A stretch of 64,000 nucleotides of DNA, taken from contig NC_088855.1 of the NCBI RefSeq assembly GCF_963853765.1, positions 17,484,001 through 17,548,000 of the forward strand, read 5' to 3'. Of this stretch, positions 1-64,000 are shown in pieces. Position 1 is the first letter of the stretch. Every line of letters starts with the position of its first letter. The notes under the pieces were generated by a model. It searched no databases. It was not told the DNA's origin and saw only the letters and a program-made list of their open reading frames with translations. This stretch comes from Magallana gigas. Its lineage: Eukaryota. The position numbers and the translations under genes were made by a program.

Positions 1-900
1 GTATTTTTCAAATATTTTACTTTTGTAAAATACTCTAACTAATAATGATTCTGAAAAAGATTATACATCACTGTAAGTATAAACAATCTAGCTTTCAATT
101 CACAACTTTAACATAGACCCTTTATACAGTTCCAAAATAATTTATTTAAAAGATAAAATTACGTGTACCAAATAATAGCGATCAAGCTGCTATAAATAGC
201 TTACAAAATCTCTATCACTCAATGCATCCTGAACCCCAACAGTGTTTAGTTGATGACCCATTATTAACATATCTGTTCCTATGGAGTAATAATTATATTG
301 TAAATAATTATATTGTAAAGTAGACTTCAGTTGATTAAACGTTAAGAGGTGCAGTTAGTTAAATACCACTGAGATAGGTGAAAATAAGATCGTCAAGGAA
401 ATTTTCAGTGATAAGCAACTACACAACAGAAAGAATGCAAACAAACAGATGTTTTCCTTCAGTGATGATTGCCTGAATTTTATATTTATTTAAAATAAGC
501 ACAATACTTCTCAACAGCTGTATTAGCCTACTCGGGTATTCAAGATTTTACTTTAATAATTGTACATGAATATGGTTATATTATGTCATTATTTTTTTCG
601 AATTCAAAAGTGAACGACGATTTCAATTTACTGGCTTGTAGCACATACATGTATCATCATATAACAGAAATTTTTGTATATTTCTTGAAATATCCATCAA
701 CTTTATATTTTACAGTAATTTTTTTTATCATAAATAAATAGTGTTCCTAGTTTAACAGTGTGCAATATTAAATAGGGTATATTTTATTCTCTATTTAACA
801 CTTGGAAAGGTGTATATATAATGCAGGACACTTACACTGAGACATTTGACCTAATGAATCTTAAATATATGTACCGGTAAAATTTCTGATTTAGTTTGTG

Positions 901-1441
901 AACAAGTGAAAAGCTGTCAATGTGACAGCAAACCGGGTTTTCTAATATGTGAACTGCATCCATAATCAATGTCAACCCGTATCCAGTGAAATGGAGTACC
1001 CTATATGCAATATTTTGCTAAAAAATGACTAAGTTCAAAAGCTGGTAATTTTTTCATAAATAATCAGAAATCAAAATCCTAGCAATATGCACACCTCTGA
1101 TACATGTATATGAGCAATTGATCTGCAATAGAACAGTTTCATATCTTGAAAACTGTAGGAGGAGTTATCCATACAATGAGGGTACCCTATATGCAATATT
1201 TTGCCAAAAAATGACTAAGTTCAAAAGCTGGTATTTTTGTCATGAATTATCGGAAATCAAAATCCTAGTAATATGCACACCTCTGATATATGTACAATGG
1301 ATCTGCAAAAGAACAACTTCCTATCTTAAAAACTGTGGGAGGAGTTATCCGTACAATGAGGGTACCCTTTTGGCAGCCGCCCGCCCGCTATTTTCACCAT
1401 TTTAAAAACCGGATTTTTCCGTTGGAAAACCCGGTTAAAAA
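901..1441 (+). mobile_element. Non-autonomous Helentron/Helitron-like element, family A, 2 internal ~180-bp monomers
   Basis: 5' AACAAG..GCTGTCAATGTGACAGC hairpin and AAACCGGGTTTTC sub-terminal repeat inverted to 3' GAAAACCCGGTT; CCGC short repeats; monomers start at 996 and 1182. Confidence 0.8.
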
Positions 1442-4400
1442 TTAGCAAGGAACAGAAACTTAAGGTGTATTTAATATAAGTTTGGAATTTAAAGCACAAT
1501 GAGTTTTGTTTTTGATATGAATAAAATATTCAAATTTCAAAAGACTACCAAGAACTGTACAGTTACTCAACAATACATCCCTTGCATTCATCTTCACAAT
1601 GTTAAGGTTTTCTGAATCGGGAGTTTCGTAATCACAAAGCCTTGACATTTTAAAGATGCAGTTGCATTATGTAAATATCATTCCGACAGAAAATAACCAT
1701 TGCTCGTATCACCTTTAATTATTTATACTACAATTCATTAAAAGTGGGGAAAAGGTGTTCAAAACTTCAAATGCTCGCTCTAGTCCCGGATATTGTTGAT
1801 ACGATGATCAAGATTATAAAGGTTTTATCAAATAGGAAAAGTTGGTGTTGGTACAGATACTGATTACATTTTTTCAATAATTGAGATTTTGCGATTTCGC
1901 GCGATATCTGGAACCTCTTATCGTCGTTGAAAATCGATCGGAGCGACTCAAGCATAATTATCGTCTTGATTAATCTCGTCATATTTGCAATATTTCGTAA
2001 TTAAAGATTAGGAAAAACGTTATCGTAACATTTTTTTAAGCGCGCGCCGCCGTTGAAAATTGGTATCTTGCCTTTCATTACTACCAGCGTCAGTTATTGA
2101 ATCAGATACACGCAGGTACATTTTTTGCTAAATATTTTCACTTGATAAAAGCAAGGAGTACACGTTAAGTTTCGAACTTGAATGACATTTTTAAAAAGAT
2201 AAAGATATATAGCAGTCAAAATATCAATATTCATATTCCATTCTACCACGTACATCAGATATATACACGAGAAAAAAAATATTTTTTTACCACCGATAAA
2301 CACGGGATGGTACTCTTCCGCCCTGTAGTAAAGAGACATCGTAAGTACAATATTTTTTTTTTCAAAAATAACTGCATTTTAATGAGATGATACTCAAAAA
2401 GTAAATTAGTCTCTTCATCATTAACAAAAAGGTAAAACATCCAAGAGACCCAAAGGGACAATTTGCAGGTAATATCGGTTTAAAAGTCGTTTTTCCAAAA
2501 TTAATGGAAGTTCTTTCAAGTACACAGCACGATCGAACCAATTGCAATTGCAGTACGTGATCGATTGGCAGGTCGTTTAGACATGCAAACAGACAAGCAA
2601 ATGAATTTAGATTTAATGTGAGGACTTCAGACATAATTGTAATTCATGCTTGCCAGTTGGCGTGAGTGGGTGTATACCACACGCCCTAGTCACTGCATAC
2701 TCGGAACTGCACTTCTCTATCACTTTCATGTAGGAAGTCTTTGGGGACCCTGCCTTTCCAAAAGGAAGATGAATAGGTAATTGAAGCGCGTGGTTTTTCG
2801 TAAACCTTTTGGTCAAAATTAGCTTGATGAAGTGCAAACTTCTCATATGGGATGCGTTATAATAATTGTGATGAGCGGTTTTTTCAAACAATGCTTCTGG
2901 CCAAATTCATTAATCATATAATCTATACATGTGTTGGTTTTACCATGGGCTTTCTATGCTATACTTGTATTTTATTTGCACGCCATTCATACCTTCTGCC
3001 CTTCTGACATCAAGTCACCTCCTCAATGATTATAATGAAAAGTGGTTCAAGACCTTACACTTTTTCATTATTTACGATATTTCACGCAGAAGCGTATCAC
3101 TTGGAAAGTGATTTTCTATAACACCTAGCTAAAGAATTGTATTAAAATTCATTTATAATACTTGAATAGAATCGATTTTGAGGACATTCTATCATGATTA
3201 CAAGCTGGCATCTGATAATGCTAACATATGCAGTGAACGGAAGGTAATAAAACATACCTGTCTTTGGAAGCCCAAGTGTCATCATTCCAAGCATTAACAT
3301 TTAATACAGCTGATATTATTATTGATCTGAGTATCGTAAATCAAAACATCGCCTACCCAAAGCGACATGCACAAAATATTTATATTAAAACAATCAACAT
3401 TTCGAATTCATTGTTTAAACAGTACCACGAATTTCATTTCAAAAAATAGATTTAATCAACATATATTCTTCGCAATATGTTGTTTTATTCATGCCATTAA
3501 TTAAAATAATTAAATATTATATCATCTCTGAAACATACCATGTTGAACTTCCACCACATTCTATGAGAGGGTTGTCGTCCCTTCGTTTAAACTTCGCCGA
3601 ATCACACAGTTCCCCTGTACAGGCCACTGTTGTGTTTTCCACCGACATAGGTCTGTGCTTCTGAAGAATTAAACTTTCCATGAAAAGAATATTAAGGTTC
3701 AAAACCTCCTACTGTCATAGCGGGTGTAATTTAATTACTGGAATCAGTTTCTTTACTCACACAGTTGCGGGATGCGCGCTTTCTCTCTTTCACTCTCTTA
3801 CTAGCTCTCACTATATAGTGATGCTGTTTGGATGCAGCGCACGCCCGAGTACGCGAAACTGATAGTTAACGACGACAAAACAGATCATAAATTGTGCAAT
3901 ATCCCCGATCAGATCTATCGACGAGAGTATATTAAGCCTTTATCTAAAACTCGATTTCTGTTTGGCTTTTCATAAATCAATCGTTTATCAAGCGTTAAGA
4001 ATTCTATTTCAAGTCTCGGTTTCCCCCTTTTATTTGTATTTGTTGCTCAGGTCGTAAAAATGTCACCCGTCTGGAAATGAAATTATAAAGGGATGCTGTT
4101 ACATATCCTACTTTCAGGGATTTGACATTAATAAAGGTATTTCTCTTATTAATATATGTGAATTTTCATTGATGAAGTGACGTGGGTTTAAAGAAAGATT
4201 TTTGAGAAAACGTTTTGTCTTTGTTTCCATTTTTTTTTTTGGAGGAATTCACATTAAACAGATTTAGTTAAACAATTAACATTTCAGGGAAGTTGAGGAA
4301 TCCCAGAACTTTTTGATGTCTTGAATGTCTTCGATTTTGTATTTGTCAGAGTTTTCCGTAATCGTTTGGGGAGTGATATCAGTTCAGCGCCGTTTCAAGT

Positions 4401-4523
4401 TCGTGGCGCTGTATGCCGAAATAATTCAGTCCGAAAAGATTGGTGTGATGGGATCGAAAACTTAACAAATCAGTGATACTTTTAAAATACTTTTTAACAC
4501 ATTTAAGGGGTACCCCCCTCCCC

Positions 4524-4670
4524 TCTCTCTCATTTTATTAATGATAAAGCACATGTACAGTATTCATAAGTCCTTGTAATCATTTTGGTAACATCTCTCT
4601 CTCTCTCTCTCTCCTCTAATTTTATTAACAATAAAAAGCACATGAACAATATTCATAAGCAATCATTCTC
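4524..4670 (+). repeat. Two-copy ~90-bp tandem repeat headed by a (CT)n microsatellite
   Basis: CTCTCT..ATTTTATTAA..TAAA..GCACATG.ACA.TATTCATAAG occurs twice. Confidence 0.65.
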
Positions 4671-6807
4671 TTAATTTGTAGCATTTCTAACATCTGAAAA
4701 TAAGAAGTTAAGATTTTCCTTCAGATTTTCCCCTTTTTATCATGATGTTGTCATTCACTATTAAAAGGCTATTAATTTAGTTGCCTGTTGGTATTTTTTT
4801 TTAATGTTTCAGCATTCTGTATACGTCAGTGTGTCTCGTCTATGAACTGAAACTTCACCGTGAGGTTTGTAATTTAAGTCATATCAGGAACAGCACAAAA
4901 AGATACCGTAGGCGAAGCTTTACGACGCTCTCAGTTTTCGACTCAACTTTTATCAAACAACTACCCATCATACATGTAGCTCTGAAGTACAAACCGGCTG
5001 GCATTTTCCTTTGAATATACCAGTTTATCAATACCATGAGCATAAAGTGCGATGAGATAATCGTTTCGAGTCTGTCTGTGTCGGCTCTAGATACCTGTGA
5101 GGTGTTCCGTGAATATTCGAACGGAAAACCTTTAATGATCATTTAATTACAAACGATGGAAACGTATTCATCTGCCGGAAATCGTGTCCATTTATGTTTA
5201 GAGAACAGTCTATCCGAAGCAGTCGCGATTGGCGACGCAATGAAAATTCTATTATGTCGAAGAACTGTTTTGTATTTATCGATTTACTGAGTAAGTTTCA
5301 TAAAAAGGCCAAAATCAAACTTGGTTTAAAGTCAAATTGAGAGCTTGAAAAAGCTTAAATTGCAGTAGTTATAAGAGTAGTATATACATCAGCAGTTCTT
5401 GAGTGTCATGGGGATAGCACAGAGGGTTGGGGAGAGGATACACGAAACACACCTAATACTAGTATAGGTTTTCTGCACAGGTTGGCAAAATTTACGTACT
5501 GGAACAATAGTGCGTATGACAATGTTGCCTATCCACGGACAAGCGTTATAGCGTCCAAGTGATGCAAATTGTGGACAATTTAGAAGGAAACAGACATCAA
5601 TTATTTGTAGTTTAGGTCCCAGGACGATATCGGTGTATTTTCAGCGAACAACCATATCATCATTCTTTTAAAGTCTAGCCTTGCCAGCACCCATCATCGC
5701 CTCTTTTTTTCACTCTGAATAAAATCCCTTTCAATTACATTCATAATTTATACTTGATTTGAATCTTTTTATCTTTTCTAAAAGAAATTATAAAAGAAGA
5801 ATGTATATACATTGTTATATAATCAGAATTAATTGCTTACAATCTCTGGTTAACACTTAATCTGTTTTATGGCAGATAACATTGACAAATGCATCAGCAG
5901 TAGTGTGGGAGATACGTAATGTTGACATATTTTGTTCATTCGAAATACGTACGTTTTTCTAATTTTTCAATTCTTTCGTCAATATTCTTTATTTAAATGG
6001 ATATCTAGGAAAAGCGCATTTGCTTTGAGGTGCATGCGATTTCTGCCTCTATCATGATGTGAGTAGTACAAGTCATCGGGTCGTTGCCTTGCCCAGCATA
6101 TCTAACAAGAATCGAAAGGCAGATTGTCCTGTACATTCATTCTCTTTTGCTTTTGATTATGAACACTTCAAGAACTATTATTGTGGCATAATTTCAATAA
6201 CAATAAATGGTACTGCAAGTTTTTGCTCGGGTCCAGGACAACATTAACGATATAAATTACAATTTGTCTTATTCTTACGACTGAAATATTGATACAAATG
6301 GTTAATAAATATATTTTCCTCTATTTTCGTAAATTCTGAGACATGTTTAACAAGGGCACCGCAAAGCGGAGCATCCCCTCGCGAAATGAAAATATTGTGC
6401 GGGAAAATTCATGATTTGGGAATAAACATGTAATTGAAGAGACCAAATATTTAATATGCTAAAACCACTTTAAATTAAAATACTTCGTTTATTCCTACAT
6501 GTATCCCCATGCACGCTCTGGGGTGTATCCATTGGGGATGGGTGCATTTACATGTGCGTGGTTGTACAATTCTTCCGTATTACTAGCTAAAACACACCAC
6601 AAACGTGTTAAACTTTAGTAATTTATTTTAAGTTTTAAGAATTCTCTTTATCCAGTGACATGTATTACGCATTTAGACAATAAGTGTCGGCACATTTAAG
6701 TTTCATATTGAAAATAAAACGTAAGTAAGATCTGGCGATTGATAATCTACTCTATGAGACATTAATCATGTTGACGATATTCTTCAAGTCTTTTCTGAAT
6801 TATGAAC

Positions 6808-6941
6808 CAGGCCCCGGGGCCATAAAACTTAGACAACCTTACTTTTGATCTAAGTCTCACTTTTACAAAAGAAACATAAAGTGGAAAAGTGAGACTGAGA
6901 TCAAAAGTGAGCTCGTCTAAGTTTTATGGCCCCGGGGCCTG
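6808..6941. mobile_element. 134-bp foldback element
   Basis: Arms of about 57 bp, the first 27 bp perfect (CAGGCCCCGGGGCCATAAAACTTAGAC), 20-nt loop; no clear target duplication. Confidence 0.7.
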
Positions 6942-7009
6942 TTTTTCTCCAAGTAGTTCATTAAACATAGCCCGAAATTCGGCTCAAACGGCTTGCTTGT
7001 TTTGATTAA

Positions 7010-7502
7010 AGGGACATGGTCACGATTTTTGTCAAAAATTATTTTTCCGATTTTAATGTTTACAATGCTTCAATAAGGCATTTTTAACATGCAACCAAAA
7101 TTTAAGTGTAATTCGTTGAGTTATAAGGGAGTTACAGAGCTTACAATTCTTCGTGATGTAAACAAAGCTTTTGTTTAAATTTTGAATGTTGAAGGGAAAA
7201 TTCCAGTTTTAGACCTAAAATGAATGTGTTAAACGTTAGGAGCTGTTTCTTTATGCCTCAAATGAATAAGATGATAGACAAATCAGTTTGAAAAAGATTT
7301 TTTACTGGTATATTGATCCTATGTAAAGAAAAACAGGGCACGAGCCTTGTTTACATGACAAAGAATTGTGAGCTCAGTATCTTGCTTATATCTCTGCAAT
7401 TGACTCTCAAATTTCATTTGATCATTTGAAATGCATCTCTATACCATTATAAATAATAAAAACAGAAAAATAAAAATTTACCAAAATCGTGACCATACCC
7501 CT
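7010..7502. mobile_element. ~500-bp TTAA-flanked Kolobok-like element (family K1)
   Basis: 19-bp imperfect TIR AGGGACATGGTCACGATTT, TTAA left and TTGA right; homologous over its full length to 44970-45465. Confidence 0.8.
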
Positions 7503-8156
7503 TTGAAAGAGGGTGAACTTAATCTCCTGTTTGCTTCAGTTTTTCACCTTGGACATCCTTCCAACTCCCCATTCCTCAAAAGACGTTTGCTTTTTTTTAA
7601 AAACCTTTACAGGGCCTTCATCCAACAAAATATCAAGTTGTTGATCAGAAATGTTTACTATTTCACTAAGTTTCAAAAATAATTTGAAAATAAAAAAATA
7701 AACAGCCTTTTGGCTCAACATGCATGCATTTTAATGTTTAAGAAGTATGCAAAGACTAATCATTTTTGTGCAAATGTTTTTCAGGCTTTCCTACAATCGT
7801 TGTTACACATGTAGTTACAAACGTACCAAATTGTAACTGGCTCACAAACACATTGTTTTAGCGGTTAATTCTACAAGTTTTGCGATGCAATATAAATTTA
7901 AATTGATCAACAAGCCTCCCAGCATAATTAACCGAATTAACATATTTTAGGAGCAATTCCTCTGTTATGATCATAAATAATGATACACATAGCTTCATCT
8001 GCGACTGATGAATAAAGTTAAACCATGCACCGCTAAATCAATCTAAAAACTGCTGAAAATATTAAAAAACGACGATGACAAATTAATTTTCAACATATTT
8101 AATATGCACAACCCTGGAGCGTTAAATAACTGTAACAGGTGCGTGTGTTATTTTAC

Positions 8157-9233
8157 AACAAGAGAAAAGCTGTCAATGTGACAGCAAACCGGGTTTTCTT
8201 TTATGTGAACTGTATCCATAATCCTATCAACACGTATCCAGTGAAATGGAGTACCCTATATGCAACATTTTGCCAAAAAATGACTAAGTTCAAAAGCTAG
8301 TATTTTTTTCATAAATTATCGGAAATCAAAATCCTAGCAATATGCACACCTCTGATATATGTACAATTGATCTGCAAAAGAACAACTTCCTACCTTAAAA
8401 ACTGTAGGAGGAGTTATCCGTACAATGAGGGTACCCTATATGCAACATTTTGCCAAAAAATGACTAAGTTCAAAAGCTGGTATTTTTTTCATAAATTATC
8501 AGAAATCAAAATCCAAGCAATATGCACACCTCTGATATATGAACAATTGATCTGCAAAAGAACAACTTCCTACCTTAAAAACTGTAGGAGGAGTTATCCG
8601 TACAATGAGGGTACCCTATATGCAATATTTTGCCAAAAAATGACTAAGTTCAAAAGCTGGTATTTTTTTCATAAATTATCAGAAATCTAAATCCTAGCAA
8701 TATGCACACCTCTGATATATGTACAATTGATCTGCAAAAGAACAACTTCCTATCTTGAGAACTGTAGGAGGAGTTATCCGTACAATGAGGGTACCCTATA
8801 TGCAATATTTTGCCAAAAAATGACTAAGTTCAAAAGCTGGTATTTTTTCATAAATTATCAGAAATCAAAATCCTAGCAATATGCACACCTCTGATATAAG
8901 TACAATTGATCTGCAAAAGAACAACTTCCTATCTTAAAAACTGTAGGAGGAGTTATCCGTACAATGAGGGTACCCTATATGCAAAATTTTGCCAAAAAAT
9001 GACTAAGTTCAAAACCTGGTATTTTTTCGATAAATTATCGGAAATCAAAATCCTTGCAATATGCACACCTCTGATATATGTACAATTGATCTGCAAAAGA
9101 ACAACTTCCTATCTTGAAAACTGTAGGAGGAGTTATCCGTACAATGAGGGTACCCTTTTGGCAGCCGCCCGCCCGCCCGCCATTTTCACCATTTTAATAG
9201 CCGGATTTTTCCGTTGGAAAACCCGGTTAAAAA
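8157..9233 (+). mobile_element. Family A Helentron-like element, 5 internal 180-bp monomers
   Basis: Same termini as 901-1441; period 180 (one unit 179). Confidence 0.85.
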
Positions 9234-11231
9234 TTATCTGAATTTGACAATCTACTTTAAACTGATAAATATATAAATTATCACTAACCTATTGCAGATT
9301 TAAATGCACGTTTTCATGCAACCACGTCAGAAAATGTTAACAAAACAATTGAAAGAAATAGGCTTTTATCTTAGATCTTATTACATTAACATATTCCGTG
9401 TTTTATATGTATTATCTAAATTTGAATTCTTAATATAAAAGACCCAAGTGCCGTTTTTGTGAAATAGATTTTTTATTAATACTTTTAAGATGTAATTTAT
9501 TTAGTGAATCCTTTTTTTGCATTGCTTGTTGGTTATATAAATATTAACATGGGACATTTTGATCATGTACAAGGCAACATCGTTTCCATATTTTTTTAAA
9601 CGGTTTTAACATGCACGCACTTTGAATTTCCTTGCGGGAAAATACTCAGTTAACAAGAGTATAAGAACATTTTGGCATGTAACTGGGTTATGTTTAATAT
9701 TTGAAATGCAAATGAATCTAAGAACATTTTCACTTTGAAGGGAAAAAAATGGGTATTAAAATCGACATAAAACTTACCCGGTGCGTGTACATATGGAGAG
9801 AAAAGGTGTCAAATTTCTTGTGTTGACCTTGGGCCCGAGAAATGTTGACAAAAGCTGCATCCCAATTTTTAACTATATATAATTATGTCTTTTGTGTTGT
9901 TTATGAAATCATATTTATAGTATTAAACGGTGTACAATTCAAAACATTGAATTGTACATTCCTCTTTTCAAAAGAAATGGGCGTGTCTTGTGTAACAATT
10001 GACGTTCGATACAAAGTTTAGAACATTCCATTCAAATGCACTTTTACCACTTCAATGCGCTTCATTGTATGTTAAAGAGAGGCTAAATATCGAATAATAT
10101 ATAAGAAAATGTCCAAAATGTGAAATTTACACATTGGGTCTTTGTGTCACCTTTCTTAATTTTTATTTTTGTTTAAATCAAAACTTGTAACCGAGAGTGC
10201 CAAACGCCAAGATGTGTTATCGTGTCAACGCCGACTTGACTTGGAAAAAATTCGCAGATCAAGATCGGATGGCATCAAATTGCTCTTACGAAGAGGAAGA
10301 AACTATATGAACCCGAGAACAAAAGACCACTTGTTTTAGATTTTTATTCCTATCAAATGTTACATTATTTCATGATTCCATAAAACGAGTCCATAATGAT
10401 TTTCATTTTTTTTTTATTAGTTTGTGCCTTTGACGGAATGTCGTGGAAGCCATTGATCGCGAAAAGAACAATCTGCGCAAGGTATTGAATTATAATTATA
10501 TCGTATTTGATGTTCTTTGTAAATCTTTGTTCAACTGTTGCTCAATTATGTCTGGAACCATTTGTTTTTTCCGAAGAACATTCAAAGTTTCTATATAGAT
10601 ATTTGTGGCGTATTTTATGTGAATAACAATAAAAAGATCTGATTATTTGCTTCATTGAAGATAGAACTTTCAGATAAATTTCGCTGGATAAGTTAATACT
10701 ATATTCTACTAAATATTCCACAGAATTTGTGTGAAAATTAGATTAATCAGTCAAAATCTAGCGCACTTTTTAGTGTGGCGTAAATTGCAGACTTTTACTA
10801 TGGTTGTACTTAGCTCCAGGGTCGTTCATCAGAATCTTTTTATCAGACTGGGAGCAACAGACGTGCAGCTAGCTTTTGAGGCAAGAGTAGAGTCGGGGCA
10901 GGGGAGTGTGCATTCTGTTCTTTTAATTTACTAACACTAATGAAGGTCGATTGCAAATCATTTATAAAGAATATAAGACAGTCGACCTGCACTATGTATT
11001 CATATATTCTAAATTGGAAGAATCCGGTCCCAACGGGGAAGGGTGCGGCATGTTTACTTTGGTACTTAGGTGATCGTATTTTGCTATGAAATTTAAAGAA
11101 ATTTGACGAAAAATCTCATTTTCACAATAATGATATTGAATTTTTAGACCATCATAATTATATTAATTGGCTGTGTTCACCTGCCGGGCTGTCTATTGAC
11201 CATTTGTTGGCCACAGGGCATGGTAGCTCAA

Positions 11232-11327
11232 TATCTTGAGACTCGTTTGGTTATCTTGAGATTCGTTTGGTTATCTTGAGACTTGGTTATCTTGAGAGTC
11301 GTTTGGTTATCTTTAGACTCGCTTGGT
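11232..11327 (+). repeat. Minisatellite, 5 units of TATCTTGAGACTCGTTTGGT (20 bp; one unit 16 bp)
   Basis: Directly adjacent units with no spacers. Confidence 0.85.
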
Positions 11328-13444
11328 TGGAAACATTAAACTTGCTACACTCGATCTTACATTGTCCTTATTAATATAACCATAAGGACAGGTGTCACTG
11401 TAGTAGTATGGATCCAAGAAATTATCTTCTGGTCAATATTCGATAAACATTAGTTCGTCAATTATCTAACTTGGTTCTTTAGTGTCTCAAGTAAATTGCC
11501 CTTATAGAGATAGCAAGTTCAAAGGCCATCGAGATAGCAAGTTCAAAGGCCAAACGTAAACAATCTAGAGAAAAGGTTTGTTCAATATTTTGTGAACCCT
11601 TTACAATAGAGACAGCACGCGACATGAACAATTATGAACCATTTTACACCCATAAAAATACTACTGTGATTCGTTTTCAATATATGCATGAAAGCCTAAA
11701 CCTCAAATGATTCGTAAACAAATGTCTACTTTTTTCTTTGATTATCCAACAAATATATTTGTAAAGAACAAGATACATTTTCAGTCATATTTTACCCTGT
11801 TTTACAGTGATTTTAAAAAAAATTAATATCACAAACAATTGAAACGGTACGTTTATTTACACAAGAATAGTAATTACCCATAAATTAAGAATCTATAAAT
11901 AGTTACGTGATTAGGCTTTCACATGGTTAATTGTGACTTCATAAACAGTGCATTTTCTCGTAATTTTCATAAAACTGAGCAGAAGACACTAGTTCCTTAG
12001 TGGGTTTCTGAATAGTAAAATATGTCCGCAGCTGTCACCCACGTTGAAACTCACATTATAACTTTATCATGTTATATTACGTAAAATACATTAATATCGT
12101 TGTGGGCGACGGCCGCAGACACATTTTTCTATTTAAAAAACTATGAGAAAATATGCCATTTTTCATCATTTTTTACATAATCTTATCAATATTCCAAAAT
12201 ATTGAAGTCGTAATCATTTTTTGAAACAAGATAAAAGTGCATAATTTGGTACTATATATACACACATGTTCAAAATGGTATGTGTAATTTTATGAGAATT
12301 AAACAACTTTTGAATTTTAGGGCAAATATTGAAAGAAACTATTAATACCCTCTTCTTTATGATTCTTTGATTTTAAATCTCATGATATAACATTAACCAA
12401 CAACCAAAAAACATAATGTTAGAACATAATAATACTGAGATTTATTCCTTATTGCAGAGTAACAGTTAACAACATACAGATCGATAAAAGAATGATAATA
12501 AAACATCTCCTTCTAAACACCATTATATGATATGATAGTAATTGCTTTATAGTGAAAATGTTATACAAAAATGACAATAAACAAATTAACTAATAACATT
12601 CATTTTGTTTGTAGAAAATATCCAGGGTTAATCAAACCTGTTTTACAAAATATGAATGTTTATAAAATGTGCAAAGATAAGCGTTGTTAATGTAAATCAG
12701 TGCAACGGCATAATAACTGGCATTCGTAGACCAGACCTTATTTCTTACCTCCTTTTTTCAACTGCATGTACTTAATTTTCTCCTCAAATCATTAATCTCA
12801 TATTAAATTCAGTAACTACGGTACAATCTGCTATAGATACATTTAGCTAATGAAATAGAGCACATTGTTAACTTTGAGTTGCCTATAGGTTAGACATAGT
12901 TTTACCATAGTTTCACCTACACTACATAACTTGCTGGCATATGTCAACATGAAGAAGTTGTACAGGAAGATAACACCTAGACCTTTAAACAATAAAATGG
13001 CAAAAGATGAACAAACTTAATACGGTGGCTTGCAACATTTTAATTGTGTTCGTAAAGCATTAAAAATATCCCTTACATATTCATGAATAGCGCGCCGGCA
13101 AGCACTGCAAGCTCTAACGACAACGCCTGGGCGAACAGAACATTCGAATTACGGTGAAATCATGTACACATTATACGTAAGTTACATCCCATGTGACACG
13201 GTTCTTATAAATATTCGTCCTCAATTGTCTCACAAACAAATGAAATTTGTGTACTCAGATGTCACAATCACTTTTAAAGAAGGTAAAGAACTATGAATTG
13301 TATAGGTAACTAATGATTTATTTTACCAAAGTTCTTATTAATCAATCAAAACATCGTGGTATAAAGCCAATACATGTATAGCTGGAGTGTAATGAATAAT
13401 TATATTTAGAAAACACTTAAAAACGTTTTTTCATTAGTTTTTTT

Positions 13445-13450
13445 TTTATT
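13445..13450 (-). promoter_or_regulatory. Candidate polyadenylation signal of DUR3
   Basis: First AATAAA I found on the minus strand after the stop codon, about 310 nt downstream. Confidence 0.4.
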
Positions 13451-13757
13451 ACGTTAATGCTTTCATTTGCTAAACCAGGATCTTTTTATCAATTTATCAT
13501 TACAAAATATGTGTGCATTTAGTTTTATGCGGCACTCGTCCAAACGGTCGCACCGTAAAACATTCCATACGCTGCTAAAATTCGTAATGTGGTAGCTGCA
13601 TAAACAGTTAATATATAACATGTAGCTGGTTAAGAAAATGTCCAGGTTATTAGACAAAATAAAAAGTTTAACATTGATAGTTTGTCTGGGGTAATAGGAT
13701 GGACATTGTAACTTGTGTTGATTCATGATTGACACGTGGTCTCATTTGTATGCCTTG

Positions 13758-14036
13758 TCAAGGTGCTTCACTAACAGTGAGGGAGTTCTGTCTGCTTTTA
13801 TTGATGAAATTGGGGTCTACGAAGCTTTGATCGTTTTTCATTATGACGTTAACCTCCTGTCTTTTGACGTCAGATCCGTTGCGAGTTCTGTCCTTCTCAG
13901 CAATTGAAATCTTTTTTAGAGGAAGAACTACTGTCATTTGTTTAACGGCATTTCTTATATCAATGGTCTCATACACGATGGGTGCAATGATTATAAATAG
14001 CGTGGCACAAAGGCACCATGTCATTGTAAAATATAT
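13758..14036 (-). CDS. DUR3: DUR3 exon 13, last coding exon (IYFTMTW...SLTVSEAP*)
   Basis: TTCTTTTTCAG acceptor, final TM helix, hydrophilic tail, TGA at 13760-13758. Confidence 0.9.
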   Translation of the reverse strand: MYFTMTWCLCATLFIIIAPIVYETIDIRNAVKQMTVVLPLKKISIAEKDRTRNGSDVKRQEVNVIMKNDQSFVDPNFINKSRQNSLTVSEAP

Positions 14037-17000
14037 CTGAAAAAGAAGTGGAACACAGCTTTAAAAAAAACTGGATTATCTTTCTTACATTGTAACAAAT
14101 TATTTTTTATTGCAGCTTATTTTTGTTGATACTATATATGATTGATCGGTTTTTGTACAACTAGCAGGATTTTCTCTTTTTCCCCACTGTTATTTTGTTA
14201 CGTAAAACGTGGTTTAGAAGCCAAATATTTGTAGAGTCTTGATTTAAACAAGAGATGTTTGTGAAACCCTTGGAAACATAGATAGATAAACCTGCATACA
14301 AAATTTCATATCAATATGTGCACCCTCTGCGAAGAAAATGAGCGGAAACTGCAAATAACTCGAATTTTTCTAAGTCTAAGGGCCATAACTCTGTCGTAAA
14401 TCGCTCGATCGAACCCAATATCGAACTTGACCTAGATATCATTAAGATAAACCTGTATACCAAATTTCATTTCAATATGTTCATCCTCTGCGAAGAAAAT
14501 GAGCGGAACTGCAAATAACTCGAATTTTTCTAAGTCCAAGGGCCATAACTCTGTGGAAAATTGCTCGATCGAACACAATATCGAACTTGACCTAGATATC
14601 ATTAAGATAAACCTGTATACCAAATTTCATTTCAATATGTTTATCCTTTGCAAAGAAAATGAACGGAAACTGTTGGTGGACCGACCGACCGACAGACAGC
14701 GCACAAAGCAATATGCCCTCCCTTCTGCAAAGGGGGGCATAAAATAAGTAACTCAGGTCATCCAGAGCAATTAATTAACTTCTTGCTATAAAACTTTGGT
14801 TTGATGCATTTCTATGATAAGATGCTCATAAATTGTGACATTAAACCAGACCATTCCGGGGATTTTATGGGCGGGTCAAATATGCAAAATCGGTCGAAAT
14901 TTTCAAAAATCAATTTCTACACTCCCACAAACGTTGGGAAAAAACTAAATGCATGCTTATGATGTCCACTAAGCCCTCTTTCAATTTTTTTTAATTCATG
15001 GCCCCTTGGTCAGGGGTTAAGGCCCTACGGCGGGGCCAATGTTGCCAAATAGTTAAAATGTTTTAATCTTAGAAAATCTTCGATTACATAATGTCCTGTT
15101 CTAGTTGTGAATTTTTCTGCCAATAGTGCAGGGGTTGTGGCTATTTATTTATTTATTATTTTTTAGGGGAGGGTGACAAATATGGCAGTGAACACGTAAT
15201 TTTTCAAGCCTTGGGTCACTCGTGTAATCTTTTACCGTTTGTCATCTGTCAACAGTTTTATATTTTTACTCCATCTTGAAAAGCACAAGGTAAATTGTCA
15301 CTTGGCAACCAAAACTGAATATACATGTACAAGTATGTTCTGTTTTAAGACATCTACTTTCACTTTCATTTCCTGTGCATGTATGCCTGTAGAAATAAAC
15401 TGCATGCATGTTGCGTGCAGTATAAATGAAACTAATTATAAAAAAGGTTTGGACATTAAAGTTTGTAGATCTTTTTTCACCTATCGTTTACAATATTTAG
15501 GCCCTGAATGAGCTAGAATAAAGATACCGAGATTCCTATGCCTCTTGTCTCCTCCTTTTATGAATCAATTTTATTAAAATATCAAATAATGAAAGCGGGA
15601 TTAACAGTCAGAGGAGTCTTGGATTAGGATTCAGACTACAAAAAAGCTTAAAATGCAAATATGACACACACCATAAGGTCCATCTAAGAGCTATTCCACT
15701 CGTTATTGTCAAGGCTGGTAGGTTTCTTGTTTTTGCAATTATTTTCGAAATAAAACATTTACAAGATTTGTTATCGTAAAAAATAAACAAAATAACAATG
15801 TCCAAAATACTTACCCATCTTTTAAACGACGCTAAATCAAACACACCCACTAACAATAGAAGACTGGGCCAGATTAAAACGAGGATTACTGTGAGTATTG
15901 GAGACAGGCCATTGGCCAGCATGCGTGATGTCCGCATAGAGTTGTGCACCTCTTCATAAGATGGCCGGTTATCCAGTTGATGTGCAGCACGTAAGTTAAG
16001 GTCCCTTGAAACATGAAAAAACGTTTCCATTTTTCAGTTCGCATTTATTTGTTTAATCACGATTATATAACACAAATGTTTCTGATTAAAAAAAATCCAG
16101 GTACATGTAAGAAAGATAACTCTGAAATTTAAAACAATAATTCATCGTGCACCTTTCTATGTTTCAAAAGAATGATAAGATTAATCTCGCGCCTTATTTT
16201 AGGCTTCGTTAACATGTAACATTTCATACAGTACCGATCAGACCCAACCTAACACCAGAGTAAACCCCAACTAGACCTCGGGTTTACTTTCTGGGTTTAC
16301 TTGGGGTTTACTCTGGGTTAACCTTTTGAAGATTTAGGGCCACTCGGGGTTTACTTTGGGTTTACTTGGAAATTGCTTTTGAGGTCAACTGTACGCATTT
16401 CAGTGTGAAGCAGATCCATCTTTTATCTTACCGTCCTACTGCCTGTTATGCATGCCCCTTGTATATTCCGAATACACAGTTAGCGTCTGCTTTCAGGGGT
16501 ATACTTCTGAACGGGTTAACTCTCTGTGTCAACTCTGGGTTTACTTTGGGTTTACTCTGGGTCCACTCTAGTAAACCCGGAGTAAACCCAGGGTTTAGTT
16601 GGGGTTTACTTTCTGTTAGGTTGGATCTGATCGGTACTGTATAAGGTTTTCAAAAGTCGATATATAATTGAGTAAGAACATATCAATATCGTAATTGGTA
16701 TAGAGGGTATCTTACTTTGCGTAGCGTTCTGTCCAGGGATTTAGTGGATTGTCTATATCTCTGGTGTTCTCCCATATGTCGTCTCTGTTATGATCATGGG
16801 GTGTCGTCAGTATACTCACAGCTGGAGTTATAATCCCACTGGACAAAATCCCCATCAGATTCCCGGCTAACATTGCGTTTTCTTTACCTATATCAATTAT
16901 TAAACTATGAGTAAAATGAAAAAATAAGTGTTACTTGGGGCGTTTCAAAATGTGGGTACGAAAATCCTCAGATACAATGGAAAGTACTGAGAATTTTCTG

Positions 17001-20000
17001 GGGTGTGGTATAAAAACTGATTTTTTAAAAGTTCTTCAATATATTTTTACTCTTATTAAATTGCAATATTCAGAAGTCAATTAGTTAACAGATGAACAGA
17101 AAAAATATAGGTCATCGACCTAAATTCTTTGAGGGGTTGTGTCAAAGTTCACTGCATGGTTCATTTTTCTTCAGAAATATAATTGAAAAGGGTCATTATT
17201 AATTATTGCCTAACGTTACATTAACTGTTATATATAAAAAATATGGTTAGGTTAAGGTATAAATTCAATATCTACCAGATTATAAGACTATTATGCCTTT
17301 GGACATTTTAAGATTTATAAACCGTTCAAATATAACAGAATTGTCGCAAACAGAGGAAATTCGTACTATTTTTTTATTCTTAATTTTTGCTCCAATAAAA
17401 ATATTTTGGCATCACAAATTATGTTTAGTAGAAAAAAAACTTTATTTTTTTTCTCTGATTCTAATACGTAATTACCACAGTCATATTCATGATATCATAT
17501 GCGCGGATTTTCGCGCAGAGGTGCGAAATCTTGAATTGGGTCCGTCGTCCATAAGGGGACAAGGTGGTCGTGGTCATTTTAGTCTTAATAAATTAATTTC
17601 CTTACAAAGAAGAACTCTCTATATAGGAAAATATTCAAATTTGAAAGCTAAAAGATATAGATTTTTTTCTTAAATGAAAGTTTGTAGCTAAACAAATTAT
17701 TTCTATAAAATAAGAAATATCTAATGGTTAATTTGTTGAACATCCATGATCCCCTTTGAAAGGTTTTGACATTGTGCATTTCTGCATGTTTTCATCTGTG
17801 TAAATTTATTAATAATGTGATCTCCTTTTTCCAAACAAATAACATTGAAAGTTCTGCAAGTTTCAATGTACTCAATGATAGTAGTTCAAATTATCCAACA
17901 GATTTAGTATTTTCTTAAAATTTAGAAAGGTTTTTTTTAAAATTTCATTTCTAATGATCACCTGTATTTTCAAAGAACTTGTCCATATTAAGACCACCCT
18001 CGTTAGTAGCTGCAACCGATAACCACGTGATCAGTGCTAGGAATGTGCCAGAGACTGCTCCTGCTATCATTCCATTGCCGGTGACTCTCTCCCAGCACAT
18101 GCAGAGCGTGATGGGAATCACAGCAGAGCCAATCAGTATACCCATGAACAGGTACACCCATCCAAGACTCAACTATTGGGAAACAACGATAAGAGAACCG
18201 TTCATTATTACCAGAGTTGGCTCGAATAGTGGGGTCTCGCCGAAAAAGAACGTTTCACTGTATAGAACGATGCTTTGATTATTTTTTCTGAATAAATGTT
18301 AGTTACATATATAACTCCAGTGATTATTGCGGAGAAGAACATTGTAAATGGTTTTATTTCAGTAAAACAGAAACGAAAAATAATTATTGTTGGAAAACTT
18401 ACCTAAGTCGATTAACACAATATTGTAATTATATATCATAGACAGGCTTCATTTTCCTCTTACATTTACATTGAAATAATAATACTTCTAAGAGTACTAA
18501 TATAAAAAAGAGTACTAATACTAGTTGAGAAGTTAAGCCAGTCGATTCGATTCGATTCGAACAGAAAACTAATGATGAAAAATGATTTAATTTAAATTTG
18601 CATGTAGGATGCAGTAGTGACAGACACCCACCCCTAGTAAATTGAGTGCTATGGTGAGAGGTAGAATAGCCAGTATACTCCACAGTAGACACCAGTTCTT
18701 TAGCTGACTGAGGTAGTCACAGTATTCCCGGAAAGATCCGTGGGTGACGCATCTGTACTTTGGTTTGATGGCCTTCTTGCATATCTCACGCTCTCTGAAA
18801 AAAGAATCAACCCGTGAAAGCTCCGATTGAGTTCAAAATTCGATCGACCTCAAACATTCTTATGACATTTTATATAACACAGTATCCTTTTCAAATCTTT
18901 TATATCTTTATAAAATAGTTGAAACTGCTACGTGACCAAAAATATTAGAGTATGAAAGATGATAATATGCTACACTCTAAAAAAAAGTTTTTACTTAGTA
19001 ATGATGTTTTACTTGAAATCATACTGAGTAAAAAGTTATTACTTAACATTAACTTACTTTAAAACAATTACTTAATATATCATGTCAATTACTAGATCAA
19101 AATATTTTACTTACATTTACTTAATATGTAGAAATCTAAATAAGTAATTCCGTTTTACTGATAATTTTGTGAACAGGATAATCATTTACTTAAAAGTAAA
19201 GTGTATTAGTTATCAAGAAGCAAATTACATATATTTTTATATCAGATAGACTAATAATTTGAAATAACAATGTTTTAAACACATTTTTTACATTACATCA
19301 AAAGTTTTATCAAAAATTGATAATAGATATCACATAGAATACAAGTGGCAAACAATATGTCTCCAGTGGAATAAAAAGTGTCAACACATAACGATTTACC
19401 GACCAATTTCCAATTCATTTAAAAACCTTTTCCCTTTTCGTTAATAAAAATGATACATAATACATAAAGATTATTATTTATTGTTCATATTTTTAATAGT
19501 TTCGTGCAGGATCAATATTCAGTCATTAATTATTGTCATGATGTTTATGATTGATAAGATCGACCTTTGCGAGTTTATGAGCACTGTTTTTGCATCATCA
19601 TTTATTTCTCTGACATCCAGAAATGCAAACTGGCAGTATGAAGCCGCCAGTAAACTTAAGAGTTCAGTTGACATTAAAATCTATTTGCTTTTTCATAAAA
19701 TATAAGAAAAACTGTTCCGATAATTTTTGGTCTTTAAAGGGATTTGGACACGATTTGAGATCAAAATTTAATTTTTTACTTTTTATGTTTAAAATTGTTA
19801 ACTTGTGTATTTTAAATGATTGAGCAAAATTTGAATGTTAGAAAATAAGTTACAAGCGAGATATAGAGGTTAGAAATCATTATTATGTACACAAAGCTCG
19901 AGTCCTTTATTTGTTTACAAATATGCCGGTACAAAACAAAATTCTATTTCTTTGATTAAATGATTCATGCCAAACAAGATAAAGTGATTGATTGTGTGCA

Positions 20001-23000
20001 TGAAGAATACTAACTACAAAAAAGCAACTTTTGATTGAAACTAATTCCAATACCACATATCTGTAAACAATAACAAGAATAAAGCTTTGTTTACAAAAGA
20101 ATTTTGAACTCTGTATTTTGCTTGTAACTCAATATTTAACTTTCAAATTTTGATGAATCAATATAAATAACCATATTAACCATTCTAGATGCAAAAAAGG
20201 AAAAATAAAACTGTTCATAAAAAATTGTTTCAACGAAAGAAAGCACCATTTAATTGAAACGTATACCAGTACAACACATATATATGTAAACAATAACAAG
20301 ACGAGCTCTGTTTACAAAACAAATAATTTCAAACTCTGTATCTCCGATATCAATTGTACCCAAAAGACTGAGAAAAAAAAGAACGGACTTTTCAGAAATG
20401 AAATATGAATGTTTTGAGAAGAGATGTCTTATCAGAATTTACAAAGTCACTGCGATAAAAATACACAGAGAGACCTTTAACTCTGACAAAAAGAAATAAC
20501 TCAGTTATGCATTCTTCAGACTAAACAAAATAGATTTTGGATTAATTTCTAGGAATAATATACATTGTTTTATAGTTTTGAATTTCAGTGTTGGTTAGAA
20601 ACATTTCTTTACGTTTTCCATTCGCGACTAATCTAGATACGAATAAGTTTGTTTTTTCTTAGCCGCAGCATACTTCCGTTTAGTGCCAAAAGTGAAAAGA
20701 TGGAAAGTTTTGAAAACTTCAGTGCAAAGAAAGTTGTAAAATGGTTGAAGGAAAGGAGTGTACAGTGCAAAGAAAGATGTAAAATGGTTGAAGGAAAGGA
20801 GTGTACCGGAGGAATTACAAGTGATTCAAAAAAGATTGTACCGTAAATTCACTTCGCAACATTAATTCTTGATACTTAGGGTTTTTTGAAGATCTAAATA
20901 TTATGCTTTATTTGTTGTCCGTCTGTCTTGCGGCAACATAGATACTCTGTCAACTGTTAACATACGGAAGAGGACAATCAAAGAATCAAACTGTTCCATC
21001 GTAACTCCAAATACCAAGCACTGCCATTTCAAAACCTGTAACTCTTTATCGTTACTTCGGATAAACATGCATATTTTGTAATTTCACAGAAGGTGAGCTT
21101 CATTTTTAGCTTCGATTATAACCTCTATTTGCGGTTAACAGTTCTGTCGTCTTTGTGTCTTCTTGATGTTGTTAAATTGATGTTTTCCCCAGGTTTAGAC
21201 TAATAGAACGCATAAAATGCATACGATTGTAAGCTTTTCATGTTTACGAGGGTCAATCCAAAAATACGAAGACTTTTGTCATAGCTTTGTTACTTAACGT
21301 CATATCATTACCAAATTTGGTAGACATAATTTAGCAATTGTTTCAAACAATTTTCAAGGAAAAAAGTTAATAAGTTTCTTTATTTCAAAGAATTATTTAG
21401 AATGTAATCCTGCAAAAATGAGGTAACGGCACACGGTCAAAATTTGTGTTATGTCAACACCATATAATGGTTGAAAGTAATATCAATAATATAAATTGGG
21501 CTTAAAACCAAAAAATATTGAAACTTCAAATTTAGTATAATCATGGTATTCTTTGTACCAAATAATGACGGGATATATTGTTTTGTCGAACAGATATTAG
21601 TCACTAAAGTCAGATAGTCCTCTTTTGAATTGACTAAAAACATCGACGTCGCCGGACGTTACGGCGAAACGAGAAGTACAAATAAAATGGATTTAACTCA
21701 GGAAAAAGCCGGTACAAGCTGTGAAAATGCTCAATGGTGCCAAAAATAAGTCAACAATCATTTGCAAGTTTGTGTTTAACTGTAATAAATTCTGCGGGGG
21801 TGGTAGTCAATGTATTTTGAATATAGAACAGTCCGAAAGAGAGTTCAATATCTGGTCAAAAAAGAAATAACGTCAACCGACGTTCAGGGTTATCCTTACT
21901 GTAAACTAAGAGATACATGGTTAGAAAATGAAAACTTTGAAGAACTAACTTATGATTCTCGAACAAATGACTGCAAATAAGATGTTTAGTGGTTCAGTGC
22001 CATTTTAAATTGTACAAAATGTAAGTAGAAAGGCACAAGATATGATAAGATAAGCATGATATAAAGATGGGGTAATATCTATAAACTGTGCGTGTTTAAT
22101 CTTGACATCATGTTTTGAACGTTACCGTGCGCCGTTGTGATGAAACATGTTGTTTTTAAAAAGGGGTAACAAAAATACCGTTTCATCAAATGGACTAAAA
22201 CTTCGCATATCAATAACATAAGTGTTGGTGCACAGATTCATATGTTAAGTATGACTTTCGTGAAAAATATATGATAGACAGCCACATTGTCTTCGTATTT
22301 TTGATTGACCCTCGTAGATATAGAGTACTCGATTGACTGTTTACCTATTATGATTCAAAACCAAACCTATAACAGGTATTTTTGATACTTAACCGACGTC
22401 CCAACCCTAATATTAGGCTGTCACGGTATCACATCTTTAAAAGGTAAAATAATTTCATACAATATTTCTTCTGATCACTTTAAAAAATGTTTTACTTTGT
22501 AATGATTTTTTACTTGAAATTACACTTATAAGTAAAAGGTTATTACTTAACATTTACTTACAAATTTAAAACAATTGTTAAATCATGTCAATTACTAGAT
22601 CAGAATATTTAACTTACATTTACTTAATATGTAGAACTCTTTTACTAAGTAATTTCGTTTTACTGATAGTTTTGTGAAAAGGAATAATCATTAAAATTTT
22701 ACTTAAAGCAGAAAATGATTTAATAAAAGTTAACTGAGAGAGAGAGAGAGAGCACTTTATTAATTAAGAAAAGTGTGTTGGTTATCAAGAAGCAAATTAC
22801 AAATATTTTATATCAAATAATCTTATAAAAAATATCACATAGAATACAAGTGGCAAACAATATGTCTCCAGTGGAATAAAAAGCGTTAAACATCACGATT
22901 TACCGACCAATTCCCAATTCATTTAAAAACCTTTTCCCTTTTCGTGATTAAAAAATGATACATAATACATAAAGTTTATTATTTATTGTTCATATTTCTA

Positions 23001-26000
23001 ATAGTTTCGTGCAAGATCATAATTCATTCAATAATTATTGTCATGATGTTTATGATTGATAAGATCGACCTTTAGGAGTTTATGAGCACTGTTTTACATC
23101 CTTTCATAAAATATTAGAAAAACTGTTCAGATAATTTTTGGTCTTGAAAAGGACTTGGACGCGATTTGAGATCAAAATTTTATTTTTATTTTTTTATGTT
23201 TAAAAATTGTTTACTTTTTTGAATGATTGAGCCAAATTTGAATGTTAGAAATCAAGTTACGAGCGAGATACAGAGGTTAGTATATAAATATTGCCTGTTT
23301 GGGAGGGTAACTGTTGAAATTGACACCCCGAGACAACCATTGTCAACCGACGCGAAGGACAGTACAAAAAAATTCTATTCCTTTGAATAAATGATTCATG
23401 CCAAACAAGATAAAGTGATTGATTGTGTTCATGAATGATACTAACAACAAAAAAGCAACATTTGATTTGAACTAATTCCAATACCACAATCATATATGTA
23501 AACAAAAACAAGACTAAAGCTTTGTTTACAAACCAAAGAATTTTGAACTTTGTATTTTGCTTGTAACTCAATATTTAACTTTAAAATTTTGTTGAATCAA
23601 TATAAATACCCATATTAACCATTTTAGATGCAAAAAAAGGAAAAATAAAACTTGAAAACTGTGAGCTCAAATCGTGTCCAAGTTCCCCTAAAATAAAACG
23701 ATAAATAGAGAGAACAATGTTATAGAAAAAAACCCTGTATTTGTCATTTGTCATATACATTTTTAATGTCATTGTACAATATACATTACAAATTAAAGTA
23801 TTTAAAATGTAATTATCCATATGGTCTATACACGATTTGAGATGAAATTTTTTTTTTATATTTTCATGTATAAAATGGTTTACTTGTGCATTTTGAATGA
23901 TCAACAAAAAGTGAATGTTAGTAATGAATGAGATAAGAATGAATTTTTGTGAAACAAAGCTCGACACTTATATATGTGTACAAATAATGTGTAATAAAGA
24001 AATTACATTTGTGTACAAATTGACCACTGGCCAACATGAGAAAGTGATTCAATGTGTTCATACAAATTTTATCAACATAAGAAAGCATCATTTAATTGAA
24101 ACTATACCAGTACAACACATATATATGTAAACAATAACAAGACGAGCTCTGTTTACAAAACAAATAATTTCAAACTCTGTATCTCCGATATCGATTGTAC
24201 CCAAAAGACAGAGAGAAAAAAAGAGCGGACTTTTCAGAAATGAAATATGAATGTTTTGAGAAGATATGTCTTATCAGAATAAAAAGTCACTGTTCTATGA
24301 TTTTGAATTTCTGTGTTGGTTAGAAACATTTCTTTACGTTTTCCGTGCGCGACTTATCTAGATACGAAATAGTTTGTTTTTTCTTCGCCGCAGCATACTT
24401 CCGTTTAGCGCCAAAAGTGAAAACTTTAGTGCAAAGAAAGTTGTAAAATGGTTGAAGGAAATGAGTGTACCGGAGGAATTACAAGTTCTGATTGCAGGTA
24501 TATTAATCAGATGGAAACATATTTTGAAAGAACATGGTATATTGATAACCTGGAAACATCAACAATACTCTGTATATTATTTTTCTATAAATTTGTGACC
24601 AAAAATATTAGTGTATGAAAGATGATAATATGCTAAATGTTTTTGTTCTTGCTTCAGGACTTAATTCTAATGTTTCATTCCACCTGAGATAACTAAATTC
24701 AAAAAAAGATTGTACCGTTAATTCACTTCGCAACATTAATTCTTGATACTTAGGGTTTTTTGAAGATCTAAATGTTATGCTTTATTTATTGTCCGTCTGT
24801 CTTGCGGCAGCATATATACTCTGTCAACTGTTAACATACGGAAGAGGACAATCAAAGAATCAAACTGTTCAATCGTAATTCCAAATACCAAGCACTGCCA
24901 TTTCAAAACCTGTAACTCTTAATCCTTACTTCGGGTATACATGTTTATTTTGTTGTCAATTTTCTAATTGCACGGAAGAAGGTGAGCTTCATTTTTTGCT
25001 TCAGTTTTAACTTCTATTTGCGATGAATAGTTTTGTTGGCTTTGTGTGTTCTTGGGGATGTTAAATTGATGTTTCCCCAGGTTTAGACTAATAGAACGCA
25101 TAAAATGCATATGATCACAAGATTTTAATGCATAAACATAAAGTACTCGATGGACTGCTTATCGATTATGATTTCAAACCAGACCTATATCAGGCATTTT
25201 TCATACTTAACCGACATCCTAGCCCTTTTATTAAGTTTCCACGGTATCGCATCTTTAAAAGGTAAAATAATTTCACGCAATATTTCTTCTGACTGGATTT
25301 AAAAGAAAACAAGTCATTTGATCTATTTTGCGATCAGCAGTAAATATTTTTATCTTTCTTACTTTATTGTGTTCAATTCTTTGATAAGTTAATGAAAGAA
25401 CACAAAGAGTCTCGTTTCTTTTCAAGTGTTTAGGAAAAAGGTGACTGTGTGAAATAAAAACGACTCGGTTTGTGGAGGGTTACATTTCCGAAAGAGGCAT
25501 TTATAATGATCATACTAAAATTGATAAAGCTTTATACGATGTGTTCTGTTTTTAAAAGTGTTTTTTTCTTTAACAGTGCCTCATAACTTACTTATCGTCT
25601 TCAGTACATGCATTACAGAACGTCATGCTCTCACATTTACATCGGTCACGTGGGTTTGCCATACGTCCCCTGCTACGGCCACAAAGAATACAGCTATTGG
25701 CGTCAGTAACTAGTCGATAGGGCTGAAAAAATGATTGATTGTTGATGTTCATCACTGAGTAGACACAATCATTCTCAGATTCTATTTATTTATTGCATCC
25801 ATATATTAGATTTTGAATAGTTTACGTTCATTCAATAACCTTTAGATATAACTGGTAAACATCGTAAACCAATATGGACGACACGGCCATGACCTCTGCT
25901 GAACCCGTTGACGTCACAGCCATTAGGATCATGATGATGATGATGAACTCTCCAGTGCGTCCTAGTAGTTTTTGAGCGACTACAACAGGAACTAGTCCTA

Positions 26001-29000
26001 CAAATATGAATCAAAATCAGAATCAGATAATCAACTCCAACATAAAGAGCATACAATATTAAAACAAAACTCAAACACTATATGAAAGAATAATCTGCAT
26101 TCAAAGATGCTCTTAATGAATCATTGCGTATTTTGGTGGACGCTGATTTTAAATGCAAGCAAAACGTCAAAATATATCTTTGATCAGTGTCATTTTGACT
26201 TTTTTATAGATTTGGTCGAAAATTATCAGTGTAAGCTCTACAATTAAAAGAAAAGGGAGAGTAACATATTTCTTATCAACAAATTAAAGTGTACCAACAG
26301 TGGTAATAAAACTAGATTCATTCTTCGATAATTAAGGACTTGCTATTGCACTTTTCCATCCTTAATATTTTTACTTTAAATAATAGAGACTATATAATAC
26401 AGTGCATTCTCCTAAACATAGTAGAATTCAGTTAAGGTTCAATTTTGCAAGCAGAAGCAATAAAAGAAATGAAATACAACAGATAAAGAGACATTTCATA
26501 ATTGTAATCATTAATTTAGGATTTCCTTTCCAGTAGGAAAATCCATTACCTTGATAGTTAATTCACCTCAAAGCAGAATAAATCAATGCATATCAAAATC
26601 AATTTTCAATAAATGATGGAGCATCGTCCACTTCACTAAAGAAACAGGGCGCGCTTGATTGTATTTAGAATAGTCAATTGTAGCCTAGACAGCTTACAGT
26701 GTCAGCAACCTATACATTTAGTGGTATCTTGTCTCTTTTACCTATTTGAACTGCATGTATTTCTCTTCAAATCCAACTACATACAGTTATTGTCTCGTTT
26801 ACTTCTGAAAACAAGAGTTTTTGACAATGTTTGATATTAACTGGTTTTACATTTTATATAATGCAAAACAGAATAAAGGTTTCGACGCAATTGATGAATG
26901 CATATCACTCATCACGATGATAATGAAATTAACATTTCCTATTTATGTATAAGAACCTTTTCTAAAATTAACCAATTACATAAATTATGCAAAAAACAAA
27001 AAAATAAAAACAAAACACCAAAAAAAAACCAACCAAAAATTGACTTGTCTTTCAATTCGGGCAAACTTAAAACTAGAGAAATGTTTTGTTCGGTGTAACA
27101 AAATGAAATCAATTTCAGAGAGTTTTATGAACTTCTGCAAGAACATTATATTTGGAGCCAAAATTAACGACGTCATATACGATTTTGATATTCAAAAGCT
27201 TATTTTAAATCTAACAGTTATTAGCTTATATATTTAATTCTGCCTAATATATCAAAATTCAGCCAAAAGGTAATTAAAACTTTCACTTTTACTTTAAAAA
27301 ATGTTCATCATCCTCTTAATTTAATTTTTTTTTCATGTTTAAATTATATATACGTTTCATGTATGTCTTGATACAATGACAATGAGAAGAATGATACATG
27401 TAGATAAATGTTCTATGCCAATATCTTCGTGTTTCAAAGCTAATGCTCATTTAAATTGAAACTTTCCCGTCCGAACAACAAGGTCACCGATTTCCGCCTG
27501 ATCTGACAAGAAGCAAAAAGCTAATGGTAAATTCAGTTGGATCATGTCCGATTTGAAGTAGCCAATGAAATTGATTCCAGATTGACGTCCTTCTGGAATC
27601 GCACAAAACCTGATTGCGACAAAGATATGGGCGATCTTTCTTAAAAGGAAAAGTTCATTCTGTTTCGATCAATTAAAAATTGTTCCTTCTAAAATACAGT
27701 ACTTTACCTGCATCTACATCTGTTTCACTCAAAAGGGCTTGGTTTTGGTTGGCGCTGAGGGCTATGTAAGCTAGGGAAGTAGTCGTAGCAAGACCAAACG
27801 GTATAGCAAACCAACAGAGACCACCCACCAGGAACCCTACCACACCTTGCTTAGGTTTGGCTGCAACGCTGCTTTGCCAATATGACTGATCCACAAATAT
27901 AGTGCCAAAATTGCCTGAAACAGAGAAAAATTGTATAAACTATGAACTTTTGTGAGGCTTCTGTTCCGTTTTGTTTGTTATTGAAATTGAATTAAAAAGG
28001 ACGTATGTTTGATTCAATTTGTGCATTCTTTTAAAAGAATTACAATTCTTGACTTCGTACCAACTATATTGATCACTCCAAACATCAGACCTTGCTTTGA
28101 CTGAATGGTTAGAAAGCTGTTTTTATAATTGTCATCTGGTCCTTTGCTGCAAGACACTAATGTATAAACTTTGTCAACCGTGCCTGAAATACAAACAGCG
28201 GGATTTCTTATTCTTTTTGAGTTTGAATGACTTTTCAACATGCCTAATTAAACAATTGCCTATTATTCATCATAAGTACACGCATGTTATCCTAAAGGGT
28301 AAATCGCTGAAAATAGAACTAGCTAATAAAGAGTTACCTCCGAGGTTGGTTTCTAAATGCATTACCTAGAGTTCTTGTACTTGAATCGTCATTGAAAACG
28401 TTCATGACAAAGATCATCATTAAGATGTATATGATGCCTGTGTTGAAGTACGAGACATAGAACGTTGCACCCAGTCCTCCGATGAAAGTATACGCTCCAA
28501 TCACGGTTGTTACTAGCAGCGTTGCGTATTCCACACTGATGTCCTGAACGAGACTCTTCATTACTGCAGCGCCACCTAGCATTGAGTTGAAATAATATTA
28601 GAATTATTAGTTCATTATATTTTTTTGGGATAAAATTTACAATTCATTATTATGTCTAATCGGGTTTGAACCCTGTGCTCGATAAGTTTGCCTAATGACC
28701 CCAAGGATTCAAGTTTCAAAGAAATTTAGTTCGTCTTTATTTGAGTTTGCTTTCACAATAACAAAATGAACTATTTTTGTTTCTTAAATGAACTCCATAT
28801 AAAGGTTTGAACAAACTTAAATCCACTGTACATACATCAATAACTTTTGGTCACCCAAGTCGCCCGTTAACAATTTTACAATTTGTTTGCTTCTTAAAAA
28901 ACTACAAGATCAATTGTTATACTATTTTGTTTGAAGCATCTACAGGATAAGAGATATCTAAATTGTGTTCTTTATTACCTTTTCACGCCTCAAAGGCACA

Positions 29001-32000
29001 AAAAGACCAATTTTTCAAAACAAAAAAAATTTATTTCCACACGTGTAAAAACCCAAAATGCATCCTTTAGGATAAAACCTTATTATCCCTTGGGTATTCT
29101 AAAGTTCCAACCAAATGTTAGCATATTTTCCATATTGCGCCTTGTCGATTAAAACCTTAACGTCTTTATTAGCATCCAACTTTCTTAATGATCAAGAACC
29201 TACATGTAACCTTTTGGAATATTTAGCTATTGCTGTTTGGATGAAAAAGCAGGCTATGTTCTGAAAAAGTAATGTAGCGAGAATTCGGTTTAACGGGAAA
29301 TTTTAACAACAAAGACCCTTTATCCTGCAATTAGTACTAGCTTTTATCGTTTTAAAAGGAAACACTTTCCATACATGATGTTTTAGGGTCGGATCAAATG
29401 GGAAGTGTCGTTTTCAAAATTCAGTTAGAACATAATAACTTGACCGAAAAGATGTTATTGCATTAAAATTCGACTTTTAAAGTCTCAACGTAGTGTATAG
29501 ACTAACTAGTTGCAAAAGAAGGGTGTTTTTTTTAACTTGAATGTGAATACGTACAGATACTTTCATTTTTGCATTAAATATTGAATGTCAACACTCTATT
29601 GCATATACATACACAAGGATGTATTGCGTCGTATCTCTTTTCCAAATTTTATTCTAAATGTCAAATTTAACTATAATTTTTTCTATCGGTAAATTTGAGA
29701 TAAAAGGCTGTTTTCAAAAAAATGGAAAATGTACTCTTTCTGAAGCAACGTCATCATTTTATGCGTACATCATTTATCCATATATCAAATAATTCACTAT
29801 AGTAGTCAACACACTATGTTCATGGTTCACACATAAGACTACCAATCTGCCCGTGGTATAAAGGTATATAATCTAACCAAAGTTGCAGATTCAAGGTATC
29901 TGCCCAATGCATTATGAACTTGCCATACAATTTCCGCCATGACGTTAATTAGTCAATCCACGTTCTTGTTTACCCCATTCTGGAAAGTTCTCTCCATCAA
30001 ATTCAAAAAACGAATTGCCTCAATTGGAATTTACATTCTATGTACTAATTATTTAACATTCTTTCGTTGCAATCATATACTTTGGTACAAACTCCCACTG
30101 ACTGGGACCAGCAAAGCATGTCCACTATCTTCTGTCAATTTTGCTATTAAATTAAAGTTGGTTTTTAATTAATTTTATGATAACTACTTATTAGGAATGA
30201 TTCGATATAGTTTACGGACATCATTTCACACGTGTTAAAATATCAAAGGTGTCAGCAGATACTCTGATGCAGATGAGGGCGTGTTGTAGTTTATTGGTAA
30301 AATGTCTTTAAGGTATCACACCGGTAATCGGCCAATCAATTGTAGTTCCATATATACTTCATAATTATTTTTTTTCTTGACTGTATTTTTACATTTTCCT
30401 TTACTCAGTTTTAAAATTTTTTGTACCACTGAGTAGGATATTTCATGTATTTTGTTAGGTGATGATTTTTTTTCACAGGAACTACTTCTTTCAGGGCTCA
30501 TGCAGCAGCTTCCTGGGGAGTGTGCAGTCTGTTTACATACAAATGGAAAACACGTGGTTTTGAGGGTAGACCTGTTTGGAGCTAGATATTTTGAGAAAAT
30601 GCAGTATCGCTTGCCCTTTTTATTGTGTTAGCTGATGAGATAGGTAACAAATAACATTTCCTCCGAATATTTTGTCATGAAAAATACAAACTGATTTTTA
30701 AGAATTTTTTCCCCTCTATAGTGTTATATAGTGAAAACAATTACCGGTGTGATACCTTTATTTATAGGTATATACATGTATATACCATGTAAAGGGTCCT
30801 CCAAACCCTCTCGAAAAGTTTTTGAATACAAGATCATTTTTTTTTATATTTTCTTTTTAAAAGTTTTTCATTACACAAAAGTATTTGCTATATTCGAATT
30901 CGGGACCTATGGGTTAGTAGACAAAAGCTGTACTTATTGCGCTACAGAATAGACACCCAATTTTGGTGACAAACAGTTTCACTCTTAGTTTAAATCTCCA
31001 TGTTGTGACGTGTACCGTCATAAAAAGTAAAGTCGAAGTCCCTTAACGTTATTTAATTAATGTTTGGCCGGTAAAGAGGTTATGTATCATACATGTACAT
31101 GAAAAGTAATCAACAGATAGAGAAGTATATTAAGTTATTTGAATGTCGAAACGGTTAGTAGAACTACTCTCCCTTCCCAAATATAGGGTATAAATCAGAC
31201 GTCATATTTGTGAAATCGCACCTAGCATTAACATGGCTGTAACAATAAGGTTCGTCATAAGAGCGAATCCACAGAATATCTTGTGTGTCCTTGTCCCAAA
31301 TCTGGCTTTAATGACCTGGAGAAAGGTCTTGGCACCGGGGGCTCTGATCTTTAGCTGAACGGAGACCATTGAAAACAGCAGCATTTGAACAGAGGCACCA
31401 GCAGCGTACCAAAACGGCCCGCTTATACCATACTGAAAAAAATCAACCAATTGTTAACATCTGTTGCATGATGTAACTTTCAAATGTGAACAACCCTTTC
31501 GGTTGAAGTGAATATTTTATAGGATTACAATGAGAACATCAGTTCCTGCTTTTTAAAAATTCTTTTAACCTTTCCTTTACTGTTGTTAAATGTATATTAA
31601 TCAACTAAAACCATTGAACTCAACGTTTTTATAAAAACTCCCGACTGAAATCCATTTTTCCCCTATAAGCTTTTACAATGGTTTTCGTTTTGATGATAAA
31701 TACGTTGTTATGCAAGTACTTTATGCATTAATCGTCTTGTTGTCACTACAATGCCCGACACAGTGAAGGCTTCCGTCACATATTGATAAACGACATTCAG
31801 TAACGTTGATAAAGATGTCAGACTTGTACTTAAATGCATATATTTTCCCATCAAAATGATCTTTGAAAATTAAGTTTAAAAATTCATTATTTATTAATAA
31901 ATCTATTATGATTATTGTAAAATGAATAGTTTAAAAAGCTGATTTTTTGTTATGCTAATAAGCAGTGCATCAGTTATGAATCTGAAAGACGAGATAACAA

Positions 32001-35000
32001 AACCTAATTTATTTAATGGAATATGTTAATGCAATTCTATTTATTTTGAAAAACTAAGTACAATAAAAGGCAATAGGCTAGACTGTCTCATGTTTGCAGA
32101 CACTTTTACTCGTGTTTTACATAGTTAATGTCGCCTTTGAATGATAGCAATTTCATAATTTCCAATGAAGATAAGTTCAGTTACCGTTAATGAAACCATC
32201 ATGCAATGTTCGAAGAGACTAATGAAATTTAATACTATATATATCTGATGACGCAAATGTTAACTCGGTGCAAACGAACTAGTTCACTTGCATTGATTTT
32301 ACAAAAAAAGCACGCCACAAGTGAAGCTTGCATTCATTGGGAAGCATTTCTAAAACAGTTTTATATTGATTTAGATGGCGTCATGTTTCCTTAACCCTAT
32401 AAAGACAATTAGCCTTTAGTTACTTGAGTTATGTCAAGCATGAGTTTTGTGGAAGACCGAGGACACTGACTTCTGAATCATTACACATTGAGTATTTTGG
32501 GATTATGGTTACGTTGTAACTTCTTTCATGTTCTTAAAATCAAAATTTAGCTGAATCACGAAAACACGTGCACTTTACAGCAAAAGCGTTCAAGGGTCCT
32601 CCACACCCTCTGGAAAAGTTTGTAAAACAAGTCAGCTTATTTATATTCCATGGTGACATATAATTCAAGCACACATTTGACTTAAAATGACGTATAACAT
32701 GTTAAATTTTAGAGAAAGAAAAAACTTTTTAAAAGATATTGCTTTTCATTAAAACAACAGTCTTAGCAATATTCGGACTCGGGGCCTGCAGTTTAGTAGA
32801 CCTATATATAAGTTATCCTCTCCGCTACAGAGTAAGGGTGTGTCGAGGACCTTAAGTGTCATGATGTCAGTATTGAATTCACTAAAAAATATTGGTAAGC
32901 TTTGGAATGGCCAAGTTCAAAAGTAAATACCAATAAAACATGAGCGTTTGTCCGTAACACTCTACATAGTGAGACCAGATGCATGATTATATTGCCTCAT
33001 TCATTAACGACAATGTATATATATTATATATGCGGTCTTCACGTAAATGACTTCAGTGAATCTGATTGAATAATTCTGAAACACACTTGTTTAACATTTT
33101 GTCACGTACCTTGCTACCCACTGTCGCCGACTGCAGTAGAGTGGCCGCCCACGTCCATTGAGAAACGAGGGTGGTTGCCGTTAACCCCGCGTTCACATTC
33201 CCCCCAGCATCGAATGAAACATCCAAAGAATTCTGAAATAAAAATAAAAATATCAGGGAGTCCAGCACTGTATCATGTTTAAGGTGGTTGCTCGCAGTCA
33301 TCTCTTTGGTGGTTCCTATAGAATATCAATGAGAGCACGCGTTAAAAACCAAATATAAAATATTGAACAGTTAAAAAATTACTGCTGTTAGTCCATGTGT
33401 TCTGTTATGTCTAAAAGTACTTGTTTATCGAGTAACATTAAATAGTCCACTAAGAATGAAATTCAAAAGTTAACAAAGTTTTGATTAGTTTATGATATCA
33501 TAAAGATATGTAAAACGTTGCATCGTACATCTCTTCGTTAATTTCTATTTGCATTTTTTATTTCATAATTCCCTTTTTTTTATTTGCTTACGTTTAGTTT
33601 TTCATTTGTATTCATAGAAACCATATCGCATTCATATACAATACAAATATATGATATAGAAACTTTTAAAATACCATTTGATATTCAACTGATGAATGAC
33701 AAACATACAACCATTTCCCAAACTTATACAATGCAATACTGTAATATATTTTCATTTTTACATAATGAGCACAAAATGTGCATTTATAATGAACGCACTT
33801 TAATAAACTAATACATGTAAACTAAAACATTATTTTTTAAAGCCTAAAAAGAGGTTTCTTAAAATACTTTTCAATAAATTCTCATATCGGTTTATTTTCT
33901 TACTGCTAGTTTTATAATTTGGTTGATTGTTTAAACGAATGGAAATTGTGCAAAACTGTTAGTAATTTGGTAAAACTAGCTAAACTCAGTTTTGACGTGC
34001 ATTTGTCAGTTTATCAATGTTTGGAAAATATTTATTCGATTTTTAACCGGGTTTTCCAACGGAAAAATCCGGTTATTAAAATGGTGAAAATGGCGGGCGG
34101 GCGGGATGGCGGGCGGGCGGCTGCCAAAAGGGTACCCTCATTGTACGGATAACTCCTCCTACAGTTTTCAAGATAGGAAGTTGTTCTTTTGCAGATCAAT
34201 TGTTCATATATCAGAGGTGTGCATATTGCTAGGATTTTGATTTCCGATAATTTATCGAAAAAATACCAGCTTTTGAACTTAGTCATTTTTTGGCAAAATA
34301 TTGCATATAGGGTACCCTCATTGTACGGATAACTCCTCCTACAGTTCTCAAGATAGGAAGTTGTTCTTTTGCAGATCAATTGTACATATATCAGAGGTGT
34401 GCATATTGCTAGGATTTTGATTTCCGATAATTTATCGAAAAAATACCAGCTTTTGAACTTAGTCATTTTATGGCAAAATGTTGCATATAGGGTAACCTTA
34501 TTGTACGGATAACTCCTCCTACAGTTCTCAAGATAGGAAGTTGTTCTTTTGCAGATCAATTGTACATATATCAGAGGTGTGCATATTGCTAGGATTTTGA
34601 TTTCCGATAATTTATCGAAAAAATACCAGCTTTTGAACTTAGTCATTTTATGGCAAAATGTTGCATATAGGGTACCCTCATTGTACGGATAACTCCTCCT
34701 ACAGTTCTCAAAATAGGAAGTTGTTCTTTTGCAGATCAATTGTACATATATCAGAGGTGTGCATATTGCTAGGATTTTGATTTCCGATAATTTATGAAAA
34801 AAATACCAGCTTTTGAACTTAGCCATTTTTTGGCAAAATGTTGCATATACATGTAGGGTACTCCATTTCACTGGATACGGGTTGACATGGATTATGGATA
34901 CAGTTTACATAAAAGAAAACCCGGTTTGCTGTCACATTGACAGCTTTTCACTTGTTTTTAAATGCATTAAAAAATTAGTCGCCACTCATCGTTTTTTATT

Positions 35001-38000
35001 CATATACTAATACAAATCAAGCACCACCAATGATTCCTTTTATTTTTAAGGTTCAATGTCTGATACCATATGTCTTTTTCCTACGTCAATCCTACGTTGA
35101 TACACATTTAATAAATTTAAGTAGATCGTGTACAGACTGATGTAAAAAGAGACACATGAACGTACACGAGATACGAAAAACTGAAAATAAGAGATAATGC
35201 GATATTTACTTTGGATATAAATAAACTGTGATCTCAGGTGACGTTCTCGGATATAATCAGAGAATTAAAGCTTAAGGCAGTTTTTAGTACTATATACAGC
35301 ATAATTTCAGGTATGGATCGGAATTCATTGACGAGTACAAGTATGAAGAACCATAAAACATGATATAAAGAAAAACATAACGATTCTAAATGAGAGCGAT
35401 ACTTAGTGTCTAGTATCGTAAGGTTGTGTTAGTACTATAGTACAACAGGACACAAAACATGTTGATGTAAAATGAACTAATTGTTTGTCGAGATTATATG
35501 CTTTTGAAAAATGTTTTTTTTTTACTCAGCTGATAAAAAAATAATCCCTACATTTGTACGATTAAAAAAACCCATTAAAAGATCGGTGAAAAAGACATTT
35601 ACATGCATTTACCGTATATCTGAGATCAACCCAGGTAATTGGCTAATTGAACTTTCCTGAGGCATGTGATTTGCAAGTTGTTGTTTGATCCAACAAAATG
35701 TACTTCATATGCTTCGGCTTTTTATACCCAAATCTTTATTAAAAGGAGAATAAATCTGCCGGTTAAATTTGGTACATATTTTGAACTTTCTAGGAGAATT
35801 AGATTGTATTTAAAAAAAATAAAGATACTTTAATGGCAAGGGTTGAAACCAAATATCGATTTTTTAGATGTAAATTGTAAAGGTTAAAGGAAGCTCGTAT
35901 TCATTAAATTCTATCCTGATTTGTACGAATTAGTTTGACATTTTCTACTTCAATTTACTCGACGGGATACTAACATGATATGATAATATCATATTCTAGG
36001 TTACGAGATTCAAGTAAATTAGAAAAAAAAACAAGGTTTCATCACAGTTATTTGAATACGTTCAAATCAACCTGTAAATAGTTTCAAATAACGATTGCTG
36101 AACGGTGGGAATGTCGCACAGTCATTAAACCTCTGTTTTAGCAAATAATTCCTGACAGTTACAACAAATGAAGGCAAGCATCCTACTCTGATTGAAATAT
36201 TCCAACAATAAACATTTTGGGTTAAAAAAAAAACATGACATCATATACATTTCATTCCAAAATCTTAAACTTTAATATATTCTTTGTTTATTATTTACTA
36301 AAAAAATGAACATATTCATCAAAACAAAAAAAAACACTTGGGGGGGGTTGTTAATCATAAAACCAAGTTAATTCAGATAAAAGTCATTAAGAAAAAAATA
36401 GTTTCACCAAATAATATTCGCAGATTGACTTATTTTGTATTCTGATAACTTAACACAAAGTTTATGTTCATTATGCATATGGCTTTTGAATCGAAGCGAC
36501 ATTACAAAATATTTCATCAAACAAAAAAATTACATCAGGAATAGTTGTAATATTGTACATGAATGTGTCATCATTATATCAACACTTTCACTGCCGTGTA
36601 GGATCACCTTTAGAACCTTTTGTATGTTTGATGAAACTATTCTTTAAATTGAATAGATTTAGACTGTCATCATCATCTTGTTAAACCCTAAGGCAGTTGT
36701 ATATGGAGAAGTTAATGGATCTCTGCTACAAGAATGTATACAAGAATGAATCTGAATATTCGCTTTTTCGATTTCCCACACAAAAATCCTTTGTCACAAC
36801 TAAGGACTTCCAATAAAGTCAGCTTACGAATTGGGATGAAGTGTACTCTTGATATTTTCTCAGTTTCACCATAAAAAAAACAAATGGGTTACTCGATATC
36901 TTACTCTCTTCGTCAATTTAAATTGTGGCGTAGTTTCATATAAAAATAAAACATTTTATACCTGAAAGACGTTTAAACGATCTTCCGATGGACTCTAACA
37001 ATATTATAAAGGAGCTACTGAAGTCGATTAATGGTTCTGATAATGTAACTGTCGTGCACTGTAGTTATTTCACATGTCATAGGAATTTGCCGAATGGTTT
37101 AAAAACGTAAGTGAATCCTTTACTAGGTTTTTCGAGCTTAACTTATGAGGTTTGATCTAGCAGATTATTTGCTCACATGTATATAAGAAACAGCATTGCC
37201 AAAATGGCATACTCAAATATTATAGTCAAAATCCAAAAGATGCTGACGTTACATGTAACGTAAACGAGGACCAACTTACACTAAACTCTCATCTTTTCCT
37301 CTAGAGTAGCAACTGTATTCATTTCTTTACATGTAATAAATGGGTTTTTGTATTAATAGTACAAGTTTGACAAGGTTGATCATGTTTGAGGCATGTAACT
37401 TAGGTCGGCTCTTTCTCTCTCTCTCTCTCTCTCATAGAAATTTGATGTATCAACAATAATTATTTTCAATGCACCAACAGATATAAACACAAATTATTAA
37501 ACACAAAGCAAAAAATTTGAAATTGTTAAAACATGAATAAAAAATGAAGTTAAATGGAAAATCAGTAAGGTGACATTATGAAGCTATAATGTTTTTGGCT
37601 TGTATTGATTACATCAAAGGCACATTTTGCAATTGCTTGTAAACTAGACTGACAGATCGCTAAATATTTCAAGAATCCAAACCGTTAGATTAATGAGATA
37701 ATTGTCATTGCAATTTGAAAAATTCCCTAAAGATTTATCCCATCTCTACTCACTGAAGTGGTTCCTGGGAGTAATTGTCATAACAGTCAGTAATTCTAAT
37801 ATTTTGGATTGTTGTTGAGGCTATATGGCACTAACGAACTTGGCCTCGTCACACACATTCTCTATTAACATTCAAAATGACGTAATATCATGTCAAAATA
37901 TGACCATTTGAAAAATAGTTTATTGACTTTTTCTTCTAATTAAACGAATGTTCATTACAACTAATACATTCATCACTCTGTGTGATGATTTAAACTTTTA

Positions 38001-41000
38001 TAGTAAATAAGCCACTGTGTATCTTCTGTCTTGTTTCTTAAGAGGCCTGACTGGTCGTCGAAATTTTAGACTGTATTTATCTCCTTAATAAAAAGAGCTC
38101 TTTATGGGGATATAGAAAAAAATTAAAATTTTATTAAATTTCATTATTTAAATTAAAAGGAAAATATAAAAATTTTATACATAAAATATATGAAAGTTTT
38201 CCTTACAAAATAATAGTTTAAGCTTAAAACAATAATTTGAACATCTAAGATTGAAGGTAGATCTGACGGCTATTAAATTCGTGACCAATGTTGTTCCTGT
38301 ACAGTTATAAGACTCCTTACGGACAAAAACATACGAATCATAGCATAACCAGGCACTGCTATCTTGTAAACATGTGGACACAAATGTAATCATTTCTTGA
38401 AATGACTTGTTTATATAAAAGAACTGACCAAAATTGTTTTCAAAAGATAAATAATCAATAAATGTGAGGTTTTACGTGTTATTTTGAAGGCAAATTACGC
38501 ACAAAAGTACAGAACAATGCCATCACTTAGATCTGCACAGATGCAGATTTACATTGAAGATTTAAACAATTGAAAAAAAGGTGGTCATTGGTGTTGACTC
38601 TACAACCATTTTTTTTTTTAGAAAAAGGTTGAATCTTGCACATTAATGTCTTTTTTGTCTCAAAATAGGTTCCTTATTCTTATCAGTCGAATGGGATATA
38701 TTCCTAGGACAAGAACAACTTCCGTCTTTACTTTTAACTCCTAAGAAGGCACATTCACCTTAGGTTTTCATTGAAAAAAAAATATGTCAATTCAAAAACA
38801 ATCTGTATTAAATGTGACAACCATTTATTGCTTGGTTTGTTTTTTTCAGTTCTATATGACTGCATAAGTCAAAAGTACATTTTTTAAAAAGTGGTGTAAG
38901 GGTTAAAAATTTATTTGTCTTAAATAAAAAATATACATTTATTTTTAAATGAAAATATGACTTCAATGAACTTCCATAGACACAGACGAATATATCTCGT
39001 GCCGACTGAGAATTCTGAGAAAAAGGTATCCTAATTTGAGACAAAGTTACAACTCAAATGGACAAGCTTCATTTTTTTATAAAAATGATAATGTACTTGT
39101 ATATACTTTTACTCAATTCAATATGTATATTAGGGTATCCTTATTTGAGACAAAGTTACAACTCAAATGGAAAAGTTTTTGTTTTTTTTAAACAATGATA
39201 ATGTATATACTTTAACTCAATTCATATATGTATATATAATTTGAGAAAGAGATAGATGATGCCAATATAATCAAGAAATGCTTTTAATGGTTCATGAAGC
39301 TATAACGATGAAGATAGTGATCAATGCTTCAAGGTACAGGGTGTCCCAGAATATCTGATAACATTTACTCTTTAAATAACTTTTAATTAAAATTATAGAA
39401 CAAAAAATAAAAAGTATTCTCATAATTGTATATGATGTAAATTTTCACCTCACAAATTTAACGAACATTCATAAGCTTTTCACAAATTCAATGAGAATTG
39501 TTTTTAAAAACACAACATAAATAGAGAGCGCGTCAAAATGACGTCCATTTCATCAATTACAACGTCAACTGGATGAGTAAAATTCCTCACAACAACCGCT
39601 GTACGGATATCATTTTCTCAAATCTTCTCACTATCTAAAAAATATATTGATTTTTTGAGTTGTTTTTCTCCATGGTATTCTTACACGTGTATTTTATAAT
39701 TCGTACAACCTTATATGTGTTGTATGTGTTTGAAAAAACAGTTTTAAAACGGAAGATGTCTGTTCTCTTTTCCGATTCATCTTGAATAAAATTCAATGGA
39801 ACCAAAGAAATATACAATTTTGTGGCATCATAATTCAGCGAAAGGCAAGTTTTTCCCCCAAACTTTTTGTGGGGATAAAATACACTATTTCTCCTTTCAT
39901 TTGAGTCATAATTTAAAAGTTTTGGCCACATATTTCTAAATTTATATGATTTTCAGATGGTATTAGATATTCTGGGACACCCTGTACATGTAAATGTAAA
40001 CATACTTGTAAAGACAAATGCGTTGATTAGAAAATAGATATCTTCCCAAAAGATATTTCTAACTTTTATAAATTCAGAATTAGAGGATGATGTTATTTGT
40101 AAGACGCAATGACGTCTTTCACGAAGCAACTTTTTCTTTTAAACTATTGATCAATTTCTTTGTTGTCATGATAAACTGTCAGGTTTTCTTTATCTGAATC
40201 AATACTTAGTAAATGTTTTTATCATTATAAAAATCAACCACTATATTAAGGTCATTTATGAAAATGTGATAATTTTTGTTTAAAAAAGTGTTTGCTTTTT
40301 ACAATTACATTACATGAAGATCGACTTTCAGTTCTTTCATTATAGTAATTCACATAGGAAGCTATTTGGCGAAGCTTCAGTGTTGCGTAATAGTTTTGGT
40401 TATATTACAAAAGCGTTTAGCATATATGCTAACAGCTTAAAATGTAAATTGTAAAAAATAAAAAAATTAAAAAATCTAAAGTACGGAGATCACACCATTT
40501 GTAAGCTTTAGTTCTGTGGATTTCATCACATCCCCAGAGTGAATAACCTTCAAAGGAGCTCAATCCCCCACAAATGTGCTTTACAGGATGACAAACTCGT
40601 CATCGCCTGGAAGGTATCTTTCAGCCAAATTTGCTAGAGCAGAACAGTATGCAGAGGTTAGATCAAATCAGCAATGTAAACACGCAACTAAATAAGTAAG
40701 TGACTCTCGGAGCCACTAGGTCACACCACTTCGGTAATTAAGAGTTACTTGATTTCCGGATACACACCACAGCGTCTTCTGTAAATGAGGGAAGGTCATA
40801 CATTTCCCCCCCCCCAAAAAAACAAAAAAAAAACCCTCAAAAGTTAGTTTTTTCCAAACTAAATTTGTTTCATTTCAAGTACTAATAATTTATGTTATTT
40901 ATTTTAATATTCACTTTATATTTTTAAAGTGTCTGTTTTGTTCTGAACAGTTAGTTTGCATTTCAGAATTAGAATATATTAGACTTAATATTTTGTTGTT

Positions 41001-44000
41001 CCAACTGGCATTCACAATTCTCTCAATAGAACAGTAAGTGTTTTTAGATTCATTTAACTAAAAGCTAAAACTTTTTAGGCATTGAACTATAAAAGTATGC
41101 TTGTTTGCTTCTCTCTCTCTTTCTCTCTCTCTCTGCTTATTTAAAACAAAATTTAATCGGGTCATGTTTGGTAAACAAGGAAGCTCGATTATTCCCTAGT
41201 AAATAAATGTGGTATATGCATAGAGGCAGCTAAAGAAATGACACCTTCAATAGCTACTACTGTCCTCCAAAGAAGGCGCGTCCAGCTGAAGGATGAGAGG
41301 TGCAACATTCAGCATGCAAATGAGGTCCTAGAGGATGTTACATACACATCAGGCAAGTATAAAAGTAACAGAAAGGTAAGTAAAATGGAAATTAATACGT
41401 TGGTGAATCAGATATGTCTTGTTATAAAAACTACAATTGTTTGTAATTTGTTTCCATGCTTTCAGAAATTTCGTTGGCAGACAGTATTGATATTAAAAGA
41501 GAAAATACCAGATGCTTTTCCTAGTGGTGTGTTCAATAAAGTAGCCATAGGGAATGCAATTTGATTTTGAGACCACAGAACTTAGTTACTGTTAGTTTTA
41601 AGAAATCATGTTTGGCTATCTGTATTAAATACAACATCCATAAAAAAAAATTCAAAAAATAAAAAAAATGTAGTTTTCTTTTGTTTTTCTTTTGTTTTTG
41701 TTTTGGCATTCTTTAATTTACACAGTAGCTACAGTTTTCAAATTCCATTGATACTGTTTTTGTTGCAAAATCACAACAACGGATTTAAAATTAAGAATAT
41801 AGGTGGATAAGGCGTGTAAAATGCCCATGTACGGTCGGACAAGATATTCTGAAAAAATAATCTGATATTTTTTGAAATATCATTTAAAACAATATATTTA
41901 ACATATCATGGATTTTTAACCTATAAATATGTTCAATACCGGGAATATGTTGACTCAAACAGGCGTTTACGTATCAAAACGTAGAGTGGGACTGGGCTCC
42001 ATATTTTTCTCACAGCCTTAATAAGGTCTTATGGAAAACAAACCGATTTCACAGTCAACAAAAACGTGGAGAGGTGACCAAATATACATTAAAAATATCA
42101 TTTTGTATCCCAACAATGGAACATATTGAAAAAAAAATACAAGTCCGTAAATTCGAGGTAAAAGTGAATCATTATTTAAACAGCCTACTTTGTTGTGTTT
42201 GAAATAGCTCAGTGGTTAGAGCACCTGACATAAGCTAACCTTAGGTTTTTAGGGTTTTTATGTTTTGGGTTCGATACCACTGAAATTTAAGGCAATATTT
42301 TTGTTCTTATCTTTTGTTGAATATATTTTTTTTAAATGACTATAGCTAGAAATTGTGGTTTTGCAAACTTGAATTAAAATATATTTGAATAAATTCAATT
42401 GGAAAAAATAAATTCAAAATTGTATTTTACGACTAAACTGAAAAGGCATTTGCGCTATCTTATCCCCCCCCCCCCTATATTCTTTTACTAAGCTATTTTT
42501 TTTTTAAATTTAAATAATAGGATTTTTTGCCATTCGACATTGTACAGTTTTCAATTGTAACATAGGAGTAGGGCCAAACTGGTCAAATTTGACTTTTCTT
42601 TTTCTTTTAAATCAGCTTCGTTACTTCCTCATAAAGAAAAGTAATGAAGACCAGAAAGCCCTCTTTAAAAGTGTAAATATCACGTCCCACAGGGTAGGGG
42701 GTCCTGACCCTACGGCAGGGCCAATATCGACGCTGTAGAAAAGAAAGGCCGTAACTAGAATTTTCATAGTTTTCAGTATCAAGGGAAAACTGTTTCTTTC
42801 ATATTGTTTTAAATAGATACCATTTTAAGATATAATAGTAAAATCTATAAGCTATTAAATTTAAAATACAGCATACCTTTTTTGGAAATTATATGCAAGA
42901 ATTGATACGACTTTTTAATACTTGATCACAGAGATATAAATAGTTGTAACTGACACTTACGACTTTATGGTTGGTTGATTATTAGGAAATTATGGTCTTA
43001 TGTACCACATAAAACCTTTCAGTTTTCTCTTTAATTACATGTATTCATTTTTTTATTTTATCTATTTACAACACATTACGGTTTATATTTACTGCATTTT
43101 AACGACATACAGAGCTCTACAATGCCTTTGTAGATGATTACACTATTTAGTCTATTATCAATGTTTTTAGAAAAAGCTTTCAAATATTTTTTTTTTACTA
43201 GAATATAGAGAGATTATAAAACTAATTCCTTATTTAAAAAAAATTGAACTATGAAACACATCAACTGTGAATAATATAATACAATTCTAACGTTAAAAAT
43301 ATAAATCAGGAACAGAAACACTCAATTTGAAATTATTCAATTTAAACTGTTCATAAATCAAACAATTCTCTACCAACCAAACAATAGCATTCTGATTTTA
43401 TCGCAAACACTGTCAATCATCCACTTCTGATTCATCTGAAATGTTAGGTTCTGGAAGATTGTCGATTTCTTTGCTGTCGTATGGTAGACTGTGGTAAAAC
43501 CTGTGCATCAGAAATGGGTAGCCGTTCGCTGTATAGTGGTTTTAAACGATAACCTTCCAGAGACTTCATTTTCCGCCTACCTTGGTGAATGTTTAGGCTT
43601 CTGTAGTCATCCTTAAAATCATACTTGAAGATGATATTCGGACATCCTTTTTTGTATTGAAATGAATGAATTCTGTTCCAATGGACAAGATCCCCATTTG
43701 TGTCTTTTTTCTATTTGATACCCCAGAAGATACACACTCTTTGAAATCTAAAATCATTGAGTGCTTAATTTCATGTACGGCATATTTTGGAGAAGTCTGC
43801 TTAGCATTTTTAATTCCTTATATCCAGTCATCTGGACTATACACCTCCAACCTTTTGGTAGAATTTTCAATCGTTGCATGCACTGAGTCCCCTTCCATTT
43901 GAGAATGGCCTCTCTCAAAATAGATAACATGCGTTATAACTTTAATCGGAAAGTTGGTCACGCATAGCAAGCACATGATGCAGAATTGCAAATTTCTTTG

Positions 44001-47000
44001 CTGCCCTGTGCAACTGTCGGAGTAGTATATGATTTCATCTTTGTCTCACATTCTCTGTTGTGCATGTTAAGACAAGTTGAAATTTCACAACTTCCCCGTT
44101 TAGCCTCAGTTTCATGCCACAGATAACATTGTACGTTCCTCGATGCTAGATCATGTGTTGTGAAGTTGTAGGTAGATAGCTTTCTGTTATAGTATGCATC
44201 ACTCACAAACATTTTAGGGGTAATTAGTACTTTCTGTAGGTCAAAATTTACCGCTACGAAATTTTTATCTTTGAGTGCTCTCTCTTTATCTTCCTTCTTT
44301 TGATTTCTAGCGTTTTGTTTCCCCTCCAAATGCTTAAGATGTTCGTTTTTCAAAGGAGTCTCAAAATGTGCAAACATCTTTTTATGGATGATGAAATCCT
44401 ATGTTGTATTCAGTGCAAAAGATGTGGTCATATAGCCAATATTTCACTGGCTCTTTTTCTTTCAACAGACATTTTTCCTTGTATAGCTCATACATCTTTC
44501 TGATTGACAGGTGCTTTTCTAGATATTTTCTGCTTGTAGTTTTCCTACAATAGTGAGATTGAACTGTGGGGAAGGATTCAATATGCTTTCTAATAACATT
44601 TCTGTTTTCCTCAGAGATTCTTTGACTTCCAGGTTTTTTGCCTCTTTTGTCCACGCATCGCACTGTGTCACTTCTGTTTGACGTGTATGACACCGTTTTT
44701 TCCCCTATATTGAGCGTGTCTAAGAAGAATGCCTTGCACACCCTTTCTCTCCCATCATTATTTTCAAGAAAATATTGATAAGTGTATTTCCTTCTTGATT
44801 CTCTCACTGTTGTGCGTTTAGCCTTTTTTTTCCTTTTTTTACATATTGCCTGATAAAATCTCTTTGTCCGCCATATCCTAAGCCCCAATACTGTCCAAAT
44901 ATTTTCAGCTGATCATCTTCTTTAACTTTTTAGAGCATTGGAATCGGCGTCTGCAATCTTTTCTGTTAAAGGGACATGGTCACAATTTTAGTCAAAAATT
45001 ATTTTTCCGATTTTAATGTTTATAATGCTTCAGTAAGGCATTTTTAAAAGGAAACCAAAATTTAAGTGTCTTTTGTTGAGTTATAAGCGAGTTACAGAGC
45101 TTACAATTCTTTGCTATGTAAACAAACCTTTTGTTTACATTTTGAACGTTGAAGTAAAAACTCCAGTTTAAGACCGAAAATGAATGTGGTAAACGTTAAC
45201 ATCTGTTTATTTATGCTTAAAATGAATAAGAAGATGGAATAATCAGTTAGAAAAAGAACTTTTACCGGTATAATGAACTAATGTAAACAAAAACAGGGCA
45301 CGAACCTTGTTTACATGACAGAGAATTGCGAGCCCTGTATCCTGCTTATAACTTCACTACTGACTCTCCAATTTCATTTGGTCATTGGAAATGCATTCCT
45401 AAAGCATTGTATTAAATAATAAAAACAGAAAATTAGACTTTGACTAAAATCGTGACCATGCCCCTTTAAGATTTCGTCTTCTAACTTTCTCACCCTTGCA
45501 GGAAGTATATTCATCCCCTGCGTTTCTCTTTCTCTCTCTTATATTCTGTTTCCACAATTCCGGGTTTTCGAGTGGACGCCGAGATCTAGTAACTGTTGTT
45601 TCCTCACTCCGTGATTGAGATGCATTGTCAGTTTCATTGTCGTTAATAGATTCTGTGTCATCCAAGCTGCCTTCTGACAACTTATCAAGTGCTTGATCAA
45701 TTTCCAAATGCTCAGTTTCAAATTCTGAGTTTTCTGTTTCATTTGTTTGGGTTTCGATTATAACATGTAGAGCTTCTGTATCTAATAGGGCTGTTTCTTC
45801 AAATAGTGGCATTAAAATATTCAAATTCTCAAGCTCTAATGAATCATTTTCACTGTTAAGAACAAAAGTTTCGTCAAGATCAAAGCAACTATCACACTCC
45901 ATCCAATTATTTTTTCATTATTATCAGTTACTGTAATTGCTGGTGGGTTTTGATCATCTTCATCCTCACAGCTTTCTCCAACTGTATTGAAATAATCTGA
46001 ATGATCAACAAAAAAGTTGATTTTTGATTGTTGTTGACCATCTTCCGTCAGATTTGATTCGTTTTCTACTGTTTGTTTTATGCCATTTGTATTACTGCAT
46101 TTAGTATTCTCTTGCCTTTCATTGTTATGTGATTCTTTGATTGATTTTGCAAGGGTATTCAGAGGGATGTCATCATCATTCTTTTTATTTAATCTTAATT
46201 TTTCTTCCAATTGTTTGAGTGAAATGTCCTTATCATCAGATTCAACTTCTTTCAGTGGTGCCATTTTGCACCGTGATAAGATGTTCCCTTATTTCTTTGT
46301 TCAAACCTTTTCCCCTGTGTTTATAAAGATCTATCTGGTTGATGTCATTTAACAGGTGGCAGATCCAAAGATTGTATGTATAAGGTTGTGCGTCTCTTTC
46401 ATTAATAGCTGTGTATGACCGTTGATAGTTTTGTTTTAGTAATAGTAACTCTTTCTCGACAGTAGTTAAAATGTCTTTCTTTGAGGAACAAAATTCACAA
46501 GCCTTATCTGAAATGCATGTATTTAAAATATGAAAGGTCATAAGTAATTTCTATACAATGTGGGGATTGTTTTTATATTAAATCAAAGATAATTATATCG
46601 TTTTTATCGTTAACTGTTTTATCTACGTACATTATTTTTCATTTCAAATGCACTCTCTCAACTTTCACTGACATATTTATTTTGTATTACTTAAACAACT
46701 TGATCACCTTACTTTACAGACTTCACATTCATGAGTATTAAATGAATATTTACATAAGGAACTTTACAAAAGATTGTAAAAACTGTTAGAGTGAGGTAAA
46801 CACTATTATTTGATATAAATATATACTTTTCTTTTATAAGTTTCACTCACCATTTATCACATTCATCATTTTCTCCTAAGCTGCAGCATCTCTGTTGACT
46901 TTTTGTTTGCATCAGTTATCAGTTATGAAATGTCGTAAGTGTCACATACGATGTTTTTAAAAACTATTTGAATGTTTATTAAAGTTGTACGTGACACTTA

Positions 47001-50000
47001 CAGCCGTTCATATCTTTGCGCTTTAGATACGACCAAATAATTTTCTTTTGTTACCATAGAAACATTTGGAATACATTTAAGATTTTTTCAGGTCACGTAA
47101 AAATAATTGTTTATTTTTGTAATTTTTAAAAAAGGGTTTAAAGGTCTTATCTAACACTTACGACCTTTCATTTCTACAACGTCGATATGGGCATATACAT
47201 GTAGTGTTAATGCATTAATGTTTAAGAGTCTTCCTCTTTACTTCTGCTGATACTAAATAGAAACCGACTGTATATTAGAAAAGAACATAAAACCTTCTAC
47301 CGGGTCCCCCCGACAACATACATGTAGAAATACGGGGACATGAAGAGGGGAAAGACAACTTTCCTGCCGTACTTCATTTTGTATGCACAGAAAGACCCAA
47401 CATGGGACTGCACATTTAGAGTCAGCAGACATTAAGGTGAATTTATACAAAATTAACTTTTAAATTTCTGCGCAGACCAAATCAGAAAAAGGGTAGTTGA
47501 TCGCTTTAATGCTGCCAGGTTTTACGGTTTATTGTAGACGAAGCAACAGACTGTTCCACAAAGGAACAGTCTGCACTGTGTGTGATTTTTTATAAAGGTT
47601 CATAAAATATTTGGGAAGAGTTTCATGGATTTCAGGAAGCTGAAAGTACTACGGCGGAGCATCTTGCTATAAAGTTTATATCATCATTAGAGGAATACGG
47701 CATAGTCATTGATCGTATGCGTGAACAGGGAAATGATGGGGCAGCTAGTATGGCTGGCAAGCATAGAGGTGTCCAGGCAAAACTTAGAGAGATAGTACCT
47801 CAAGCTACCTGTACTCATTGACGTGCATTCACTGAATTGTCAGTTCATGCTGGCAAAGAACCACTTAATCTCTTTTGCATCGATTACTCGGCTAAACGTC
47901 TAAAGCAGTTTAACGAATCATTATCGAATGATAATCCAACTAAGGAGCAAATGGAACGCAAAACGAAACTCCAATCTTCATGCGAGACCAAGTGGTTCTC
48001 TAGGGTCGATGCGGTAACGACATTTAAGAAATTTTATTATGTTATTATCGATGCTCTAGAGGATTGTCTGAGGATGGAGACGCTTAAGCAAGAACTTATA
48101 TATGTTCAATAAAACAGTTTGACTTTCTCATACCTCTTGTTACATCTGAACACGTTCTTGCTCCCCCTTAATCCCATCTACAGGAGAAAAACGTAAGATT
48201 TGTTTGAGGCCGCAAAGGAGAGCAAAACCGTGATTTCTATGCAGAGTGCAGAGGGTGTTGATGACGATGTGTGGGATAGTATATTTGAAGAAGCTGTAGC
48301 TATAGAAGTCCAAAATGATGTTCATTCGTTACCGGTACAAAGATTTCTAGACGACGATGCCATCCAGGAAACGTTACTGGAGATACTCCATCAGAATAAT
48401 GGAAGAGAAATCTATAAAATACCAACTGTAGATCATCGTGTTAACGAATTGAACGATCGTTTAGTTCAAAACAAAAACAGATTCTCTGCACAATACATAC
48501 TTTCTTCTCAAATAGGAAACATCACTAGGGCAAAAAATGACAGAACTTTATGACACATTCGGAGAGGACTTACCTGCTAATGACAGCAATGAGTTTCAAC
48601 GAGAGGCGAAAACCAGAAACTCTTGGCGAGACTTTGCTTTCAATTAAGGAACCTTTGTTTTATCCAAACGTCTTCAAATGTTTGGAAATGCTTGCACGTA
48701 TGTCGGTAACTACAGTAACCGCAGAGCGCTTTTTCAGCGTCATGCGTCGCTTGAAGACATACCTCAGGTCAACAACGACGAGACAAAGAATGTCGTTTTT
48801 AGCAAGTTTACACATATACTAGTACATGGATACGGAAGTCAGTATATCAATTGTTATATCAGAATTTGCCGAGAAAAAGCAAAGACGACTTGCCTTTCTT
48901 TTTCAATAAATAAAAAATAAAAATTTGCTCTTCTGATATTTTTATGCCCCTCTTCGAAGAAGAGAGGGCATATTGCTTTGCTGCTGTCTGTCGGTATGTC
49001 GGTCGGTCGGTTCACCAACAGCTTCCGTTCATTTTCTTTGCAAAGGATACACATATTGGAATGACATTTGGTATACAGGATTATCATAATAATATCTAGG
49101 TCAAATTTGATTTTGGGTGGAATCCAGCAATATTCGACAGAGTTGTGCCCCTTTAACATAGAAAAATTCCAATTATTTGCAGTTTCCGTTCATTTTCTTC
49201 GCATAGGATGCTTATATTGAAATGAAATTTGATATACAGGTTCATCATAATAATAAAAAGTTTAATTTTTGGTACGTTCAAGCAATTTTGACAGAGTTAT
49301 GTGCCTTGGACTTAGAAATTATTCAATTATTTTTTTTCCCGTTCATTTTCTTCGCAGTTCTTTCCAAGGGAGGGGGAAGGGGCATAAGTGTATAACAAAC
49401 ATCTCTTGTCTATTTTTATTTGCTCATATTACCATAACCTGGGTGACAGGTTGACAATTATTATGAATAGAATATCGAGAAATAACGAAAGGTTTAAACA
49501 ATATTTTTGTAGACAAAAACGTTAGAGACCAGTAGGAGAGAAAGCACAAGATTTATTAGATGAAAATTAAATTAATAATCAATCAGGCACTTCTTTTTCT
49601 TTTTCATCTTTAATTTTATGATGATAATTTAGTAAGCATTTTACACATTAAAAAACTGAGGGTATTTTAATGAAACTCTTTTTTCTGGATACTCAAAATT
49701 ATAGTATCTGAAATGCTGAAAACTCGACAACTTCCGAGGGCCTCGCCCCCACCAGGGCTTCGCCCTGGACTTATTGGGGCCTCAAGGTTGGCCCCAACCC
49801 CCTACTTTTTCTGCTTCCACAATAAACAAACCTTAGCTACGCCCCTGAATAGACATCAGTATGAATATAAATATATGCACTGAATGCTAATATTTGGATG
49901 TTGTCGGTCCCATAACACACCAAGCGGTGCAGGCAAATTATCATAGTGCGCTTTTGCGCGGTATTCAATTTGTCTAGAGTTATTCAATTTGTCTGCACCG

Positions 50001-53000
50001 CTTGGTGTGTTATAGGACTTACGACATCCAAAAATAAGCATTCAATGCCTAAATATTCAAATTAAGTGAGAGAATATGGCAGTTTTTTTTTCATTTAAAT
50101 GCTCTGGGAAATGTTCGGTCCGTTCCCTTGGGATCGGGAGACGCTAGAAAAAATGTATAATATTTGCCATCTTTAGTCTACTGTATTTATAAAATCATCG
50201 AAATGCTGTTTTAACAGTGAACAATTTTTTTAGTAAATTATTATCTATCGTTAGATATCGTTTTAATATCAATATCAAAATTATAGAATTCATAGTCTTT
50301 TTTGCAAGACTTCAGGTAGGAGAGGGGGCGTTCATTACCATTTTTAAAAAATGCTTTTAACTCCAGAATGAAGATTAAAATATTGCATTTGTGAGATTCC
50401 ATGACACATAAATGGCCTATGGTACTCGAGCTCAGGGTGTGGGCGGCTCTTGTTTCAAGTTACGACAGTCCCGGGATTCGTTGTATTCTGAGCACATTTA
50501 AGCATTTGCATCCACACTGACATGCCATAGCCAAAGGGATTTATGGAACAGAGTGAATAAGATTAAAACATATCGTTGATAGAATTCTCAGCACGTTACC
50601 CATTTTAACTGTTATCCTTTAAACATTTCCGACAGGTTATTATCTTGATTGCTTTTGCTGAATCCAGCGCGTTCATTTGTCGCTGTGTTTATTAACTTAT
50701 TAACTTCATGGCATGAACGAGATAAATAAAGGTTTTGCCCTGATCGTTAAAAGTTAATTTTTGTTATTGAAATTTGGGATTACGATCATATACCTTTTTT
50801 CAAAGAACTTCCTCCTCAATACACAATTTGTATAATCAATTCTCACTCAATTCCTCTTTCAGCTGCTACAATGAACAGCGGTTTTCGATGGAGAAACAAT
50901 TGATTCAATGATTATTCACATTGTTGTTATTATCGAGAAGAGGATTAAAATACATGTATCTTAACAAAGAGAAAATATTTGAATTATTAATTTACGTACT
51001 AATAACTAACTTTGACGACCTTCTAAGGATTTTAAAATCCTTTTTATATTTCCAACAAATAACGGTCAACGTCAATTCACAGCTATTAACAATAATATTT
51101 TTAAGGATTTTGTGAATTTTAGAAGAATGATACCTATATAAGAAAGCGTAAACTCTTGCATATTTAACTAGATTTCTGTTTTTGAGTTAAAATGTTATCA
51201 TGCACTAGGTTCTACAACTTGTTTGGCCCCTTCGAGAGATGTTCAGAAAATACATCCTTTTTTACAACACCATATGTTCAAAGTTGTATAAGATACATGA
51301 GCCGCCTTTTATTAAACACTTTGAAGTAAGTTGCGCAGCGCCGGCGAGGAAAGCGACCTCTAAGAATCAGTGCGCGGGAAAAAGAACGAGCTAACCCCAC
51401 AGATTCATCAAAGAACTCTTTAAAAAAAGATATTTAAAAATCTTATGAGTTCCTTTAGCGGATATGGTATAGGCTCTGAGCACACTAATACAATTTGAGC
51501 ATGACGATGATTCTAAACAAAACAAATATAAATCAATAGCGGTAGATTTTTTTTTAAATTGTTTACCTTTATTAATTGAAGACATCGCTTTTGGTACATG
51601 AAATGACCCTTAAAGCGGTGCATTTCCATGCCCTATACAATATAGTGAGATATATAAAATCTTACTAAATATTGAGAAATCGTTACTTGTTTGTCAGATA
51701 ATTTTGATTGGCTTAAGGCACTTGAGTTGATGTTTTGAGATAAAATAAAATTATGGTCATTGCATAAAGTGATTGAATATCCAAACTCCTAATTTTTTAT
51801 TACTCAGCAAGAAAAAAATCACACAGGTCCAATCACGAAAATACAAATACGATTAAATGAGCAAGCAGGGAAAGGGCGTTAAACTGCATTATACAGGATA
51901 ATAACGACGAAATAATTGACTAGTATATTTCCATACATCTATAGCTAAATATTTTTTTTCACTGTGTTCTGTTTAAATATGAAAATGAAGCAAATACATT
52001 GAATAAAGAATATTCTTGAAACGCTTTTACTTCTCTAGAAACGAATCCATTTTAATTCAAAGTTAGATTTCAATGAAGCTGTATAAATTATGGTGTCCGC
52101 CACAGCAGACTTTTCATCCAATATGTACAGGTTCAATCTTTCCAAAGACTTAAGTGTTATTATCAGCAACCGCAGCAGCCATTTCCATTGATTGGCTAAA
52201 CTTTGCACCTGAGATGAATCATTCACTACCGAGACAATGGTGACAATTGACTTTTTGTGTTTACGAGAATTAATAGCTTATTATATACGAACCCCGGATT
52301 CCTCTTCAAAGATTTAAAATTTTCTCGTTTCAATCAAGTACACTACTCAATGCACAATCTTTCTCTGTAATATCATCAGATATTTACCTTATCATTTTAT
52401 AAGAAAAAAAAAGGTAAACTTGATGAAAGATTACTCTAAAGAGAAAAAAACTATATACAACTGTCGTTGAACTTGGAAAAACAGCGAGGGCCAAAGCGTT
52501 TAGCATTCGTTGTACGGTGTGTTGTGTCTCTTTTTTTTTAATATTAAATTCACATGGCAGAGTGGCCACCATGATATCAGACTTGAGCCTTCTCGGATTT
52601 TCTTTTGCAAAAATTTATTCAAGAGATTTAACGAATCTCAATATAAAATGGAAAAAAAAACGTACACAATGTTGAACATGTGATGAGAGAAACTTTTTTA
52701 TATAATTCCGGATTATGGTCAACAAGTACAGAACAAAATCTCACATCAGTATTTTTCCCGGTAAAGTAGACAAGATTGCATGATAGACTGATAATTGACT
52801 TACATTTCTTTTTGACAAATACTATTATACATATCATTTTACACAAAACGCACATCTAATACATTTATAAAGGCAAATATGATAAAAAGAAAAAAAGGCC
52901 AGTTTTTTAAAACCCTGCTAAAAAATACATAAATTCTGTGTTTTAAAGGACAGACAAAATAAATGAAACTTCAAGTTTATAAAACAAAATATTTGACAGA

Positions 53001-53414
53001 TATTTGTCACATATGAAATTTAATAAACCCCTCATAATTCATACTCCAGATTCGACGCCAAGAGACAAAAATTAAAATTCCCATCTCTGCTATATACATG
53101 TATAAGATGTTAATTATCTATAACACAACAGAACACACGTTATATTTGTTTGAGGACTCTCTTGCCGTTCTAGAAGGGAAAATTCAACATTTGAACTAAT
53201 AATGCAAACTACTTACTTTATCTTTGTAGATGTACTTTCGAATGGCACTGAATCCTACAGCTAACATTGAGGCAAATACACCGAACCCTAGAATCAGCCA
53301 AAAGGCCTCGGTCATCCTGAGTGATCCATGGACTCCAACTGTTGCTTCATCTGACGGCGATCCACGCCCATTCAGTAAAAATCCACATTCAGTGTTATTA
53401 AAAACAGCAAACAT
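13758..53414 (-). CDS. DUR3: Urea-proton symporter DUR3-like (sodium:solute symporter family), 13 coding exons, 791 aa; span of spliced CDS
   Basis: Thirteen GT-AG exons joined by hand with matching phases; total 2376 nt = 791 codons + stop. Family motifs: SQWTWAATLLQS, YGISGPFWYAAGA, APGAKTFLQ, GGLGATFY, FGTIFVDQSYWQS, AVTSTGSAE, SLGWVYLFMG, DIDNPLNPW. Confidence 0.95.
14246..14745 (+). mobile_element. Family B Helentron-like element with ~160-bp internal tandem units (DUR3 intron 12)
   Basis: Starts AAACAAGAGATGTTTGT; units start at 14285, 14446 and 14606 (last partial); (GACC/GACA)n microsatellite; terminal GCCCTCCC..GGGGGGC hairpin followed by A-run. Confidence 0.8.
14860..15085 (+). repeat. 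Single satellite-like monomer (resembles the oyster ~166-bp Cg170/HindIII type, from memory); related fragment at about 42560-42727 plus 47189-47250
   Basis: Shared GCCCTCTTT..CCCTACGGC.GGGCCAAT..(G)CCA.ATAG..AATG core at both places. Confidence 0.45.
15815..16004 (-). CDS. DUR3: DUR3 exon 12 (DLNLRAAH...ASFKRW)
   Basis: TTTCAAG acceptor, GTAAGT donor, 190 nt, phase 2-0. Confidence 0.9.
16229..16639. mobile_element. Tc1/mariner-like MITE, 411 bp, with GGGTTTAC/GTAAACCC subterminal arrays (DUR3 intron 11)
   Basis: TA|CAGTACCGATCAGA(C/T)CCAACCTAACA inverted ends, TA duplication. Confidence 0.85.
16716..16887 (-). CDS. DUR3: DUR3 exon 11 (KENAMLAGN...DIDNPLNPWTERYA)
   Basis: GATATAG acceptor, GTAAGA donor, 172 nt, phase 1-2. 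Confidence 0.92.
17962..18172 (-). CDS. DUR3: DUR3 exon 10 (LSLGWVYLFMG...FFENT)
   Basis: CCCAATAG acceptor, weak GTGATC donor, 211 nt, phase 0-1. Confidence 0.92.
18632..18794 (-). CDS. DUR3: DUR3 exon 9 (EREICKKAIKPKYRCVTHG...LNLLG)
   Basis: TTTTTTCAG acceptor, GTGGGT donor, 163 nt, phase 2-0. Confidence 0.9.
19738..20225. mobile_element. Family K2 element with right end deleted (first duplication copy)
   Basis: TTAA|AGGGATTTGGACACGATTTGAG at the same flanking site as 23148; no right TIR seen; end coordinate approximate. Confidence 0.65.
21247..22314. mobile_element. Non-autonomous mariner-like element, 1068 bp
   Basis: TA|CGAGGGTCAATC(C/A)AAAAATACGAAGAC inverted ends, TA on both sides; empty site visible in the duplicate at about 25130-25140. 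Confidence 0.85.
23148..23689. mobile_element. Family K2 element in DUR3 intron 8 (second duplication copy)
   Basis: GGACTTGGACGCGATTTGAG ... CTCAAATCGTGTCCAAGTTCCCCT inverted ends; homologous to 63380-63885. Confidence 0.75.
25592..25722 (-). CDS. DUR3: DUR3 exon 8 (PYRLVTDANSCILCGRSRGR...CNACTEDD), Cys-rich loop
   Basis: TTTTTCAG acceptor, GTAAGT donor, 131 nt, phase 0-2; too short for the ORF track. Confidence 0.9.
25840..25997 (-). CDS. DUR3: DUR3 exon 7 (LVPVVVAQKLLG...YQLYLK)
   Basis: TTTGTAG acceptor, GTTATT donor, 158 nt, phase 1-0, AVTSTGSAE motif. Coding frame differs from the listed 25832-26074 ORF. Confidence 0.93.
27708..27914 (-). CDS. DUR3: DUR3 exon 6 (NFGTIFVDQSYWQS...DVDA)
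   Basis: CTGTTTCAG acceptor, GTAAAG donor, 207 nt, phase 1-1. Confidence 0.95.
28061..28183 (-). CDS. DUR3: DUR3 exon 5 (TVDKVY...GVINIV)
   Basis: TATTTCAG acceptor, GTACGA donor, 123 nt, phase 1-1. Confidence 0.93.
28366..28575 (-). CDS. DUR3: DUR3 exon 4 (GAAVMKSL...SSTRTL)
   Basis: CTAG acceptor, GTAATG donor, 210 nt, phase 1-1, GGLGATFY motif. Confidence 0.93.
31222..31432 (-). CDS. DUR3: DUR3 exon 3 (YGISGPFWY...TAMLML)
   Basis: TTTTTTCAG acceptor, GTGCGA donor, 211 nt, phase 0-1. Confidence 0.95.
32594..32851. mobile_element. Short Kolobok-like MITE; partial sister copy at about 30790-30950
   Basis: GGGTCCTCCACACCCT left end versus AGGGTGTGTCGAGGACC|TTAA right end; internal similarity to 30790-30950. 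Confidence 0.5.
33110..33232 (-). CDS. DUR3: DUR3 exon 2 (NSLDVSFDAGG...ATVGSK)
   Basis: TTTATTTCAG acceptor, GTACGT donor, 123 nt, phase 0-0, SQWTWAATLLQS motif. Confidence 0.95.
34040..34956 (-). mobile_element. Family A Helentron-like element, 4 monomers, inverted, in DUR3 intron 1
   Basis: Reverse complement of the same termini and 180-bp monomer. Confidence 0.85.
39025..39245 (+). repeat. Two-copy tandem repeat, period about 109 bp
   Basis: GGTATCC..ATTTGAGACAAAGTTACAACTCAAATGG at 39025 and 39134. Confidence 0.8.
39337..39984. mobile_element. Tc1/mariner-like MITE, 648 bp
   Basis: TA|CAGGGTGTCCCAGAATATCT ... AGATATTCTGGGACACCCTG|TA. Confidence 0.85.
41795..42482. mobile_element. TIR element (Kolobok-like) carrying tRNA-type Pol III boxes
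   Basis: TTAA|GAATATAGGTGGATAAG left; CTTATCCCC..CCTATATTC right (flank TTTT, degenerate). Confidence 0.55.
42205..42278 (+). promoter_or_regulatory. tRNA-like A box (TAGCTCAGTGG) and B box (GGTTCGATACC); not a foldable tRNA
   Basis: Both match the Pol III internal promoter consensus; no anticodon arm or acceptor stem, with T-runs between the boxes. Confidence 0.6.
43413..46264 (-). pseudogene. Sola-type DDD transposase pseudogene (frameshifts, stop, nested insertion)
   Basis: Motifs FPTVQSHYCRK, FDLQKVL..P..YYNRKL, WHETEAKRGSCEI, SDSCTGQQRN and GHSQMEGDSVHATIE spread across several frames. Family assignment from recalled motifs; the 5' end may extend to about 46540. Confidence 0.82.
44970..45465. 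mobile_element. Family K1 Kolobok-like element inserted in the Sola transposase
   Basis: Perfect TTAA duplications at 44966-69 and 45466-69; removing the element and one TTAA rejoins the transposase sequence (RRNLNRKDCRRRFQC). Confidence 0.88.
47490..48905 (+). pseudogene. hAT transposase remnant (ZMYM1/DUF4371-like, with C-terminal dimerisation domain)
   Basis: IVDEATDCSTKEQ, DGAASMAG...GVQA, THCRA, CETKWFSR, TAERFFSVMRRLKTYLRST; many frameshifts and stops. Confidence 0.85.
48939..49410 (-). mobile_element. Family B Helentron-like element, inverted, inserted behind the hAT transposase remnant
   Basis: Reverse complement of the 14246 element including ACAAGAGATGTTTGT end, microsatellite and hairpin. 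Confidence 0.8.
49730..49847 (+). mobile_element. 3' terminus of the hAT element
   Basis: GC-rich subterminal stretch ending TTAGCTACGCCCCTG (reverse CAGGGGCGTAGCTAA, hAT-type TIR); matching 5' end not found. Confidence 0.6.
49876..50049. mobile_element. Foldback MITE, TA-flanked
   Basis: Inverted arms of about 65 bp with core ATAACACACCAAGCGGTGCAG. Confidence 0.75.
53217..53414 (-). CDS. DUR3: DUR3 exon 1 (MFAVFNN...IYKDK, 66 aa)
   Basis: ATG at 53414 in A-rich context, first hydrophobic helix, phase-0 donor GTAAGT at 53216-53211 matching exon 2. An upstream start or UTR exon cannot be excluded. Confidence 0.85.
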
Positions 53415-54826
53415 TTTTTTCTTTCTTTGTGAAAAAAATTGAAATTAATTTAACTAGTCCGCATACCAAATGAAATATCTAAAATTTCATGAAGCACAGT
53501 CAGTGGTAATTAATTAACACAAAAGGATGTAATAGACATTTAAAAACGTTTCGTCCTAAGGTAAAAACGCAAAGAAATATTAAGCCTTTCGAGAACGCGT
53601 AAGCCAATCATACTAGTATTTAGTAATAAAATTCATGGAGAGAGACCAGTAGTTATACCAGCGATGTCGATCGATAGAACATCTCTGTCAATGAAGATTG
53701 CGGAAAAGTGGCATGCATTTCAACAAACTTATAAATAAATTGTTATGGAAAACGGCATCATCATCATCAGTTAATGGGTTATACAAGCCTTTTTTTGTTC
53801 ACTTCCTCTTCATTTTTTTTTAGTTCATTTGAAATCTTGTTTTTAATCTCACATAGTCACATGCCCATTTTACTTTATTATGCATTGTTAAACACTGAAT
53901 CCACAAAAAAATTACAAACTATTTATCTATCTTGATTCGTTTTATATTCTGCGACCAATGGAATGATTGTAGAGGATGAAATATCTTACAGTAGAATGTA
54001 CTGATATGTTCATTCACGAAGTATTCATTTGATAACAACAAGAAAATTCCAGCATATATACATTCAACCTTATTTTCAGGTACAAAATATGTAATTGAAG
54101 TCAAAATTATTATAAATGATGCCCTTGTCCTTTAATATTTTGATAGAAGTTGATATATTTTTTTAGGCCTACAGACACTTTTCTTTTGTACTATTTTGAC
54201 ATATCATTTATTTATATTTTGTAATTTTCGTTCCTCTTCTTTATTTCGTTTTGTTGCGAAGAGTTCGTTGTTTTCTCTTGAATACTTTATTTTTGCAAGT
54301 CGTTCTATCGATATTTGCAATTGCAACTTCTCGGGCCGTTCAGGCAGATTTTGGAAAAACACCTCCAAAGCATTAACATTACCGAATGTTAGAAATTTAT
54401 TTTTAAAAAATGGAGTCGCTTTCCATCAATTTAGACAGCCTTGTACAGTGTGTTCTCTTCTCTGGTATATTTTAGCGTATATCATCGAATTCAATGATGT
54501 CTAGCTCAATAGATCGTGTTGTATTTAAATCAAGCTTTACGGTATTTCTAAAAAGGTGGGGTGTCATGGATGCCTGTGCAATATATTCGAGGCGTTTTTC
54601 CGAGCTCTGGATCTGCCAAAAAGACCCAAGAAGTTCCGATTGTCTATATTTAATGTTTAGCTTGCCTGACCAAAAGACTCAACTGAAATGTTTTGATCAA
54701 AATATGACCAGCGTCTGTAGTCGTCATATTCGTAGTTGTCCGCTGTGTTAACTTTTCGCATTGCAACGTAGAACAAATTGACCAACCGAACTACCATACA
54801 AAATGATGGTTACGTTGTCATCTCTA

Positions 54827-55017
54827 GTTTTTGAGATTCGGGGCCCTACCGAAAATACACTACTCATTATAAGTGGTAGGAATTTACCAATAGTACATGT
54901 AGGTGGTCCTAAAAATGTCAGCAACCAGGGTAGGAGCTTTTGATGTTCCGAGCAAGTTGTTTAAAATAGCCCTATAATGAATAGTGTATTTTCGGTAGGA
55001 TCCAGAATCTCAAAAAC
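54827..55017. mobile_element. TA-flanked MITE upstream of DUR3
   Basis: ~45-bp imperfect TIR GTTTTTGAGATTC..CCTACCGAAAATACACTA.TCATTATA. Confidence 0.75.
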
Positions 55018-56153
55018 TATTCATTTGATGATTTCACCGTCATTTTTCCTAATGATAGTGGTTTACCTCTATAAGATGGCCCTAAAAATTTCATTTGTAA
55101 AATATGAATGATTAATTTTAATTACCGAACTGCGTTCTAGAATGCAATCACTTTTAAACTGAGAATTGCGAACTGCGTTCCTAAAACCGATTGCTTTACA
55201 CGCAACACATAATTATTTAAACGGTAGAAGAGTCGTGCCACATCACGAAACACTAGGCGCATATACCAATCTGGGATATAGAATTTGATGTCTTTTTAAA
55301 TAATTACGATCTTTTAGATACTAAATTTACTTTGAAATCCGGTTTTTCTTCTAAAGAATCGAAAATTCAAATTATAAGATCATTATAAGAAAACAAGGGA
55401 AAACAAGGGAAAAGATTCGATTTCGTCTAAGATAGTGAAAAAGAAATTAGAGAATATAAAATTTGGTGTTTGGTTTGTAAATAATTACTTCAAGGATCTG
55501 AAAAGTTTCATGGATCTAACGGCGTAATATTATTGTCATTTGATGATATTTTCTCTTTATTTTCGCAATTGTTTAAAAAGAAACCAGCGACCTTAGATCA
55601 TGTATGTAATTAAACGTCAAAGCGATATTCAATGGTACACATGTAGGTGTTTCCATAAATAATAAATAGGACTTAGTCTTAAACCATTTTAACAAGACGT
55701 AAGACTTTAGTAAGGATGTAACTACGTCTTTTTATTGCATCAAAACAAGTTTAAATGACGCTGGTTTCAAGTGAAATATGCATAGATTGCGTAGTCCTAG
55801 CTCAAATGCCAAAACAATTGTGTTGATTTCAAAGAGCCATGGCCGAGTGGCCAGCAATGGCCTGTCACTTTGCTGTCTGACACAACGACTCAAGTCCAAG
55901 CTCTACATTGATTATGGATATCGGTACTATTTTTGATAAAACACAAACTTTAGGTTGTTCTAAAACTAAAAGTAGTATCACTGGTCACATTACAATCATT
56001 ACTGGCGTTGTATTATAGGAAATACCACATGTTAGGTGTTTGTTCTCAGATTATTTTCTCTGAGTCAGTAAAACTGTCTGTCAAATGAAAATTTATATAC
56101 ATGTTGTCAAACCGAGTGCAACAAAATAATACAACGTAGTGCTAGTCAATCTG

Positions 56154-56159
56154 TTTATT
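56154..56159 (-). promoter_or_regulatory. Candidate polyadenylation signal of the CAP gene
   Basis: AATAAA on the minus strand 105 nt after the stop. Confidence 0.5.
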
Positions 56160-56263
56160 TCAATTTAGTTTTCAGAGGCCTCAATATATTTCCTAAAGAA
56201 ATTTTCAATCTTTTAGACTAAATATACGGTCATCTTCTGGAATATACTCAAATTTTTGTTTTA

Positions 56264-56481
56264 CTAAATATCTTCTTTTTCTTCGGAGCTTTCATGGGAA
56301 TCTTCTGGAGGCACCAGATTGTCCAGCTCATTACCCTGGAGTATGTGATCAGGTTGTGGATTACCTGTAGGTGGTACTACAGGAGCACGGTTCTGGCGGT
56401 TAAGGGCTCTAACAAATTCGTACAGCTGATCTACGGAACCGAGTCCGAACAACCTTTGAAGTTCCCGCTTTTTCGAATCAT
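56264..56481 (-). CDS. CAP protein last exon (DSKKRELQRLFGLG...EEKEDI*)
   Basis: TAATTTCAG acceptor, phase 1 matches exon 5, TAG stop, AATAAA at 56159-56154. Confidence 0.75.
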
Positions 56482-59400
56482 CTGAAATTATAACATGGTA
56501 CTTAGTTTATAACACCTAATAAGGTTACACTGACAAGTATAATAGTAGAGTTATAAAGTGGTGTGCATTTAATTACAGCTAACGATCCCCTGGTCCCCTC
56601 TTTTCTGAAAACCAAGATTTTGTTGAAGTTAAATAAAGTTATCAAAATTAAAATACATAACATAACTAAATTAACATTTTATTGTCATATTAAAAGATCT
56701 TTAAAAAATTGAAATAATTTTATTATTCTGCCCAGGTTGACCATAAAATATAAAAAGAAAAGAGGCGGCTTTAGTTGTAATCTTTAATCAATTTTGGTAG
56801 AAAATATCCTAATGAAAAACTCAAAACACCAAACACACACAACCAAGTACATTAAAATTACCAAAAATGGAAAATTAGATAAAAGAATACTGACTGCACA
56901 GACGGCCGTACCAGCACCATATTCTTATCAGCTTGCCATCACCACACCTCGCTCGGCCACACCCCAGCTGGGCCATCTTTGGTGCGATCACCTTGATTTT
57001 ATTGAGAAAAGGCAAAACATGTATACAACTGGCTTATCCTTTATTACACTGGTACCTATACATGTTTATCTTCATATCTTGTGATTTTTACATTTTTTAA
57101 TATCATTAAATAGCATATATACACTTTCAAACAGTAAATATTTTTTTTATTGAAAGAACAAGTGGAATAAAATATTCAACAACTACTTAGAAGATGGGAA
57201 TAATGAAACTAAATAATTCCTGTAAAAGTAAAATATTACTAATATTTTTTTCTTTATTGGGATTGGATTGGTGGTTAGTCATAGTTAATAACACTACCAC
57301 TGGGCAGTAGAAAAGATCTGAAAAGATTAAATGCATAGTCACTTAATGACAAATAGGGTCCCAATCCCAAACCAGACTACTCGCAAAGCGACCAGGGACT
57401 TTAATGTGTTGGCAGATGTGTCCTTCCTCATACTAACCGTGTAGTTAATTTTTTCCTGATTGATACCTAGTTGTATACATGCGTGAATCTTCAGGGGAAG
57501 GAGAGTCGGGAAGTTCAAGAACCCTCCCCCTTTAGTGATTCAAATAAATAAATTTTCATAGTAAATTTACACCCAAAAATGCCTTTGAACCTCCTCAAGC
57601 AAACTGAGATATCTCTCGGACACTCTCCTTTCTGGATCAGTGCACGTCATAGTATGTAGATTTTTAAAGACTTAAATATATTTAGCTTTATATCACCAAT
57701 AATAAGAGTGGCGCCATAACACTGGAATGTAACAAATTTGGTAGTGGTTTATCTTAACCATGTACAATGTAAAGAGTTTGTTTGCTGCTTAGGTGGAAAG
57801 AAAATTTCAAATAACATATTAATATTGATTTAATTTTTACCAAAAATTGAATGAATGTTAAATAAATAATGGAGATAAGACACATCAATTTCACTGTTGA
57901 TGCGCTCTTTTTCATACAGAAGCCACAAATCATTGACGATTTCATAACCTTGTAAGAAGAAGATGATATGTTCAAAATTATACAAAACGACTCAAGACGA
58001 ATGATAGAAAAAAAGAATCGAATCCGAGTCGTCAGTGACATAGAAGCAAATGAATTCCATCCCCCACCTGGGTGAATAAAAAGTCATTCATGTGTATATT
58101 ATACGAGAAAATAATTTACCAGCTTGTAATGGCCGCATTTTTTCCAGGGCTCGTTACACTTGCGAAGTGTGTAATTCCAGTAACGTTTTTCGTTCTCAAA
58201 GGCTCGAGTTGCATCATCTCCAGACACTGCCAACGAAAAGTTCACTTGTTTGTATGTCGCAGACAGTATTATTTTCACAATTTGCGCATGTATATATATA
58301 TTATACAATTGTACTTACAGGCTGTACCAAGAGTAGTAATTGTATCAAGGATAAACGACGGGAAAAGAAGAGTGCATAAATGCTACAAAAAGTCATGCAA
58401 TGTTTATCAGCTTGGTTAGACTACATTCACCATCAATTTTTTAATTTTAAGATTTAAAATTATTTAACCAATATATGTACATGTACCACATGCAGAGCCT
58501 AACCTGTAGGATTTTAATTTTGTGCTTATATTCATTTTGATGTTTATTTGATGCTTCATCGCATTAAAGTTATTATATACATGTGCGTTCTTTGTCATGG
58601 AAATAAATAATAGACGGAACAGCCATAAAACATGTTATTTAGTTCGCTTCCGCGGCTTGAATTACCGATTTTTATTATACGTACTTATCAATTTGGTTAT
58701 ACAAGTTTGAAAGTCTCATTAAATCTTAAAATCTCACAATAAATCTATTCAAAACGCGTGATGACGTTTACTGTGTTCATTCGCCGTGATCAGGTTTAGT
58801 GTGTTATTGAAAATCGAACGTTAAAGACTTCAGTGTAAACATAAGGTGAAATATGTGCTGAGTGTTAATATTTACTTTATGTTACTACTTATTGCATATT
58901 GTGCATCAATGTATTGTATAAGAAAACTTATGATTGATAAGTACAACAACGAGACAACAAACCTGTTCCGTATCCACTCCAGCCGTTCTCTCCTATCCAG
59001 CCACAGGAGTCAGTCAGCCGGATCCTTTCTTTGTAATCGGAGTGATTTCTGTAGCATTTACGCGCGTAAGTCAAGGCATGATCCGCCAGAGTCGAGTTCC
59101 ATGTCTGTTGAATAAAAATATAAAGAGGTGTAAACGAGACTTTTTGGTATGTGTGTCCTTTGCTTTCCTGTAGAACATGTATTCAAAATCAAATAATATG
59201 GCTTCGAAATTAATTGGATGCTCTATTCAAATATTAACTTCCTTTAGGTATTCAAAGAGATATCAAACATAAATATAACATTCCTACTTAAGTACTTTGA
59301 TGGTTTATAAGAGCTAGGAAGGCAAAGATCAATCAAACATTAGTATCTGCTAACAAGGGACGTTTTTATCATGCAAAGCTTGCCACCTTTATTCCTAAAT

Positions 59401-59742
59401 GAGCCACTAAAATATGCATTTCACTAGATTCACAAATACACGTTTGTTTCACACTAATTCATATATGCTAAAATATTCCTGGTTTTCATCTGTCAATTCT
59501 GCTTATAGCTGAAACAGAGTTGGTAAAAATTACAAGATATAAGATGGGAGGAAACTCCAAAAAATGCAAGGGAAGCACTTACCAGCAAACCGAGTTCTCT
59601 TGAAGCCTCTTGTCGCACCCTGTTGTGTTCATCTACCAAGTATTTTTTCCACTCATTGCAGTTCAAATCATTATCTGGACACAGATAACAGTGCGCTTGC
59701 AAGGAGACGCTCAGAAAAATACAGCTAAAGACAACCAAGTAC
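56264..59742 (-). CDS. Secreted CAP-superfamily (SCP/Tpx-1/Ag5/PR-1) protein, about 241-242 aa; span of five assembled exons, start exon further upstream
   Basis: Exons join in phase. Signal peptide YLVVFSCIFLSVSLQAHC, then CAP landmarks LVDEHNRVR, TWNSTLADHA..YARKC, HS, GEN, CGHY, LGCG..RC, C.Y. Confidence 0.88.
56895..56991 (-). CDS. CAP protein exon 5 (VIAPKMAQLGCGRARC...IWCWYGRLC)
   Basis: ATCAAG acceptor, GTCAGT donor, 97 nt, phase 0-1; GCG..RC and C.Y motifs. Confidence 0.85.
58120..58226 (-). CDS. CAP protein exon 4 (SGDDATRAFENEK...KKCGHYKL)
   Basis: TTTTCGTTGGCAG acceptor (alternative in-frame ACAAG 18 nt upstream), GTAAAT donor, 107 nt, phase 1-0. Confidence 0.85.
58963..59104 (-). 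CDS. CAP protein exon 3 (TWNSTLADHALTYARKC...GWIGENGWSGYGT)
   Basis: TTTTATTCAACAG acceptor, GTTTGT donor, 142 nt, phase 0-1; not in the ORF track. Confidence 0.88.
59583..59742 (-). CDS. CAP protein exon 2 (signal peptide to HNRVRQEASRELGLL)
   Basis: TTTACTATAG acceptor, GTAAGT donor, 160 nt, phase 2-0. Confidence 0.88.
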
Positions 59743-60034
59743 CTATAGTAAAGTTTTAGTTGTTCATCACATCAGTAAACACCATTTTATAAAATAGGTT
59801 TATGAAGACAAACAAAAAATTTGGAAATCATTAATATACATGTAATATATATGACAACAAAAGTTGCTGTTGCTTTTAAGTAGTATCTTCACTCAGGCAC
59901 TTGCAATTACTATTTGCATTACCAATAATTTGGGATTTTACTAAATAGTTTACGAAGTTAAATATTTCTTATTTTCATTTCAATGCAATCACACAGACGA
60001 TAAAAGTATACAACGGAGATAAAGTAATGATATA

Positions 60035-61083
60035 CGAGGGTTGTTCGGAAATTATTGAGACAACTCCAATATTTTCTTTTTTAAACGACGAATTTTGGTG
60101 AAAATTGGCATAGACACTGAAGAAACGCCAACAAATAATAAAACAAAGTAATATTAAAAGAATATTTAATATTTTGTTTACGACGGTAGGTAAACAAGTC
60201 GGTGGTCGGGGTACCCGGTGCAGCCATGAACATGGAGATTTAACAACTTAAACATCTACTTTATAAGTGTCCGTAGAATTACAGTTTATGATTAAAGAAA
60301 TAAAATTAAATATTTTCATTTTGCTATTCTTTGCGACTAACTTTTGATTAAGTTTTACTGATGTTCAAGTTGAAATACGGATATGGTACACGTATATTTA
60401 CCAAACAATAGAAATCTGACAACGACTTTACATTGAATTTTGACGTCAAGGCGGCGCATTGAAAACCGTCCATCTGGTGGAAATCTCAGAGAGAGGCATT
60501 TTAAGGCCACGCAAATGATAAAAAACTATACGAAGACAAGATATAGAGCATCAGCTCATCATATTTTTTTTCATTAATTGCTTAACTAGAATTAGACCAA
60601 AGGGATTAATTATCAAGTACTTTTGACACACTAACTGTTGTCAACAGTTCTGAAATATATAAAAAATGACTGCAGTAGACATTCACAGTAATTAGGCTTT
60701 CGGGTAAAAATAACTTGATCCCCCCCCCCCCAAAAAAAAAAAAAACAAGAATGAGAGAAGTTGTAATTGATAACATCTTGAAATGAAAACAAAAGATGAG
60801 AAATAAAGAATAATTCTTATTTCCGTTCGTTTGTAAAGTGTTTAAAACACATGAGCAATAAGAAGCGTTAAAATGACGTTGCGAAAAGTTTGCAGTTGCG
60901 CCGGGTCACTGGACGAAGGCACGTTGGTCAGCTTACCAGGTATGATCTATTCAGGCCATGGACAAGAAACTTTTCACATTGGTTATCTCTATCCTGATTT
61001 ACGTTTTGGTGAAATTTAAAGAGTTAATCTTTTTTACTAAAAGAATACAAGAAAATGTCTCAATAATTTCCGAACAACCCTCG
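60035..61083. mobile_element. Non-autonomous mariner-like element, 1049 bp, upstream of CAP exon 2
   Basis: Perfect TIR of about 28 bp CGAGGGTTGTTCGGAAATTATTGAGACA; TA left, TT right. Confidence 0.8.
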
Positions 61084-62115
61084 TTATTTGAAAAAAGGAC
61101 ACTTAAAATTGTTTTAATTTAAAAGTATATTTTTCAAAATTATTAAATCATTATTTAAATATTTATGTCAAGATTAACTTTCTAGCAATATCTCATCCTA
61201 CATACGTTTCAAAAGATTACTTGATCTATGTATGAACAACGACCTTGAAATGTGTCACGTGATTATTACCAACGATGCAGCTGACAGCTTGACATATGGT
61301 CTTCAGAACGATAAAGTACAACGATTTTTTTTTCATTACAGCAAATATAAAACATCGTAAAATCAAGTACTAGGAACCAAAAAAAAAAGCAATAAAAGAA
61401 AACCAAGATTTTGAGGTAAAAACACGCGTCTATATTTTCTGTTCCTTCCCGCACTGATGCCAGTAACGTGGGAAATGTAATTTCATGCTTAAGCAATATA
61501 AAAAAATACATAGTAATTTGTCTACTAGGTAAATCACCATGGGAGCGGTTGCTATCGGAGTTCAAACTCTTTAAAGGAGTTTTTAATCATTTGATGTACG
61601 AAACACATGTATGCATTCAAAATTGATTTTTTTAGAAAAAAATTTATTGCGCCATATATACTTACAGCATATAGTGAACAAACATATAAAATACATTATT
61701 CTTAAGGTCTGTCAAAATATCAATTTCATTTAGTGAATAAATTACAACATTTCACTTTTGGGGATTTACAGTGGTAAAATTTCCATTATACATCCTTTTG
61801 GTTACATTTGATGCCGCGCCATGAATGTCTAGAATATTGTGATTTTCATAATATAGAGTTACCTAAATATGATATGTCGCATACAAATGAATGTGTTGCT
61901 ATACTGTTCTCTGACATCTATATATATATTGTAACAAGCATTATTTAGTATGATGTCAGACTTGAAAATTGTCTATTTATTACATTTCTTATTATTTTCA
62001 CGATTAACAAATCGAGTTTGATAGTTGGGTAACATATTTTCACAACGAATTCTCTAAGCGATATTTTCACAGGCACTAAGGGGCTCTACGAATCCCCTAT
62101 ATACTTGTTCATATA

Positions 62116-62338
62116 CCAAATGTGGAAACCTCATTGTTCGTTGGAGACCAATGTTCTTGAATTTCACGGGTAACCCTTGTCCACCCACGAATTTACATCC
62201 CCTCGAGCGTATTTACTATTTGTTTAATATTTATTAAAATTATCTCGAACTTTCTACCAACGAAATTACGTCCTCATGAATTTGGAAAAATTAGCTACCC
62301 ACGAACATTGACCATCACGAATAAAAATGATCCCAAAG
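62116..62338. mobile_element. Degenerate mariner-like MITE
   Basis: Imperfect inverted ends (..TTGTTCGTTGGAGACCAATGTTC / GAACATTGACCATCACGAATAAAAATGAT..|TA). Confidence 0.4.
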
Positions 62339-63379
62339 TACAGTGTTTTATTTCATGAAGTGTATTTTTGATGTACATGTGCATATGTTTTTTGTCCAAT
62401 ACTAAATTAAACTTTGTTCTCTGTTTGACTTATTTTATAAATTGTATTTTTGACACATCCTTTTTTAATGTTCGGAAGCTTTTAGGGTAAACAAAAATGT
62501 ATTGCGGCCAGTTTTGAAATTTATTTCGCTCGAAACAAAAACTGTTTATGTGTTTTCTCATATTTAACTATAACATATTTAAATTCCTCTTTACCCTTAC
62601 TCTTTGAGGGTGACAGCTCGAGCGATATCTATCCAGCAGATAAACCATGATTGTCGATATGTTCCATTAGCTTTAAGAAATGTATTTTAAACCGCTGATA
62701 TTATACTTGGAACAGTCAAATCATAATTAATATTTGTAAAGATATCCTTTAAAAGACTCTCGCATGTCTATAGATATCCCCATTTTTTCAAAATAAAAGG
62801 ATAAAAATACAATGTTTTCTCATTCCATTTTGAAACAAACCACGTACATGTATAACGAGTCACATTAGACATCTAAGTCTTTTAAAGGCATGATGTTACA
62901 TTAATCTGATATAAATAAAAATTGTAGTTGCAAATAATTTAAAGATACTTACATTTTTTAAAACTCAAAATGTACCTTTTCCCGTACTTTTTAAAATTGA
63001 AAGTAGGCGAGATTGACAGACTTTGATATTTATACATTTATGATATATATTCCCCGCTGATTACTTAATTCCGAAGACGGTTGGATATAATTTTTTCATG
63101 TACATCTTCCAAATTGGAACACGAAATCTCGGGGTTTGACACAATGTTTACAAACAGAGACATGCATTTAAAGTTGATGGGATATTTTATCTTCATTGTT
63201 ACTTGGGCGAAACGCTTAAACAAGAAGTAATGTGGAGTTTAATTACTGATTTAACTACATGGTGTGTGAGAAAATTCGTCCTGAATTTAACAATGTTGAA
63301 AAACGCAAATTCACTGACAGATTATTGAAATTGCCTTTTACAGGTATATACACGAAAACACAGAACCTTACTAAGTTAA

Positions 63380-63885
63380 AGGGACTTGGACACGATTTGG
63401 GCTCAAATTTTTCAAAATTTATTTTTTTCATTTTTAATGTCTTGGATTGTCGATATGGATGTTGTTAATGCTTTGTCAAAATTTGAATGTCAAATATCGA
63501 GGTACAAGCGAATTACAGAGGTTACAACTCTGTGTTTTGTAAACAAAGCTGGATTCCTTTTATTGTTTACATATGTGTTGTATTGGTATAATTATTAATC
63601 TAATTTTTTTTTGTTGATGATAAGATTATTTATGAACACATTGAATCAGTTTATTTAGTTTCGACGAGTTGTTTTGTCAAAAAAGGGTAATTTCTTTTTA
63701 GTTACATTATTTGAGAACAAACAAAGACTCGAGCTATGTTTACAGGGTACTTTCCGCTGTATCTCGCTTGTGACATAATTTCTAACATTCAAATTTTGGT
63801 GAATCATTCAAAATATACAAAGTAAACTATTTTATGCATATAAATCAAGAATACAATTTTCATCTGAAATCGTGTCTGGGTCCCT
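63380..63885. mobile_element. ~500-bp TTAA-flanked Kolobok-like element (family K2)
   Basis: TTAA|AGGGACTTGGACACGATTT ... AAATCGTGTCTGGGTCCCT|TTAA; internally quasi-palindromic. Confidence 0.8.
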
Positions 63886-64000
63886 TTAAATCAAACCTTC
63901 AACTAAAGTAGGATTCGGTTATAATGGATTATCTCTAACAAACAATTTCTAGCACATTTATTTTAGTTAAAGCTTTAAAATATATTTGTTAACTCTTTAC

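Follow-up and report, generated by a model that had tools for sequence, protein, structure and literature searches.

A Two-Ended Tc1/Mariner-Type Excision Footprint as the Probable Origin of an Over-Represented Octamer in the Oyster Magallana gigas

Introduction

The canonical footprint of the Sleeping Beauty and Frog Prince transposons is TAC(A/T)GTA, with 3-nt overhangs. These transposons resemble the oyster elements described below in their superfamily, in their TA target and in their CAG...CTG ends. Footprints in the Tc1/mariner superfamily comprise 2–4 bp (PMC7913693) and consist of a 2- or 3-nt 3′ overhang held between duplicated TAs (PMC3878927, PMC7827188). In C. elegans, Tc1 and Tc3 excise with 2-nt 3′ overhangs and leave a duplicated TA, with the terminal CA/TG kept and two to four element bases between the TAs (PMC3878927), a layout shared by the oyster octamer TACATGTA. 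According to a preprint that cites the original work on Tc3, this transposon most often leaves the one-ended +4 footprints TACATA and TATGTA (bioRxiv 10.1101/659086).

In rice, approximately 94 excisions of Mariner/Stowaway elements were recovered from a two-species alignment, and their footprints were heterogeneous (PMC4423477). In Crassostrea gigas, Cg_HINE was described as a group of Helentron-associated elements with satellite-like arrays; footprints are unmentioned there (PMC7492417).

Excess of the Octamer in the Window and the Genome

The M. gigas assembly contained 225,258 copies of the 8-letter palindrome TACATGTA (whole-genome count), with a surplus of roughly 175,000–205,000. In the 64-kb window, i.e., the whole stretch of DNA analyzed here, exactly 25 copies were present, their flanks differing at 25/25 sites, and every start listed in the initial annotation was exact (Table 1). 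The number expected in the window was 1.6 from dinucleotide shuffles, with 0/100 shuffles exceeding five copies, and 1.8–2.8 from Markov models of orders 1–3. The excess persisted at order 4 (25 vs. 4.6). The resulting enrichment was 5- to 15-fold depending on the model, which makes the earlier estimate of about 10-fold a fair one.

An independent 200 kb, taken as 20 evenly spaced 10-kb pieces of a different chromosome, contained 70 copies against 7–19 expected. In the pooled sample, TACATGTA ranked first among the over-represented non-low-complexity octamers (z = 21); the control palindrome of the same composition, TATGCATA, was flat (12 vs. 10 expected). The ACATGT core was found 95 times as T-ACATGT-A and at most 30 times with every other flanking pair, and TACATGTA was commoner than each of its 24 one-step neighbors, the highest of which reached 40. 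At the outward +3 position, T was found at 51% of the sites versus 36% at generic TA, which is weak support; an AT-palindromic target preference has been reported for one Tc1/mariner element (PMC7913693).

Insertion Spectrum in the 180-bp Satellite Monomer

The high-copy 180-bp monomer was searched genome-wide, with 2,148 normal monomers as the denominator. Thirty loci were longer by exactly 6 bp. Clean TA[CATGTA] accounted for 12/30 and was spread over six consensus TA positions (for example, C2:50151302, C5:41086415, C4:21534048 and C2:22931680), and at C5:19787259 a clean CATGTA insertion lay on a TACCCTA background. TA[CCGGTA] accounted for 4/30, while 2/30 were ambiguous and 12/30 heterogeneous, mostly duplications. 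One-sided 3-nt scars, TA-CCC-TA and TA-TCA-TA, and a +7 form, TA-CAATG-TA, were also present. The TACATGTA insertion was derived relative to the monomer consensus.

Comparison between paralogous monomers, not alleles of one locus, revealed one of these TAs in three states: empty in the 2,148 monomers, scarred at C2:50151302 and others, and, at C4:57484842, filled by the end of a CAGT...ACTG element (...GACGGTACTG-TA-TGTACAATTG). A further occupied state, GATA-TA-CAGCTTACTCC, was found at C3:26666674. The direct evidence for insertion comes from this one repeat family; the few paralog comparisons available in the unbiased sample gave two insertion-type, three substitution-type and two unclear cases. 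An indel spectrum obtained by local all-vs-all BLAST was uninformative, since one element family dominates it.

The monomer spectrum bears on a transposon-independent origin, by CpG decay of TACGCGTA, by slippage or tandem duplication, or by insertions at breaks that are either hairpin-derived (P-nucleotide) or templated. In the monomer, GTA[CATGTA]C indeed looks identical to a tandem duplication of ATGTAC, and point transitions yield the octamer at one predisposed position, one step away from it in sequence (12 monomers with GATACATGTAC). However, the inserted CATG was constant whatever its flanks and was not an inverted copy of them, and clean insertions also occurred where the local sequence was dissimilar (GG-TA-TTTTTT and TG-TA-GGAGG). 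CpG decay was rejected, as the sibling words TATGTGTA, TATGCATA and TACACATA were not enriched (14, 12 and 11 vs. 95), and microsatellite growth was rejected as well; TACATGTACATGTA occurred at 1/95 sites. We consider a purely mutational origin very improbable.

A perfect palindrome that is highly abundant and forms a local maximum among its neighbors is also what a selected binding site for a dimeric DNA-binding protein would look like. Against this, TACATGTA arises by +6 insertion within satellite monomers and mobile elements, the analogous TACCGGTA and one-sided scars are found at the same TAs, the flanks are uninformative and the density is ~0.4 per kb throughout the chromosomes. Of the alternatives weighed here, selection for binding appears the least credible.

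Sites in the Window

Table 1. Copies of TACATGTA and TA-flanked elements in the 64-kb window.
Position	Feature	Remark
646..653	TACATGTA, unique context	scar on statistical grounds
1101..1108	TACATGTA in diverged 186-bp satellite monomer	ambiguous; +6 probable at first TA of GATATATGTAC
4971..4978	TACATGTA, unique context	scar on statistical grounds
6496..6503	TACATGTA, unique context	scar on statistical grounds
13371..13378	TACATGTA, unique context	scar on statistical grounds
15322..15329	TACATGTA, unique context	scar on statistical grounds
16102..16109	TACATGTA, 120 bp upstream of family-1 MITE	
16227..16641	family-1 MITE, TA-CAGTACCGATCAGA...GATCGGTACTG-TA (element 16229-16639)	411 bp, 29-nt inverted ends
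27395..27402	TACATGTA, unique context	scar on statistical grounds
29201..29208	TACATGTA, unique context	scar on statistical grounds
30773..30780	TACATGTA, 15 bp past inverted-repeat element 30310-30758	
31090..31097	TACATGTA, unique context	scar on statistical grounds
33812..33819	TACATGTA, unique context	scar on statistical grounds
34848..34855	TACATGTA in edge monomer of satellite-carrying dispersed element	single old scar (+6), subfamily-inherited
37250..37257	TACATGTA centering perfect 16-bp palindrome ACGTTACATGTAACGT (37246-37261)	
37328..37335	TACATGTA, unique context	scar on statistical grounds
39335..39986	family-2 element, TA-CAGGGTGTCCCAGAA...GGGACACCCTG-TA (element 39337-39984)	648 bp
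39985..39992	TACATGTA sharing its first TA with the family-2 element, as the latter's right target-site duplication	
43036..43043	TACATGTA, unique context	scar on statistical grounds
47196..47203	TACATGTA at start of ~104-bp dispersed repeat (47198-47301)	no scar demonstrable
47319..47326	TACATGTA adjoining start of a further dispersed repeat (from 47325)	
50951..50958	TACATGTA, unique context	scar on statistical grounds
53095..53102	TACATGTA, unique context	scar on statistical grounds
54894..54901	TACATGTA within small TA-flanked inverted-repeat element 54825-55019	exact anchors unique genome-wide
58478..58485	TACATGTA, unique context	scar on statistical grounds
59837..59844	TACATGTA, unique context	scar on statistical grounds
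62845..62852	TACATGTA, unique context	scar on statistical grounds

Three of these sites had been proposed as insertions on the basis of local comparisons. The 6-bp insertion at 1101 is probable but ambiguous when taken alone, because a T>C change plus a different 6-bp indel aligns equally well as a CATGTA insertion. Elsewhere in the genome, the matching TA has a clean +6 in the monomer at C5:21804507, and a TA-expanded subfamily shows a probable +6 there (C2:53765693).

At 34848, the 6-bp insertion is real (GCATA-TA-GGGTAC vs. GCATA-TACATGTA-GGGTAC), but it is not a local event. It was common to 29/29 other retrieved copies, in one of them as AACATGTA. Exact anchors retrieved 354 edges genome-wide, and the insertion was present in roughly 60% of the edges listed; the edges had either TA or TACATGTA (one-off decay variants included), and a single one had TATA. 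The sister copies of this edge in the window (~8150-8378 and 901-1108) had TA only. The site is a single ancient scar passed down within a mobile-element subfamily and inherited by roughly 200 element copies.

The carrier was compared with Cg_HINE by the central array of 140–180-bp monomers, the flanking short microsatellite and the dispersed copies. Like Cg_HINE, it contains ~180-bp monomers in a short array and, on one flank, a microsatellite with a 4-nt motif (GGGC-type), which adjoined 3/3 of the 180-bp arrays in the window. At least 40 dispersed junction copies were found, and the carrier occurs on all chromosomes. Array, microsatellite and dispersal together suggest a Helentron-type (Cg_HINE-like) element, which differs from Cg_HINE in having two subfamilies set apart by the scar.

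The third and weaker case, 47196, did not hold. Approximately 35 paralogs, ~80% identical to this repeat, have the C of TA-CATGTA as their first base; the word was thus formed at the repeat boundary, and the site cannot count as a scar. Inverted ends were looked for in this repeat and were not found.

The inheritance at 34848 and the repeat start at 47196 are what would be expected if the excess consisted mainly of copies that satellites, Helentron-type elements, units starting with CATGTA after TA and similar repeat families carry internally or form at their ends, with few independent events. In the same direction, tandem arrays near the start of C1 (31-bp and ~77–100-bp periods) and a 2.07-kb repeat in L047 contain TACATGTA, and TACCGGTA recurs in 136/155-bp pairs. 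Since some copies are inherited or lie at repeat boundaries, the total count overstates the number of independent events. However, the 40-nt contexts were distinct at 91/95 sampled sites, with unrelated outward flanks, 23/25 window copies lay outside locally detectable repeats, and the inherited copies themselves originated in a 6-bp insertion at TA. The exact-anchor paralog search for 54894 and 47196 gave no match genome-wide beyond the window itself. A single abundant repeat end was rejected as the source, as there was no one-sided flank similarity. An origin of the excess mainly as a by-product of repeats is therefore unlikely, if less so than the mutational one.

At the 23 unique sites of the window, the argument for a scar is purely statistical. 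Nine ATG-started ORFs across the sites were looked up for alleles, and none was in the protein collection; a gapped pattern across 37250/37328 had no match in the metagenome contigs. The frame preservation attributed to the scars is the arithmetic of 6 bp only.

Candidate Source Elements and Re-Use of Scars

The TA-flanked CAG...CTG elements noted earlier at 16229 and 39337 proved to be real, with inverted ends (CAGT...ACTG and CAGG...CCTG) and a TA duplication each. Exact family-1 termini (TA plus 14 nt) were found 974 times genome-wide, many of them paired 320–450 bp apart, and exact family-2 termini 42 times. Both counted families have far fewer copies than there are scars. At least 150 PF13358 (DDE_3) matches exceeded the cut-off genome-wide, many in uninterrupted frames of 340–380 aa, and Tc1-type transposase genes, potentially matching these elements, are present in the genome. 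The resident oyster elements end in CAG...CTG, yet the Sleeping Beauty-type words TACAGTA and TACTGTA are not enriched; this, like the low copy number of both families, counts against an excision origin.

The family-2 element at 39337 appears, from the arrangement at its right end, to have inserted into the TA of a pre-existing scar. The same scar-adjacent arrangement was observed at 35/974 family-1 termini against 9.0 expected (P = 2e-11), and a stacked TACATGTACAGTACATGTA was found in L031.

Proposed Excision Mechanism

The reading of TACATGTA as TA + CA + TG + TA, and of the genome as littered with such scars, is supported by the monomer spectrum, the three states of one TA, the element termini and the transposases. 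Based on these sequence comparisons, we suggest that most copies are probably donor-site scars of Tc1/mariner-type cut-and-paste elements (probability of about 0.84). From the data we infer excision as the maker, the 2-nt stagger, the repair route, the responsible families and how each unique site arose.

The process would start with an element entering a TA and duplicating it. On excision, the transposase would cleave the non-transferred strand 2 nt inward of either end. Each flank would then retain its TA and a 3′ overhang of 2 nt, which reads CA on the left and, in top-strand terms, TG on the right. As the two overhangs would be unable to pair, they may be filled in and blunt-joined into TA-CA-TG-TA, which would leave the original TA site 6 bp longer (by CATGTA). 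Postulated elements with CC...GG ends would yield TACCGGTA by the same route. Every scar would make two TAs open to re-insertion, and scars arising in satellites or other mobile elements would multiply with their carrier. The 2-nt stagger is suggested by the scar itself, with its 2+2 composition. The 3-nt forms were not enriched in the oyster sample (TACAGTA 29 vs. 29, TACTGTA 34 vs. 31), which argues for a 2-nt and not a 3-nt stagger.

TA-CA-TG-TA had been taken for a described Tc1/Tc3 footprint. It is a known outcome, but not the textbook form: by the preprint's summary, the most frequent Tc3 footprints are one-ended (+4), whereas the oyster is dominated by two-ended TACATGTA. The +4 forms TACATA/TATGTA were barely enriched in the oyster sample (358 vs. 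328), which also counts against the excision reading. Furthermore, the Tc1/Tc3 data are a laboratory reversion spectrum, while the oyster presents a genome-wide fossil record. The rice study likewise recognized DNA-transposon excision genome-wide as a source of small indels (PMC4423477); the oyster differs in one uniform scar, the top-ranked octamer within a single genome. The excision-footprint mechanism is already known, and it is the scale that is unusual.

Significance

Cut-and-paste transposons are usually counted by their surviving copies, and excisions are unseen without a second genome. Because the scar is uniform, excisions become countable within one assembly, which gives a handle on the turnover of TA-targeting elements. 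The form of the scar also informs germline double-strand-break repair, in which fill-in and blunt joining would keep both overhangs. The oyster is a species known for extreme polymorphism, and the scars bear on the source of its small indels. In satellites and Helentron-type elements, they serve as subfamily markers. In oyster promoter and k-mer analyses, TACATGTA and, less so, TACCGGTA and TACTAGTA will appear as top "motifs" and should not be taken for binding sites.

More tentatively, and at somewhat less than even odds in our estimate, the oyster germline may hold ~10^5 near-uniform scars that outnumber their source elements, form a leading class of 6-bp indels and act as preferred landing sites for further insertions. 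If so, a single assembly would suffice for estimating the lifetime excision-to-insertion ratio and the outcome of germline end joining, and the cycle of insertion and excision would be self-reinforcing at the same spots.

Excess of the octamer in the window and in the genome

The palindromic octamer TACATGTA (TA-CA-TG-TA), proposed to be a transposon excision footprint ("scar"), occurs 25 times in the window, and every copy and coordinate of the hand count in the initial annotation proved exact. Dinucleotide-preserving shuffles predict 1.6 copies (0 of 100 shuffles exceeded 5), and Markov models of orders 1, 2, 3 and 4 predict 1.8, 2.6, 2.8 and 4.6, respectively. The flanks of all 25 copies differ. 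An independent sample of 20 evenly spaced 10-kb pieces from a different chromosome (L031–L050, contig C1) contained 70 copies against 7–19 expected. In the pooled 264 kb, TACATGTA was the most over-represented octamer, simple repeats aside (95 vs. 14.7 expected, z = 21), whereas TATGCATA, a control palindrome of equal composition, showed no excess (12 vs. 10.4). In the flank matrix, T-ACATGT-A reached 95 with every other flank pair at 30 or below, and the matrix of the control core TGTACA had no comparable spike.

Counts over the 564-Mb, 29-contig assembly gave 225,258 copies of TACATGTA versus 75,442 of the reversed word ATGTACAT. Given 19,000–51,000 copies expected (scaled from the sample expectations), the excess amounts to about 175,000–205,000 copies. 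It is a real genome-wide feature.

Several other origins of the word were considered. TACATGTA is commoner than all 24 octamers one substitution away from it (the highest, TATATGTA, reaches 40), so an influx of point mutations cannot produce it. Generation by CpG decay of TACGCGTA was ruled out, as the sibling products number only 11–14 against 95, and so was microsatellite growth, TACATGTACATGTA having been seen once. Inheritance of copies inside repeats certainly inflates the count, as the carrier of site 34848 (discussed below), tandem arrays and TACCGGTA pairs demonstrate, but it leaves unexplained the distinct contexts at 91 of the 95 sampled sites; the remainder belong to a single 2.07-kb tandem repeat. 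This unit forms at least five tandem copies in L047 (G000:C1:55300001-55310000), where the 248-bp stretches around each TACATGTA are 100% identical. The word TACCGGTA has 23,286 copies, and pairs 136 or 155 bp apart are common (e.g., C1:822218/822373 and 1164636/1164772); this recurrent spacing places part of its copies in a small repeat family containing or bounded by the word.

The number of copies per 10 kb varies more than a random scatter would (mean 3.5, variance 6.8). Twelve copies lie within 4.3 kb at L031:5074-9340 (G000:C1:2505074-2509340), all in different contexts and with the stacked form TACATGTACAGTACATGTA among them; the stretch is a local hot spot where elements inserted and excised repeatedly. 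The longest site-free stretch of the window spans 11.3 kb (16110-27394, P ~0.012 at a uniform rate).

Insertion spectrum in the satellite monomer

The ~180-bp satellite monomer served as a natural replicate: it was tiled with conserved 12-nt anchors in four genome-wide searches, the gap range of which admits only insertions of +4 to +12 bp. The first tile gave 99 monomers with an insertion versus 2,148 normal ones. Over all four tiles, exactly 6 bp were inserted at 30 loci: clean CATGTA at a consensus TA (12 loci), CATGTA that could be a tandem duplication of ATGTAC (2), CCGGTA at a TA (4) and heterogeneous insertions, duplications for the most part (12). The clean CATGTA insertions occupy six TA positions (GA/TA/TATG, GATA/TA/TGTAC, CCC/TA/TATGC, CCTA/TA/TGC, TG/TA/GGAGG and GG/TA/TTTTT), some of them without similar local sequence, and one, at C5:19787259, lies in a TACCCTA background. 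The word was also found in 12 monomers at the sole position one T>C away from it, so point mutation does contribute where the sequence is one step off. That the word arises by insertion within satellites and mobile elements makes a selected binding site an unlikely explanation.

Other TA-bounded forms were TA[CCGG]TA at three monomer positions, TA-CAATG-TA, TA-CACTG-TA and TA-CCAGG-TA (+7), TA-GC-TA (+4), and TA-CCC-TA and TA-TCA-TA (+5). The two +5 forms are each an amplified subfamily (C5:37078554-37094599 plus ~25 dispersed loci; another ~22 dispersed loci), with TA-CCC-TA in a long C5 array, and resemble the one-sided 3-nt scars that mariner-type elements would leave, later amplified with their carrier. 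The non-TA insertions were duplications or slippage in homopolymers and TA repeats.

All three states of one target were observed among paralogous monomers. GATA/TA/TGTAC is empty in 2,148 monomers, scarred at C2:50151302 and elsewhere, and occupied at C4:57484842 by an element end, ...GACGGTACTG-TA-TGTACAATTG, which resembles the right end of the family-1 MITE of the window (...GATCGGTACTG-TA). A left junction, GATA-TA-CAGCTTACTCC, was found at C3:26666674.

Individual sites in the window

Two sites had been put forward as internal controls, and a third as a weaker case. Site 34848 reads GCATA-TACATGTA-GGGTAC versus GCATA-TA-GGGTAC in sister monomers. However, the 181 bp around it recur in at least 40 places at 98–99% identity, and the motif was common to all 29 other copies fetched (once as AACATGTA); thus the insertion is not an event at this locus. 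The layout of its carrier, a 180-bp array bordered on one side by a GGGC-type microsatellite, is that published for Cg_HINE, the Crassostrea gigas Helentron-associated elements (PMC7492417). Two further window copies of the carrier (~8150-8378 and 901-1108) have an identical diverged edge with TA only, so that one of the three bears the edge scar. Genome-wide, exact anchors matched 354 carrier edges; those listed have either TA or TACATGTA (in a few cases a decay variant seen only once), the one exception being a TATA. Site 34848 therefore goes back to one clean +6 insertion at a TA, by which a subfamily is defined: the insertion is real, but it was inherited by carrier copies.

At site 1101, a T>C change plus a different 6-bp indel fits as well as a +6 insertion, which leaves its own alignment ambiguous. 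A clean +6 at that TA in another genomic monomer favours, rather than proves, a scar here. The third case, 47196, did not hold up. The site is unique in the genome at exact anchors, about 35 diverged paralogs of its repeat begin at the C of TA-CATGTA, and the repeat unit has no inverted ends; the word there arises at a repeat boundary. Site 47319 adjoins the start of another repeat. A single repeat terminus, which does account for 47196, was ruled out as the general cause by flank comparison: the outward flanks of TACATGTA are uninformative apart from position +3, where T makes up 51% against 36% for generic TA (P = 1e-4), a preference that TATATGTA shares. One Tc1/mariner element is reported to prefer AT-palindromic targets (PMC7913693).

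A perfect 16-bp palindrome, ACGTTACATGTAACGT (window 37246-37261), is centred on site 37250; minus the scar, the 10-bp palindrome ACGTTAACGT would remain as its target. For the 23 unique window sites, a scar origin is suggested by the statistics and by analogy with the monomer.

Candidate source elements and re-use of putative scars

Both TA-flanked CAG...CTG elements of the initial annotation were found and their termini read.

Mobile elements and satellite carriers in the window
Feature	Position	Ends and flanks or composition
Family-1 MITE	16229-16639	TA-CAGTACCGATC...GATCGGTACTG-TA
Family-2 element	39337-39984	TA-CAGGGTGTCCC...GGGACACCCTG-TA
CGAGGG...CCCTCG inverted-end element	21248-22313	TA both sides
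CGAGGG...CCCTCG inverted-end element	60035-61083	29-nt perfect ends; left TA, right TT
TTAA-flanked inverted-repeat element	44966-45469	TTAA-AGGGACATGG...CCATGCCCCT-TTAA
Carrier copies	901-1444, 8150-9190, 34039-34963	2-5 monomers of the 180-bp satellite each, one-sided GGGC-type microsatellite

The exact TA+terminus words number 974 for family 1 and 42 for family 2 genome-wide, the former frequently in +/- pairs 320–450 bp apart. At least 150 genome matches to the Tc1-type DDE_3 domain exceed the curated cut-off; many of them lie in frames of 340–380 aa without interruption, multi-copy frames of 371 aa among them, and several have an identical score.

Elements re-use scars as insertion sites. 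Site 39985 supplies, with its first TA, the right TA duplication of the family-2 element, which is therefore inserted in a pre-existing TACATGTA, and CATG+TA precedes 35 of the 974 family-1 termini genome-wide versus 9.0 expected (P = 2e-11; a few are segmental duplicates). Three copies of the family-1 MITE pair lie ~54–56 kb apart at G000:C1:11880279-11990235, and the monomer pattern is repeated in the satellite arrays at C1:11917184 and 11971668, an arrangement suggestive of a recent tandem segmental triplication.

TACGCGTA, the 2+2 scar expected of the CGAGGG...CCCTCG elements, is rare (1 in 264 kb). TTAA target duplications are typical of piggyBac-type elements, the excision of which is scarless.

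Proposed mechanism and significance

After Tc1/mariner excision, 2- or 3-nt 3′ overhangs stay on the donor flanks, and end joining leaves the overhang sequence between the duplicated TAs (PMC3878927, PMC7827188). We suggest that CA...TG element ends would be cut with a 2-nt stagger; the 2-nt overhangs would be unable to pair, and fill-in with blunt joining would yield TACATGTA. The pooled 264 kb show no enrichment of the 3-nt product TAC(A/T)GTA, which argues for the 2-nt stagger. TACATA and TATGTA are given as the commonest Tc3 footprints in a preprint that refers to the original Tc3 study (bioRxiv 10.1101/659086), whereas in the oyster these are scarcely enriched (358 vs. 328); by that account, the oyster outcome belongs to a known type, and its proportion is what is unusual.

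Based on the TA[CATGTA] insertions at six monomer TAs, the matching element ends and the Tc1-type transposases, the TACATGTA excess is best explained by Tc1/mariner-type excision scars, as the initial annotation had supposed for a genome littered with them; all direct evidence stems from a single repeat family. No report of TACATGTA or of excision scars in any bivalve, oysters included, emerged from full-text literature searches, and the nearest precedent is a two-species study in rice with ~94 heterogeneous excisions (PMC4423477). The mechanism is already known, and the oyster is a new instance of it on a remarkable scale.
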